DNA of 58,429 bases from Callorhinchus milii (Eukaryota): contig NW_024705261.1 of the NCBI RefSeq assembly GCF_018977255.1, positions 1-58,429 on the forward strand, written 5' to 3'. Below are positions 1-58,429 of this stretch, piece by piece (position 1 is the stretch's first letter; each line of letters begins with the position of its first letter). The notes under the pieces are model-generated. The model searched no databases. It was not told where the DNA came from and was given only the letters and a program-made list of their open reading frames with translations. Position numbers and translations under genes: made by a program.

Positions 1-690
1 TATATCAAGGCTGTTTCACCCATCTATGCACTGCACGTTAAGTATGTTCCGATTGGTGGTGTTGTTTATGAGGGTAGACTGACACGCTGCCATTAGAATT
101 TGGGCCACCCCTGAGTTTGGAGGCCATCAAGTGACTTGGCTCAGAGTCACGACTGACAACAACTAAGGTTGTGAAGCCATGCATGTGTCAGCTCTGCCCG
201 CCTGCAAATGTGTTGGGCACCGTTACTCTCGTGAAGATAATCCAATACCAACAAACCTTTTCCATGAACTTGCGTTGCTATTCGGAACCCATCCGAAATA
301 AAACCAAATTTATCAAATGGTAACCCTAAACTCGGAGACTCGAGACGTGCTATGAGGACCAACATCGGCAACACGGCCCTGCCGGCCCGAGGTTGCACCT
401 TGCTGGGCAGAGCCGCTTTGAGAGCAGCGTGGACTCGGCATGGCCTATGGACGTACTGCTTTCTGCGCGCCTTTACAAGAGCGCGACTGTTGTCATTTAA
501 AAGCAAACACTTCAGAGGACAATCGCATTGTTTAGAAAGCGTTTAAAGAACTTTAACCATATGCGTAAAATTCCCATTCCTTGTTTATTCCGTGTGGTTT
601 TTTTCACCATGGGGAGCCAACTGATAACACTGGTCAGCCAATCTATCCTTGCCTGCCATGCTGTCGCCAGTCCTCAACGTCTTACGTTTG

Positions 691-904
691 CATACCTGTC
701 AACCCCTTATCAGTGCCCTACTTATTACAGACCAATTCAGACCTTATCGTCATAAATATCAATGTTCATCTATACAAGGTCACCTCACAAGGGAGAAAGA
801 CACGTTTGTTTTGCCCGTATTGAAACGGCTGAATGCCGTATGGACCTGAAAACTCAATTCCCCTGTACAAGAATACAGTTAAACCGTAGGTGTTGACAGG
901 TATG
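691..904. mobile_element. Non-autonomous TIR DNA element (MITE, probably hAT superfamily), family A copy 1
   Basis: Perfect 13-bp TIRs CATACCTGTCAAC (691-703) and GTTGACAGGTATG (892-904); homologous copy in opposite orientation at 7952-8190. No clear TSD; superfamily assignment is inference. Confidence 0.75.
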
Positions 905-1139
905 CATTTATGACATACGTAACATTTAAAGTGACGGTGTTTGGTTTGTTCCTTTATTTGAAAATGTCTTGCTTATGTTTTATGGGCCAAATAAATAGAT
1001 ACAGAAATATCCCGAGTTTGCGTCTCTGTAATGTTCGAGAACGGGCATGGGTGGTGCTGCGACTGAAGCCGGATTCACAGCTGAGTTGTGAAAACAAACT
1101 GTCCTCGAAATCGCGCAACTTCATCGCCTGCAACTGGTT

Positions 1140-1256
1140 TGTCCATCTTCTTGTTCTTTCGGTAAAGTCACGTAGAAGGGAAATAATAAAATAATAAAAA
1201 TAAAACATAATGAAATAATTATCACGACGTTTCGGCACAACGCAAGCAGCCGTCCT
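1140..1256 (-). mobile_element. Penelope-like pseudo-LTR fragment with truncated hammerhead (CUGANGA core lost)
   Basis: Minus strand reads ...GGACGGCTGCTTGCGTTGTGCCGAAACGTCGTGA-(AT-rich)-CTACGTGACTTTACCGAAAGAAC; near-identical to 3390-3500 but broken just before CTGA. Confidence 0.7.
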
Positions 1257-2083
1257 GCATTCCGACCGCAGGTATTGTGGTCAATGCAAACATGATTCCT
1301 TGTAATTAAGGTGTCAGTTTTTGTTGTTGATATGTCATATTGTAGATGTTGATATATTGTTAGTGTGGTTGAATTTGAACAATATTATTGCTTTTTATGT
1401 GATTATTATTGTTGTAGTTGGTTGATAGTAGGCTTGCGAAGTTAGGAAACGAACAGAATACAATCCATATCGTTTGCAATTCACTTAAGTTAGATCCTGC
1501 ACAAATGCGTGGGCAGTGTTGGTATAATATTAATACTATCATGAGAATAGTTTTTTACCTTTTAAAATCATATCGTGAAAATGCACATTGTAACATTGCG
1601 TATTATGAACAACTATGTCGCAGCAAATCTAACCGTAACACTCGTGGTATGGTTTCACGGAGTGAGATAATTTGCACCAAAGACAAAGATCCCCCGTCTG
1701 ATGGACGAAGAGGATGGACACACATGATCCAACAGGAATCAAGAACAGCACGAGACTACAATTGTACATTACGTCTCTATGGACTGGAGAGCACATCAAA
1801 ACACTCCGCTTTCAAACACTCCGCTGCTCTGCTGTAAGTCAGCACAAAAGTGAAGTGACAACTTCCTTGAAGCTTCAATTATTGGAGTGGTGTGTCTGCA
1901 ACTTCGACATATTTGCTATGACAGCCGTAATTTGCAGGAGTTGATGCGGGTCTTTTGGTGTCCCAAAAGATGAGCAGGAAGTCCGATGGCCCTCTCGCTG
2001 TTAATCGAGCAGTCTTGAAATCATCTCGCATAGCCCGATGACTCCTCCGTTTGACACATAGGCTTTCGCGAACAATATTATTC

Positions 2084-2273
2084 GTAATAAAGTTTTTCTT
2101 GGATTAGATAGGGTAAATATGTCGCTATCCGACACAGCCAATTAGTAAGGTTTGTCACGTAAACAAACGTGCCAACTCATTCCTACTTCGTTTTACTAAT
2201 TGGCTGTGTCGGGTGGTGACGGGTTAACGACACATTTATACTTACGCGATCTAACCCAAAACATCTTTATTAC
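2084..2273. mobile_element. Fold-back / internally deleted TIR element (unclassified family C)
   Basis: Perfect 20-bp inverted repeat CCGACACAGCCAATTAGTAA (2129-2148) / TTACTAATTGGCTGTGTCGG (2193-2212), imperfectly extending out to GTAATAAAG...CTTTATTAC; the same arm recurs at 6685-6810 and in part at 42721. Confidence 0.6.
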
Positions 2274-2679
2274 TGATGACCCCTGATGATGCTCTCAGCA
2301 GTCACCACCTCAGCCACAGCTTATTTAGCCTTTAATTGGCTTCTGTTCCGCATTGGGTGGCTGTGACCACTGTAACTTACTGATAATTTACCACGACAAA
2401 AATCCTTCGGAAAAATCATCTTTATTATCCTGGATAAATCCGATGAGCTATGAATATATTTTTTAACAGATGTCCAGTAAGGGCAGGTAGGAACGTTAAA
2501 AAATTAATAATATAAACCATTATTGGAGTGCAAAGTGTAGGAAAGATAAGCAGATAAGTCAAAATAAATACTTAATAATATATAACGTATATAAGTTCAA
2601 ATTGCATAAGTACATCAATCCCCATGCTTGGGCAAGGCAGCAAAAACAGTCCAGGCTACACCAAGACAGCACACAGTAA

Positions 2680-3172
2680 GGATGAAAATGTAATCTCTCC
2701 TCGGACTTTCACCATCTGACACTGTTTTAGCCCGATGTATGGGCGTCTTGATGAGATAGGATTTCTGTGCAGCGTTATGATGCGAATCTGCATTCAGATA
2801 GACATCAGTGTGTGTTCCTTGAAGTAAACACTGTTATTTTACGATTTAGGCAGCGTCCGAGCAAAAATATCCAAGAATGGGAGTGTGTTATTCATCTCCA
2901 TTTCCATAGTGAAGTGGATGGTTGGGTTTACGAATAAGAGATGATTTCTAAATTCACTAAGTGTAGCTTTACCATGTGGCCAGACAACTAAAGTGTCATT
3001 CACATATCTAAGCCAAAAACATGGTTTTAGTGTACTTGAAGCAAGTGCTCTTGCTTCAAATATTTCCCATGTACAGATTCGCAATAGCAGGAGGCAAAGG
3101 AGAGCCCATTGCTGCTCCTTGTGTTTAAATAAATCACCACTCCATAAGAAATAAGTGTTATTTAGACAATGG
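2680..3172 (-). pseudogene. Penelope-like element reverse transcriptase fragment (decayed)
   Basis: ORF 2839-3084 has KPCFWLRYVNDTLVVWPHG...IHFTMEMEMNNTLPFLDI (PLE RT, YVDD mutated to YVND); neighbouring frames give GAAMGSPLPPAIAN upstream and THTDVYLNADSHH downstream. Confidence 0.85.
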
Positions 3173-3462
3173 TTAGCTAGTTTTGGAATATCTTTTGGTT
3201 TTCATACATTAACCCGTTAGCTCTGTTAAAAAACCTCTTGTTTACATAATGGTTGCAAAAAAAATCATCAATCCCATTTTGCCACAATTGGCATCTCTCA
3301 TGATGCAAATTGTGGAAGACACATTCGGCGGCTAGTCGTGATGAATTCCAATCCACGTAAAGTACAACGAAAAACTGTTTTTTCTTCTTCTTCTTGGTTC
3401 TTTCGGTAAAGTCACGTAGAAGGGAAGTAATAAAAGAATAAAAATAAAACATAATAAAATAA

Positions 3463-3511
3463 TTCTCACGACGTTTCGGCCACAACGCAAGCAGCCGTCC
3501 TCAGGTGAAAA
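3463..3511 (-). ncRNA. Minimal type I hammerhead ribozyme (PLE type), intact core
   Basis: UUUUCAC-CUGAGGA-C-GGCUGC-uugcguu-GUGGCC-GAAAC-GUC-GUGAGAA: 7-bp stem I, conserved core, 6-bp stem II, palindromic ACGU stem III, GUC cleavage triplet. Confidence 0.85.
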
Positions 3512-3647
3512 CCAGGTCTGCCGGGGAGACAGCGTCTGAATGAAACAGCACACGAGCTTGGAGCATATATATAAGCTGGGTTGGAAGGGGGGAAAGGGCG
3601 CTTCGACAAAATGATTTGCATATCAAGAGGAATTTAGCATATTTATG

Positions 3648-3801
3648 GGAAATGCAGGAATGTGATTAGTACTACATATGCCCGTGCATTATGCAGGACT
3701 AGCAGCATCAAACGGAGGGGATATGGAAATGCAGGTATGTGAATAGTACTAATTATGCCCGTGCATTATGCAGGATTAGCAGCATCAAAGGGAGGGGATA
3801 G
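3648..3801. repeat. Tandem duplication of about 77 bp (2 copies)
   Basis: GGAAATGCAGG.ATGTGA.TAGTACTA..TATGCCCGTGCATTATGCAGGA.TAGCAGCATCAAA.GGAGGGGATA occurs twice head to tail. Confidence 0.85.
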
Positions 3802-4435
3802 GAATAGCATTAATAAAGGGAAGGAGTGTTAATAGTATGTAGCTGCAGTAACTAAAACCAACACGTAAACAACTAAAGTATAAACTACATAGTATCATCA
3901 GTATACTAACTATACTCTACAATAAGCTGAGTTACTAACAGTAAGTAATGCATTACAATTCTACGTCGTAAAAATTATATAATATGCTTCCATCTAAACT
4001 TTATTCTCTTACATCACACGAGTCTACACCGTACTATATACTGCCATAGACAAACCCAACATTAAATTATATACTGTATTGCTATAAACCACTTATACAC
4101 TGTAATATAACACTATGTATTATTCTACCCACCCTAATGTATATCACACTGCTATATATTCACTATAAATTACGATACTATATATTACTTTGAAAAACTG
4201 TTTACAGAGAAACTGTTTTGAGATGTAACTTTTCCCTTGCACAATTGCACTGTACGTAGCCAACCGTGATGGAGGCTTGAAACTGTTGACCTGAGCTGCG
4301 GCTTAGATAACAGCGAGGTGTAAGGAAGTGAAATGGGTTGTTACGTATAAAACGGTATGTGTGCGTTGGCCATTATTTAGCGTCTCCTCTGCAGCACATC
4401 AATGTATCCTAAGGTCAAACAAACAGCCTTGAGGA

Positions 4436-5079
4436 TCAGAAAGACAGGAACGAGCGCAAACACCACGAGGTGATGCCAACAAGCAGCAGAGGCAGCCTCA
4501 TGAAGTGGAGTGATTCCCACACTACGGGAAACCCCACTATCACTAGGAAGAGGCCTGGGAGGGTCAGGAGGAGATGCACGGCCATTATCAGGAGGCCATC
4601 GATGTAGCCAGGAGAGATGTATTGGTTTTCCAAACGTTCCCGAACAAAATTACGCACAAACGCACGAGCAATTACTGTAATACTGGGAGATATCCAATCA
4701 TAGTAAGTCTCGAACCAGTATCCACCATTCAACTGCCATGCCAGAAGCATCAATATCCAAGTCCCCACCCAGAACCACGAGGCTCCAAGAGAAACGACAG
4801 TGACTCCAAATATAACCGAGGCCCCTGCAGTCATGCTCCAATAGGGACAGACAAGAGCAAGGAAGATCATCAGGCTGCCCAAGGCCACTACCATTTTGAC
4901 AAGTGAGTGCTTAATTTCCACAATGGAGTGCGTGTACATAAAAGGAGGAGCTTCAGTGCACGGCACGCGCCGGAGACGACTGTTCTCTTCACTGCGGTCG
5001 GGCCGTTGAATGTGGCTGCAAGAACGAGGAATGTGATGAGGAGTCCAATCCAGATGGTCCAAAGCGCCACCCACAGAGG
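4436..5079 (-). CDS. Candidate terminal exon or pseudogene of an unknown multi-pass membrane protein
   Basis: The C-terminal ~150 aa of ORF 4436-5392 has several long hydrophobic helices (MVVALGSLMIFLALVCPYW, VIFGVTVVSLGASWFWVGTWILMLLAW, LLIMAVHLLLTLPGLFLVIVGFPVV, LPLLLVGITSWCL). A possible acceptor CCACAG precedes 5079, followed by another TM-like helix (PLWVALWTIWIGLLITFLVLAATF) in a different frame. No family recognised. Confidence 0.4.
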
Positions 5080-5717
5080 CTGTGGTCATACATATAAATA
5101 ATGTACAGAAATAATTGCCGTAAATACGCAATGTTTCACTTCGCAAGATTCCTATGAGCATGTTCACGAAGATGAAATAATCGATACTTAATGTAACCGC
5201 AACGTGGATGTTTCTTTTGAAAATGTATCGTGTAAAATCACTTACAGCCAGCCATGTAGTTAAAGTGAAAACCAAGAAATGGTTTGTCCCATCCCCATCG
5301 TGGCACTCGTTACGGGAGATTTCACGATTTGAATGTTCGCCACACCTGTCAGCACATACACATCTGTGTGTCTGTATTGTTTCATATGGCACATTGTTTT
5401 AAAGACAAATAACTTGATGTACGTGTTCCTCGTATTGTATTTCATTGTCCATGGCTTCTGTTGATCAATTCGAAAATATCGCAGCGCCCTCGGCATTCTG
5501 CATTGGCACACAGGTTGCCGAGCACGACAAAGGGACACTAGTAACCAGAGCGGTAGCTAAGTGTGGTTACACACACACGCACACTCGCTTTGGCCTAAAT
5601 CACGAACACATGTCAATACAAAATACACACACACAAACTGCTTAATCTAAAACTATTATGCGTATACTGGACACATGATATAGGGTTAATCTGAGTAGGG
5701 CACAACGTTAGTAAAGG

Positions 5718-6000
5718 GGCATGTGGCGAGCGAGATGTTAACTCCCTCGCCTAGTATGCAGGAGTCGTGGATTATATTCCAACCCTGACGCCTGTATATT
5801 TGGAGATTGCATGCCTCTCTCTCTCTCCCCGTGGTCACGTGGTGCTCCGGTTTTCCCCTCCACATTTATAAACGTGCGTTTAGAATATTTGGCTGCTATA
5901 AATGTCCACATGATGAGCCGCTTCATTGAGCTATCGTTCGTGGCCAGGTTGCATCTGAAAAACAGCTATGGAGCTCAGTAGGCTTACCCGGTCAAATAAA
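5718..6000 (+). mobile_element. tRNA-derived SINE with V-domain-like core (V-SINE type), decayed
   Basis: TGGAGATTGCATG...CTCCCCGTGGTCACGTGGTGCTCCGGTTTTCCCCTCCACA resembles the V-SINE central domain; tail GAGCTCAGTAGGCTTACCCGGTCAAATAAA; paralogous copy at 57635-58250. Confidence 0.65.
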
Positions 6001-6017
6001 AATAGTAAAAAATATAT

Positions 6018-6247
6018 ATCTTCTTGGTTCTTTCGGTAAAGTCACGTAGAAGGGAAATAATAAAATAATAATAAAACATAATAAAATAATGTAATAATAT
6101 ATTATTAAAACATAATAAAATAAAAATACAACAATTAAAAATATAATAATATATATTATTTTATTATGTTTTATTTTTATTATTTTATTATTTCCCTTCT
6201 ACGTGACTTTACCGAAAGAACCAAGAAGATGAATCCCTGCAGTCACT
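6018..6247. repeat. Inverted pair of PLE pseudo-LTR 3' segments (arms of about 73 bp)
   Basis: 6018-6090 is the near-perfect reverse complement of ~6155-6230 (ATCTTCTTGGTTCTTTCGGTAAAGTCACGTAGAAGGGAAATAATAAAATAAT...), with an AT-rich spacer between. Confidence 0.85.
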
Positions 6248-6684
6248 AAATCTTTAATCGAAAAAAATATATAGTTTTAGTACAGATAGCAATGCTACCT
6301 TAGTCATTGACGGAGATAGCGCTGCCGCTACAGTTACTCACAGAGAGCACTGCCGATTTAGCCACACTGTGAGAGGCAGGACGTCCACTCGTAAATCATC
6401 CTGTGAGAAACAACACTACCGCAGTAGTCACTCACAGGGAGGTATCACCGCCGCTCTAGTCACTCACGTGTAGCAAGGTGTGGGCTTTACCTGTGGAGTG
6501 GTTTGTCCCTGAGGTGTGATGTCGGCGGAGCTCTGGAGTACACTGTTCACCTGTATTGTGCTGTATAGGTGTTAAGCACGTGACGGTTTGAGGAAGAGAA
6601 GCAGTTTCACATCCTTCATACAACCCTTGTCTGCTTTTTTTTTCATCTTCGGCATTCAATGTCGTGGTCGCAAATTCTTCATCC

Positions 6685-7072
6685 GTAATAGAGGTGTTTT
6701 TTGGGGGTTAGATCGCGTAAATATATAAATGTGTCGTTAAACCCGCCACCACCCGACACAGCCAACTAGTAAGGGTTGTCACGTAAACAGAACGTGGCCA
6801 ATTCGTCACTAGTACGGCATACCGGTGTGTTGGAGAGCCAAGCCACAATATTTACAATCTGAGTACGACTTTTACGCCAGTAATTACAACTAGCTTCACC
6901 AGGTGACGGCCAGATTTGCAGAGAAGTCCACCTGTTTTGCTCCTTATATAGAGGTGTAAATGTGGTGACCACGCTTCTGCGCTCTTGCGCAAAGTGGGGG
7001 GCGGGGGGGTGTTACTGAGTCACCGTACATTATACATGTGCATTATGCGAGCCCTCTGAACTTGTCCTTCCT
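6685..7072. mobile_element. Family C interspersed repeat, longer copy
   Basis: Its start matches the 2084-2273 arms; 6760-7072 aligns to 42721-43225 once the microsatellite is removed. Confidence 0.7.
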
Positions 7073-7224
7073 GTCCATTGTGTGTATTAAAATATCCGTA
7101 CCAATGGTAATCCCTATTGGTGCCCTGTATGAGCACGCATTTAAACAATGTATTATTTGATGATTCACTTCCACGCAGCACTGAGTCGGTAGCCATCCGA
7201 ACGGTGAAATTTTTTTAAAATCTT

Positions 7225-7447
7225 GATTTGAAGCTATCGTGACTGCAGGAATGCATACTCGTTGGTTCTTTCGGTAAAGTCACATATATAACCTTGTTGT
7301 AGCTACTCTCTCGCTGGTTCAGCAGTTCCACTGCTGGATTATATTGTTTCCGCCTGAGGACGACCGCTTGTGTTGCGATCGAAACGTCGTGATTTATTTT
7401 ATTTTATTTCATACCTACGTGACTTTACCGAAAGAACCAAAGAGTAT
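7225..7447. mobile_element. Inverted PLE pseudo-LTR segments
   Basis: Conserved 3' motif on the minus strand (7225-7282), then hammerhead plus motif on the plus strand (7350-7447). Confidence 0.7.
7350..7392 (+). ncRNA. Minimal hammerhead ribozyme (PLE type), slightly degenerate stems
   Basis: CGC-CUGAGGA-C-GACCGC-uuguguu-GCGAUC-GAAAC-GUC-GUGA; one mismatch in stem II and a short stem I. Confidence 0.75.
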
Positions 7448-7451
7448 TTTT

Positions 7452-7650
7452 TTTTCAATTTCGGTAGATTCTCTAATTAGTCTTGGCCAGTAGTAGCTAG
7501 TTTTGTACAGAACTTCCAACATGATCGAAATCAATTGAGTTTCCTTGTTGGCACGCATGTTTTGCTACTGCTGACAGTTGTATTTGGGAGTATTTAATAT
7601 TTCTCTGATGTACTTTTAGTCTCGTGCTGATCATTCGTCCGGTTTGCCCA
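7452..7650 (-). pseudogene. Penelope-like GIY-YIG endonuclease fragment
   Basis: VGQTGRMISTRLKVHQRNIKYSQIQLSAVAKHACQQGNSIDFDHV, continuing past a stop as YYWPRLIRESTEIEK; matches the PLE endonuclease pattern (YIGQTGR...R..EH...SAVAEH). Confidence 0.85.
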
Positions 7651-7739
7651 ACGTTGAGATTCATAAGGGCACGGGGTGACCAATAAGGTGTGAATTGGTC
7701 TATAATAAGGTAGGCACTGATAAGGGGTTGACAAGTATG
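7650..7739. mobile_element. Family A MITE, partial (one TIR), truncating the GIY-YIG fragment
   Basis: Matches 8103-8190 and ends in GTTGACAAGTATG. Confidence 0.7.
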
Positions 7740-7795
7740 TAGTAGTGTAGTGTGTAGTAGTGTATAGTGTAGTGTATAGTGTAGTGTATAGTAGC
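7740..7795. repeat. (TAGTG/TATAGTG)n microsatellite
   Basis: Direct reading; same motif as 42781-42963. Confidence 0.9.
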
Positions 7796-7800
7796 ATACA

Positions 7801-7945
7801 CATACTCTTTGTTCCTTTCGGGGAAAAGCCACGTAGGTATCAAATAAATCACGACGTTTCGGGCGCAACACAAGCGACGGACGTGACTTTACCGAAAGAA
7901 CCAACGAGTATGGATCCTTGCAGTCACGAAAGCTTCAAATCAAGA
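7801..7945. mobile_element. Inverted PLE pseudo-LTR segments with a partial hammerhead
   Basis: Minus-strand motif plus hammerhead 3' half (7849-7878, no CUGANGA), fused to a full plus-strand 3' motif ACGTGACTTTACCGAAAGAACCAACGAGTATGGATCCTTGCAGTCACGAAAGCTTCAAATC (7881-7941). Confidence 0.7.
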
Positions 7946-7951
7946 TGGTAC

Positions 7952-8190
7952 TATACACGTCAACCCATACGGTTTACCCCGTATTCTTGTACTTGGAAAT
8001 TTAGTTTTGAGGTCCATACGGCGTACAGCCATTTCAATGCGGGCACAAAAATATATACATTTTGGTTGTGTTTTTCCCTTCTGATGGGAATTTGTAGGAT
8101 GAACGTTGAGATTGATAAGGGCACGGGGTCACCAATAGAGTTTTAATTGGTCTCTAATAGGTAGGCGCTGATAAGGGGTTGACACGTATG
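7952..8190. mobile_element. Family A MITE copy 2
   Basis: Imperfect TIRs TATACACGTCAAC...GTTGACACGTATG; internally homologous to the reverse complement of 691-904. Confidence 0.75.
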
Positions 8191-8458
8191 CGATACAATT
8201 ATCAAAGCTATGCTAACTTCAGCACGCCGGTGCGTTGGAGAGCAATCCACAGCATTCAAGACACGACAGATTTACTGATATGGAGATATGGATGCGTTCA
8301 GTGGAGGAGGGCTGTATGAGGTTTATTGTATTTACGAGATCTGAACCAAGAAACAATTATGAATCACAATACCATACGAAATCAATCACCTTACTCATAC
8401 CTGTCAATACTCATTGGTTCTTTCGGTAAAGTCACAAATAAAATTAAATCGTAATAAA

Positions 8459-8501
8459 TCACGACGTTTCGAAAGCAACACAAACACTCGTCATCAGGTG
8501 A
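8459..8501 (-). ncRNA. Minimal hammerhead ribozyme (PLE type)
   Basis: UCAC-CUGAUGA-C-GAGUGU-uuguguu-GCUUUC-GAAAC-GUC-GUGA, followed by the conserved motif at 8415-8435. Confidence 0.78.
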
Positions 8502-8529
8502 AAATGAGGCAAAACACATCGACAGGGAA

Positions 8530-8905
8530 CAATAATAATAATAATGCAATTCATAACGCGCGCAAATTTGCGGACGTAACGGCCGCAACTCAGAGGCGCG
8601 GAGCCAAGCTCAGAGTCGCTCGAAAGCGTGGTTTTAGAGGTGAGTTTTTAAGTCTCTCTTGAAGGAGGCGATTGAGGTGATGCTGCGAATGTGCAGAGGG
8701 ATAGCGTTCCAGACTGTTGGGGCTGCTACCGAGAAGCAGCGCATAGACATGACCATCCTGGATCTTGGTATCAAGAGGAGGTCGTGAGTCGCGCTGCGCA
8801 GGCATCTGCCGTGTGCTGAGCTGCAAGTTGTCAATAATGAAGAAAGGTATGGCGGGCAGGCAGATGTGAAGGCATGGTGGCAGAAGCAGGCGATCTTGTA
8901 TATGA
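8530..8905 (-). mobile_element. L2-clade LINE 3' end
   Basis: ORF 8634-8834 RCFSVAAPTVWNAIPLHIRSITSIASFKRDLKTHL is a typical L2 ORF2 C-terminus; short 3' UTR ending in (ATT)n. Confidence 0.8.
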
Positions 8906-8910
8906 CCCTA

Positions 8911-11450
8911 CTGCCGACATCATTTCTCCCTTTACCAGTCCATGGGGGGCCCCATCGTGCTCGTGAAAAAGCACGATGAGTCCCTGAGGTTTTACGTTCA
9001 TTTTCGTCGCCTTAATAAGATCTCTGTGGCTGACGCATATCCGCTCTCCAGGATGGACGAATCTTTGGATGCTTTAGCAGGGGCACGGTATTTTTCCACA
9101 TTGGACCTGCTATCGGTATTTTGGCAACTCTCCCTTGATGACGAGTCAAAACCCAAGACCGTGTTTCGGACACCTGTGGGCCTATTTCAGTTCAATCGGT
9201 TGCCTATGGGACTCCATTCAGCTCCCGCAACGTTCCAGCGGCTAATGGAATTGGTTTTGTCCGGCCTTCAATGGGATACCTGTTTCATTTACCTGGATGA
9301 CGTCATCGTCTTCAGTAGAACGTTCGAGGAGCACCTCCAACGTTTGAGGGCGGTGTTCCTCAGGATGAGGTCCGCCAATTATAAGTTTAAGCCGCAAAAG
9401 TGCCATTTACTCCGGGAATCGGTGCGGTACTTGGGCACATCGTGGGCCGTTCGGGTATCTCCACTGATCCCGCTAAGACACATTGTGTCAGTTCTTGGCC
9501 TACGCCCACTTCGGTCAGTGAGGTCCGCAATTTTATCGGGTTTGCCTCCTATTACCGGCAATTCGTCGAACAATTTACCACCATAGCCAAACTCCTGCAC
9601 GATTTGACAGCAAAAGGGGTGAAATTTCACTGGGGGCCGGAGGAGGAGGCCGCTTTTCTCTCTCTTCGTGACGCCTTGGTGAGTGCTCCGCCCTTGTGTT
9701 ATCCTGATTTCACCGAGCCGTTTTTGCTTGACACGGATGCCAGTAACACTGGTATTGGCGGAGTACTCTCACAGGTGATTGGGGGGTGTCGAACGTGTCG
9801 CCGCTTACGGTAGCAGGGTTTTGTCGCCGGCGGAAGAGAGGTACTGCGTAACCCGTCGTGAGTTATTGGCTATTGTTTTTTTTATCCAACAGTATCGACC
9901 GTATCTCTACGGCCGACACTTCACTGTCTGTACGGACCACGTGGCACTTCAATACTCGCTTCGTGTTGACCAGCCATCGGGGCAGTTGTCCCGATGGCTG
10001 GAGGTCCTTCAGGACTACCAATTCACAACCAATTACCGTAAGGGTGTTCGCCATATGAACGAGGATGCCCTGTCATGGTTATCACCGGGCACGGAATGTG
10101 TGTGTTTTTTGGGATCAGGACATTGCAAACCCCAGACTGTCGTCCCTCCTGCAGCTCTGGCCGCCACGGCTGATGTACCACGACCCGAAATTCCCTTCTC
10201 TCCCACGAGTGGGGATTCATTGCTCAAATTAACCCTCGTTGACTGGGGCCGGCTCCAAATGGAAGACGCGTCCCTGCTCGCGCTGCGTCGCAAGGCAAAT
10301 GGTTCCGCAGAAGGCGTGGTTGGCGTCGATTCATGGATATTGAAACAGGGGCTCCTTATGAATTGGGACGGTAGGTCCCTTCGCCATAGACTCGTTGTGC
10401 CGTCTGCCGTGTGGGGTAGGGTTGTTCTTGCCGTTCATGAACGGATGTTACATTTGGGGTTTCACAAAACCTTGCCATGCTCCAGCATGATTACTATTGG
10501 CTGGGCATGGCAAGGGATGTGTCCATCATTCTCAAGGGGTGTGTGCAGTCCGCCCAACGGAAACTGCCTTCCAATGCGGCTAACCCACCGTTGCAATCCA
10601 TTCAGGTCTCGCGCATCAATGAACTTGTTGCGCTTGATATTCTGGGGCCCTTTCCGTCGACACCTAGGGGTGACAAGTACCTGCTGGTTGGCGTGGAATA
10701 TTTCACTCGATGGCCGATGGCCTGGCCACTTGCCAACCAGTCGGCAGCAGCCGTTACCAAGGCCTTTGTCCAGGGCTATGTCCTGGACACGGGAGCGGTT
10801 GCTGACCGTTCAGGGAATTTTTTTCGAGCACCTTGCTACGGGAGGTGTGCGACCTCTCAGGCACTAAACAGGTGCATACCTCCCCGTACCACCCGCAGAC
10901 TGATGGAATGGTGGAGCGGCTCCACAGGACAATTACGTCCATGTTGTGCCATCAGGTGTGTGAGGCTCAGGTGGATTGGGACTTACAAATTCCAGGTGTC
11001 CTTGCCGCCTACAGAATGGCTCCCCACGCGGAGACAGGGTTTTCCCCCTTCTTTCTTATGTTTGGCCGGGACGTTGATCCGTCCATGGATGCCCAGTTGG
11101 GGATTCCGGAACCCCGTGCTAAATCCAAATTGGCTGATCACATAAAATGTAACATTTCAAAATTGGCCGAGGCACGGGAAGCGGCGGCACAGAATTCAGA
11201 ATTCGAACGCTCGCCAGAAGGCGAACGAGCGGTTACGTGCACATCAGATACACACGCACGAGTGGAAGCCATGCAATAAGGCCTTGGTTGCACTACCCGC
11301 AGGCGCCATTGGCAACGTCCCCAAAACTGCTGAGGCCATGGCGAGGACCGGTCGAGGTTGTACAGGTTGCGCGCCCACAATGTGTTCGGATTAAGTGGGG
11401 GAAGCGTTGTTGATATGTTCACCCCTCCCGACTAAAACCTTTCACTGTAC
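8911..11450 (+). pseudogene. pol: Gypsy pol (RT, RNase H, integrase), frameshifted
   Basis: LPMGLHSAPATFQRLM...IYLDDVIVFS; FLLDTDASNTGIGGVLSQ; YCVTRRELLAIV; VALDILGPFP...VEYFTRW; TSPYHPQTDGMVERLHRT, spread over several frames. Confidence 0.9.
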
Positions 11451-12002
11451 CACATACCTTTCCTACATGTCAAAATGGCCGAGCGTATGATGTGTCCGTC
11501 GACTCGGGGAATGGGTGCCGCCGCCTGATCCTCACATGCCACTGACTGTTCCGCTTCCAGGTGCCCCGGAATTGACGGCCTCCGAACGTCAGCAGCCGGA
11601 TCCCCAGGACACGTGCGGAACCGGGGGACCCGGTTCGGGCCTTCAAGGGCTACCAGCCATGCCCTGTCCCATACGACCGGATCCACCAGGTTGCCCGTGT
11701 CAGGGCGGCCCCCTTCACTGTCTGGATGTCCCGCTTCTCCCCGCGTCGGGCGTGTCAGATCGCGGGCACGGGTCACGTGGAGGGGTAATGTCGTTTTTTT
11801 TCCTTTTTCATCAATGTTGTATGTATGTTCATGATGTTGAGTATGTTGGTGGGTTGGGTTATTTATTGGGGCGTTCGGTTCTTGTTGTCGTGTTATTGTT
11901 GTTGTTATGAGGCACACACACGGTTCTAGTTTTTGTTGTATTCTTTATTGGAAAATGTTGTTGTAGCCGGGCCGACTGCAGTGGGGAGGGGGGGGGGGGT
12001 GA

Positions 12003-12595
12003 TGTAGAGGTGTTACATAACGGGGAGAAACGGGCAGTTACACTGGGGTGTCTACATCCACGTCCGCAAATGGTTACCACACTGGGGGGCTGTGTGGGGG
12101 GAGGATGGGATCCCACACAGCCCCACCCCTCGAGGGCATGTTGGTATATAAGGCGGGGAGTGAGAGAGCTGGAGGCAGTTGTTGGGTACATATGAAGATG
12201 AAGAGCCAGTGAAGACTGAAGGCCAGCTAGCTAAACCTGGAACTACCCTGACTCGCTGTTCTTGTAAGAGCCGAGCAGGGCAAGCCAGTGGCGACCTCAG
12301 AGCAGTGAGGTCCGATGTCCTTGTAAGGGCCAGACTCGTGTGGCTGAGGGTCGGAACCTGCGCCGAAGCTGGGCCAGGTTAGCGAGCCTACTTTTGGGGA
12401 AGGTCTGGGATAGAGGGAAGTAAGGAGTTAACGGGGAGCGTTAGCTGGGGAACACTTCCTCCAATAGACCGGGTGAAGAGGCCAATACCTCTTCGAGTGT
12501 TAGAGTCGTTACTCTGCTGTACTGAATTTAATTGTAATAAATATGTGTTGCCTCCATCAACTTCTCCTGCGTCACATACGCCCGTTACACTTACA
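12003..12595 (+). repeat. 3' LTR of the truncated Gypsy element (593 bp)
   Basis: TGTAGAGGTGTTAC...GTTACACTTACA termini, TATATAA at ~12145, AATAAA at ~12536; directly follows the PPT. Confidence 0.8.
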
Positions 12596-12810
12596 TCACA
12601 CTTGCATAACTCGATACACTTCATTGTATTATCCAGATTGATACGACCCTAATTATCATAACTGCATGCATTAGCATAATCACATACATTTGCATACCTT
12701 AACAAAATGACACCTCCCTCATTAGCATGAATTGTGCATAATAACACATTTTTCCATTTTCATTTAATTTACATTATTTTTAATAATTTTTCAAGAACCG
12801 ACATACAACA
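12596..12810. repeat. AT-rich interspersed repeat ending in ACAACA, paralogous to ~42500-42718
   Basis: Shared CTAATTATCATAACTGCA..CATTA.CATAATCACA, CATTAGCAT and terminal CCGACATA(TA)CAACA. Confidence 0.55.
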
Positions 12811-13417
12811 GTTATCAACTGTCCTTAGCGCAGATAATAGAGAGTTTGGCTCTAGAAAGATTCATCGTAGTGGTGCACTTTTGATCATATCTTATCCTAC
12901 ACTTATGAATCACCTTAAGGTGCTATATGGTATAAGACGAGTACGCACAAAACGAGAAGAGTGGATGGGAGTGTAAAATGTGGTTGTGGCAAAGGCGTGG
13001 AATACGATGGAAATTAAATTAGTATATTGATGGGTAGTGGAACTGCTTGCATTAAGATCAACCCAAAATGAACCTTTCAAGGCAATGTTTATTTTAGTTT
13101 TATTTACCAGGAGACAAGCATGTGTAATAAAGGTCGTGAAAGCAACTTCTGGAATCCGGTCTTTGTCTTTCTTCACAACACTCCTTCACACTGCTGACAG
13201 ACAGCGTGAGGGGGATAGAGACACGTGCAGCCACGTGGCTGCCTGGACCCCCGCTCGCGTGGCCTTTCCCTCCATTCCAGTTCTGACCACGTGTTGTTCG
13301 TCTCTACCCCTATTTAATACCCGGGTCACGTGGTACCTTTCCACCAATCCTGGTTATCTTCTAGACTCCATCGTAGGCTCCCGGGACCACACAGACTCGT
13401 CTCCCCATTGGCTGTGG

Positions 13418-13447
13418 NNNNNNNNNNNNNNNNNNNNNNNNNNNNNN
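13418..13447. other. Gap of 30 N
   Basis: Direct reading. Confidence 0.99.
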
Positions 13448-16400
13448 TAGACCAGCGCTGCACATCAAGGTGTAAAGTTATCTCCCCACTTGGAATGTGC
13501 CATAGCGAACAATGTCGAGAAGCTTAGAATCGCCGGCCTGCATACCCCGACCTGACCGATTTTTTCGGCACCTCCTATCGGCATCACTAACCTTAGCGCC
13601 GTGCAACCGTGAGGGGCTTCACCTGTGCGTTGCGACTTGCCAATCGAAGACCGGCATTTATTCGCTCTGGTTAACTCATTTAACCAGGGATGAACTAGTT
13701 TTCATCCGCGTATCGACCGGAGATGTCTTTCAAACTCCTGCTACGAGTGTCGGGACGGCGAAGAGGACCAGGTCATATGCCGGGCTCTCGCGGCACGAAC
13801 TCTTCTGGGATGGTATTGGTAACCTCTCGTTTATTGTGCTGGGGTGGAGGATCTCCCACACGGGTTCTGGCGTGTTCCCCGTAAAATCTGTGCTATAGTC
13901 AAGCTCTGCTGTTGATTATTCTTCCGTTTGGCAATGCCCTCCCTAAAAAGATTGAAGCTCGAGTTCACCGGCCCATTAGCGGAATCCATGCTATCCATTA
14001 GTCAACGCCTAAGCAATCCGGGGTATCAGCATAGGGTGCGAGAGCAAACGACTACGAAAAGTAGACCCCTTTGTGAAAGTCCCACCGCCAATCCTTTTCT
14101 CGTAGAGTTAGCTTTAGTCGTCCTGAGGTTTTCGTATCCGACTATCGGGTCCCCGGAGGTGAGCGTCTTAGCTCGGCCGAGAATACATGAGAATGGCCGG
14201 TGATCAAAACCATTGAAAGTTGGACCTTCCATGCACAAAGTGAGAAGGGTCGGTAGAGCCGTGTGTCGATCATTCCTAGGAAGCATCCGTTGATCATGAG
14301 ACCTCTCCGGGGCAGCGAATCTCGATCCCGATGAACGAAACGTGGGACATGGGCCACACCTGCCCATACTGTGACAATTCCACAGTGCCTAGGGGAATCT
14401 CATACACTGGATGGTAATAGGACCGCATACGGATAAAGAAACAAGCCTTAGGCGAACCCCCGCAATAGAGGGTAAAGCCAGGACGATGCAGGCGACATCG
14501 ACTAACCAACGAACTCGGCAAAGCTCCTTTAAACACGATGATTATAAATGAAGGGGTGTCGTACCGGACAATATACGTCCCATAGCAGACACCACCGAGG
14601 CTTTATATCAAAGATAGTAATTAATATAACCCGAATTCGGGTCTGTGGTATCGTCCTTAATGGCGACCAAGAGCGCAGGGCCGCGGCAACCCATACTTTG
14701 TATTAACACTAGCAGGCATCCCCCTAACTCCCAAATCTGAATCGGAACAATGTTACACATGACGTGCGAATAATAGCTTGCATATACGGGACGAGCAGAG
14801 TTTGGACCAACCTGTGACAGCTGTAAGACAGGGTAGTCGTATTATGCCCGTTGTTTGCATACCCAACGCATCTTGAAGGTAATACTTACTACTTACAAGA
14901 AGTTTTTTCGAACCATCAAGCTGTCAGTTGTTGCGGCACTTGCCAATGATAGGCCCGTTAAGAGACATTGTTCTGTGCCCGTACATGCTGAGAATTAGCA
15001 GCCGCATGGTAGGGTCATGTCGGGCATCGTGTCCTACGTTAATCAGTCATTATCTAGGCCTGAGAGAGTGTAATCCTCGACATGTTGACTATTCGTATTC
15101 TCGATATATCGACCTAGGCTTGTGTGGTCGTTTCGCAACCAAAGCACCTGTGCGGCTACCATTAGAGATGGAGGGAGAGCGGTTCACCTAGCCCGCCGAT
15201 TCGGGCTGGCGTTCTTTGTGGGCTAAAAATACTTCATCAAACCTTGGCGTTAGCAGATATGATAGCTGCACGAGTTTGGATATTTTGGCACGGTCGTGGT
15301 ATCTTGAATGTTACGACTTGCACTTCACACCTTCGGGAGGCTGCAATGACAGATGGCGCGGAAAATATTAAACACGGCCTCGCAAACTCGCACGCACTGG
15401 TCGGTCAAGTTGGAAAGACACACCCGAATATCGCGAATGCATACCACTGAAACAGTCTTCCGAGCCTGCTATATAAGCGACGAGCGCAACGTGGATTCGC
15501 TTCCGGTGCCTCGAAGAGCATCGGGGTATCGTATCGGCTTCCACTGCAATTATTCTCTATCAGCCAGCCCGGTACAGCTATTCACGCTCCATTGCAAGTC
15601 AAGAATGAAGCACCCGCAAAGGTATATGGATAGTATTGATACAGTGGGTCGGGGAACTTTAACATTCGCCACCCGTATTTTAGGAAATACTCCGCCAGAC
15701 CTAGAAGGCCCCAAGCGGTCACGAAGTATGGAAGCGTGCCGACAAGTCGCCGGATATTGCTTTGGGGTCGCACATCTGGGTAGTAGAGGGGGATACTAGG
15801 AATACAGCATAGCGTGCGCGCGCTCTTAATATCGCTAGTCACAAGCGTCGATGTGCAACCAACATTATTCGGATCGCGGTACCAGTGCACAAAGAGAAAC
15901 CCTTGTGGCGCCGATTGTAAACGTAATGACGTGCTAGATTATATGTGCATAATTGCGCCACAATGACGACACGTACCCCGATCTCGCGATGATCATAAAT
16001 ATTGGGGTTGCTGGGACCATGCTAAACACAAATTCCCGCGGGCCCGCCCGCCGCGCGTGTCCCAGCTCTAAGTTAGTAGCCTCTGCACTTACGCCTCATA
16101 TTAGCTAAGTTCGCCAGGGGGATTTTGCTACTGGGCGGGGAACCACCACCCTTTACGTTGCTGTCACTCGGGCGCGTTTGCCTGATTCGCCCGGCTGCAC
16201 TAGTTCATCTTTGAGAACTTTGACTGGGGTAAGAATGTTGGCATCGCAGACTGATGGATATTTGGAGAGTTTAAAAATGATTACTTCGGTCGAAATTTCG
16301 TTCATTATATCAGATAAGGGTCTACTTCCGACCACAAGCGATGCTCGTTCGTTTAGTTTTCATAGACTAAAAGCGATAGACAGTCCTTCAAGCTGGGAAA

Positions 16401-19400
16401 GGAAGCCCAGGGGCCAAGAACGGTATAAGATGTCATAGCTCAGAATCCAAAGCTACTACCGCAACATTAGCAGTGGGCTAGATAGAAGTTTTCCATTCGG
16501 CAGGCTTATATAGGTCGTCCATACCGCACCTGGATGTCATTGTGAAGCCCATAGTAGTGTCGGAACTTAGTGGCGTCGCCCTCAAGACCGTATCATTGGA
16601 CCCCGGAAATACATTAGATTAGTTGAAGTTAGGAACAACCAAGCCAGGGTGCCAAGGCACCGCTGTTATTGTATCACAGGGATCAGCACCGTTACTACCC
16701 GAACTTCCACAGTTGCAACTTGCCTCTTGAGGGCGACGAATACACAAGGATCGGAACCTACTAAGCCCCGCTGCATGCGAGGTATTTGGCGTAAGATGCT
16801 TCTTCTTCTAAACCCTCTAGCCGCCCCTGCCTGACGATATGTGCGATAAAGTGTCAAGGCCCCCCGCCATCGAATCTAGCGCCCACCATGCTTAATCTTG
16901 CCATCCACCGTTACAGCCTGGGCGCGTAGAAAATAATCTGACAGTCGCGCGTTGACCCTTGGCAGGGTGTTAACGGCAGTACGGGCCTGCGACTAACTCT
17001 AGTTCTTAGGACATTAACTACCGATGGCAATGTATGAGGGACCGATTGGAAGATACCTTGACACACCCAAGCGTTCGGGCCATAACATACCACTATACTT
17101 TTTATCAGGGTGGCATCATGGAGGTTTCAATAGCACCGGGATTTGGAATGGTGGGTTCGGGCTGAGGTATTACTCGAAAATCATACAGCCTCTACTAGAT
17201 TCTCTCGCACGCAAGAACTCGGGAGATTGCTCAGGGTCCAAAGATTTTAGGTTCGTCGCTGGATCCTTAATCTGGCTGGCTGGAAACTTAAGCAGGCGGC
17301 TTTCACGTTTAGAACGGCGCGGCCGAGGGACTGATATGGTGACAAATTGCATAGTTGTCTCCAAATCTTGGACGCGTTATTTCACGCAGGATGAGTTGTC
17401 GAGCCTTGTGCCTTGGAGGTCTGTCACCGACAATCATCGTGACATGCTGTTTATCCTGCCCATCATTGGAGCACTCTACACATGTCTGTGCATTTACTTT
17501 GGGGCAGTAGGTAGTAGAAGCTGTCTCAGCCGCCGCCTGCCATGAAGCGTGCACACTCTGGAGAGGTGGTCACGCTTCTCTCGTGGACCTGCAAAGGAGT
17601 GGTGTTGGCTACCAGGTACTCAGTTGTTCCACCCCATAATGTCATGGGCAACGAAAAATGACAAGTACATTGATCAAGCTGGTCCACAACGTCGCAAGCC
17701 GCGGTGGCTATCGGGGGGCGTGGGACGATAAACGCACCGGTTAATCGTACTGACGACTAACGAATTAACACTGCGGGGGCTTGACATACTACGCACTCTT
17801 GCATGGCTATAGCTCATGAATGCGCAGCCGAGGAAGCTTGATGAGGGCGTACGAGCACCAATCGACGCGCTCGTCGTTCATCCGGTCAGGGAAAAGACTG
17901 TCCGGAGAAAACGGCGATGAGTACGGAGTCGCAAACTCTCGGCCAGGACCGAGAGTTAAGAAGATGAGCTAAAAAATTTAGCCCATAGTGAAGCCTTTGC
18001 GCCGGTGTACCGCAATGTCGAAAGTCGGCAGGTTCCGGAATGGACGAAATTCCTCTTCCCATCCCCATTTTTCCGGACTTTCAGGCTGATGTTAGAGTTC
18101 GCGACGACTAGCTTTAATTGGGCTATGTGAAAGGAAAAACCTGGTGGGTCGGTATTCGGTGCCTGTGCGAGCGGTCGTTCCATGGCGTACCAAGATCGAT
18201 ACGCATACCAAGGAGCGTTGGGCGGCGTGGTTTCGTACGGGTGATGGACTGTAAGGGTAAGGGTGTTTCATTCGCGGAAGAATGGTAAGGGACTAAGACG
18301 ACAATCTTTAATCATTAATGAGGGGTAGTCTAGCGACTTCCCGAGATCTCGGGAGTGAAGTGCACTCTCCGCCGAGACTACCTTCTCGTAACGTAGGCGC
18401 TCTGCATTAGTCAATTCCGGAGTGTAGCCGTTCACTGCATAAACGTGGCCGAGCAAAGTAGTAAATCAGATCGAGTTATCTTTCTCTAACGCGGGTTTCA
18501 GAAGTGGTTATGTTCGCGAACGGCTCAGTGCCGACTCGAGTGGGTTCTTCGCCGCGAGCAACTTAGTTTTCGAGATTCGTAAGGGGAGAGGCATGCTAAA
18601 TTCGCCACCACTGCACTCTTCTTTACGTGCAGTTGACTTTGGGCCTCATGGATAACCGAGTCAATTGGTCACCCTCTCTCCCAATCCCCACACCAGTCAA
18701 CAATTCTATATCATCTTTAGCCACTACACCAGCCACCATGTTCGCAGGCGCGACATCCGACCCAGTGGATCTCTCGGAGTCTACAAAGATACGAACGTCT
18801 ATCACCGTAATGGGTTTTGTCGCTAGTAGAGTCGATCCCGTTTTTTCCACGCGGGGTCGGTGTTAGTAGTAGCTTACCCTTCTCGCAACCGTTGGCTGGG
18901 GGAGGTTAGTCATGCGTTATGAGGATCCTATAAGAGAGCTTTTGCCGACAGTCTCACCGCTGACGATACTATAGTTATCCACTAGGGGGCCGAGGACAGT
19001 GTAGTGGAACGCGGTCATGTAAGTCTCGAATAACGTTAGCTCACACATTATTCCGGAGCGGTAGAGTGAGCTATTATCTAAAAAGGTCGACAGATGTTTC
19101 CTGTCCCTACTTAAATTACCTGGCGACCGGAGCTTCAGTATTTGGCAACCTAGACGATTAGTGAAAGAGGCCCGGCGCAAATCAAAGTTCCGCGAGTTTG
19201 ATAATCAGCGGGACCGTAAGCTCCATACGGTTGTGACAGGGAATGTCCACAGCTAGGCGGTTCAGGTTGTCCCCACTTTAAAGTAGGTGGCACCACCAGA
19301 GCACAACTACCATCATAACGCTAGACAATAGAGAGGGTGAGAGGTAATAGAAAGTCAACTCCAGATTAGCTAAGCACTTTCAGAGAAAAAATCGGTATTT

Positions 19401-22400
19401 AGGTGCAGGCAATTAGATGGGAAAGACCATTTCTAGAGCGAATGAGCTTGAGGGGGTGGGATTCACTGGGTGAGCGGCTTCACCTAAGTTTGCCTGCGAG
19501 GAGGTTTCAAGGATGCTGTTGGCAGTCGGTACACTACCTACTGACAGTAAGGATTGAGTCGGTCGTGTTGTGAGCTTCGAGAGTAAACAATCTTGCAATT
19601 TTCAGGGCGCGATGGAGACCAGCAGCAGGACTCCTCGGGCGGGGGGCGTTCTCATGGGAGCCGGATAGTCTGATATTACCCTGGTCTTTTACAAAATGAA
19701 CTGATTACAGCTGAGTAAGGGTAGACTTACGTTCTACTAGGTTTGAAAAAGGACAACTGATGCTCTGGTTCCTCGCTCAGCATAAAGCGAGAAGATGGAT
19801 TTTGTCAATGCGGGCTGTGAAATCCGCCCTCTACCCAGGGGTCCATAGCTAGGATCACTGTTGGATGAGCTAACTATTTGTTTAACCCACGATGTCTAAG
19901 GGCCTCTGACCGATCGGGGGGTTCGCTGTCAAAAGCGGAGTTCATGGGAGGCTCAGGCCTGTTTGAATTCATCATTATCGATGTGCTCGGAAGTAGGCGA
20001 AATGGTGGGACTCACCGGAAGCAGACGTGTATTGTTGAACCTTCTGCGAGTCGGCCTAGTGGACGCCGCCTTGACTATCTCGTTCGCAGCGATCACGGAA
20101 CGAAATGTTTTCGACTGAGCATTGTAACCCAAGGGTCACCGACAGGACTAGTGACGGACGGCATATGAAGAATTGAATTGACAGTAGTCCAGGGGCGGCA
20201 GAATTCTGACGTGCAGGTGGAGAAGATGCTTGCTCAAGATAAGATAACGTTCGGCAGGCGGAGCACGCGTCGGAGAAATGTTTGAGTATAATAGAGACGA
20301 CCCTAGTACAACTTCCGGCAATTTACTTTTCGAATACTACATGAATGAACCCTCTCCGCTGGCGCGGAATCCATATTACTCCGGCTCTAACGCTGATAAT
20401 TCGTTACCTTAGTCCTAATGCCCTGGGTTGCGATCAAGTTTCGGCCCAGAGTAACATCCCTTGGCCCTTTTTCGAGGAACAGAGGGAGGTGAACCTGTTT
20501 TAAGGGTTCATGAGCAACCGCCCTTGGTTCACAATAATGTCATAGCCATCCTAGAGATCTACTCTCGAGGAACCAACAAAGACTAAGTTGTGTGGTGCGG
20601 CAGGGAGATTCTCACAGCCCGCCGGCTGTGGGATATACAGCCAAGTGTTCGACAGTAAAAAGTCACTGAGCTATGAAGACGGCTGACAGCACTGCCTGTA
20701 GGTTCTGGGAGGTGGGGACCGTTTAACCAATGAGCGGGCTGTCAGCCCACCGTAACACAGTTTGGTAAGCAATATCATCCCCTCCCCATAGGCTGCATGT
20801 TCCATAAGCGTTTCGCGACTCAAAGGTCGCGTGCCTGAAAGAGTAGGCTGCGACCGCGACAGTACGCGACCTGGGGTGGATATACCAGGGTATCTCTTCA
20901 CTTGCTTGGCTCCTCCTTACCTAATTCCTGCGCCAGTAAACCCATACCAACGGCATAACGCACGAGAACCCACTGCTGAGGCGCCAAACAATAGCTGATT
21001 CTGTTGTATCTTGAGCCCGAACATGGTCCGGGCCGCTACTTGCGAGATTTATATGGCCTGGTGGGCACTTGTATCATAAACGTACCTCTATTTCACCGGA
21101 ATGAAGGGACAGGATAATATGTAGCGATGACAGCTTCCTCAAGTTCTACATATCTGCGCAGATAGAAGCCGAGTCCGGACGACCTCATTGGAAGGCGGTC
21201 TAACCTGGGTTACAATCAGGCATCAAGGCCGAATTACTGATTAGTCTTTAGCGAACGAACATATCCTCCGTAGTTAACGATAGAGTCTACTCAATTAAGG
21301 CGGACCTAAGGAGCGAGGATATCAGCGCTCCCTGGCCAATGTGGGGCACCACTGTGATGAATCAGCGCGTAAGTCTCGTGTAGAGCGTTTTATACCGTTC
21401 TACCAAAATTGAAGAAATTAAAGATGGGAAATTTACCAAAGGCGGGAGTAGCTGTGCGGGCGTATAGTGCTTATCACAGAGAGTGTCTTTACCGAGTGCG
21501 TAGGACCGAGTTCAAAGTACTTCTCAAAACCGAACTATGACCGTGAGTGAGGATTGAATCAGCACCATAAGCACCACACATGAGTTGGTTTTATAGCAAT
21601 CCGATCGCTACTGCGGACCTGCTTGCTCAAACTAGGGCCGCTCACTTTCACTACAGCTGAAGCCACCGGCCGGTGAATCCTACAAGCTAGAAGATCTCGG
21701 TTAGGCCAGGCTAGTATATGAGGCCGAGGCTAGCACGTGCTGTCCATGATCGGCTCCAAATTATTATTAAGTGTGGCGTTTATAGGAACGATATATTCGG
21801 CTGAGAGTAGATATCTTAGAGGTAAACGCCGCGCTGGCTAAGTTCTACGTTATTATAGTGCACTCTGTATAGTACGTGCCCCATTTACGCACGCTCCCAA
21901 CGGGCTCCTAGTAAAGACCAACCATTCCCGCGTAGGCTCATAAAATGGATGGTCTGTTTATATTAGAGGTATTGACAACTACGTTGAGGCTAATGTTGGC
22001 ACACGCCGAGGTATGAACGATCTGGACTTGTGAGCTGATCTCCCGGGACAGGCCCGTATCACAGAAATTATTCATTCACTAGAGCTTTTGGCTTGGCATC
22101 TACACACTATTTCACCTCTACTGATCCACAGAAACCCTCAAGCACAAATGAAGATGTCAATCATGTCTTTAATGAGCAATTAGACCCACTTGTGTGGTGG
22201 CGGTTACTAGTCATTAACCCATTTTCACAGGGGAGCGTACCTAGTCACATTCCGTGAGTAAAACCAGAATAATCGGGGCCCGATCGTGGTAGACGCTGGA
22301 GACATAGCACTAGCTGAGATCCTACAATTCTTGACGACACGGATTCTATGGCGTTGTCAAGCGTGCATGTAGGACGGGCGCCTAGTTGGATTCCTGGCCT

Positions 22401-25400
22401 ACAGGACATGAATGTAAAGCGGAGTAGGAGCATCACAGGGAGGCTAGTATCTAGTACGTCCTAGTAAAGAACAACTCGACGCCAAGATGGTTGAGTTCTC
22501 CATCCCTGCACCCTAGTGTGCACGGCCCCCGTCAAGCCGAAAGACCAAGTGGCCGAAACCGAGGGCGAAAGCGGGTAAACTCATGCACTGGTTTCTCGGA
22601 AATAGATTGTCACGCACATGTCTGAATGAGCCGTTCCTTCTCTTGGGCGCTCAAATCAACACATAATTGCGCCTAACGCTAGTCCCGTCCACTGGACTGG
22701 AGCTTACTGATTTACCGATGTGCGTGTTCTATGCGGACAATATAGTGCTGACAAGCTAGTCGAACGTGAGAAGGCGGGTGGGGGCAATTTGAGTTTAAAT
22801 GTGTAACTACGGGTGTACGTCCTAGTCACCCAAACTGGTGATTGGTGCTCTGGCCAGACTCACAATTGTTTGTCAAAACACTAGGTGGCAGGCGTAGAAG
22901 CGGTTACACAGATTGTGACGGAGACGCACTAACGGTGTCCGTTTCCAATAATCATCACCGTCACGTGGTCCTGCCAGATCAGTCGGCGAAATTCTGTAAG
23001 CCATAGGTCAGAGATGATCAGTCCTTAAGGAGAGTTCGCAACCGATCGACCAAAATATCTTAGTCCCTAGACATACAAGCTCTACGACGTGTATTACCAC
23101 AGGACCCATTTCCTAAGATGAGGGCACGATTACTCATTTTACGATTACATGTGCACGGCCGTACAAGTCGCCTACTGATTCGACGCTGCTGAGGTAGCCT
23201 AGCGGCTGGCGCGAGCCGTCTAGTAGAAAAATGGACGTATGGTCACGCAGCGTCCTCAGCGCAGGAAACAATGTCAGCGCCTAAACCATCCCGACAGCGT
23301 GGTCTGTTTTTGTCCACGCTATGCAGAATTGTTACTAAGTCTAGCGCTCGACTTTCTATATCCGGACAGCTACGCAGGACCTTCCGGCGAACGTGTCTAT
23401 GCCCGATGGCGTAGCATAATTTCTTAGAACATACGACCCAGACGGTTCAAGGTCATCGTATATTATTCGGCACACTTGGCATCCCCCTATACTCTGTCGC
23501 GTTGGACATTTCGTGATGTCTTGTCTATCAGTGTTTGTGTTAAGCGCTTACCGTGTTTTAGAGTTAACCGACCTATAGTCCTACAGAAGATCTTGAACCG
23601 CCAAGATGCCTTAGGTATTACAATTACTCAGACAGGTTCTGGTCACTATGTCTGTTGATATTGATGCTCGACCAAGCAGGCCTATCTCCAACTAACGATG
23701 AAATCCTCCTGACAGATGCGACTTCGTCCTATAAACATTATCAACTCGTTGGTCTACCAACCCATGTGACAGGATACATTCTGTAATAAAAGGCTTAACT
23801 AGTGCAAAATCGCTGGCATATAAGGGGCTCGTTCCACCGAGACCCATCGCAGTGAAGATCTTTCACTACCGACTCGATTCTTCAAAACTGATGTTTACTC
23901 GTTTGACCTAATATAGTTAATATTGTGATTGAATTAAAGGATGAAATTACGACGCCAAGGTTGTTTTATGTCCAGACAGAATCCCGGTCGACAATGCTCT
24001 CCGGCGAACAGAAATGTAACTTTGATAAGTAAATCAATGCGAGTTAGCGCACAAACTATCGGACCAATGCCGGGGTATGAACCTTGATGGCCCAAACTTT
24101 GTGGGCGGTGAGTGTAGATGTTGTGCCTGCACAGGTTTATGGGCTTCATGGCCGGCCTTCCTGACACCGCACGAATATTCCCTTACGACGTACTGTGCAG
24201 GCTGGTACGGTCCTATGAGGGTTAGATTGGCAACGGTATCCGCTCTCCTCGGCATCCCTGCATGGCGACCTCTGAACGAGGGATATCGGGTCAGGGAAGG
24301 GAATTAAAGTTGCCGGCCAGGACAGTGTCTACCCAGTATCGTCTCACCAACGGCAACTACAGTTTACGAAGATTATGGTTATGGCATGACACTGGATTGC
24401 CAAAGCGCGCGCTGTATCCCCCCTCACATAGGAGCCCTCAATCGTGCGTGCGATTCCCTAGCAAGCAGCTCGCACTTCTGGGGTATCGTCTCGACGGTAC
24501 TGGATAGTAGATTCTACAAATGAGTATGCGAAGCGACCAGTTACCGAACCAGTTCCATATTCTCGAGCGTGCCTGCCCGATCTAACTAGCTCAGGTGGCT
24601 CTCTAACCTATAGCGGAATGAACTGTTTGCATAGAGGTTCTACACATGGGAGTAGTCGAACGTAATAAGTGATCTATTTTATGTGTAGAACAATAGGACC
24701 AAAAACCGTTCGTTTTTCACCGAGGGAGCCCCCGAACTGACGCCGACAGATTCTTGGCCGGGCTTCCGAGGTTCAATATTAACTTGTATAAGTTTCAACC
24801 GCTGGTATAAGGCGTTTAAAGACGTTAGTGTGCACACTGGTGTGCTTCCTTAGTTTAAAGTATGGCTTGCGTCGGTAGCACCTTAACCATTACGGCCCTT
24901 CGGCGTGTGGCACCCTCGTGCGATACGATCTGGGATGTGTTGAGATCTTTGAACCTCTGTTCCTTCAGCTATCTGATACAGCGAAGTTAGCGGAATTTGT
25001 CCCCATGCTGAGCTACCATTAGCGCTACGCGGACAAAATAATATCCGGCGTCATTCGCTGCTGCGCTAAGCACTGGTAGAGTTTGTTGAGTACCGCCATA
25101 TCGAATAAGACAAACAGGTCCATACGCTGAGAGCTACATCTCAACCAGCATCCGTACGGCCCGTAGTAGGCACATCCGACACCGTTTGCGTAAAGTCTCT
25201 CTGGGAAACGCCGCCCCGCGTGCGTGTTCCACACCCCAGACTTTGAGTGTGTATCGTTGCCTAGGCCGGACAAGCCGACAGGTCTTACACCGATTGACTC
25301 ACAGCTCATGGTGAGCCACTGCTCATAGTAGCGTTCACACGAAGTTGGTAGAACTATTGAGAGGCTGCTGGCCCACGTCAGCAATCGATTATTATAGGGC

Positions 25401-28400
25401 AAAGGTTCCGTTCTCCCGGACGGATGTAGGGTCCGGCCCTCAGTGCCAGCCTCAATAATCGGGGATTGTGGAGTTAGTAGTAAACAAAACCTTAGCGCAT
25501 ACTCGCGTCCTTGCGGTTTCGATCTCAACCGGTACATAGCCATGCCACTGAACGGTAAACCCCGGGCGGAAGGCCTTGTTTTTAGTTTACCCCGTTCAAT
25601 CTTAGACAAACCTGGCCACGCATACCTATAGCATCATACTATTAAGCTCGCTACATCTTCGTCATCCGCTTAGAACAGGCTGAGCAACGTCTTTGTTGTA
25701 TACAATTCGAAACAGTCAGTAGCAGAGCGTATGCGGGAATGGAATATGAAGACCGCGCGAGAGTAATGTACGGACGCCGTGAACATCAACATCTTGGTGT
25801 CGTGTGCTGTGCGACCGCGAGACACTTGCAACTCACCTTACTATTATCCTTAAGCCTGAGCCCCGTAAGAGTTTCTTGGCTTTTGCGTCTGAGGACTCTT
25901 AGCATTTGAATGAATTCCAATGACCACACCGAGGGATTGATATCTCTGAAGGTTAAAGCAAACTATATGGCGAAGGTGCACAGGAGTTGTCTTCCAACGT
26001 TCAAACTGCGACCCACCGAGCGATCGAGTTCGATCATCGTCGTGGCGTCGTTAATTATCGCTCCTAGGAATCGAAGAAAAGTGAACGGCGAACTAACGAT
26101 AGGCACTCTTGGTAGTCTTACGCAAAGGGTGATTATCGGTAGCCTCTGTGTTCTTACAGTCAAACCGCAGAGATGTCTTTCTGGTTATATATGCGCGAAA
26201 GGACGTTCTTGCTAACGAGAAGCGACGCACAGAACGGATTCACTGAAGTCTCCCGTAGACTACCTGAGGTCTGTGTCGGTCCGCGTGTCGACAGGTATAT
26301 AGATTGTCACCGCAAAAAAGGGCTAGTCCGTGGTTTTATTGGCACCGTAGTGTCGCTACATGCATAGATTTATTTATCCGTGTCTAAGTGGGAAAACCTC
26401 CTAGGGATAGGCCGTGACAGTCCTATGAACATGGGACTGAAAGTAGGACCACCTCGACGTAGCATTCGAGGCATCTGTAGAGCTTTCAAGGTTTCTCCAC
26501 CTGATATGATTAAGTCCCGAAGAGGCCGTGCTCCCTCACATACTTTGCGCAAAAATTACACACAACAACCGAGGTAGCGATCCAGGCAGCACGGAATTTA
26601 CACTTCGTATCTGCTGCGAGGACGCGTGGACCGGCGTTTCGGTAATTCGCACTTGAGGTTGAAGAAGGACATGAGCGATGAGTGTTTCGAGACGTATAGT
26701 ACGATCAGCAGATGCTTTAATTAAAATGCGTCCCCTCTTGCGTGACGCAGTGTGTAACGCCCCCCCTACTTTTCTAAGCACAGAATTGACATAAGGAATC
26801 CCGCGTTTACTGAAGCCAACGTGATAGTTGGCAGGCGTAGTGCAGAGTCGAGCTATTGCAGTAAGAAAGCAGTTCTCGTTAACACAGGCTCTAACCGAAG
26901 TAAGCATAATAGAGCGGAACAAAATAAAAACATGAAGACTGTATTGCGGTCAGCATAAGATGGGATGTTTTTTCCACCGTACGGGGAGATAGGCGCAGTA
27001 AGCTAACTGTCATTTTGCGGCATCGTACCAAAATTGCCAGACGATCTTGAGAACACTAGAGTCGCGCGTGCCAACTGTGGATAGTGCACCTCTGGGTATG
27101 CAAGCGATAGCTGGACGACAGACCGTCTCGCGATTTCCACACCACCATGTCACAACCCCTGTACTCTATCCGCAGTTAAGAATGACATCCCGATGTGCGA
27201 AGTATCAAGCGGGCACGAGCGTACTCTTTCGCTCTGAGCTCAGCCGAAATGGTGGCTTTCCCTAATGGTGACCCCAGGCTCACCAACGTTAGAATAATTG
27301 ACGGCTAAGGACCCAACGTTAAGCATAAACATATACAGGTTTAGATCGCGACTGCGATTCGCCCCGGTCGAGGGACTCCCCTAGGTGTAGCTAAGTGATT
27401 GAGACCGATAACACAAATCTGCGTAATATATCGCCTATCTTATGGAAGATGAGAGAATGTCCAATCAACTATGAGGGTGTAGCATAGCGCCATAAGGATT
27501 CTGGTTGGGTTATCTGCGGAGCGACGGCCACTATATCATTAAAGCCAAGACTCCCCAGTAAATAAGACTCATATCGAGTATTCGCTTTCGCGTGGAACAA
27601 CATCCGCGGCAAGCAATGGCATGTGTCCTTTGTCGTTCTACTGTGACTCGCCCGATATCAGAGGGGGCCTCCGGGGCGATACTACACCCCAGCCGGTCAT
27701 TGCTACCGTGAGATCAAATGCTTGCTCCAACGTGTAGCCGGGAAGGTATTACTTATCTTTGGGCTGTTCGGTTGTTCCTATATTCGCCCTCACCCGTGGA
27801 TCACGTCGACGTCGTGTCATAACGCGCGAGGAGGCCCCGTAACTGTAGCACAGCGTAGCAAGTCCAGGATCTAAATTCATTGGAACAAGGAATGGACGTC
27901 CGACGGAGCCTCAAGTCACGGGAGATCTGTTCGTGTAGAATGGGGCAATCGAATCACTGCTTAGTAGATATCAAAAATCACCCAGGGTTACTTCAGGACA
28001 GGTTATACACGACTAAAGAACAGGCGCGACCGTTTCTTTCCCGCTATCAAGCGGTTCGACCTGATAACCTTGCGCAGGAACGGACCCTGAGGGACGAAGT
28101 ATAACTGCCAGACATACGTTGAGACAGCCTATCATGTTATAGGCCCGTCTATGGCCGCTTGTGGCTATATTTTCTTAGTAACTTGTGGCAGGCTTATGTA
28201 GTGTCGTGTTGGCCTAACCTGCGCGTGCGGGCCTCTGTTTCCAAGGGGTTCACACGACACCGCGAGCTGGCAATTCACCGTTACTCACCTTTTGACCAAA
28301 GTAAAGAAATCTAGGCTTCGCTACGTCAGGAGTGGTTACCCTGGTGCGACAGCTGCTCACAGGTATATGAAGCATGGACCAACATCCTCTTTGTCTTAGA

Positions 28401-31400
28401 GAGCTTTCCTCCCGGAGAGGATTTGCGGCGGCTACTAGAATGCTAGAGGGCTTCGAGCGAATCGAACAGTCTCGGTTCTGAGTCGCGTGGAAAACTACTC
28501 AACATCCAGCACATGTCGCGAACTCTAAGCCGAGCTCCCTCTCGATTGGAGCGTTAGTGTTATTAAAACAAGGTTCGAGAAACTCCACATACGATGGAAA
28601 CCCGGGATGCACTTGGTAGTGGCACGGTGGGCCGCGTGCGAATGAGCCCGAGCTGAGGATGATGAACGCATTTACTCGGAAGGAGTTAATGCCATCGACG
28701 ACAACACCGGATTCTTTCCAGCGCGCCAGTCTATTGTGCTTTAGGCAGAACGTCGGCCTTATAAGGTCCTGGAGAGGGTATGAGACATGTGCGCATTGCT
28801 CGGCTCACGACAGCATATAAATTTGTACAGAGCCAGTTAATGTTATGGACATCTCCTTTATTACCTAGAGATATGTGTTTCCAAAGATATAAAGCCCGGC
28901 ATACCTGCAAGAGAGATGAACTATCTAACGCATTCGGTTCGGGTCTGCATGCCATATTTTTCGGGAATCCATACCTGGTAATGGACAACTAGGGTCACTA
29001 GTTGTTCAATACCTAAGTGACTTATCCTTTATCCGCAAGGAAGTAAGCCCAATGATGTTCCTAGCCGCGACAGGCGGCAGTGGTGCGCAACCCTGCGGAA
29101 AATGGTCACGCAGCTCTGCTCAATCTAGGTCTGGGCCGTGAGTAACCGCTCGTGTACGGTGAGAGACCACACGGACTAGTGCGATTAGACTCGTGCTGAG
29201 CGTGCAACTTGAACACTCAGAGTATACTACGTTTGGCACCGTCATACACGCTTCGCCTCTCCGTACGTTTAGCCCACGTTTTCGACGCCCTGGCTTCGTT
29301 AGCTCAGACTACTTGCAGTGTTGTTTCATATATTACTTCGAGAAAGTTCCCTGATAAACAACGATGCGTTAACGCGATTGGTCACGCTGTTACGTACTGT
29401 CTCTCGTTTTGTACTGTAGGCCGTTAATTACTGTATGTGATGGAATAACTAAACACACTTTCATGACCGCTTCGCATCTAAATAGCTGGATAGCCAGATA
29501 TCCGAACTCAAAGGATGCCAAAGCGGTACAGGTATTCTTCGCAGGGGTAACCACAAACCGAACTTATCGTGCAGTCGAAAACGACCCCAGAGTTCAGGTT
29601 CCCAATTGGATGTATCTTACTTTGGTAGACTTGGGGACGTACCTAGTCTGACCGTATTAGAGACCGTCCTGCCCTTCCAATATGTGCCCAAGAAAAGAAA
29701 GGCATGTGTTCGTCGTAGTTATCCGGGTAGGATAGGGAAGCGGTGAATCGGGCGATCGCAAAGATTTAGTACTGAGCGAAGTTATTGACTGTTGGAGTTC
29801 GGTGCAGCTATTATTGTATTGTTTCCACTTAAACAGTCCCCGCAACAGGTATGTTATGCTCGTCGGAATTGCTACTTGGAGGCTCGAGGACTGTACGAAC
29901 TCAGTTTTCGACTACTTATCGATATGAACGTTTGGACTTCGGAATGCTAGAATGCCTATAAGGTGGGTACATTAGAGCGAAACGACAAAACAGTTCGACT
30001 AACGGGGAACCGATAGAGGAGCTCCATAGCTATAATGCATTAGTCACGACCCAGCGCTGCTAGAGTCACTCTTGGTCTGCACCGATACGCGCACCCTTGA
30101 AACACTCCTCAGTACAGGGCACAGAAAATGAGTTTCAACGGGGTTCGGATCAACGCCGGAATATATCCACGGGTCGGTCTGAAAAGGCTAACGGGGATGC
30201 CGAAGTGGCCAAATGTTAGACGTAGAGATTGGGCCCCTATCCAACAATAATTAGGAGGTGCATCCATGCCCGGCGTCAAGTAACCAGAATACTACCAGCA
30301 CCCAGAGCTACGCTAACAAGGTGGTGTAAGCTCGATTTGTACCGTTGAAACCAGTTGAGGAACATTCCCGATCGATCGGACGGGCAGCGATTGGTGCAGG
30401 GACCGCTTGTTACGATAGGATGCTTTTCAGATCGGGTATCTTTAATGATTGCCAATGAGTTTGGTCCACCGCCATCCAGAGTCGTCCAAAACTTCTTGTG
30501 CCTGCTTGCCGGATCGGCCCTCGAGCGTAAGACGACGTCTTTGCCGCCCACGTCACCATAATTAGACATCACCACTTGGAGCCCATACTCGAAGTGGGGG
30601 AACGGTAAAAAGCACACAAACTACCAAATGATTCGAAGACTGTGACCAAACAAAACGGACCACGGAAAATAGAGAACGATAGCCCCTCGCCCAGGCAACT
30701 TTCGCGCGCCGGCTGAAAGTCGCCTTCGTGGCATCATGCCACCTTCCTGGATGGGATGAGGGACCGGGGTTACCTATGTCTCACGTGTTCACACAAAGGT
30801 GGGGGAAAGCGGTATATCGATATTCGGACCAACGAAGATAATGAGCCGTCTTTCACGTTGCTCGGGCGCGTATGGTAGCTCAATGATATGACGCGAGCTG
30901 CTAGCATTGCACTCAAAGACGCGAGTTTGGCTGTATGTGCCCACCTGTACTGAGTAAAGGAAGGACAAGAGAACCGCAATCACCGGGCACCGAGGATCCA
31001 ATGCAGCGGGGAGGTGTGTCGATTGCCAAGCCGGGCTATCCATTAAACTTGCGAGGCCGTTGGCCTGCTCATGACGTCCTGGTGCGCAATCCACAGCGAC
31101 GTCCTGTGGCCAGGTTCCAGGACAGCTACTTAAGGATCGCGAGGCGTTTGCCACGTGTGAGTACCAAGATCATCTGCAGCATGGCTAACATATTTTCTAA
31201 AGATTTAGGAGATACGTCTAAGGAGCTTTAGACGGTTGACTCGGCGTGCAAGAACCCACATTACCGAATACGGGAGCTTATCCCTTCATATCAGCACTGA
31301 TCTGAGTGATGGTCCCTGTGCGCGATTTCATCCGGTCCTTATTTGGCGTAGACGGCTACCTCTACACGGAAGTATGAATATCTCTGGGTCCAAGGATCAT

Positions 31401-34400
31401 AGTAGCACTAGGGGACCGAGTGTTTGGCTCTGTCGTAGCTCTACGCCGTTAGCGGTACGTGTGTCGGTCGACCTTTCGGTGGAACGTGGTTCCCCGTCGG
31501 TAGCCTAATTTGGGTTAACTATTTCCTATGTAGAACCTATTTTTCTCACCCATAAGTCTGATTCGTGTATTCTTATTGTGGGCCGAACACAAGGAAACGG
31601 GTATACTCCCAAAGCGGCCGTTAGAGTGGACTAACCATGAATATGTCGCCCTATGATAAATTACGAGATCCAGACCAAGCTCACACTCTCTTAAGCCCAT
31701 GAGACCGTAGACGCTACAACTCACGGCCCTACGCTCAGGCGCATCCGACCATCATCGCCAATCGGGTACCGAAAGGTGGTCTCTGGCCCCATCGACGTTC
31801 AGGCTTTGCACCGCAATATCCTGCGCTTTGCCTTAGGAACTTATTGTGTTAGCGGGATAGGGACCGCTACACGTGAAGGGATTGTGTGTCGGCGGCAGTT
31901 GAACGAACGAAACCGGCTCTAGGCGCGAAGTTCCTCCGCGCGCGTCCTTCCGTCAAGCAAGCCCACATAGTTAGGATTATGACTAGAACAATAGCATCCG
32001 CTCGAGCAGGGGTTGCTCGACTGCCTGTTCGTTCACATAAATCACGCTGAAGCCCAGTCCCCACTTGCTGTGTTCAACTTGCCAGCTACAGGATAGTCTG
32101 TTGAGCGGACCATCTGTGCGCCGTACATTTTATGTAACGAGTATGGCTGGCTAGCCTTGCCACATCTGGATTCAGAATGGCCAATTAGATAAGGAGATCG
32201 CCCCAACGAGGGTATTCATGTGAGCTATCCGTCGATAACCCGTTTCATATGGTTGCGACGCTTTTGCAGATTTCTTCTACTGGCACCTAGTGGCTCGCCA
32301 GATACTGCACATAGCGGAGGTCGCCCCTCCCTTATGACCGTTTATGATGGATTCGCCGCTTAGTGCATATATTACCAGCAACCAGAATCTAACTGGTAGG
32401 GTCAATTTGATCAGATGCACAGTAATTCATGCCCACCTCACCGGCTGGAGTGATAAGTTCAGCGGCCGACGGCTATAACTTAGTATATACCACCAATGTC
32501 TTGTGGTCGGTCACATAACAGCAACAAATAGTACAGTGGTGTTACGTATCAATCGTATAGTTGTTCAGCTCGAGCAATCGCCTGGTCATAATGTGACTGA
32601 GTAAAAAAAGCGTGCCGGATTTCCGTAGGCCTCCCAAGAAACACCCCGGGTGTGTCGAGAGAGGAACGCGCCCGATTGCCTTCCTGCGGACCATGTCGGA
32701 TTCGTCCACCCTGCTCCGATATTCGCTTCAGGCGATTTGGTCACCAGTACCTACGTAACCGGTAAAGTTCCTTCACAATCACAGTCCCCGGGTGATGGAC
32801 TAACACCACGTGCATATTGTTATAGACATTGGTCCGCTTTGGCTCTTACGTTGCTACTATATGGGGTTGCGACGAGATTCTCAACAATAACTATGCGCCA
32901 GAACACTTTTCGGATACTTTTGGCTTAATCAATTAATAACTAGATGCCAAGGTTCCCGAAGGCGCAGTTTGTTTTATGGATGCCCAAGGCAAAGCATTTG
33001 AGTGGTACACCCTTAGGACTTCCTGCTCTGCTCTGTGAAGTCAGTCATGAAGTATCGTTTTGCGAAGTGTTTACAGCTATTGGTCCGTAGAGCCGCACAC
33101 TCTAGGGTTAGGTAGTCTCATAGTAACCCAATCACGTAAGCGTACTGTACGCTCGTTAGCATCTTTATTGTACACTAGGAACCCGTTTAAGTTTACACCA
33201 CTGTCTTCTTCCTATAGCATGATGTGTGGTCGTTGCGACGCAGGTTGGATGTGGAACTCATAAAGGACGGAAACGAGGCGCCGAAGCTCAATATAATCCA
33301 TACCGCATTAACCGGTCCGTACGTCACCAATGCAGGGTAAGGAAACGAGTACGTCAACCCCTAGCGCGTCCATGTCGGTAGCAGTAAAGATGTACCACTG
33401 TTTTAAACCAAATGGGACCGAGAAGCAATGAAGGGTAGGGAGTTACAGTTTGGTTGAGTCAGCAAAAATTTGGCTCGGGTCTGACCTAGAAGTGTCCTGG
33501 TATCTTAGAGTGCTCCAGTCCTTCGATGTTGCGCCACCGGGAGGGTGAGACGTGCTGATCCTTCACAGTGTGGTTTGACTTTTCATCCGGTGAATCGGGC
33601 TTTCAATTAACGGCGTCGGTGGGCCTTCAACGTAGTATCACATTGCGGGACTCATACCGTCTAGTCAATCTGGGTAGCTCGTAAAGAACCTAATGCACCA
33701 CACAAATTGCAATATCGGTAGAACCCGGCGTTCATTCCCCGCTATTTTGGCGTCACGAATAGGGTATGGTAGGACTAAGACGGGAGCCAACTGACATCGA
33801 TCATCATCAGCGGATAACTGAGCAGTCCTTCGGTTGATAGCTGAATAATGCTTCGAAGAGCGCTGGGAACGCCCCATCAGCAATATATGATAGACGGGAA
33901 ACTTCAGAAAACCCACCCCGGCGGGGGCAAATACCGTCGACCACCGTAGGACACTATCTCGTAAGCATTAATATTCCCCAAGCAACGATCTCAACACGTG
34001 ACTGTATTTGCCGGCTCCGTCATACAGGGAACTAGATATATGGAGACTGTTTACCTATCCGGACTATCGGAGCACTTAAAAAGCGCATAGTCGGCACAGA
34101 AGGCGGGTGTTCGGTTGCTGTGGTAATTTTGAGCACGCGGGAAGTGAAAAATACCACTGACTTCCCAGCTCACTAGCCTCGCTTGCCAGCCCGTCCGGCT
34201 AGACGCCTGTTCACGGTCAAGAGCTGGAAGTAAATTGCTTTACCGAGATAATCGGCCCATACCGACCTTGATACCCGACGTACTCCAGACACACAACAAT
34301 ATTGCGACGCCTCCTCTCCGCACACAGATGTGATATCATAGAGACATTCCCGTACTCAAGGACCGCGTAGACGTTTTCTCGGCACGGATCATTTGAAACT

Positions 34401-37400
34401 TATAAAAGCCTAACTAGCATCGGACGAGATGGTTATGGATGAGACGGAACCGATTTACCGCCGGGCGCCGTGTCAGGTGTGCTTATGTAGGTTAGGTAAT
34501 TAAAATGCATTAGTTTTTCTAATCCCTTTTGAGTAGAACACGGCACCCCTAGCCTAACTTTCGTTTCCCCAGAGGTCTATTCCTGTAGTATGACGTACGA
34601 ATATAATTGGCTAGTGAAGAAGTTGGGTCACACTAGTAACTCTGCCTAAGCCTGGGCTTACGCTGGAGAGGAGGTCTCACGACGGCTCATTGGCGTGTCA
34701 ATCCCACCGAACATCACGGCCCACGAGCGTTATGCATGCGGACTGCGAACGTACTCGCTTGATGCTCAATGAGAAGCGGGCGCCAGGAGCGTATATTTTT
34801 ACTGTATGACGCTAGCGCCCGGGTAGCTATTTACTTGACTGATATACGCATCTTGCGACCATTTGAACGCTTTCAGTTATCATGCCCCTAATCATTGCCA
34901 CCCGTTTACGGGACTAGCGTTGGCGGGGCTTCCCTGGAAGTTCGTCGGCGAAACCGCTGATGGTGCAGCAACTGCTGGGTAAGCGCAGAAGAGGACCCGC
35001 GTTGAATCCTGAGTTCTCCTATAATAGCACAATTACACATACCCCATTTCGATGTAGTCGCTGATCAGATTTAGAACCGTCGCTCTCACGCGTGTCGGTC
35101 CCCAGCATCACTTGCGCCTGTCGCAATGGTGTAAGTTCCCCATAGAACGTAGTGGTTCAGAGTATTTAAGTCGCTGTCGTCTAGCCTTAACTGCCGACTT
35201 TCGAACCTGGCACAGCCTAAATCGGCTACACAGGTGACGTTAGTCGGTCTCCTCTTTTAGTGCTAAACAGGTACTTGGGGATTGTTAAATTAAAGTCGAG
35301 TGTTCCTTCTCTCTTCGGGGGCATTGGTTCCCTACAGTGGACAGGGTACGTTTTCTGCACCGTACGCGAATAAATACATCTAACCTCAACAGATGTGAGT
35401 CCTACATCACGCCGAGGGCCAGTTATCAGCCCCAAGCCCGTTTCGGACTTAACTAATACAGGTCGTATTGAATTTCGACGTGGGACAGAGTACAGAGAAT
35501 CTATACCAACAAGATCTTTAGGTTTCATTCCGCAAGGACCTTCTCGCCGCGTTAGCAGGCTTCAAGATGACCTTCTCAATTTTTATAGCGTAGTACCTTC
35601 ATGATACCGGGATTGGAGAGTATATTTGTTTGGGACCATATTTTTACGGAGCACAAAATATCGACCTTAGTAGCAGGGAGCTTTTGCCCGGAGAAGGAAA
35701 GGTGTGCGGACGAATCCCCACCTCTAGGAAGGGTCAGGATGTAGGACGCGGCTGACAGCCACCCTGTCCCGTTAGAAGAGGCGAGGAACTATCGAATGCT
35801 TCTTGTTCAAATCGATTACCTCTAGTGCTCTAGATCATCTCTATCGTTGCAGGCTTCTCGCATTTAAATGCCCTAGCGTGGAACTCTGAACCCGCTGAGA
35901 CATCCGCAATGTCGTTTTGCCCTCTACTAAGATTCATCGAGCTGTTCACTGTGCACAGTAATTACCTCCTATGGAAACACGAATGTGCGGCTGATAGGTT
36001 TTATTTAATCTGAAGCCCCCTACCCTATGAAATGGGAGCGGGTCAATACGCTTTGTCAGCACTCTACCAGTATCGATTGCGTATCAGAATTTCTCAAATC
36101 ACCGACGTGTTGCCACCACAGATAGGGTAACGCACTTAGCGCAATTACATCCCCTCATACTGTTCCGGATACAGTATTGGTCAGTAGAAGAAAATTCGGC
36201 GACTCGCCTCCCGCTGGTACATTGAGTGGCAGAAGACGTGGAATCGCCTTCATAATAGTTTAGTCTGATAAGACCTAAGCCGGCGCAGGATTGCACTACC
36301 GGCGGTGTCACGGGTATAACCCAGAGGAATCGCTGAAGCTCTCACTAGCGACCGTATCAACTACTGAAAGGCACTTGATCCGCCGTTGGTATAAGATCGG
36401 AGTTAGATGCTCCAGGCTACGATCATGGTGTCCCGGATAATGAGTTTTGCGTCAGGAGTATGAGACAGTGCTTGTAGCCCAAGGGCCAATTCTGACCACT
36501 GTTTCCGTTATTGGTGCGGAATACGTTCTCGTTCCGACTAACGAAATTCGGAGGCTAAGAATATATATAAAGAGGGCAATGTCGGGCCAACCCGTGTATG
36601 GGGAGAGAGTCCCTATTCGTTCCGATGCACAGTCTGGTGGTACCGGTGACACCGGCGACTCGGGGTGGCAAGTGCACTATCCAGTCTGCAAACGTCATTT
36701 TCTAGGACACATACCATTTTACTAATATGAATTACGGAGCTTCCCTCTCCAACCACTTATTGCCGGTCCGCACCATGTACTGGTCGGTTGGGAAGTCGAG
36801 ACACCCGAGTAGGGGTTAAGCAGAACCGCGGTGTAAGCCGTGAGGCACGTGTCCTTGCTAACCCAGGGCCACGCCGTTGTTTTGCATGTTTGAGGGTTTA
36901 AAAGTCGAAAATTGCCGTACACCGGTTAATGTATGCTGGCTGGAGAATCATCCTCATTGCTTCATTAGCGGTACGGCTGCCGAGGCAGGAGCCAAGGTGG
37001 GCGTAGGGGAGGGTAGGTATGGAATCATGTACCTTAGAGTTCATGCGAGGACATCCCAGCTGATCATTGTCCGACTCTGCATCCGTAGTATCTTACGATA
37101 TGCTCTTGAGCGTATTTTACACCGCTAGCAACAGATCTTCTGAATACCCTCAGTAGCTATCGCGTATCCGGGGCGCTTGTCCTATGACTAGGATGCGTCT
37201 GGGGTCACGGCTAAGTATGAGTGCTGTACTCTAGGGGACATTAAATCAATCAAAGCGCCCAGGAAGGTCATTGAGTTGAATTCTTTTGCGCACGCTTACC
37301 CAATGAGATCGCGGATCTGTAGGTTAAGAGAGAGTGTGACGATCGCGGACCTGAAGTTACCGTAGGACGCCGCCCATAAACTGGCGACTTAAGAAAGCAA

Positions 37401-40400
37401 GCCTGCTACTTGAGACGACAGTAAACATCATAGCGGTGCGCTGGATACTACCACCTATCACCCACGCTTGCCAGACCGGGGGTACGCAAACAGAACTATT
37501 TCTAGAGGATTGTTCTTAATGTATGACCTCGAGTCTTGGCCATAGAAAAACTTCCGATTTGAAGAGCCTAACCGGTGTGGCACACACAAATGTCGTAATC
37601 GTCGCTATCATTTTGCTTACTCAGTCGCAGGATGGAAGAAGTGGGTTGCAAACAGGCTGACGACAGGGAGTACTGTGAACCCAAGGTTCTCATTAAGATG
37701 ATTTCTCAACACTGTTACTGCGCGATCCGCGTAGACACTGAGCGTTAAACAACCTCTAATAGTATGAGGTACCGACGGTACAGATACGTGCCCTCAAACT
37801 AAGGACCCTACGGCAACGCGGATCCCACTACCCGTTTCGCTATGTTCTACCCCAGGCGCGGAGGTGGCGGACGCCTCAACATACACAATAATTTTTGTAC
37901 TTCCTGAACTTAAATCCACCATGGGAGTGAGAATGTCAAGGTGGCAAGTAGCGTTTACCCAGCACGGCCTCGAAGTTTTCGTCGAACAGTGGTGTTCCGT
38001 CATCCCACGCGTCGTAGATGGTACATTGAAACTTCTTATCGATGCATGAATAGGAAACAATATCCATACACCTAGTTCGAGCCGCCGCTCGGGCTTTCTG
38101 TCGCGCTTGCCCGGTAGGGTAAGAACAGACGCCGAGTGGCGTTACATACCTTGTCGATCATCGAGACCTGGTTTCGCCCCGAGACGGCCTCGCTAACAGA
38201 AGGGATCTTAAAGCCTATAGGGCTTCGAGCAAAATGGGGACACCCTTCAAGGGGAGGAACGTGTGCACTCTGCTCTCAATCATATATCACGAAAATCCGG
38301 GATCTGAACACGCACTTGTTCCCGCCAAGCTCCTCAACATTGCTTAGTGGGCTCGAACCCGTACCCTTTTGGGGCAGGAGTACGTGAGTTACGCCGAGCC
38401 TCGACTAACGCTAGACATCATTAGATGGCTGGCATGGGTCGGGCTACCCCTGACTGACAGCGAAGCGATAACCTTGCTTGGGGGTCTATTGTCACATCTC
38501 TTGCGGATCACTTGCAATACTTCTACAGAGGCGCAGAGCAGGACTGGCGATATTTTCAACGCGCGGACACTATGTACTATGACTAAATCTCGATTAGTAA
38601 ACTCGAACTGTGTAATACCGCCAGGTCCATGCATCCCAATTGCAGGTTCCCAGATGTCCTCCCTACAACGCCCATCGAGATCTAGCCGACTGGGCTACCA
38701 AAAGAGAGAATTTCGTGCACGCTCCTTTATACGTGGACGTACGTATTGGATATTCATCGGTCTGTCTTTAGGAATTAGTACAAAGCGGATCCTAACCTTA
38801 AGACACTGTTCCGTATACGAGCATGTATGCTGGACATTTATCAGATTCGTCCGGGGACCATAATGTGAATTCGTCTAACTCCTGAACCCGTATGGATTTT
38901 GATTATCTAATTTAGACCGCATATCCAACGTGTCATGAAGGAAGTTGAAGGTTATTATGGCTGCTGCTGTAAGCAGCGACCCATTTTTGGAGCCAATCAG
39001 ATAACGCGTCGACTTGCGATAGATAACGATCGTCATTGGAGCTTTCACGATTCTTTGTCACCTAGAGCCCGCCTTGGGCCGACTGGGCTCATGCGAATGT
39101 TACGTGCGTCCCATTCGCTTCTGCCTGCCAAGATGGGTACTATCCCCTTCAACTAATGTTAAAATTAGAAGCGTAGAGTAAGGTGCGAGAGTGCTAACAT
39201 TTCTGAGATTGAAGCGCGCACCATCTTTAATCAATGAGGCACAACTTTTGGTATGGCCCGCATACGGCGCTGGCCAGTCGGGCGAGTGAATAAATCAAAA
39301 TGCGGGTCGGATACTTCACCTAGATCGAATGTATGGAAAATTGGCATAGCTTAGAATCGAGTGAGCTCCATATCATACTCGGTTAGGTTAGCCCAACTGG
39401 GATGTCAGCTTATCTGTCTTTTCACGACGTGGAACTTGAGGCTCCGTACTCGTTTACAAATTAAGAAGAGGTCTTACCCTGAATTGGCCTTCATAAGAGT
39501 ATACTTAGCCTCTGACCAAGTAGGGGGGTCCTCGACGATTCGATATATGAAATGTTGGCATATTGGGCAGCTGATGGCCTGTTCCGGATATCAAGCTGAA
39601 ACCGTGGGGAGAGGGCTCTATCAATAGCTAACGGCAGTCCACTGGGAAAAATCGCTTCTCGGGAAATAGACCGGTATCGGTCGTTTTATATGGAACTTAC
39701 TAGTAAGGGCGGTAGTGTAACACGAAATAAACCTGTGCTGCCTCACCAGTTCTTCCTCACTGCGAAGCGCTTAGCTTAAGCTCTTAAAAAGACTCACAGC
39801 TAGTAGCCGGTGTGACTGGGCCACTGGAAGATGGATACGCTCTCGTTAGTCTAGTTCTGTCCAACTATCAAAAGCACTACCCGAACTAAGGCCTCTCATC
39901 GGTACCACGTCAGCAATCGGTGCACCATCCGCACGATCACGGCAATCCTTTTCGCCGCGGGATACGAGGAGTGCTTTCAGCGTGTCCATGCGGTCTTAGC
40001 CCCTAACGGTTATTAAGTCAAAACGGTCAGTCACGAGTAGATGACGCTCGTTTCTTATTAGGATCTAATTGTAGGGAATCTGACGTTTACTCCAAGAGGC
40101 TTGGTCTTAAGGTATCAAACGGTGTGCAGTTTTGGTAAGTGGGGGTTATCTATTGATGACGTGCTTCCACTCACTTTCTGCAGCTGACCATTAGGGTACC
40201 TTGCTATTGGCATGCTCACCGTCATCATGGAATTAGGTTTATCGGTAACGGCTGTTCTACATACCGAATTTATGTGGATTAACTTCCTGCATAATAGAGA
40301 CGCCGCGCGACACTCTAATCGTAAAGTGAGTCTCATTTTACCTCCAAACGAAAACGAACAACTTAGAGTTATGTGAAACAAAGGATAACGCCCAGAGCGA

Positions 40401-40447
40401 GGGAAGGGATTGTATAACTCGTTTAACGAGTAGGCTTTCGCGACCAA
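13448..40447. other. About 27 kb of featureless, random-like sequence (probably non-biological filler or artefact); right boundary approximate
   Basis: Looks ~50% GC throughout (one 60-bp spot count gave 30/60), frequent CpG and TpA, no microsatellites or long homopolymers, no copies of the TE families that fill both flanks, and the longest ORF (194 aa) has no recognisable motif. Confidence 0.8.
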
Positions 40448-40540
40448 TATTATTCATAATCCAAACCCAAACGTTGATTATGATTTTGTAATCTCGGTGC
40501 GAACGTGAATCGTCAGTCTGGTTTAGTCTGATGACTCATA

Positions 40541-41400
40541 TGTAACGCCGTTTCGCGAGGACCCCCCCCCCTTCCAGGTTAATTATTACGGACAGCTGCT
40601 TCGGTGGAATAACTTTATTCCTCCAATAAATCGCACACACGGACACACACGGACGCAGCTGTGTCCACGCACACAAACAAAAAAATGTATATGTTCCGGC
40701 CCTTTGAACAACTCGAAAAAAAACAGAGTGGATTTTCCCGATATAAGCACAGGCGCAACCCCATCAACAGTATACCACCGGGGGTCAGCTCACCACCGGG
40801 GGTCAGCTCACCACCGGGCTCAGCCCCTCACCTCGTCTCGTCACCGCCAACGAAGGAGCATCTCCCATCACCCAGAATGGCGATGTTCGCGGAGTAGCGA
40901 CGTGCATTGACAAGCTGAGGTCTGCACCACCTAAGAAGAATCGCTACACTGAGCCGCCGAGCTGCGAGTGAAACTGACGGAGATTCCAGTTATCATTCTC
41001 GAGCCAACGAAGACATCAAACGTCCACCCAGCAACGAACGAGCGCATCGTTCATCGCCAGAGCGCCAGCGAATGCGCCGTGTGTTTAATACACACACCCA
41101 GATCGACCAGCACCAACGAGAACCGACTCGTCATCCAGCAGTGGAAAGAGCCTGATCGAACGGCCGTGAGGAAGAAGAGAGCGCCAGCGAATGCGCCGTG
41201 TGTTTAATACACACACACAGATCGACCAGCACCAACGAGAACCGACTCGTCATCCAGCTGTGGAGAGAGAGGTGACAGCCTGCCGAATGAGCCGCCACGC
41301 CGTCAGAGCTACAGAGAACGAGCACCGCCGACGCCGCTCATCTCCCAGCGGAGAAAGTCGCGGCTGCAACCCCGCACGGGCGAGAGGGACATTCTCTTAG
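40541..41400 (-). mobile_element. Probable LTR-like repeat end with internal duplications
   Basis: Minus strand ends ...GGCGTTACA at 40541 with AATAAA about 75 bp upstream (TTTATT 40614-40619); contains an 18-bp tandem CACCACCGGGGGTCAGCT (40773-40824) and an 81-bp direct repeat (41059-41139 / 41178-41258). The other end and TSD were not found. Confidence 0.35.
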
Positions 41401-41402
41401 CC

Positions 41403-41569
41403 CAGGGGTCGGCAACCAAAATAACAAGAAGAGCCATTTCTTTCCAATTCGGTACAAAATTCAGTATTTCAAGAGCCGCAATGCATCTGAGTACATACTG
41501 TACATATCGTCAAGAAGCAGCCCGTAAAGAGCCGCATGCGGCTCCGGAGCCGTAGGTTGCCGACCCCTG
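41403..41569. mobile_element. hAT (Charlie/Buster-type) MITE, 167 bp
   Basis: Perfect 15-bp TIRs CAGGGGTCGGCAACC / GGTTGCCGACCCCTG; 8-bp TSD TCTTAGCC / TCCTAGCC with the central TA typical of Buster-type hATs. Confidence 0.92.
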
Positions 41570-42720
41570 TCCTAGCCGTTCGTATCACCTCCCCACTCAC
41601 AAACCCAAGGAAGCACATACACTCACACACATCTACATTCCCCGGGCACGCAATAATTTATCCAAGAGACAATCCACCTCTCTCACAATGGGACCGACCC
41701 TAGACAATCATCAGAAGACTAATTATAAAGTTTGAACACCAGCTGGCCGTGAGGAATCGTGGCCCATCGTGTGATTAAGAATCCGTCGGTTATAGGAGTG
41801 TGAGGTTTTTTTTTCCTTGCCTTTCCATTTTCGTTTTCTCTTATCGCATAAACAACCAATAGATTCGTCGATGCAAACTAAAACTCTCGAAATCCTCATT
41901 ACGAATCGACACGTTTACAGAGAGAGAATATCGTGTCAAACCTGTTTCTTTGTCATAGAGTCTCTCCTAAGAATTAATTAAGCAGAGCCAGAATACGCTC
42001 TCCACAAACACACGCACCCACCCACCAGTGTCTCAAACATTTCGTTAACCAATATAATCTTGCCGACGAATCGATTGACATGCTTCGCCTTTGGGGTATA
42101 ATAAGTGCTTTTATTGCCGTCATATGAATATTGTTGCATGCTTGTTTTAAACTCTGCCTGTCGCCGAATGCACTCGGTACGCGGTGGAAATAATGAGATG
42201 TGCGGTTGCCAAAGTGTAACACCGCAAGCCTTGATGGTTAAGAGTATTGCTCACGAGAGAAATCTCCCCAATGGTACCGTCGATAATTCCGAACATGAGA
42301 GTCGCATCTTAGAGTGTCATATTTTGTTTAGAATTAAAATTGTTTAACACAGAAGTATCTTGAGTGTTTCTTTCCAAGTCCATGCAAAACTGTCTTATTT
42401 ATAAGAACTGTATCCTGCGTTGAGATATGAACTTGGAGACCTAACATAACATAAACACACTAAGATAACCAATAAATGTTTAATCAAAGATAATCATTTT
42501 ATCCCGATTGATACAACTCTGGATAACGAAGCTAAGTCTAATTATCATAACTGCACACATTAACATAATCACAAGTATTCGCATAAATTAATACGATTAT
42601 ATCCGTGATTATCATATTAAATACATTAGCATAATTAATGCGAATTACGCATTTTTATAGTTTTTTTTATTAATTGTTTTTATTTTTATCAAAATTTCAT
42701 AATCCGACATATACAACAAA

Positions 42721-43225
42721 AGCCAACTAGTAAGGGTTGTCACGTAAACAGAACGTACCAATTCGTCACTAGTACAGCACTAGTGTATAGTGTAGTGTAT
42801 AGTGTAGTGTGTAGTATTGTGTAGTGTATAGTGTAGTGTGTAGTATAGTGTAGTGTATAGTGTAGTGTATAGTGTAGTGTATAGTAGTGTAGTGTATAGT
42901 GTATTGTATAGTAGTGTATAGTGTAGTGCATAGTAGTGTATAGTGCAGTGTATAGTGTAGTGTACTAGTACAGCACACCGGTGTGTTGGAGAGCCAAGCC
43001 ACAACATTTACAATCTGAGTACGACGTTTCGCCAGTAATTACAACTAGCTTCATCAGGCGACAGCCAGATTTGTGGAGAAGTCTGTTTGGTTCCTTACTT
43101 AGTGGCGTAAATGTGGTGACCACACTTCTGCGCTCTTCCGCAAAGTGGGGATGGGGGTGGGGGATTACTGGGTCAACGTACATTATGCATGTGCATTATG
43201 CGAGCCCTTTGACGTTGTCCTTCCT
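42721..43225. mobile_element. Family C repeat interrupted by a (TAGTG)n microsatellite
   Basis: Aligns to 6760-7072 apart from an insert of about 196 bp. Confidence 0.75.
42781..42963. repeat. (TAGTG/TATAGTG)n microsatellite flanked by a 13-bp direct repeat
   Basis: ACTAGTACAGCAC at 42768-42780 and 42964-42976. Confidence 0.9.
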
Positions 43226-43316
43226 TACTCGTTGGTTCTTTTGGTAAAGTCACGTAGTTAGAACAAATAATAGATCATGATGTTTCGATCGCAACTCAAG
43301 CAATCGTCATCAGGTG
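43226..43316 (-). ncRNA. Degenerate PLE hammerhead plus conserved 3' motif
   Basis: CAC-CUGAUGA-C-GAUUGC-uugaguu-GCGAUC-GAAAC-AUC-AUGA (43275-43316); stem II intact, ACGU palindrome and stem I hit by CpG-type decay. Confidence 0.6.
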
Positions 43317-43410
43317 GTCTGCTTGATATATGAAACGCCCTCTCAAGAACACGACGAGGTTCTTGAGAGAAGGTGATGCCGATAGCAAGGCGGTGGTGGC
43401 TGTGCACACC

Positions 43411-44085
43411 TGTAATCCAGAACTGTGGAGGCGAGGGGTTGGTGTATACACAAATGTTGCGAAACTTCCTTACCATGGGCGTCAAGGTGCCCTACCCTGG
43501 CTCGCCAGAAGGCTGGACAGAAAGTGGACTAATCTCCATCTCTATCTATACGGGGAGTGTTGCCCCTCATGCACGTTTAGTGACATAAGAAGCGAGGGGC
43601 TGCTGGGGGCTCTGGGTTCCCGGGCGGGTCCAGACGCTTAAGCTCTGGGCGCCAGGCGCTGGGTTCCCAGGGGGTCCAGACGCTTAAGCCTCTGGGCGCC
43701 GCCAACGGGGGGGGGGGGGGGGCTGTGTGTGCTCTGTGGGATGTCTGGTGGCGCACACGGCCCCACCCCTCGTTGGACCAGGCATAAAAGGAGAGCTCCC
43801 TGGACGATCGGGGCCCAGTTGTAACTCAAGACCCAAGACCCACGACCAGCCATCTGAAGACCATGGGATGTTGTGAGAGCGAGTGGTGGGAATCTGGAAC
43901 TCCCGACTCTACGACCTTGTGAGGGCGAGTTCCGGAGCGTAGCCAGAGTAGAGTATCTAGGCTGTGTAGCTAAGCTGTGTACCTAGGCTGTAACAGAGTA
44001 TCAGGACTGTTGGAGAGTTGGACTGTTGGAGTGTTGTATTGTAATAAAGAAGTTACCTCTACAAGTGTCTCCGGAACCCGTTACA
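43411..44085 (+). mobile_element. Solo LTR (Gypsy-like), 675 bp
   Basis: TGTAATCC...CCCGTTACA termini, CATAAAAGG box at ~43782, AATAAA at 44043, imperfect 4-bp TSD CACC/CACG; internal ~42-bp duplication (43611-43700). Confidence 0.6.
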
Positions 44086-44859
44086 CACGTGGTTGTTCTC
44101 CGCGTACTCTAGTTTCCTGCCACTTGTATAAACACTCACGAATTGGCTGAAAACATCTTAAATAAAATAAAAACCCCCAATGCAGGATCCTCCTGAAAAC
44201 ATAGTCATGCAGCACTCACTGATGAAATCCTAAACTATAATTTATCTTAAAGCCATATGTGGTAGGGTTACTTAATTGCTCTTGGCTGACTCAAGGTAAC
44301 GTTAGAAAACGTCCTGGTTCGGCCTTTACAAATGCCACCTCCCAACGCTCTCGTCCTTCCAGTTCTCTGAAAACCTCCTGTTAGGCTTAAACATCTCCTT
44401 CGACCCCCTCCTCTCCATCCTTTTTAAATAAACATGCCTTTACTTGAACGACGCGAACGTTTCACCCCCAAGTCCTAAAGGCAGCACTTCCATTACTAAT
44501 AGTGAATAGATTAAATACACACATACCCTTTCTTTGAATCTACAAACATTGAGGGTTTTTTTTTATAATAACAAATCATCACGGGAAATACGATACGGAG
44601 GCGAGCAAAAGCAGCTTGGGATGCTTTGTAAAACTGAACTCGGTCATGAAAAACAACATACCAATGGGCCTCTAAAAAACAAATCCATCAGTACATATGA
44701 ACAATATGGACACCAAAAAAAAAACTATGCAAAAGCTGAAACGTGCACAAAGAAAGACGACCACGCAGATCAAACACTAGTTATATACCTCATATTCAAT
44801 CGCCAGTGGCGATGGGTAGCACGGAGACAGGCAAGTGAGTCGAGACGGGGATGAGTGTG

Positions 44860-46512
44860 GCCAATGACGACGCGTGCTAGATTGTTTTGTAGTCTTTAAA
44901 GTTTTTTTTTAGGTTGCCAGTGGAGGTCCGGACTAGGACGGAGTTGCAATAGTCAAGGTGAGACCCAACTATGCAACATGCCAATGTGTTGGCAATTTCA
45001 GTGGAGATCAGAGGACGTAGGTGTCTGAGAGCCTTCAGGTGAAAGTTACATGAACTGATGATATGATTGGTTTGACGGTCGAAGGATAAGGTTGAATCTA
45101 GGATGACACCGAGGTAGCTGAAGTGATCGGTGAACCTGATGCTGTGACCGAAGATGTGTATGTGTGTTTGGAGTGCTGATGAGTTGAGACGTTGCTTGGT
45201 ACCTAACATGATGGTCACGGACTTTTCGGATTAAGGGCTAGACTGTGTGCAGTGAACCACTGTTGCAAGGTGGTGGTACATTCCGAGAGCCTCTCGAATC
45301 CCGATGCATTGCTAGAATCGATGGCGGTGAATAGAATCGTGTCATCCGCGTATGAGTGGTGCTTAACACCGAAGCTTGCAATGAGCCTGCTGATCGGGGA
45401 AGTGTAGGCTGTGAAGAGCAGTGGACCTAGTACAGAGCCCTGGGGAACCCCGCATAATGCTATTGTTTCAGGCGATGTGGACGTGCCCACCCTGACTGAA
45501 GATTGCCGGTCAGAAAGGTACGAAACTATCCACTTGAGTGCTGAGCCACATATAACGAAGTCGGATTTCAGGAGGGAAGTAAGGAGCGAGTGGTTGATGG
45601 TGTCGAAGGCTGACGAAATGTCCAGACTTACAAGTGCAACAGTGGAACCGGAATCAATGATCGTTAAAATGTCATCGAGCACTCTAGTGAGTGCTGTTTC
45701 TGTGGAGTAGTTTTGATGGTAAGCTGACTGGAAGCAGCAGTAGTTTGCAGAGGAGGTGATGTGTGGTTTTAGCTGGGCGAGGGCTAGTAGTTCGAGGAGT
45801 TTGGAGAGGTTCGAGAGATTAGTGATGGGACGATAACTAGATGGGTCATCCGGGTCGAGACTTGGTTTCATTAACAAGGGAGAAACAAGGCCAGATTTGA
45901 GGTTGGACGGAAAACACCCATAGAGAATGAGGCATGTGCGATGTTCCTGATCATGATGGCGAGTTCCGGAGCACATTGCTTGAACAAGGAACCTGGGAGC
46001 ACGTCGAGTGGAGATGACTTCAATTGAAGTGATTCAATTAAAGAGAAAAAATTTTGTAGACACCAGCTTTAGCATAGTTTGAAAGGTGTCTGGGTGAGTG
46101 CTTACAATTTCAGGTAACTTGAGCGGGGTACAATGGTGCGATGTGTGAGAAGACGTGCAAGAGTTTGCGACGGTGATTAGCTTGTTGGTGAAGTAAGTGT
46201 TAAAAGAGGAGGCAAGTTTCAGTGAGGCCAGGGGATCGCTAAGGTGAGGGACCATGGTGCTACCAGTATGTAGAAGATCTTTGAGGGTTTTCCATAGAAT
46301 GCGCGGTTTTCCGGTTGCTGTTTTGATGCGTTCTTCAATGTAGGAGGAACGTGAGACAAGGATAAGTTAGTTAGTTTTCCTGCAGGCAACTCTGTAGGCA
46401 AGTCGATCAGCAGGTAGACCACTACGGGATGCGATACTTTCAAGGCACCTCCTGGTTCACTTAGCAATGGTGGCGTCTCACCAGGCAAACTGCACGGAGG
46501 CAAAAACAGCAA
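44860..46512 (-). pseudogene. L2/CR1-group LINE ORF2 reverse transcriptase, frameshifted
   Basis: YRPITNLSNLSKLLE, FQSAYHQNYSTETAL, LDISSAFDTINH, GVPQGSVLGPLLF, YADD, YLGVILDSTLSF and LDYCNSVL in ORFs 45215-45976 and 44877-45218. Confidence 0.92.
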
Positions 46513-46516
46513 AAAT

Positions 46517-47515
46517 TTACCCGTAAAAACAAAGTTTTACACTCTAAATCCTTTATATGCGTGGCGGCTAGAGTCCTCTCGTCCTCTGGCTTGAGATGGC
46601 TGCCACCTATGGGTCAGATGATTGTCTGCCAGCATTAAGCAATTGGTAATTAAATATTTAAATTTTTTCCCTAAACAGTGTACAATTTTGGGAAAAAATT
46701 TTCACGAAAATTAATTGTCACGCACAACGAGTCTGTGTGGAAAATGTCAGCTCGATTGGATCACGGGAAGTGGGTTAAAAAACGACCGAAAGATTTGCAC
46801 GGTCGTAAGCAAGCAGCAAGCAAGCAAGCAAGCGAACTTAATATAAAGGATTTAACAAGTAAACCCGTAAAAACAAAGTTTTTCACTATAAATCCTTTAT
46901 ATGCGTGGCGGCTAGAGTCCTCTCGTCCTCTGGCTTGAGATGGCTGCCACCTATGGGTCAGATGATTGTCTGCCACCATTAAGCAATTGGTAATTAAATA
47001 TTTAATTTGTTTTCCCTAAACAGTGTAAAATTTTGGATTTTTTTTCACGAAAATTAATTGTCACACACAACGAGTCTGTGTGGAAAATGTCAGCTCGATT
47101 GGATCACGGGAAGTGGGTTAAAAAACGAGCGAAAGATTTGCACGGTCCTAAGCAAGCAAGCGAACTTAATATAAAGGATTTAAAAAATATATTCGCCTGT
47201 GGAGGACGCGGGGATCGATCCCGCGACCTTTGGCATGGGAAGCGAGGGCGTTACCAACTGCGCTACTCCACCACGGCCTGTGGAGGGGTTACGCTCTGGG
47301 CTCTTACACTCTGACGTTCAGCCAAAGCCATGAATGCGTTCTATTTGAATATATGTAAAATTTTTTTTTTGCCTAAAAAGTGTAAAATTTTGGGAATTTT
47401 TTTTCACGAACAATAATTGTCTGGCACAACGAGTCTGTGTGGAAAATGTCAGCTCGATTGGATCACGGGAAGTGGGTTAAAAAACGACCGAAAGATTTGC
47501 ACGGTCCTAAGCAAG
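46517..47515 (-). mobile_element. Tandem HINE/DINE-1-like (Helentron-associated non-autonomous) elements, left part of the array
   Basis: Units of about 330-340 bp (46517-46855, 46861-47186) with 13-bp subterminal IRs AAATCCTTTATAT / ATATAAAGGATTT, a (GCTT)n microsatellite next to one end and a terminal hairpin AAAAAC-TTT-GTTTTT at the other; T-rich junctions, no TSD. Confidence 0.65.
47200..47272 (-). pseudogene. tRNA-like segment (Ala-like body, SINE-head type) within the HINE-like array
   Basis: GGTGGAGTAGCGCAGTTGGTAACGCCCTCGCTTCCCATGCCAAAGGTCGCGGGATCGATCCCCGCGTCCTCCA: A box, B-box-like sequence and perfect T-stem GCGGG/CCCGC; acceptor and anticodon stems are mismatched. Confidence 0.7.
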
Positions 47516-48111
47516 TGTAGGGGTGTTACGGAGGGGCTGTTATACATGGGATCACACGGGAAACAAACACAGTGGGCGTGGCTATGTGAGTGCACGGGGA
47601 GGTGCTCTCAACGACGTCCGCACCGGGCAGCCTGGGGGGCTGACTCGGAGCTGTGATCCCCCGGGGCCCCACCCCTCAGCGGGGGTTTTGGTATAAAAGG
47701 GGATGAGCCGGAGGGCTCGGGAGGATGATGTTAAAGCTAAACCAGTGAAGACCGAAGATCGTCTAGATAGAGCCCTGGACTCCCCTGGATCGCCGCCCTT
47801 ATCAGGGCCGAACAGGACCGAGCCAGCGGCGTGGTCCCGGGAGCCAGAGCCGGTGCTCTTATCAGAGCTGGTCTGGGACTCCGGGTACCGTAAGCCCGAC
47901 TTACCAGTGTCGGGCTAGATAGCCTCCCCTAGCCCGTTAGTGGAGGACTAGGAGGTAGGCTAGACGTAGCTAGCAAGCGTATCCCCAGCTAGCCGGGTTA
48001 GGGGGCCGATACCCCCTCCAGTGTTGTATGTCCGCGATTGTGCCATACTGACGCAGAATAAATATGTGTGCCTCCAACCCCGGCGTCCAAGAGTCCTGGA
48101 ACGTTATTACA
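47516..48111 (+). repeat. 5' LTR (596 bp)
   Basis: TGTAGGGGTG...GTTATTACA; TATAAAA at ~47692, AATAAA at ~48057; direct repeat of 53671-54262. Confidence 0.97.
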
Positions 48112-48113
48112 TC

Positions 48114-48127
48114 TGGTGACAGAAGTG
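48114..48127 (+). promoter_or_regulatory. Primer-binding site, tRNA-Leu type
   Basis: TGGTGACAGAAGTG, 2 nt after the LTR; 13/14 match to TGGTGTCAGAAGTG, the complement of a vertebrate tRNA-Leu 3' end (from recall). Confidence 0.8.
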
Positions 48128-48140
48128 AACGACCACGAAC

Positions 48141-50114
48141 ATGGACACGCGCCGGACAGCTCGTGCCAGGGTACCGGAGGCGGAGGACGCCGCTGCAGAT
48201 GTGGAGCCCGAGATGGCTGAAGGCGGCATCGAGCAGCCGGGGCCGAATCCATCCACACCTCAGCATCTGGATGGAGGGGAGCCGTCGGTAGATGGACTGC
48301 GGCAGGCTCACGCGAAACTGGCGGAGCTGCTGTACGCTGCTGCCGCCACGCTCGAAGAAATCACACGACCAGTACGGCTTCCCGCCATTTCGACAGAGCC
48401 GGACTTCGAATCTCCCGCCATCGCCGCAGCAGCTGCTGAGGGTGTGGCCGGCCTGAGCCTCGCGTCCGACGTTGGGCGTACAGTAGCTGCCGCGTCATCA
48501 CCAGCGGACACCGCGTCACCACTGGTGCGACCGGCGATGCCATTCGTCGTTCGCGCCGAAGCCAAACCGAGTGACGAGAGCAACGGGGAGCGACCTTCCA
48601 CGGCGGCCGCTGCATTGCACCAACGGCTACCTCCCCTCAAGGAATTTGTGGGCGAGGAGGGAGACTGGGGCGGCTTCCAGCGGCGCTTCCTCGCACACCA
48701 GGAAATGGCGCAGTGGACAGATGCCGAGGCTCTCCGCGCGCTGCCGGCGCTCCTTGACAGCGATGCCCTCGCCACTCTTACCTCGACGCCGAAAGACAAG
48801 CGCTCCACGCTGCAGATGGCACTGCAGTTGCTGGCTGCAGTCTACGGACCACCGTCTGACTGCAGACAGCTCTTTTACGATCGCCAGCGGGGTGCAAAGG
48901 AGTCGCCCCTGGCGTTTCGTACGAGTCTCCTGGCGCTGGCAAGATCGGCCTTCCCACGAATGGACGACGAGGGCGTGGACGCCATGGTAACAGAGAAGAT
49001 CCTCTTGCTGGCTGACGAACTGGACATCGTCGTCGTGGCGCAGGACGACGCTGAAATGTCTTCCTTCCAAGCCGCACGACTCTTCCACGCCAACCTACTC
49101 TCGCAGCGACGAAAGGCCAGCAAGGCAGCGACCGGGCGTGCTGTGGCTGCAGCCACCCTCCCGGCGGAGGAAATTTGCGCCGTCGACCGTCGACTGCAGC
49201 AGGGAGCGGGAGTACGGGCGGGCCGGGATGGATCGAGCCGCCTCGACCAGCCAACGTCATCGCCAGCGCTCCCGCGCTGTTACAACTGCGGCCTTCGGGG
49301 TCATGTCGCCTCGGGGTGCCGCTCTCCCCGACAGCGCGGGACGACGCCTCGACAGGACGCCGGCCTCCTCCCAAGCTCCATCAACATAACCCGGCGAGTC
49401 GCGGCACCCCTCATGTTTGGCCCACGCACACACCCGTCACACACTCACGCACCGCAACGAACGGGGGGCCGATTGCACACCGTCGCGCCAACACGTACCA
49501 CTGTGGGGACTAATATCGAACCCAGCCAGTGGTCCGTGTTGGCCCATCGCGTTGTGGCCGCGTCGTCGGGGTCGTCAGCCGTTGTGGGGCACATTGACGG
49601 GGTTGAGGTGCGCATCCTGGTCGATACGGGAGCATCGGCGACCATTATTTCGGAATTAATTTACAATATTCTTCCTGTCCAGAGCCGTCCTTTGCTGCCC
49701 GTTGATGTTCCGTTCTATGCGGCTAACGGGGGCTCACTTGGTATCATTGGACAAATTCGAGCGCAAATTTGTATCGGTGATATCAAATTATCTGGCCCGA
49801 TTTTTGTCTCCTCCTCGCTGGCGGTTCCGTGCCTGCTGGGGACGGACTTCCTGGGCAAAATGCCGATCCGTATTTTAATCGACCAGGGCTGTATTGAGCT
49901 CCCGTCGGGCCGACGCATGGCGTTTCTGCCGGCCCCCTCTGCGGGTCGGGCGGCGTTCGCGACGGTACCGGCGTTCGTTGATAGAACGGTACGCGTACCG
50001 CCGGGGGCACAGATGTTGGTGCCTCTTAAACTTCGTCGGCCCTTCGCTAAAGGCATTGGGGACCAGGGGTTCTGCTGGGGCCGTCTAGGGTCGGGGTTAG
50101 CGGACCTCATTTAA
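48141..50114 (+). CDS. gag: Gypsy Gag-protease portion of the polyprotein (657 aa up to the first frameshift)
   Basis: CCHC zinc knuckle CYNCGLRGHVASGC and aspartic protease ILVDTGASATI...CLLGTDFL in one frame. Confidence 0.92.
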   Translation: MDTRRTARARVPEAEDAAADVEPEMAEGGIEQPGPNPSTPQHLDGGEPSVDGLRQAHAKLAELLYAAAATLEEITRPVRLPAISTEPDFESPAIAAAAAEGVAGLSLASDVGRTVAAASSPADTASPLVRPAMPFVVRAEAKPSDESNGERPSTAAAALHQRLPPLKEFVGEEGDWGGFQRRFLAHQEMAQWTDAEALRALPALLDSDALATLTSTPKDKRSTLQMALQLLAAVYGPPSDCRQLFYDRQRGAKESPLAFRTSLLALARSAFPRMDDEGVDAMVTEKILLLADELDIVVVAQDDAEMSSFQAARLFHANLLSQRRKASKAATGRAVAAATLPAEEICAVDRRLQQGAGVRAGRDGSSRLDQPTSSPALPRCYNCGLRGHVASGCRSPRQRGTTPRQDAGLLPSSINITRRVAAPLMFGPRTHPSHTHAPQRTGGRLHTVAPTRTTVGTNIEPSQWSVLAHRVVAASSGSSAVVGHIDGVEVRILVDTGASATIISELIYNILPVQSRPLLPVDVPFYAANGGSLGIIGQIRAQICIGDIKLSGPIFVSSSLAVPCLLGTDFLGKMPIRILIDQGCIELPSGRRMAFLPAPSAGRAAFATVPAFVDRTVRVPPGAQMLVPLKLRRPFAKGIGDQGFCWGRLGSGLADLI

Positions 50115-53100
50115 TTCCGGCCCAGACCATCGTTAAAGGGGACGGGGACCCCTTCATCGCGGTCCTCAATGTGGGCTCGCAGACGGTGGTGGTTCCACAG
50201 GGGACCGTGCTTGCTCACGCAACGCCGGTGCCCTGTGAGGAACCCGTCGCGAATCACGTGAGCACTGCCCCTCTGCCGCGACCACATACGGACAGCGATG
50301 AAGGGTGGCTCGAGGCGCTTTGTGCGGGATCGACGGACCTGTCGGATTTAGAGCGTCAAAAGCTTAAAACACTGCTGCGTGAATTTTCCGACGTTTTCAG
50401 TCGGAACAAATACGATTTGGGCTGTACTCATCTGCTGCGTCACCATATTGATACGGGTGACAGCGCGCCAATACGCCAGAATCCTTTTCGGTTAAGTCCC
50501 GCCGAAAAGGACCATGTCAAATCGGCCGTTGATGACATGTTAGCCGCCGACATCATTTCTCCTTCTACCAGCCCTTGGGGAGCGCCGATTGTCTTAGTTA
50601 AAAACATGACGGCTCGTTGCGGTTTTGCGTCGATTTTCGTCGCCTCAACAAAATTTCTGTTGCCGACGCATACCCGCTCCCACGGATGGACGAATCGCTT
50701 GACGCCTTGGCGGGAGCGCGATTCTTCTCCACATTGGATTTGCTTTCGGGATTCTGGCAGCTTCCTCTGGACGATGATTCAAAACCTAAAACTGCATTCC
50801 GTACACCGCACGGCCTGTTCCAATTCAACCGGTTGCCGATGGGACTCCACTCAGCGCCGGCAACTTTCCAGCGATTGATGGAATTGGTTTTGGCTGGATT
50901 ACAATGGGACTCGTGCTTGATTTATTTGGATGACGTTATCGTCTTTAGCAAAACATTTGACGAACATCTCCAGAGGTTGCGGGCGGTTTTCCTCAAAATG
51001 CGGGCTGCTAATTTGAAATTTAAACCCCAAAAATGTCATCTGTTACGCGAATCGGTGCGTTATTTGGGACATATCGTCGGACGCTCAGGTATTGCTACCG
51101 ATCCCGCCAAAACGCAGTGCGTCAGCTCCTGGCCGACTCCCACCTCTGTGGGAGAGGTCAGGAGTTTCATTGGATTCGCGTCATATTACCGGTGGTTTGT
51201 CGCGGATTTTGTGAGGATTGCGAAGCCCCTACACGCTTTGACATCAAAGGGGTCCGGTTTCATTGGGGACAGGAGGAGGAGGCTGCTTTCCGATCCCTCC
51301 GGGACGCTCTGGTAAAGGCTCCTCCCTTGGTTTACCCCGATTTTTCAAACCCTTTTTGCTCGACACCGACGCGAGCAACACGGGTATTGGGGGCGTGCTT
51401 TCCCAGGTGGTTGACGGCGTGGAACGGGTAGTCGCGTACGGTAGTCGGGTGTTGTCTCCAGCGGAGCAAAGATATTGTGTCACCCGTCGGGAACTGTTGG
51501 CAATTGTTAACTTCATCCAACAGTATCGCCCATATCTGTACGGTCGGCATTTCACCGTCCGCACAGATCATGCGGCACTACAGTACGCCCTGCGAGTTCA
51601 ACAACCATCGGGACAATTGTCTCGATGGTTGGAGATTCTCCAGGACTTCGATTTTGAAACTACGTACCGTAAGGGCGTTCGCCACACCAATGCGGACGCT
51701 CTGTCGCGGATGCCAACCACCTCCGAATGCGCATGCCTCCTGGGGTCGGGACGTTGCAGGCCTGCGGGTGAGATATCCGTTCCGGTCTTGGCGGCCGCCG
51801 CTGACGCAACGTCGATGACGAATTCGATTGCACAACAGGGAAAAATTCCTTGTTGGGGTTGCCTGTCGCTGAATGGGGGCGCCTCCAGATGGAGGATACC
51901 TCCCTCCTCGCGTTGCGTCGTCGCGTCGGCAGTACTGCGTGAGGGAAGGGTGATGCCGACTCATGGGAAATGGTCCAGGGTCTGCTGATGCATTGGGACG
52001 GGAGATCCCATCGACACCGGCTGGTGGTCCCTTCTGGGTTGCGGGGTAAGGTGGTGTGGGCCGCTCATGAGCGCCTCCTCCACCTGGGGACCCAAAAGAC
52101 CCTCGCCATGTTCCAGCTTGATTTTGTTTGGCCAGGCATGACAAGGGATGTCGGGGATCTGTTGGGGTCATGTCCTCATGTGCGCAACGGAAACCACCAG
52201 CACGGGAGTCTAACCCGCCTTTGCAATCTATCAAAGTTTCCAGAGTCAACGAGCTTGTCGCGCTTGATATTCTGGGCCCATTCCCCGCCACCCCCAGGGG
52301 CAATAGATACTTGTTGACCGGGGTGGAATATTTTACGCGCTGGCCTATGGCCTGGCCCCTTGCCAACCAGTCGGCAGCAGCCATCGTGGAGGCCTTTGTC
52401 CAGGGATACGTCCTGGACAAAGGTGCTCCGGAGCGGCTGCTGACCGACCAGGGCAAACATTTTTCTGGCAAACTTCTACAAGAAGTCTGTGAGCTCCTGG
52501 GCACGAAAAAAATTCGTACCTCCCCATATCACCCGCAAACTGACGGGATGGTCGAGCGTCTGCATCGAACCATCACGTCGATGCTGTCCCAACAGGTCTC
52601 GGACTCACAGACCGATTGGGACCTGCAAATTCAAGGGGTCTTGGCAGCATATAGAATGGCCCCCCATGCGGCAACGGGATTTTCCCCCTTCTTCTTGATG
52701 TATGGCCGCGAACCTGACCCGCCTGTTCGGACCCAGCTGCAGATCCCCGCGCCGCAGGGTAAAACTAAATTGGCCGACCACGTTAAATTCAAATTGCTAA
52801 ATTAACAGAGGCACGGGAGGCTGCTATGCAAAATTCCGACCTCCGCCAGAAAGCTAACGAGAGGCTCAGACTGGGTCGGGCGCACGTGCTGCAGTGGAAG
52901 CCGGGGGACAAGGCATGGTTACACTGTCCACAGGTACCACTTGCAACCTCCTCTAAACTGGTGCGGCCGTGGCGGGGCCCTGTGGAGGTGGTTGAGGTTT
53001 TGCGGCCTCAGTGTGTACGCATCAAATGGGGGAAGCGGCGGTGGTTTGTGCACCCCTCCAGATTGAAACCGTTCGTTGCGGTCCAAGTTCCCACTTCACA

Positions 53101-53374
53101 CACGCGTGGCCAGACATGTGGGGGGTCGACCGACTCACAGGGTCCGTCTCCGCTGCTCTCACCTAACGTGCTGCCGGCTGTCCCGCCCCCAGGTGCACCG
53201 GGAGTGACGGGCTCACGCCCGACAACCCCTCCTGGGGATGCCGAGGGTCACGCGGCATTGAAAAAAGACTCACTCGGAGACGGACAGTTGCCACCCGACA
53301 GTCCGCCATCCGGGGTTGCCCCGTGTGACGGGCCTGCTGCAAGAACGCGCGCGAAAATGCGCAGACTTTTGTGA
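50070..53374 (+). pseudogene. pol: Gypsy pol (RT, RNase H, integrase with GPY/F-like motif), split by single-base frameshifts
   Basis: HHIDTGD...SPWGAPIVLV; RFCVDFRRLN...YLDD; LDTDASNTGIGGVLSQ...HTNADALSR; HERLLHLG; LDILGPFP, LLTDQG, YHPQTDGMVER; WRGPVEV. Confidence 0.92.
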
Positions 53375-53648
53375 TGCCGGAGAAATGTACATATGTTGTG
53401 TTCATTGTGTGTTGTGTGTGGTGTGGTTCCCTGCAAATTGTATATAGGGTGCTCTTACGGAATTCGTATTTATTCGGGGGGGGGGGGGGGGGGTGCGTCG
53501 GGTTATTTTCTCTTCTTGCTGTTGTTGTTCTTGTTGTTGTTCTCGTTCTCGTTATTGTTGGAAAAAAATTGTGAGGCACACGCGGGTTCAAGGGGTAAAT
53601 ACACCTTTATTGTCGTTTTGTTGCAGCCGGGACGGCTGCGAGCTGTAC

Positions 53649-53667
53649 GGGGGGGGGGGGGGGGGGG
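53649..53667 (+). promoter_or_regulatory. Polypurine tract (G19)
   Basis: G run ending 3 nt before the 3' LTR. Confidence 0.85.
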
Positions 53668-53670
53668 TGA

Positions 53671-54262
53671 TGTAGGGGTGTTACGGAGGGGCTGTTATAC
53701 ATGGGATCACACGGGAAACAAACACAGTGGGCGTGGCTATGTGAGTGCACGGGGAGGTGCTCTCAACGACGTCCGCACCGGGCAGCCTGGGGGGCTGACT
53801 CGGAGCTGTGATCCCCCGGGCCCCACCCCTCAGCGGGGTTTTGGTATAAAAGGGGATGAGCCGGAGGGCTCGGGAGGATGATGTTAAGCTAAACCAGTGA
53901 AGACGAAGATCGTCTAGATAGAGCCCTGGACTCCCCTGGATCGCCACCCTTATCAGGGCCGAAAAGGACCGAGCCAGCGGCGTGGTCCCGGGAGCCAGAG
54001 CCGGTGCTCTTATCAGAGCTGGTCTGGGACTCCGGGTACCGTAAGCCCGACTTACCAGTGTCGGGCTAGATAGCCTCCCCTAGCCCGTTAGTGGAGGACT
54101 AGGAGGTAGGCTAGACGTAGCTAGCAAGTGTATCCCCAGCTAGCCGGGTGAGGGGGCCGATACCCCCTCCAGTGTTGTATGTCCGCGATTGTGCCATACT
54201 GACGCAGAATAAATACGTGTGCCTCCAACCCCGGCGTCCAAGAGTCCTGGAACGTTCTTACA
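53671..54262 (+). repeat. 3' LTR (592 bp)
   Basis: Differs from the 5' LTR by 6 substitutions and 4 single-base homopolymer deletions (manual alignment). Confidence 0.97.
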
Positions 54263-55055
54263 CAAGCAAGCAAGCACGCAAGCAAGCAAGCAAGCACGCG
54301 AACTTAATATAAAGGATTTAATAATAACAAGTAAACCCGTAAAAACAAAGTTTTTCACTATAAATCCTTTATATGCGTGGCGGCTAGAGTCCTCTCGTCT
54401 TCTGGCTTTAGATGGCTGCCACCTATGGGTCAGATGATTGTCTGCCACCATTAAGCAATTGGTAATTAAATATTTAATTTGTTTTCCCTAAACAGTGTAA
54501 AATTTTGGATTTTTTTCACGAAAATTAATTGTCATACACAACGAGTCTGTGTGGAAAATGTCAGCTCGATTGGATCACGGGAAGTGGGTTAAAAAACAAG
54601 CGAAAGATTTGCACGGTCCTAAGCAAGCAAGCGAACTTAATATAAAGGATTTAAAAATATATTCGCCTGTGGAGGACGCGGGGATCGATCCCGCGACCTT
54701 TGGCATGGGAAGCGAGGGCGCTACCAACTGCGCTACTCCACCACGGCCTGTGGAGGGTTACGCTCTGGGCTCTTACACTCTGACGTTCAGCCAAAGCCAT
54801 GAATGCGTTCTATTTGAATATATGTAAAATACATTTTTTTGCCTAAAAAGTGTTACATTTTGGGAATTTTTTTTCACGAACAATAAGTGTCTGGCACAAC
54901 GAGTCTGTGTGGAAAATGTCAGCTCGATTGGATCACGGTAAGTGGGTTAAAAAACGACCGAAAGATTTGCACGGTCCTAAGCAAGCAAGCAAGCACGCAA
55001 GCAAGCAAGCACGCAAGCAAACAAGCACGCGAACTTAATATAAAGGATTTAAAAA
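54263..55055 (-). mobile_element. HINE/DINE-1-like array, right part
   Basis: Resumes in the (CAAG)n tract after the LTR; 54328-54985 is a near-identical tandem copy of 46856-47515. Confidence 0.7.
54670..54742 (-). pseudogene. tRNA-like segment, second copy
   Basis: One substitution relative to 47200-47272 (GGTAGCGC, giving D-stem GCGC/GCGC). Confidence 0.7.
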
Positions 55056-55131
55056 GATATTGGCCTCCGTGCAGTTTGCCGTTCTCGGTGTGCTCTGTGT
55101 GTGATGTCCCTCTGTGTGTTTTGCCTCATTT

Positions 55132-55174
55132 TCACCTGATGACGAGCGTTTGTGTTGCGTCGGAAACGTCGTGA
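55132..55174 (+). ncRNA. Minimal hammerhead ribozyme (PLE type)
   Basis: UCAC-CUGAUGA-CGAGCGU-uuguguu-GCGUCG-GAAAC-GUC-GUGA; shares its upstream flank with the 8459 copy; conserved motif follows at 55215-55275. Confidence 0.75.
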
Positions 55175-55325
55175 TTTATTTTAATTTAATTTGTGATTTA
55201 TTTTATTTCTACATACGTGACTTTACCGAAAGAACCTATGAGTATAGTAATTCCTGCAGTCACGAAAGCTTCAATTCTATATTTATACCTGTCAAGTTAA
55301 TATATATTTTAATGGGGCATATTTT

Positions 55326-55483
55326 TTAATCCTTTATATTAAGTTCGCTTGCTTGCTTGCTTGCGTGCTTGCTTGCTTGCTTTCGACCGTGCAAATCTTT
55401 CGGTCGTTTTTTAACCCACTTCCCGTGATCCAATCGAGCTGACATTATCCACACAGACTCGTTGACAATTTATTTTCGTGAAA
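55326..55483 (+). mobile_element. HINE-like element, 5' part
   Basis: AATCCTTTATATTAAGTTCGCTTGCTTGC...CCCACTTCCCGTGATCCAATCGAGCTGACA. Confidence 0.7.
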
Positions 55484-55519
55484 GTACTCACGCGTCTCTT
55501 TGAACTGTGCGAAGAGGTA

Positions 55520-55760
55520 CACATATTGTCAAGTCTTCGCCCTCTCAGACCGATCAGCGTGGAAACGTTCTCCGGACTTTTGGCTTCACGTCGAGTATCC
55601 TGGACTCGCCGACAACAGCTCTGAAGCGCCTATTGCTGTTTCCAATATCGTACAACAGCGAAATTGGATTTTCAACACTTGTAGTTTTGAAAACAAACAC
55701 GGATGAACGTGAAGCCTGATATAAGGCCTCAAGCCCTCCACCTTGACGTCAGACTTACCG
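55520..55760 (+). pseudogene. hAT (Charlie/Buster) transposase C-terminal dimerisation-domain fragment
   Basis: DFWLHVEYPGLA, then in a shifted frame ALKRLLLFPISYNSEIGFSTLVVLKT, then NVKPDIR; matches the hATC pattern FW...EYP.LA..ALK.LL.F.TTY.CE.GFS. Confidence 0.75.
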
Positions 55761-56189
55761 TTACTCTTGTCTCAATGAACGCGGCATCATTCGCTCCGTA
55801 ATAGTGAAAAATGTGAGAGGAAGAGATAAGTGCAGTGGCAGTTTTGTGGTGAAATGTCGTGCGTATGTTGAACCGGGGTCGCACTGTACGTAGCCAACCG
55901 TGTGACTTGGTGCGGTTTGGCCAAATGTTACAGAAACCGCTGCGCCACAGCTCACCCCTACAAAACACACAAACACGTAAACATATCCCCCGTATAGCCT
56001 TAACAGACTGTTGGGGCAAGTGCTGTCAGCAAGTAGCACCTATGAAGTCGGGCACGGCACACGAAGGGGTGTGTGGCCAGCACCATGCCCGTCGCTTTTG
56101 TCTTCTTCATTGGAGGCTGAGTCGACCTAGGGGGAGGACCTGGATCGGTTCATATCAGCGTCAATGGGGTGGCCATCTAGATTTTAAGT

Positions 56190-56302
56190 GTTCGTGACTG
56201 CAGGGATCCATACTCTTTGGTTCTTTCGGTAAAGTCACGTTGGTATAAAATAAAATAAATCACGACGTTTCGATTACAACACAAGCAATCATCATCAGGT
56301 GG
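56190..56302 (-). ncRNA. PLE hammerhead (56260-56302) plus conserved 3' hairpin motif
   Basis: CAC-CUGAUGA-U-GAUUGC-uuguguu-GUAAUC-GAAAC-GUC-GUG, then ACGTGACTTTACCGAAAGAACCAAAGAGTATGGATCCCTGCAGTCACGAA. Confidence 0.8.
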
Positions 56303-57079
56303 GAAAACCACGGCAAGAATTGTTTTGCTGAAGTGGGAGAAAGAGTTGCCGTGGTAAGAGGTTATACAGGCCAGGAAGAGGGAGGAGCAATGTGGGGGAG
56401 AGGGAGGGGTAGGAGTGCTGCGTGGTGTAGTGGTACCAGGCGGATATGATCGATGACAACCACTACAAAGCATTTAAGGTTTTACCTGGTTAATAACATC
56501 CTTCCAATGATTGCTCAATATCAGTGGCGGCTCCTGCAAAATCTCTCAGGGGGGCAAATGTCTGGATGATTGATAAGGATAAGGTCCACCCATGCAATGG
56601 ATAAATTAACAGCTTAAGCATGTAAAGGCAACTTCACTTCTTTAATATTAATGAAAAATAAAGTGACTCTTACAATACATCTTGTTTGTTTCTATACTCA
56701 CTATTAAAACAAACCACTCAAGTTTCTTTTATTAAAGATTCCACTAGGTGGCCACAAATTATATTGTTGGATGAAACGTGCTTACGTATGATGACGTAAG
56801 CACGTATGATGACGTAAGCACGTTAGGGCGAGCTCTCCCGGAAGCCATAGAGAATGCATTGCAGCACCCCCGGTCGAAAAAAAACCATCTTTGAATGTAA
56901 GTCTATGGGGCCACTCGGGCGATTCTCAGCCGGAGTGAAATCGCCCAAAAAGAGGCGGTACTCCACAGAACGTGACATGACGCTGATTGGACTATATCCA
57001 GAGGCACAGTGATGGCTAGCGTGACTCTGTGGTTGAATGACATTGGTGGTTCGTCGCCCAATCGCCCTAATGAAGAAAC

Positions 57080-57205
57080 CGCCCCTGCTCAATATGTATC
57101 CATCTTCTCGGTTGAAGTTATGTCTATGTTTATATATCTGTATGGCTTCATGAACAAACCTTTGATGGTAGCCCGAAGGTTTGCAAAGTACCTTGGTCTC
57201 GGAAA
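57080..57205 (-). pseudogene. Penelope-like GIY-YIG endonuclease C-terminal fragment
   Basis: ETKVLCKPSGYHQRFVHEAIQIYKHRHNFNREDGYILS (EAI.I.KH...NFNR..G..LS); cut at its 5' side by a HINE-like copy. Confidence 0.8.
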
Positions 57206-57540
57206 AATTAACCCGTAAAAACAAAGTTTTTCACTATAAATCCTTTATATGCGTAGCATCGGTTTTATTTTATTATTCATTTCTGTTTTTCTTGAGTAAG
57301 AGTTTCATTTTTATCACATTGGTATTTTAAATTAAATATGAAATTTTCTTTTTCCTAAAAAGTGGAAAATTTAGGAAAAAAAATTTCACGAAAATAAATT
57401 GTCACGCACAACGAGTCTGTGTGCAAAATGTCAGCTCGATTGGATCACGGGAAGTGGGTTAAAAAACGACCGAAAGATTTGCACGGTCGTAAGCGCGCAA
57501 GCAAGCAAGCAAGTGAACTTAATATAAAGTATTTAAAAAA
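57206..57540 (-). mobile_element. HINE-like element with a variant internal segment
   Basis: Family termini and (CAAG)n are present; 57255-57340 is a different AT-rich sequence. Confidence 0.7.
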
Positions 57541-57634
57541 AACAATATCATGAGAGCCCACAGGGGTGGCTATGTTCGTCGGGTAGTGCGCTAACCACTA
57601 CACTACCGTTCGTCCTGCGATAAAATAAAAAAAA

Positions 57635-58250
57635 CATTTTAATTATACCAAATAAGGCCCACTAAGCTATAAAGCTCTTTTTAAATCCTTTATATTAAGT
57701 TCGCTTGCTTGCTTGCTTGCGTGCTTGCGTGCTTGTTTGCTTGCTTACGACCGTGCAAATCTTTCGGTCGTTATTTAACCCACTTCCCGTGATCCAATCG
57801 AGCTGACATTTTGCACACAGACTCGTTGTGCGAGACAATTAATGTTCGTGAAAATTTTTTCCAAAATTTTACACTGTTTAGGGAAAACAAATTAAATATT
57901 TAATTACCAATTGCTTAATACTGGCAGACAATCATCTGACCATAGGTGGCAGCCATCTCAAGCCAGAGGACGAGAAGACTCTAGCCGCCACGCATATAAA
58001 GGATTTATAGTGAAAAACTTTGTTTTTACGGGTTATACTTATTTAGAAGTGACCTGGCCACAAATGATCGCGAAACGAAGTTCCGTATCATCCTCACGTG
58101 GAAATGTATTGCAGCCAAATACTCAAAAGCGTGACGTTGATTCTAAATGTGGAGAGTAAAACCGGAGAGCCTGGAAAAAAAATCCACGTGACCACGGGGA
58201 CATTCACACAAATTCCAAATATACAGCAGTCAGGGTCAGCATCGAACCCC
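57635..58250 (-). mobile_element. V-SINE-type SINE interrupted by a HINE-like insertion
   Basis: B box GGTTCGATGC (~58240-58249), V-like core, and a tail (57635-57680) homologous to 5960-6000; colinear with 5780-6000 once 57680-58035 is removed. Confidence 0.65.
57680..58035 (+). mobile_element. Complete HINE/DINE-1-like element
   Basis: TTAAATCCTTTATAT-TAAGTTC(GCTT)n...ATATAAAGGATTT-ATAGTGAAAAACTTTGTTTTTACGGGTTA; inserted at a T run with no TSD. Confidence 0.72.
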
Positions 58251-58255
58251 TTAAA

Positions 58256-58429
58256 AATTAACCCGTAAAAACAAAGTTTTTCACTATAAATCCTTTATGT
58301 GCGTTGCGGCTAGAGTCCTCTCGTCCTCTGGCTTGAGATGGCTGCCACCTATGGGTCAGATGATTGCATGGCAGCATTAAGCAATTGGTAATTAAATATA
58401 ATATTTTTGTCCTAAAAAGTGTAAAATTT
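58256..58429 (-). mobile_element. HINE-like element cut by the window end
   Basis: TTAACCCGTAAAAACAAAGTTTTTCACTATAAATCCTTTAT..., as in the other copies. Confidence 0.72.

What the first reader, a model, noticed from the sequence alone, without database searches (positions are those of the whole stretch)
13448..40447. 27-kb random-like block after a 30-N gap: likely artefact or synthetic filler, not a hidden system
Seen: the flanks are saturated with repeats, microsatellites and homopolymers, but this block has none. It looks ~50% GC, shows no visible CpG or TpA depletion, and its short ORFs are Arg/Ser/Leu-rich as expected from random codons. It begins exactly at the N run, and AT-rich genome-like sequence resumes near 40448, which would make it about 27,000 bp, a suspiciously round length. 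Inference: randomised or shuffled sequence, or an assembly artefact. A real viral, symbiont or gene insertion of this size should be ORF-dense or contain TE insertions. I could not find a planted motif or array by eye, but a weak one could be missed.
Basis: partly seen in the sequence, partly recalled or inferred. Interest (0 to 1): 0.7.

Follow-up and report, generated by a model that had tools for sequence, protein, structure and literature searches.

The report
Computer-generated filler in a genome assembly
This 26,874-base block is not DNA from the animal: a standard computer random-number generator reproduces every letter of it, and the same number stream fills gaps in at least 18 other scaffolds, so likely about 1% of this assembly is software filler that should be masked.

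Summary
Artefact, proven. Window 13448-40321 (26,874 bases) is output of the drand48-type 48-bit linear congruential generator. I recovered its state; one draw per base, with cut points 0.26/0.51/0.76 in A,T,G,C order, regenerates the block with 0 mismatches, against about 25% identity outside. No motif, gene or array can hide in it. The same stream, without refitting, matches 18 of 69 first-pick 10-kb stretches from other scaffolds, all in scaffolds of 52-110 kb. Every block start seen follows an N run (30 N wherever seen whole), and two scaffolds' blocks abut in the stream. One script run therefore likely rewrote long scaffold gaps as 30 N plus random bases. The stream spans at least 10.05 million draws, about 1% of the 991.5-Mb assembly if all survive. 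Which program did it, and why, is not shown. No biology, but a real curation problem.

The parts
13118..13417 (+). Real interspersed-repeat copy cut off at the gap (left contig end)
   Evidence: About 40 other places in G000 match at 74-85%, most running to the last base before the N run. Seven other copies go on matching each other for 156-500 bases beyond this point; the block matches none of them.
13418..13447 (.). 30-N run that heads the filler; N positions use no generator draws
   Evidence: In fetched loci 8 of 8 whole 30-N runs, and one cut by a locus edge, are followed directly by filler; 0 of 3 25-N runs and 0 of 7 single Ns are. The C525 and C530 blocks abut in the stream across a 30-N run.
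13448..40321 (+). Pseudo-random filler: consecutive outputs of the 48-bit LCG (a=0x5DEECE66D, c=0xB), one draw per base, cut points 0.26/0.51/0.76 for A,T,G,C
   Evidence: Finite-difference test z=26.5 against 25.6 in a positive control. State recovered, cut points read off, 0 mismatches in 26,874 bases.
40322..41328 (+).
   Evidence: Identity to the generator is 20% in 40323-40447. Matches to other contigs begin at 40323-40324. Five other copies match each other over 308-520 bases upstream of this point; the block matches none.

Best explanation
The block is the letter-for-letter output of a drand48-type pseudo-random number generator, likely written into a scaffold gap by a script that replaced a long run of N with 30 N plus random bases. 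SHOWN: generator constants, one draw per base, base as a fixed function of the draw, exact boundaries, the same stream in 18 other scaffolds always on the + strand, the N run before each block start seen, no draws spent on N, and both window junctions inside repeats that run on in other copies. INFERRED: (1) the code was an integer 0-99 draw with <=25 A, <=50 T, <=75 G, else C, an off-by-one that gives 26/25/25/24%; (2) the language was Perl or C (recalled: Perl's rand and C's drand48 use these constants); (3) block length plus 30 is the scaffolder's estimated gap size, with most blocks at 15-40 kb as large-insert links would give; (4) nearly all draws between the sampled blocks are still in the assembly, so about 10 Mb is filler; (5) the motive was to keep gap length while cutting the N share, for a downstream tool or an archive limit on N content. 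Step 5 is the weakest, about 0.4.
For:: of 6 base-to-number mappings only ACGT and its mirror pass the 16-term difference test (z 26.5 and 19.0 at two lag sets; control 25.6 and 19.8; other mappings below 2); state recovered at stride +1, 60 of 60 exact; the other 15 of 16 stride/mapping pairs failed; sorted by draw value, 26,853 bases show only 4 base changes; 0 mismatches in 13448-40321; about 25% identity in both flanks; independent state recovery in 8 of 20 stretches, all within 9.03 million draws of the window's state in a cycle of 2^48; matching to the stream finds filler in 18 of 69 first-pick stretches; 5 of 5 shuffled blocks give no hit. C525 filler ends and C530 filler begins at draw -8,999,179 (one shared base, as a chance match would give). 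N-run census; the seed-free test agrees with the stream match in 49 of 49 stretches.
Against: Nothing against the generator itself. Against the inferred steps: abutment was seen for one pair of scaffolds only; a search for a second gap in C527 found none. The stream's start was not found. An N-share motive fits poorly for C522 (5,240 bases, 9% of the scaffold) and C527 (26%) unless they were joined later; the window itself is 46%. The C528 block runs to the scaffold's last base, so some cutting came after filling and some draws may have been lost. No paper naming such a tool turned up.
Confidence: 0.97

Rival explanations
1. Same generator output, but written in after release by a downstream data-handling step (a mirror, benchmark or this scan's own preparation), for example as a mask or planted control.
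For: I only saw G000 as held here and could not compare it with the archive record.
Against: The filler sits at natural contig ends inside repeats. It is confined to 52-110 kb scaffolds (18 of 34 stretches in C170-C660, 0 of 35 elsewhere). Its stream order does not follow the present length order of the scaffolds. One block is cut by a scaffold end (C528). All of this points to filling at an earlier assembly stage.
Confidence: 0.06
2. A real insertion (virus, symbiont, horizontally acquired DNA or very old decayed repeat) that happens to look random.
For: It is present in the assembly as held; the longest stop-to-stop frame is 202 codons.
Against: Exact regeneration of 26,874 bases from a 48-bit state. 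The 202-codon frame is reached in 12% of shuffles. 0 of 4 of the longest block frames hit Pfam, while 7 of 9 flank frames do. A 601-base piece occurs once in G000.
Confidence: 0.001
3. A side effect of a common aligner or assembler that turns N into random bases (BWA-type low-bit draw, glibc rand modulo 4, Mersenne Twister), or a shuffle of real sequence.
For: BWA converts non-ACGT reference bases to random nucleotides (PMC2705234, passage), so such a route exists in principle.
Against: lrand48 low two bits: no match in the whole 2^19 cycle under 24 mappings. glibc lag-3/31 test: |z| at most 1.7 against 81.6 in the control. MT19937 recurrence: 0.49-0.51 against 0.0 in both controls. Unequal cut points and a kept 30-N head point to a purpose-written rule. 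A shuffle would not be a fixed function of each draw.
Confidence: 0.02

Closest known systems
Replacement of N by random bases inside read aligners (BWA index; PMC2705234, passage read)
   Same: Ambiguous reference positions become pseudo-random A/C/G/T.
   Different: In BWA it stays inside the index. Here it is in the assembly sequence, uses the high bits with uneven cut points, and keeps 30 N; the low-bit draw (recalled as BWA's) was tested and failed.
Modelled centromere sequence of GRCh38 (PMC5411779, passages read)
   Same: Non-observed, computed sequence placed in a reference where a gap had been.
   Different: GRCh38's models derive from real satellite reads and are declared, with advice to treat them apart. 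This filler carries no information from the organism and is unmarked in the sequence apart from the 30-N head.
drand48 / Perl rand 48-bit linear congruential generator (constants recalled, confirmed by the fit)
   Same: Multiplier, increment, modulus and one draw per output all fit exactly.
   Different: Nothing; which program called it is not identified.

Membership tests
drand48-type 48-bit LCG output | High-order differences at power-of-two lags vanish modulo 2^48 | tested here: met
   z 26.5 and 19.0 against control 25.6 and 19.8
drand48-type 48-bit LCG output | One state with a=0x5DEECE66D, c=0xB regenerates every letter | tested here: met
   0 mismatches in 26,874 bases; no refit needed for 18 other scaffolds
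drand48-type 48-bit LCG output | Stream starts from a seeded state (low 16 bits 0x330E) | tested here: inconclusive
   One such state lies 694 draws before the block, but filler exists 9 million draws earlier, so it is chance; the start was not found
Scaffold-gap filler | Sits between two contig ends, with no relation to either flank | tested here: met
   Both junctions cut repeats that run on in other copies; the block matches none
Scaffold-gap filler | An earlier assembly version has N of the same length here | not testable with these tools
   No earlier version or archive record is held
lrand48 low-bit N replacement (BWA-type, recalled) | Block occurs in the 2^19-period low-bit cycle | tested here: not met
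   No 20-mer match at 5 places, 2 directions, 24 mappings
Mersenne Twister output without rejection | Bits obey the degree-19937 recurrence | tested here: not met
   0.49-0.51 against 0.0 in two controls
glibc rand() modulo 4 | Three-point correlation at lags 3 and 31 | tested here: not met
   |z| at most 1.7 against 81.6
Biological insertion (viral, symbiont, mobile element) | Coding density, codon periodicity or protein-family hits | tested here: not met
Modelled satellite sequence (GRCh38-type) | Built from real repeat monomers | tested here: not met
   No repeated 20-mer and no real tandem array in the block

The most novel reading that the evidence does not exclude
A released vertebrate-scale genome assembly carries about 10 Mb (1%) of unmarked pseudo-random sequence from one run of a script, unreported so far, and the same practice has touched other public assemblies; the seed-free difference test used here would find and mask it base-exactly in any archive.
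Probability: 0.5. Interest if true: 0.55.

Novelty: not a real feature. Interest (0 to 1): 0.3.

Why it matters
Biologically it does not. For users of this assembly it does: the filler passes as finished sequence, so it lowers the gap count, raises ungapped length, looks like unique non-repeat DNA, and can yield false orphan frames or false 'deserts'. Because the stream is deterministic, every filled base can be masked exactly and the original gap sizes and processing order read back. For this scan, any other note on random-looking DNA after a 30-N run in this genome can be closed at once. The seed-free test needs only about 4 kb and could be run on other assemblies.

Tried and rejected
Generators rejected: lrand48 low bits and small power-of-two periods; glibc additive generator, MT19937 without rejection, and short GF(2)-linear generators (linear complexity N/2). 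Python's random.choice with rejection, PCG and 64-bit LCGs were not tested; not needed once the fit was exact. Largest chance-scan values: |z| 4.94 in the all-lag correlation and 4.85 among 130,977 three-point tests; not pursued. The seed-form state 694 draws before the block was rejected as chance. Repeat finder output in the block is short, gapped, chance-level pairs. Sequencing runs: 20 of 21 listed rows hold part of 35400-45300, best share 0.22, none half; 4 were laid and the other small shares are no evidence. Laid on 32400-48300, the 14 bins wholly inside the block have depth 0-3.2 in all four runs, against about 1,200 to 2.7 million in the 15 bins wholly in the flank. These are contigs of other samples and cannot prove absence, so this is not used as support. 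A second gap in C527 that might abut its known block was sought and not found. 'Filled because over 50% N' is not supported as a simple rule: filler plus N is 9-69% of scaffold length in the 8 scaffolds measured. Paper searches (listings only) showed no title on such filler; the library lacks most subscription papers. Earlier-finding look-ups: one search showed 8 of 16 fits, none on this topic; one search showed none.

Full report
Setting. The window is a whole 58,429-base scaffold, G000:C520, of a 991,535,955-base assembly in 1,762 pieces. Earlier notes of this scan call the genome a chimaera-type cartilaginous fish (unchecked here). The flanks are ordinary animal repeat DNA with retroelement remains.

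Checking the observation. A 30-N run lies at 13418-13447. Over 13448-40447 the dinucleotide ratios are 0.97-1.03. k-mer chi-square z values against shuffles are -0.55 to 1.01, against 24-52 in the flanks; 0 of 200 lags reach p<0.001; GC varies as a binomial; long frames number 22 against 20.4 expected. There is no period-3 peak.

Which random source? Randomness statistics cannot prove an artefact, so I tested for software generators. The lrand48 low-bit cycle did not match. The glibc additive generator and the Mersenne Twister failed, while their positive controls passed. A 16-term finite-difference test for a 48-bit power-of-two linear congruential generator gave z=26.5 and 19.0 at two lag sets, matching the drand48 control (25.6, 19.8). 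Only the ACGT mapping and its mirror passed; the other four mappings stayed below 2.

Exact recovery. A stepwise search recovered the state at stride +1 with the drand48 constants (recalled, then confirmed by the fit); 15 other stride/mapping pairs failed. Equal quarters gave 97% identity with no indel. Sorting bases by draw value showed only four changes of base, so the base is a fixed function of the draw. After an equivalent quarter-turn of the state the cut points are 0.26, 0.51 and 0.76 in the order A, T, G, C. With these, 13448-40321 is regenerated with 0 mismatches in 26,874 bases; identity is 25% in both flanks and 20% in 40323-40447. The simplest code is an integer 0-99 with <=25, <=50, <=75 tests, an off-by-one (inference). 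No motif or gene can be hidden in a block with no deviation from the generator.

Boundaries. The block ends at 40321, or a base or two earlier if the last matches are chance. It is not 27,000 long. Sequence from 40323 matches repeat copies elsewhere. The left flank ends in a repeat whose matches run to the last base before the N. At both junctions other copies of these repeats go on matching one another, and the block matches none of them. This is what two contig ends at a scaffold gap look like. Contigs of four public runs from four studies cover the right flank deeply, so the flank is real DNA.

It is not alone. Of 20 stretches of 10 kb from neighbouring scaffolds, independent state recovery succeeded in 8, all within 9.03 million draws of the window's state. 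Matching to the stream within 40 million draws either way raised this to 10 of 20. Further first-pick samples gave 2 of 20, 5 of 9 and 1 of 20 (tally): 18 of 69 in all. The 31 other stretches fetched were aimed at known blocks and are left out of this count. All hits lie in scaffolds C170-C620 (110-52 kb): 18 of 34 stretches in C170-C660, and 0 of 35 elsewhere, including 0 of 15 from chromosome-scale scaffolds. That last sample is small, and stretches were placed mid-scaffold, where gaps are likelier. Five shuffled blocks gave no hit. A seed-free test agreed with the stream match in 49 of 49 stretches, so no second stream was seen.

Anatomy of the filled gaps. All blocks are on the + strand. 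Eight of 8 whole 30-N runs in fetched loci, and one cut at a locus edge, are followed directly by filler; 0 of 3 25-N runs and 0 of 7 single Ns are. Blocks measured end to end: C522 5,240; C527 14,981; window 26,874; C525 about 28,009; C521 28,051; C530 31,485; C513 36,100; C512 40,389 (for five of these the middle was not fully fetched, but both ends keep one stream offset). The C525 block ends where the C530 block begins in the stream, so N costs no draw and gaps were filled one after another. The C528 block runs to the scaffold's last base. Known draws run from -9,027,188 to +1,020,823, a span of 10.05 million, or 1.0% of the assembly if all survive. That extrapolation rests on one abutting pair.

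Mechanism. Shown: generator, rule, boundaries, shared stream, 30-N head, gap-like junctions. Inferred: a Perl or C script replaced each long gap with 30 N plus random bases, keeping the estimated gap length. The motive is unknown. Cutting the N share for a tool or an archive limit is my best guess (about 0.4); it fits poorly for C522 (9%) and C527 (26%). I could not compare with the archive, so a downstream insertion keeps about 0.06.

Comparison with known things. BWA turns non-ACGT reference bases into random nucleotides inside its index (PMC2705234, one passage). GRCh38 holds declared, read-derived centromere models in former gaps (PMC5411779, five passages). This case works like the first and sits in the assembly like the second, but is a member of neither. 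Searches (listings only) showed no title on undeclared generator filler in an assembly; the library is incomplete, so this is weak. Searches were used only to find the two papers cited.

Verdict. Not a biological feature. Interest 0.3, all of it for genome curation: an exact, maskable artefact that likely covers about 1% of the assembly.

Noticed in passing
window 48129-53374 (+): Frameshifted LTR-retrotransposon copy: aspartyl protease, reverse transcriptase, RNase H and integrase domains in separate frames, in Gypsy-like order. Described only.
   Followed up: partly
window 8906-11279 (+): A second, more decayed copy of a similar retroelement (reverse transcriptase and RNase H hits; an integrase-like frame by eye).
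   Followed up: partly
window 45215-46033 (-): Reverse transcriptase fragment (PF00078, E 4e-27), non-LTR type by eye.
   Followed up: partly
window 4436-5398 (-): A 320-codon stop-to-stop frame, hydrophobic in its second half, with no Pfam hit.
   Followed up: no
window 40421-40461: A 41-base word just right of the filler recurs at 91-95% in about 30 other contigs; possibly the end of a mobile element.
   Followed up: no
L028:776, L054:6032, L089:295; single Ns in L023, L031, L059, L083, L085, L087, L100: Two other gap marks (25 N and 1 N) occur without filler; 25 N is recalled as a long-read gap-filler's mark, so several gap-handling steps were likely used.
   Followed up: no
L119:1-7628 (G000:C528:50001-57628): Filler runs to the last base of the scaffold, so a scaffold was cut at or inside filler after filling.
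   Followed up: partly
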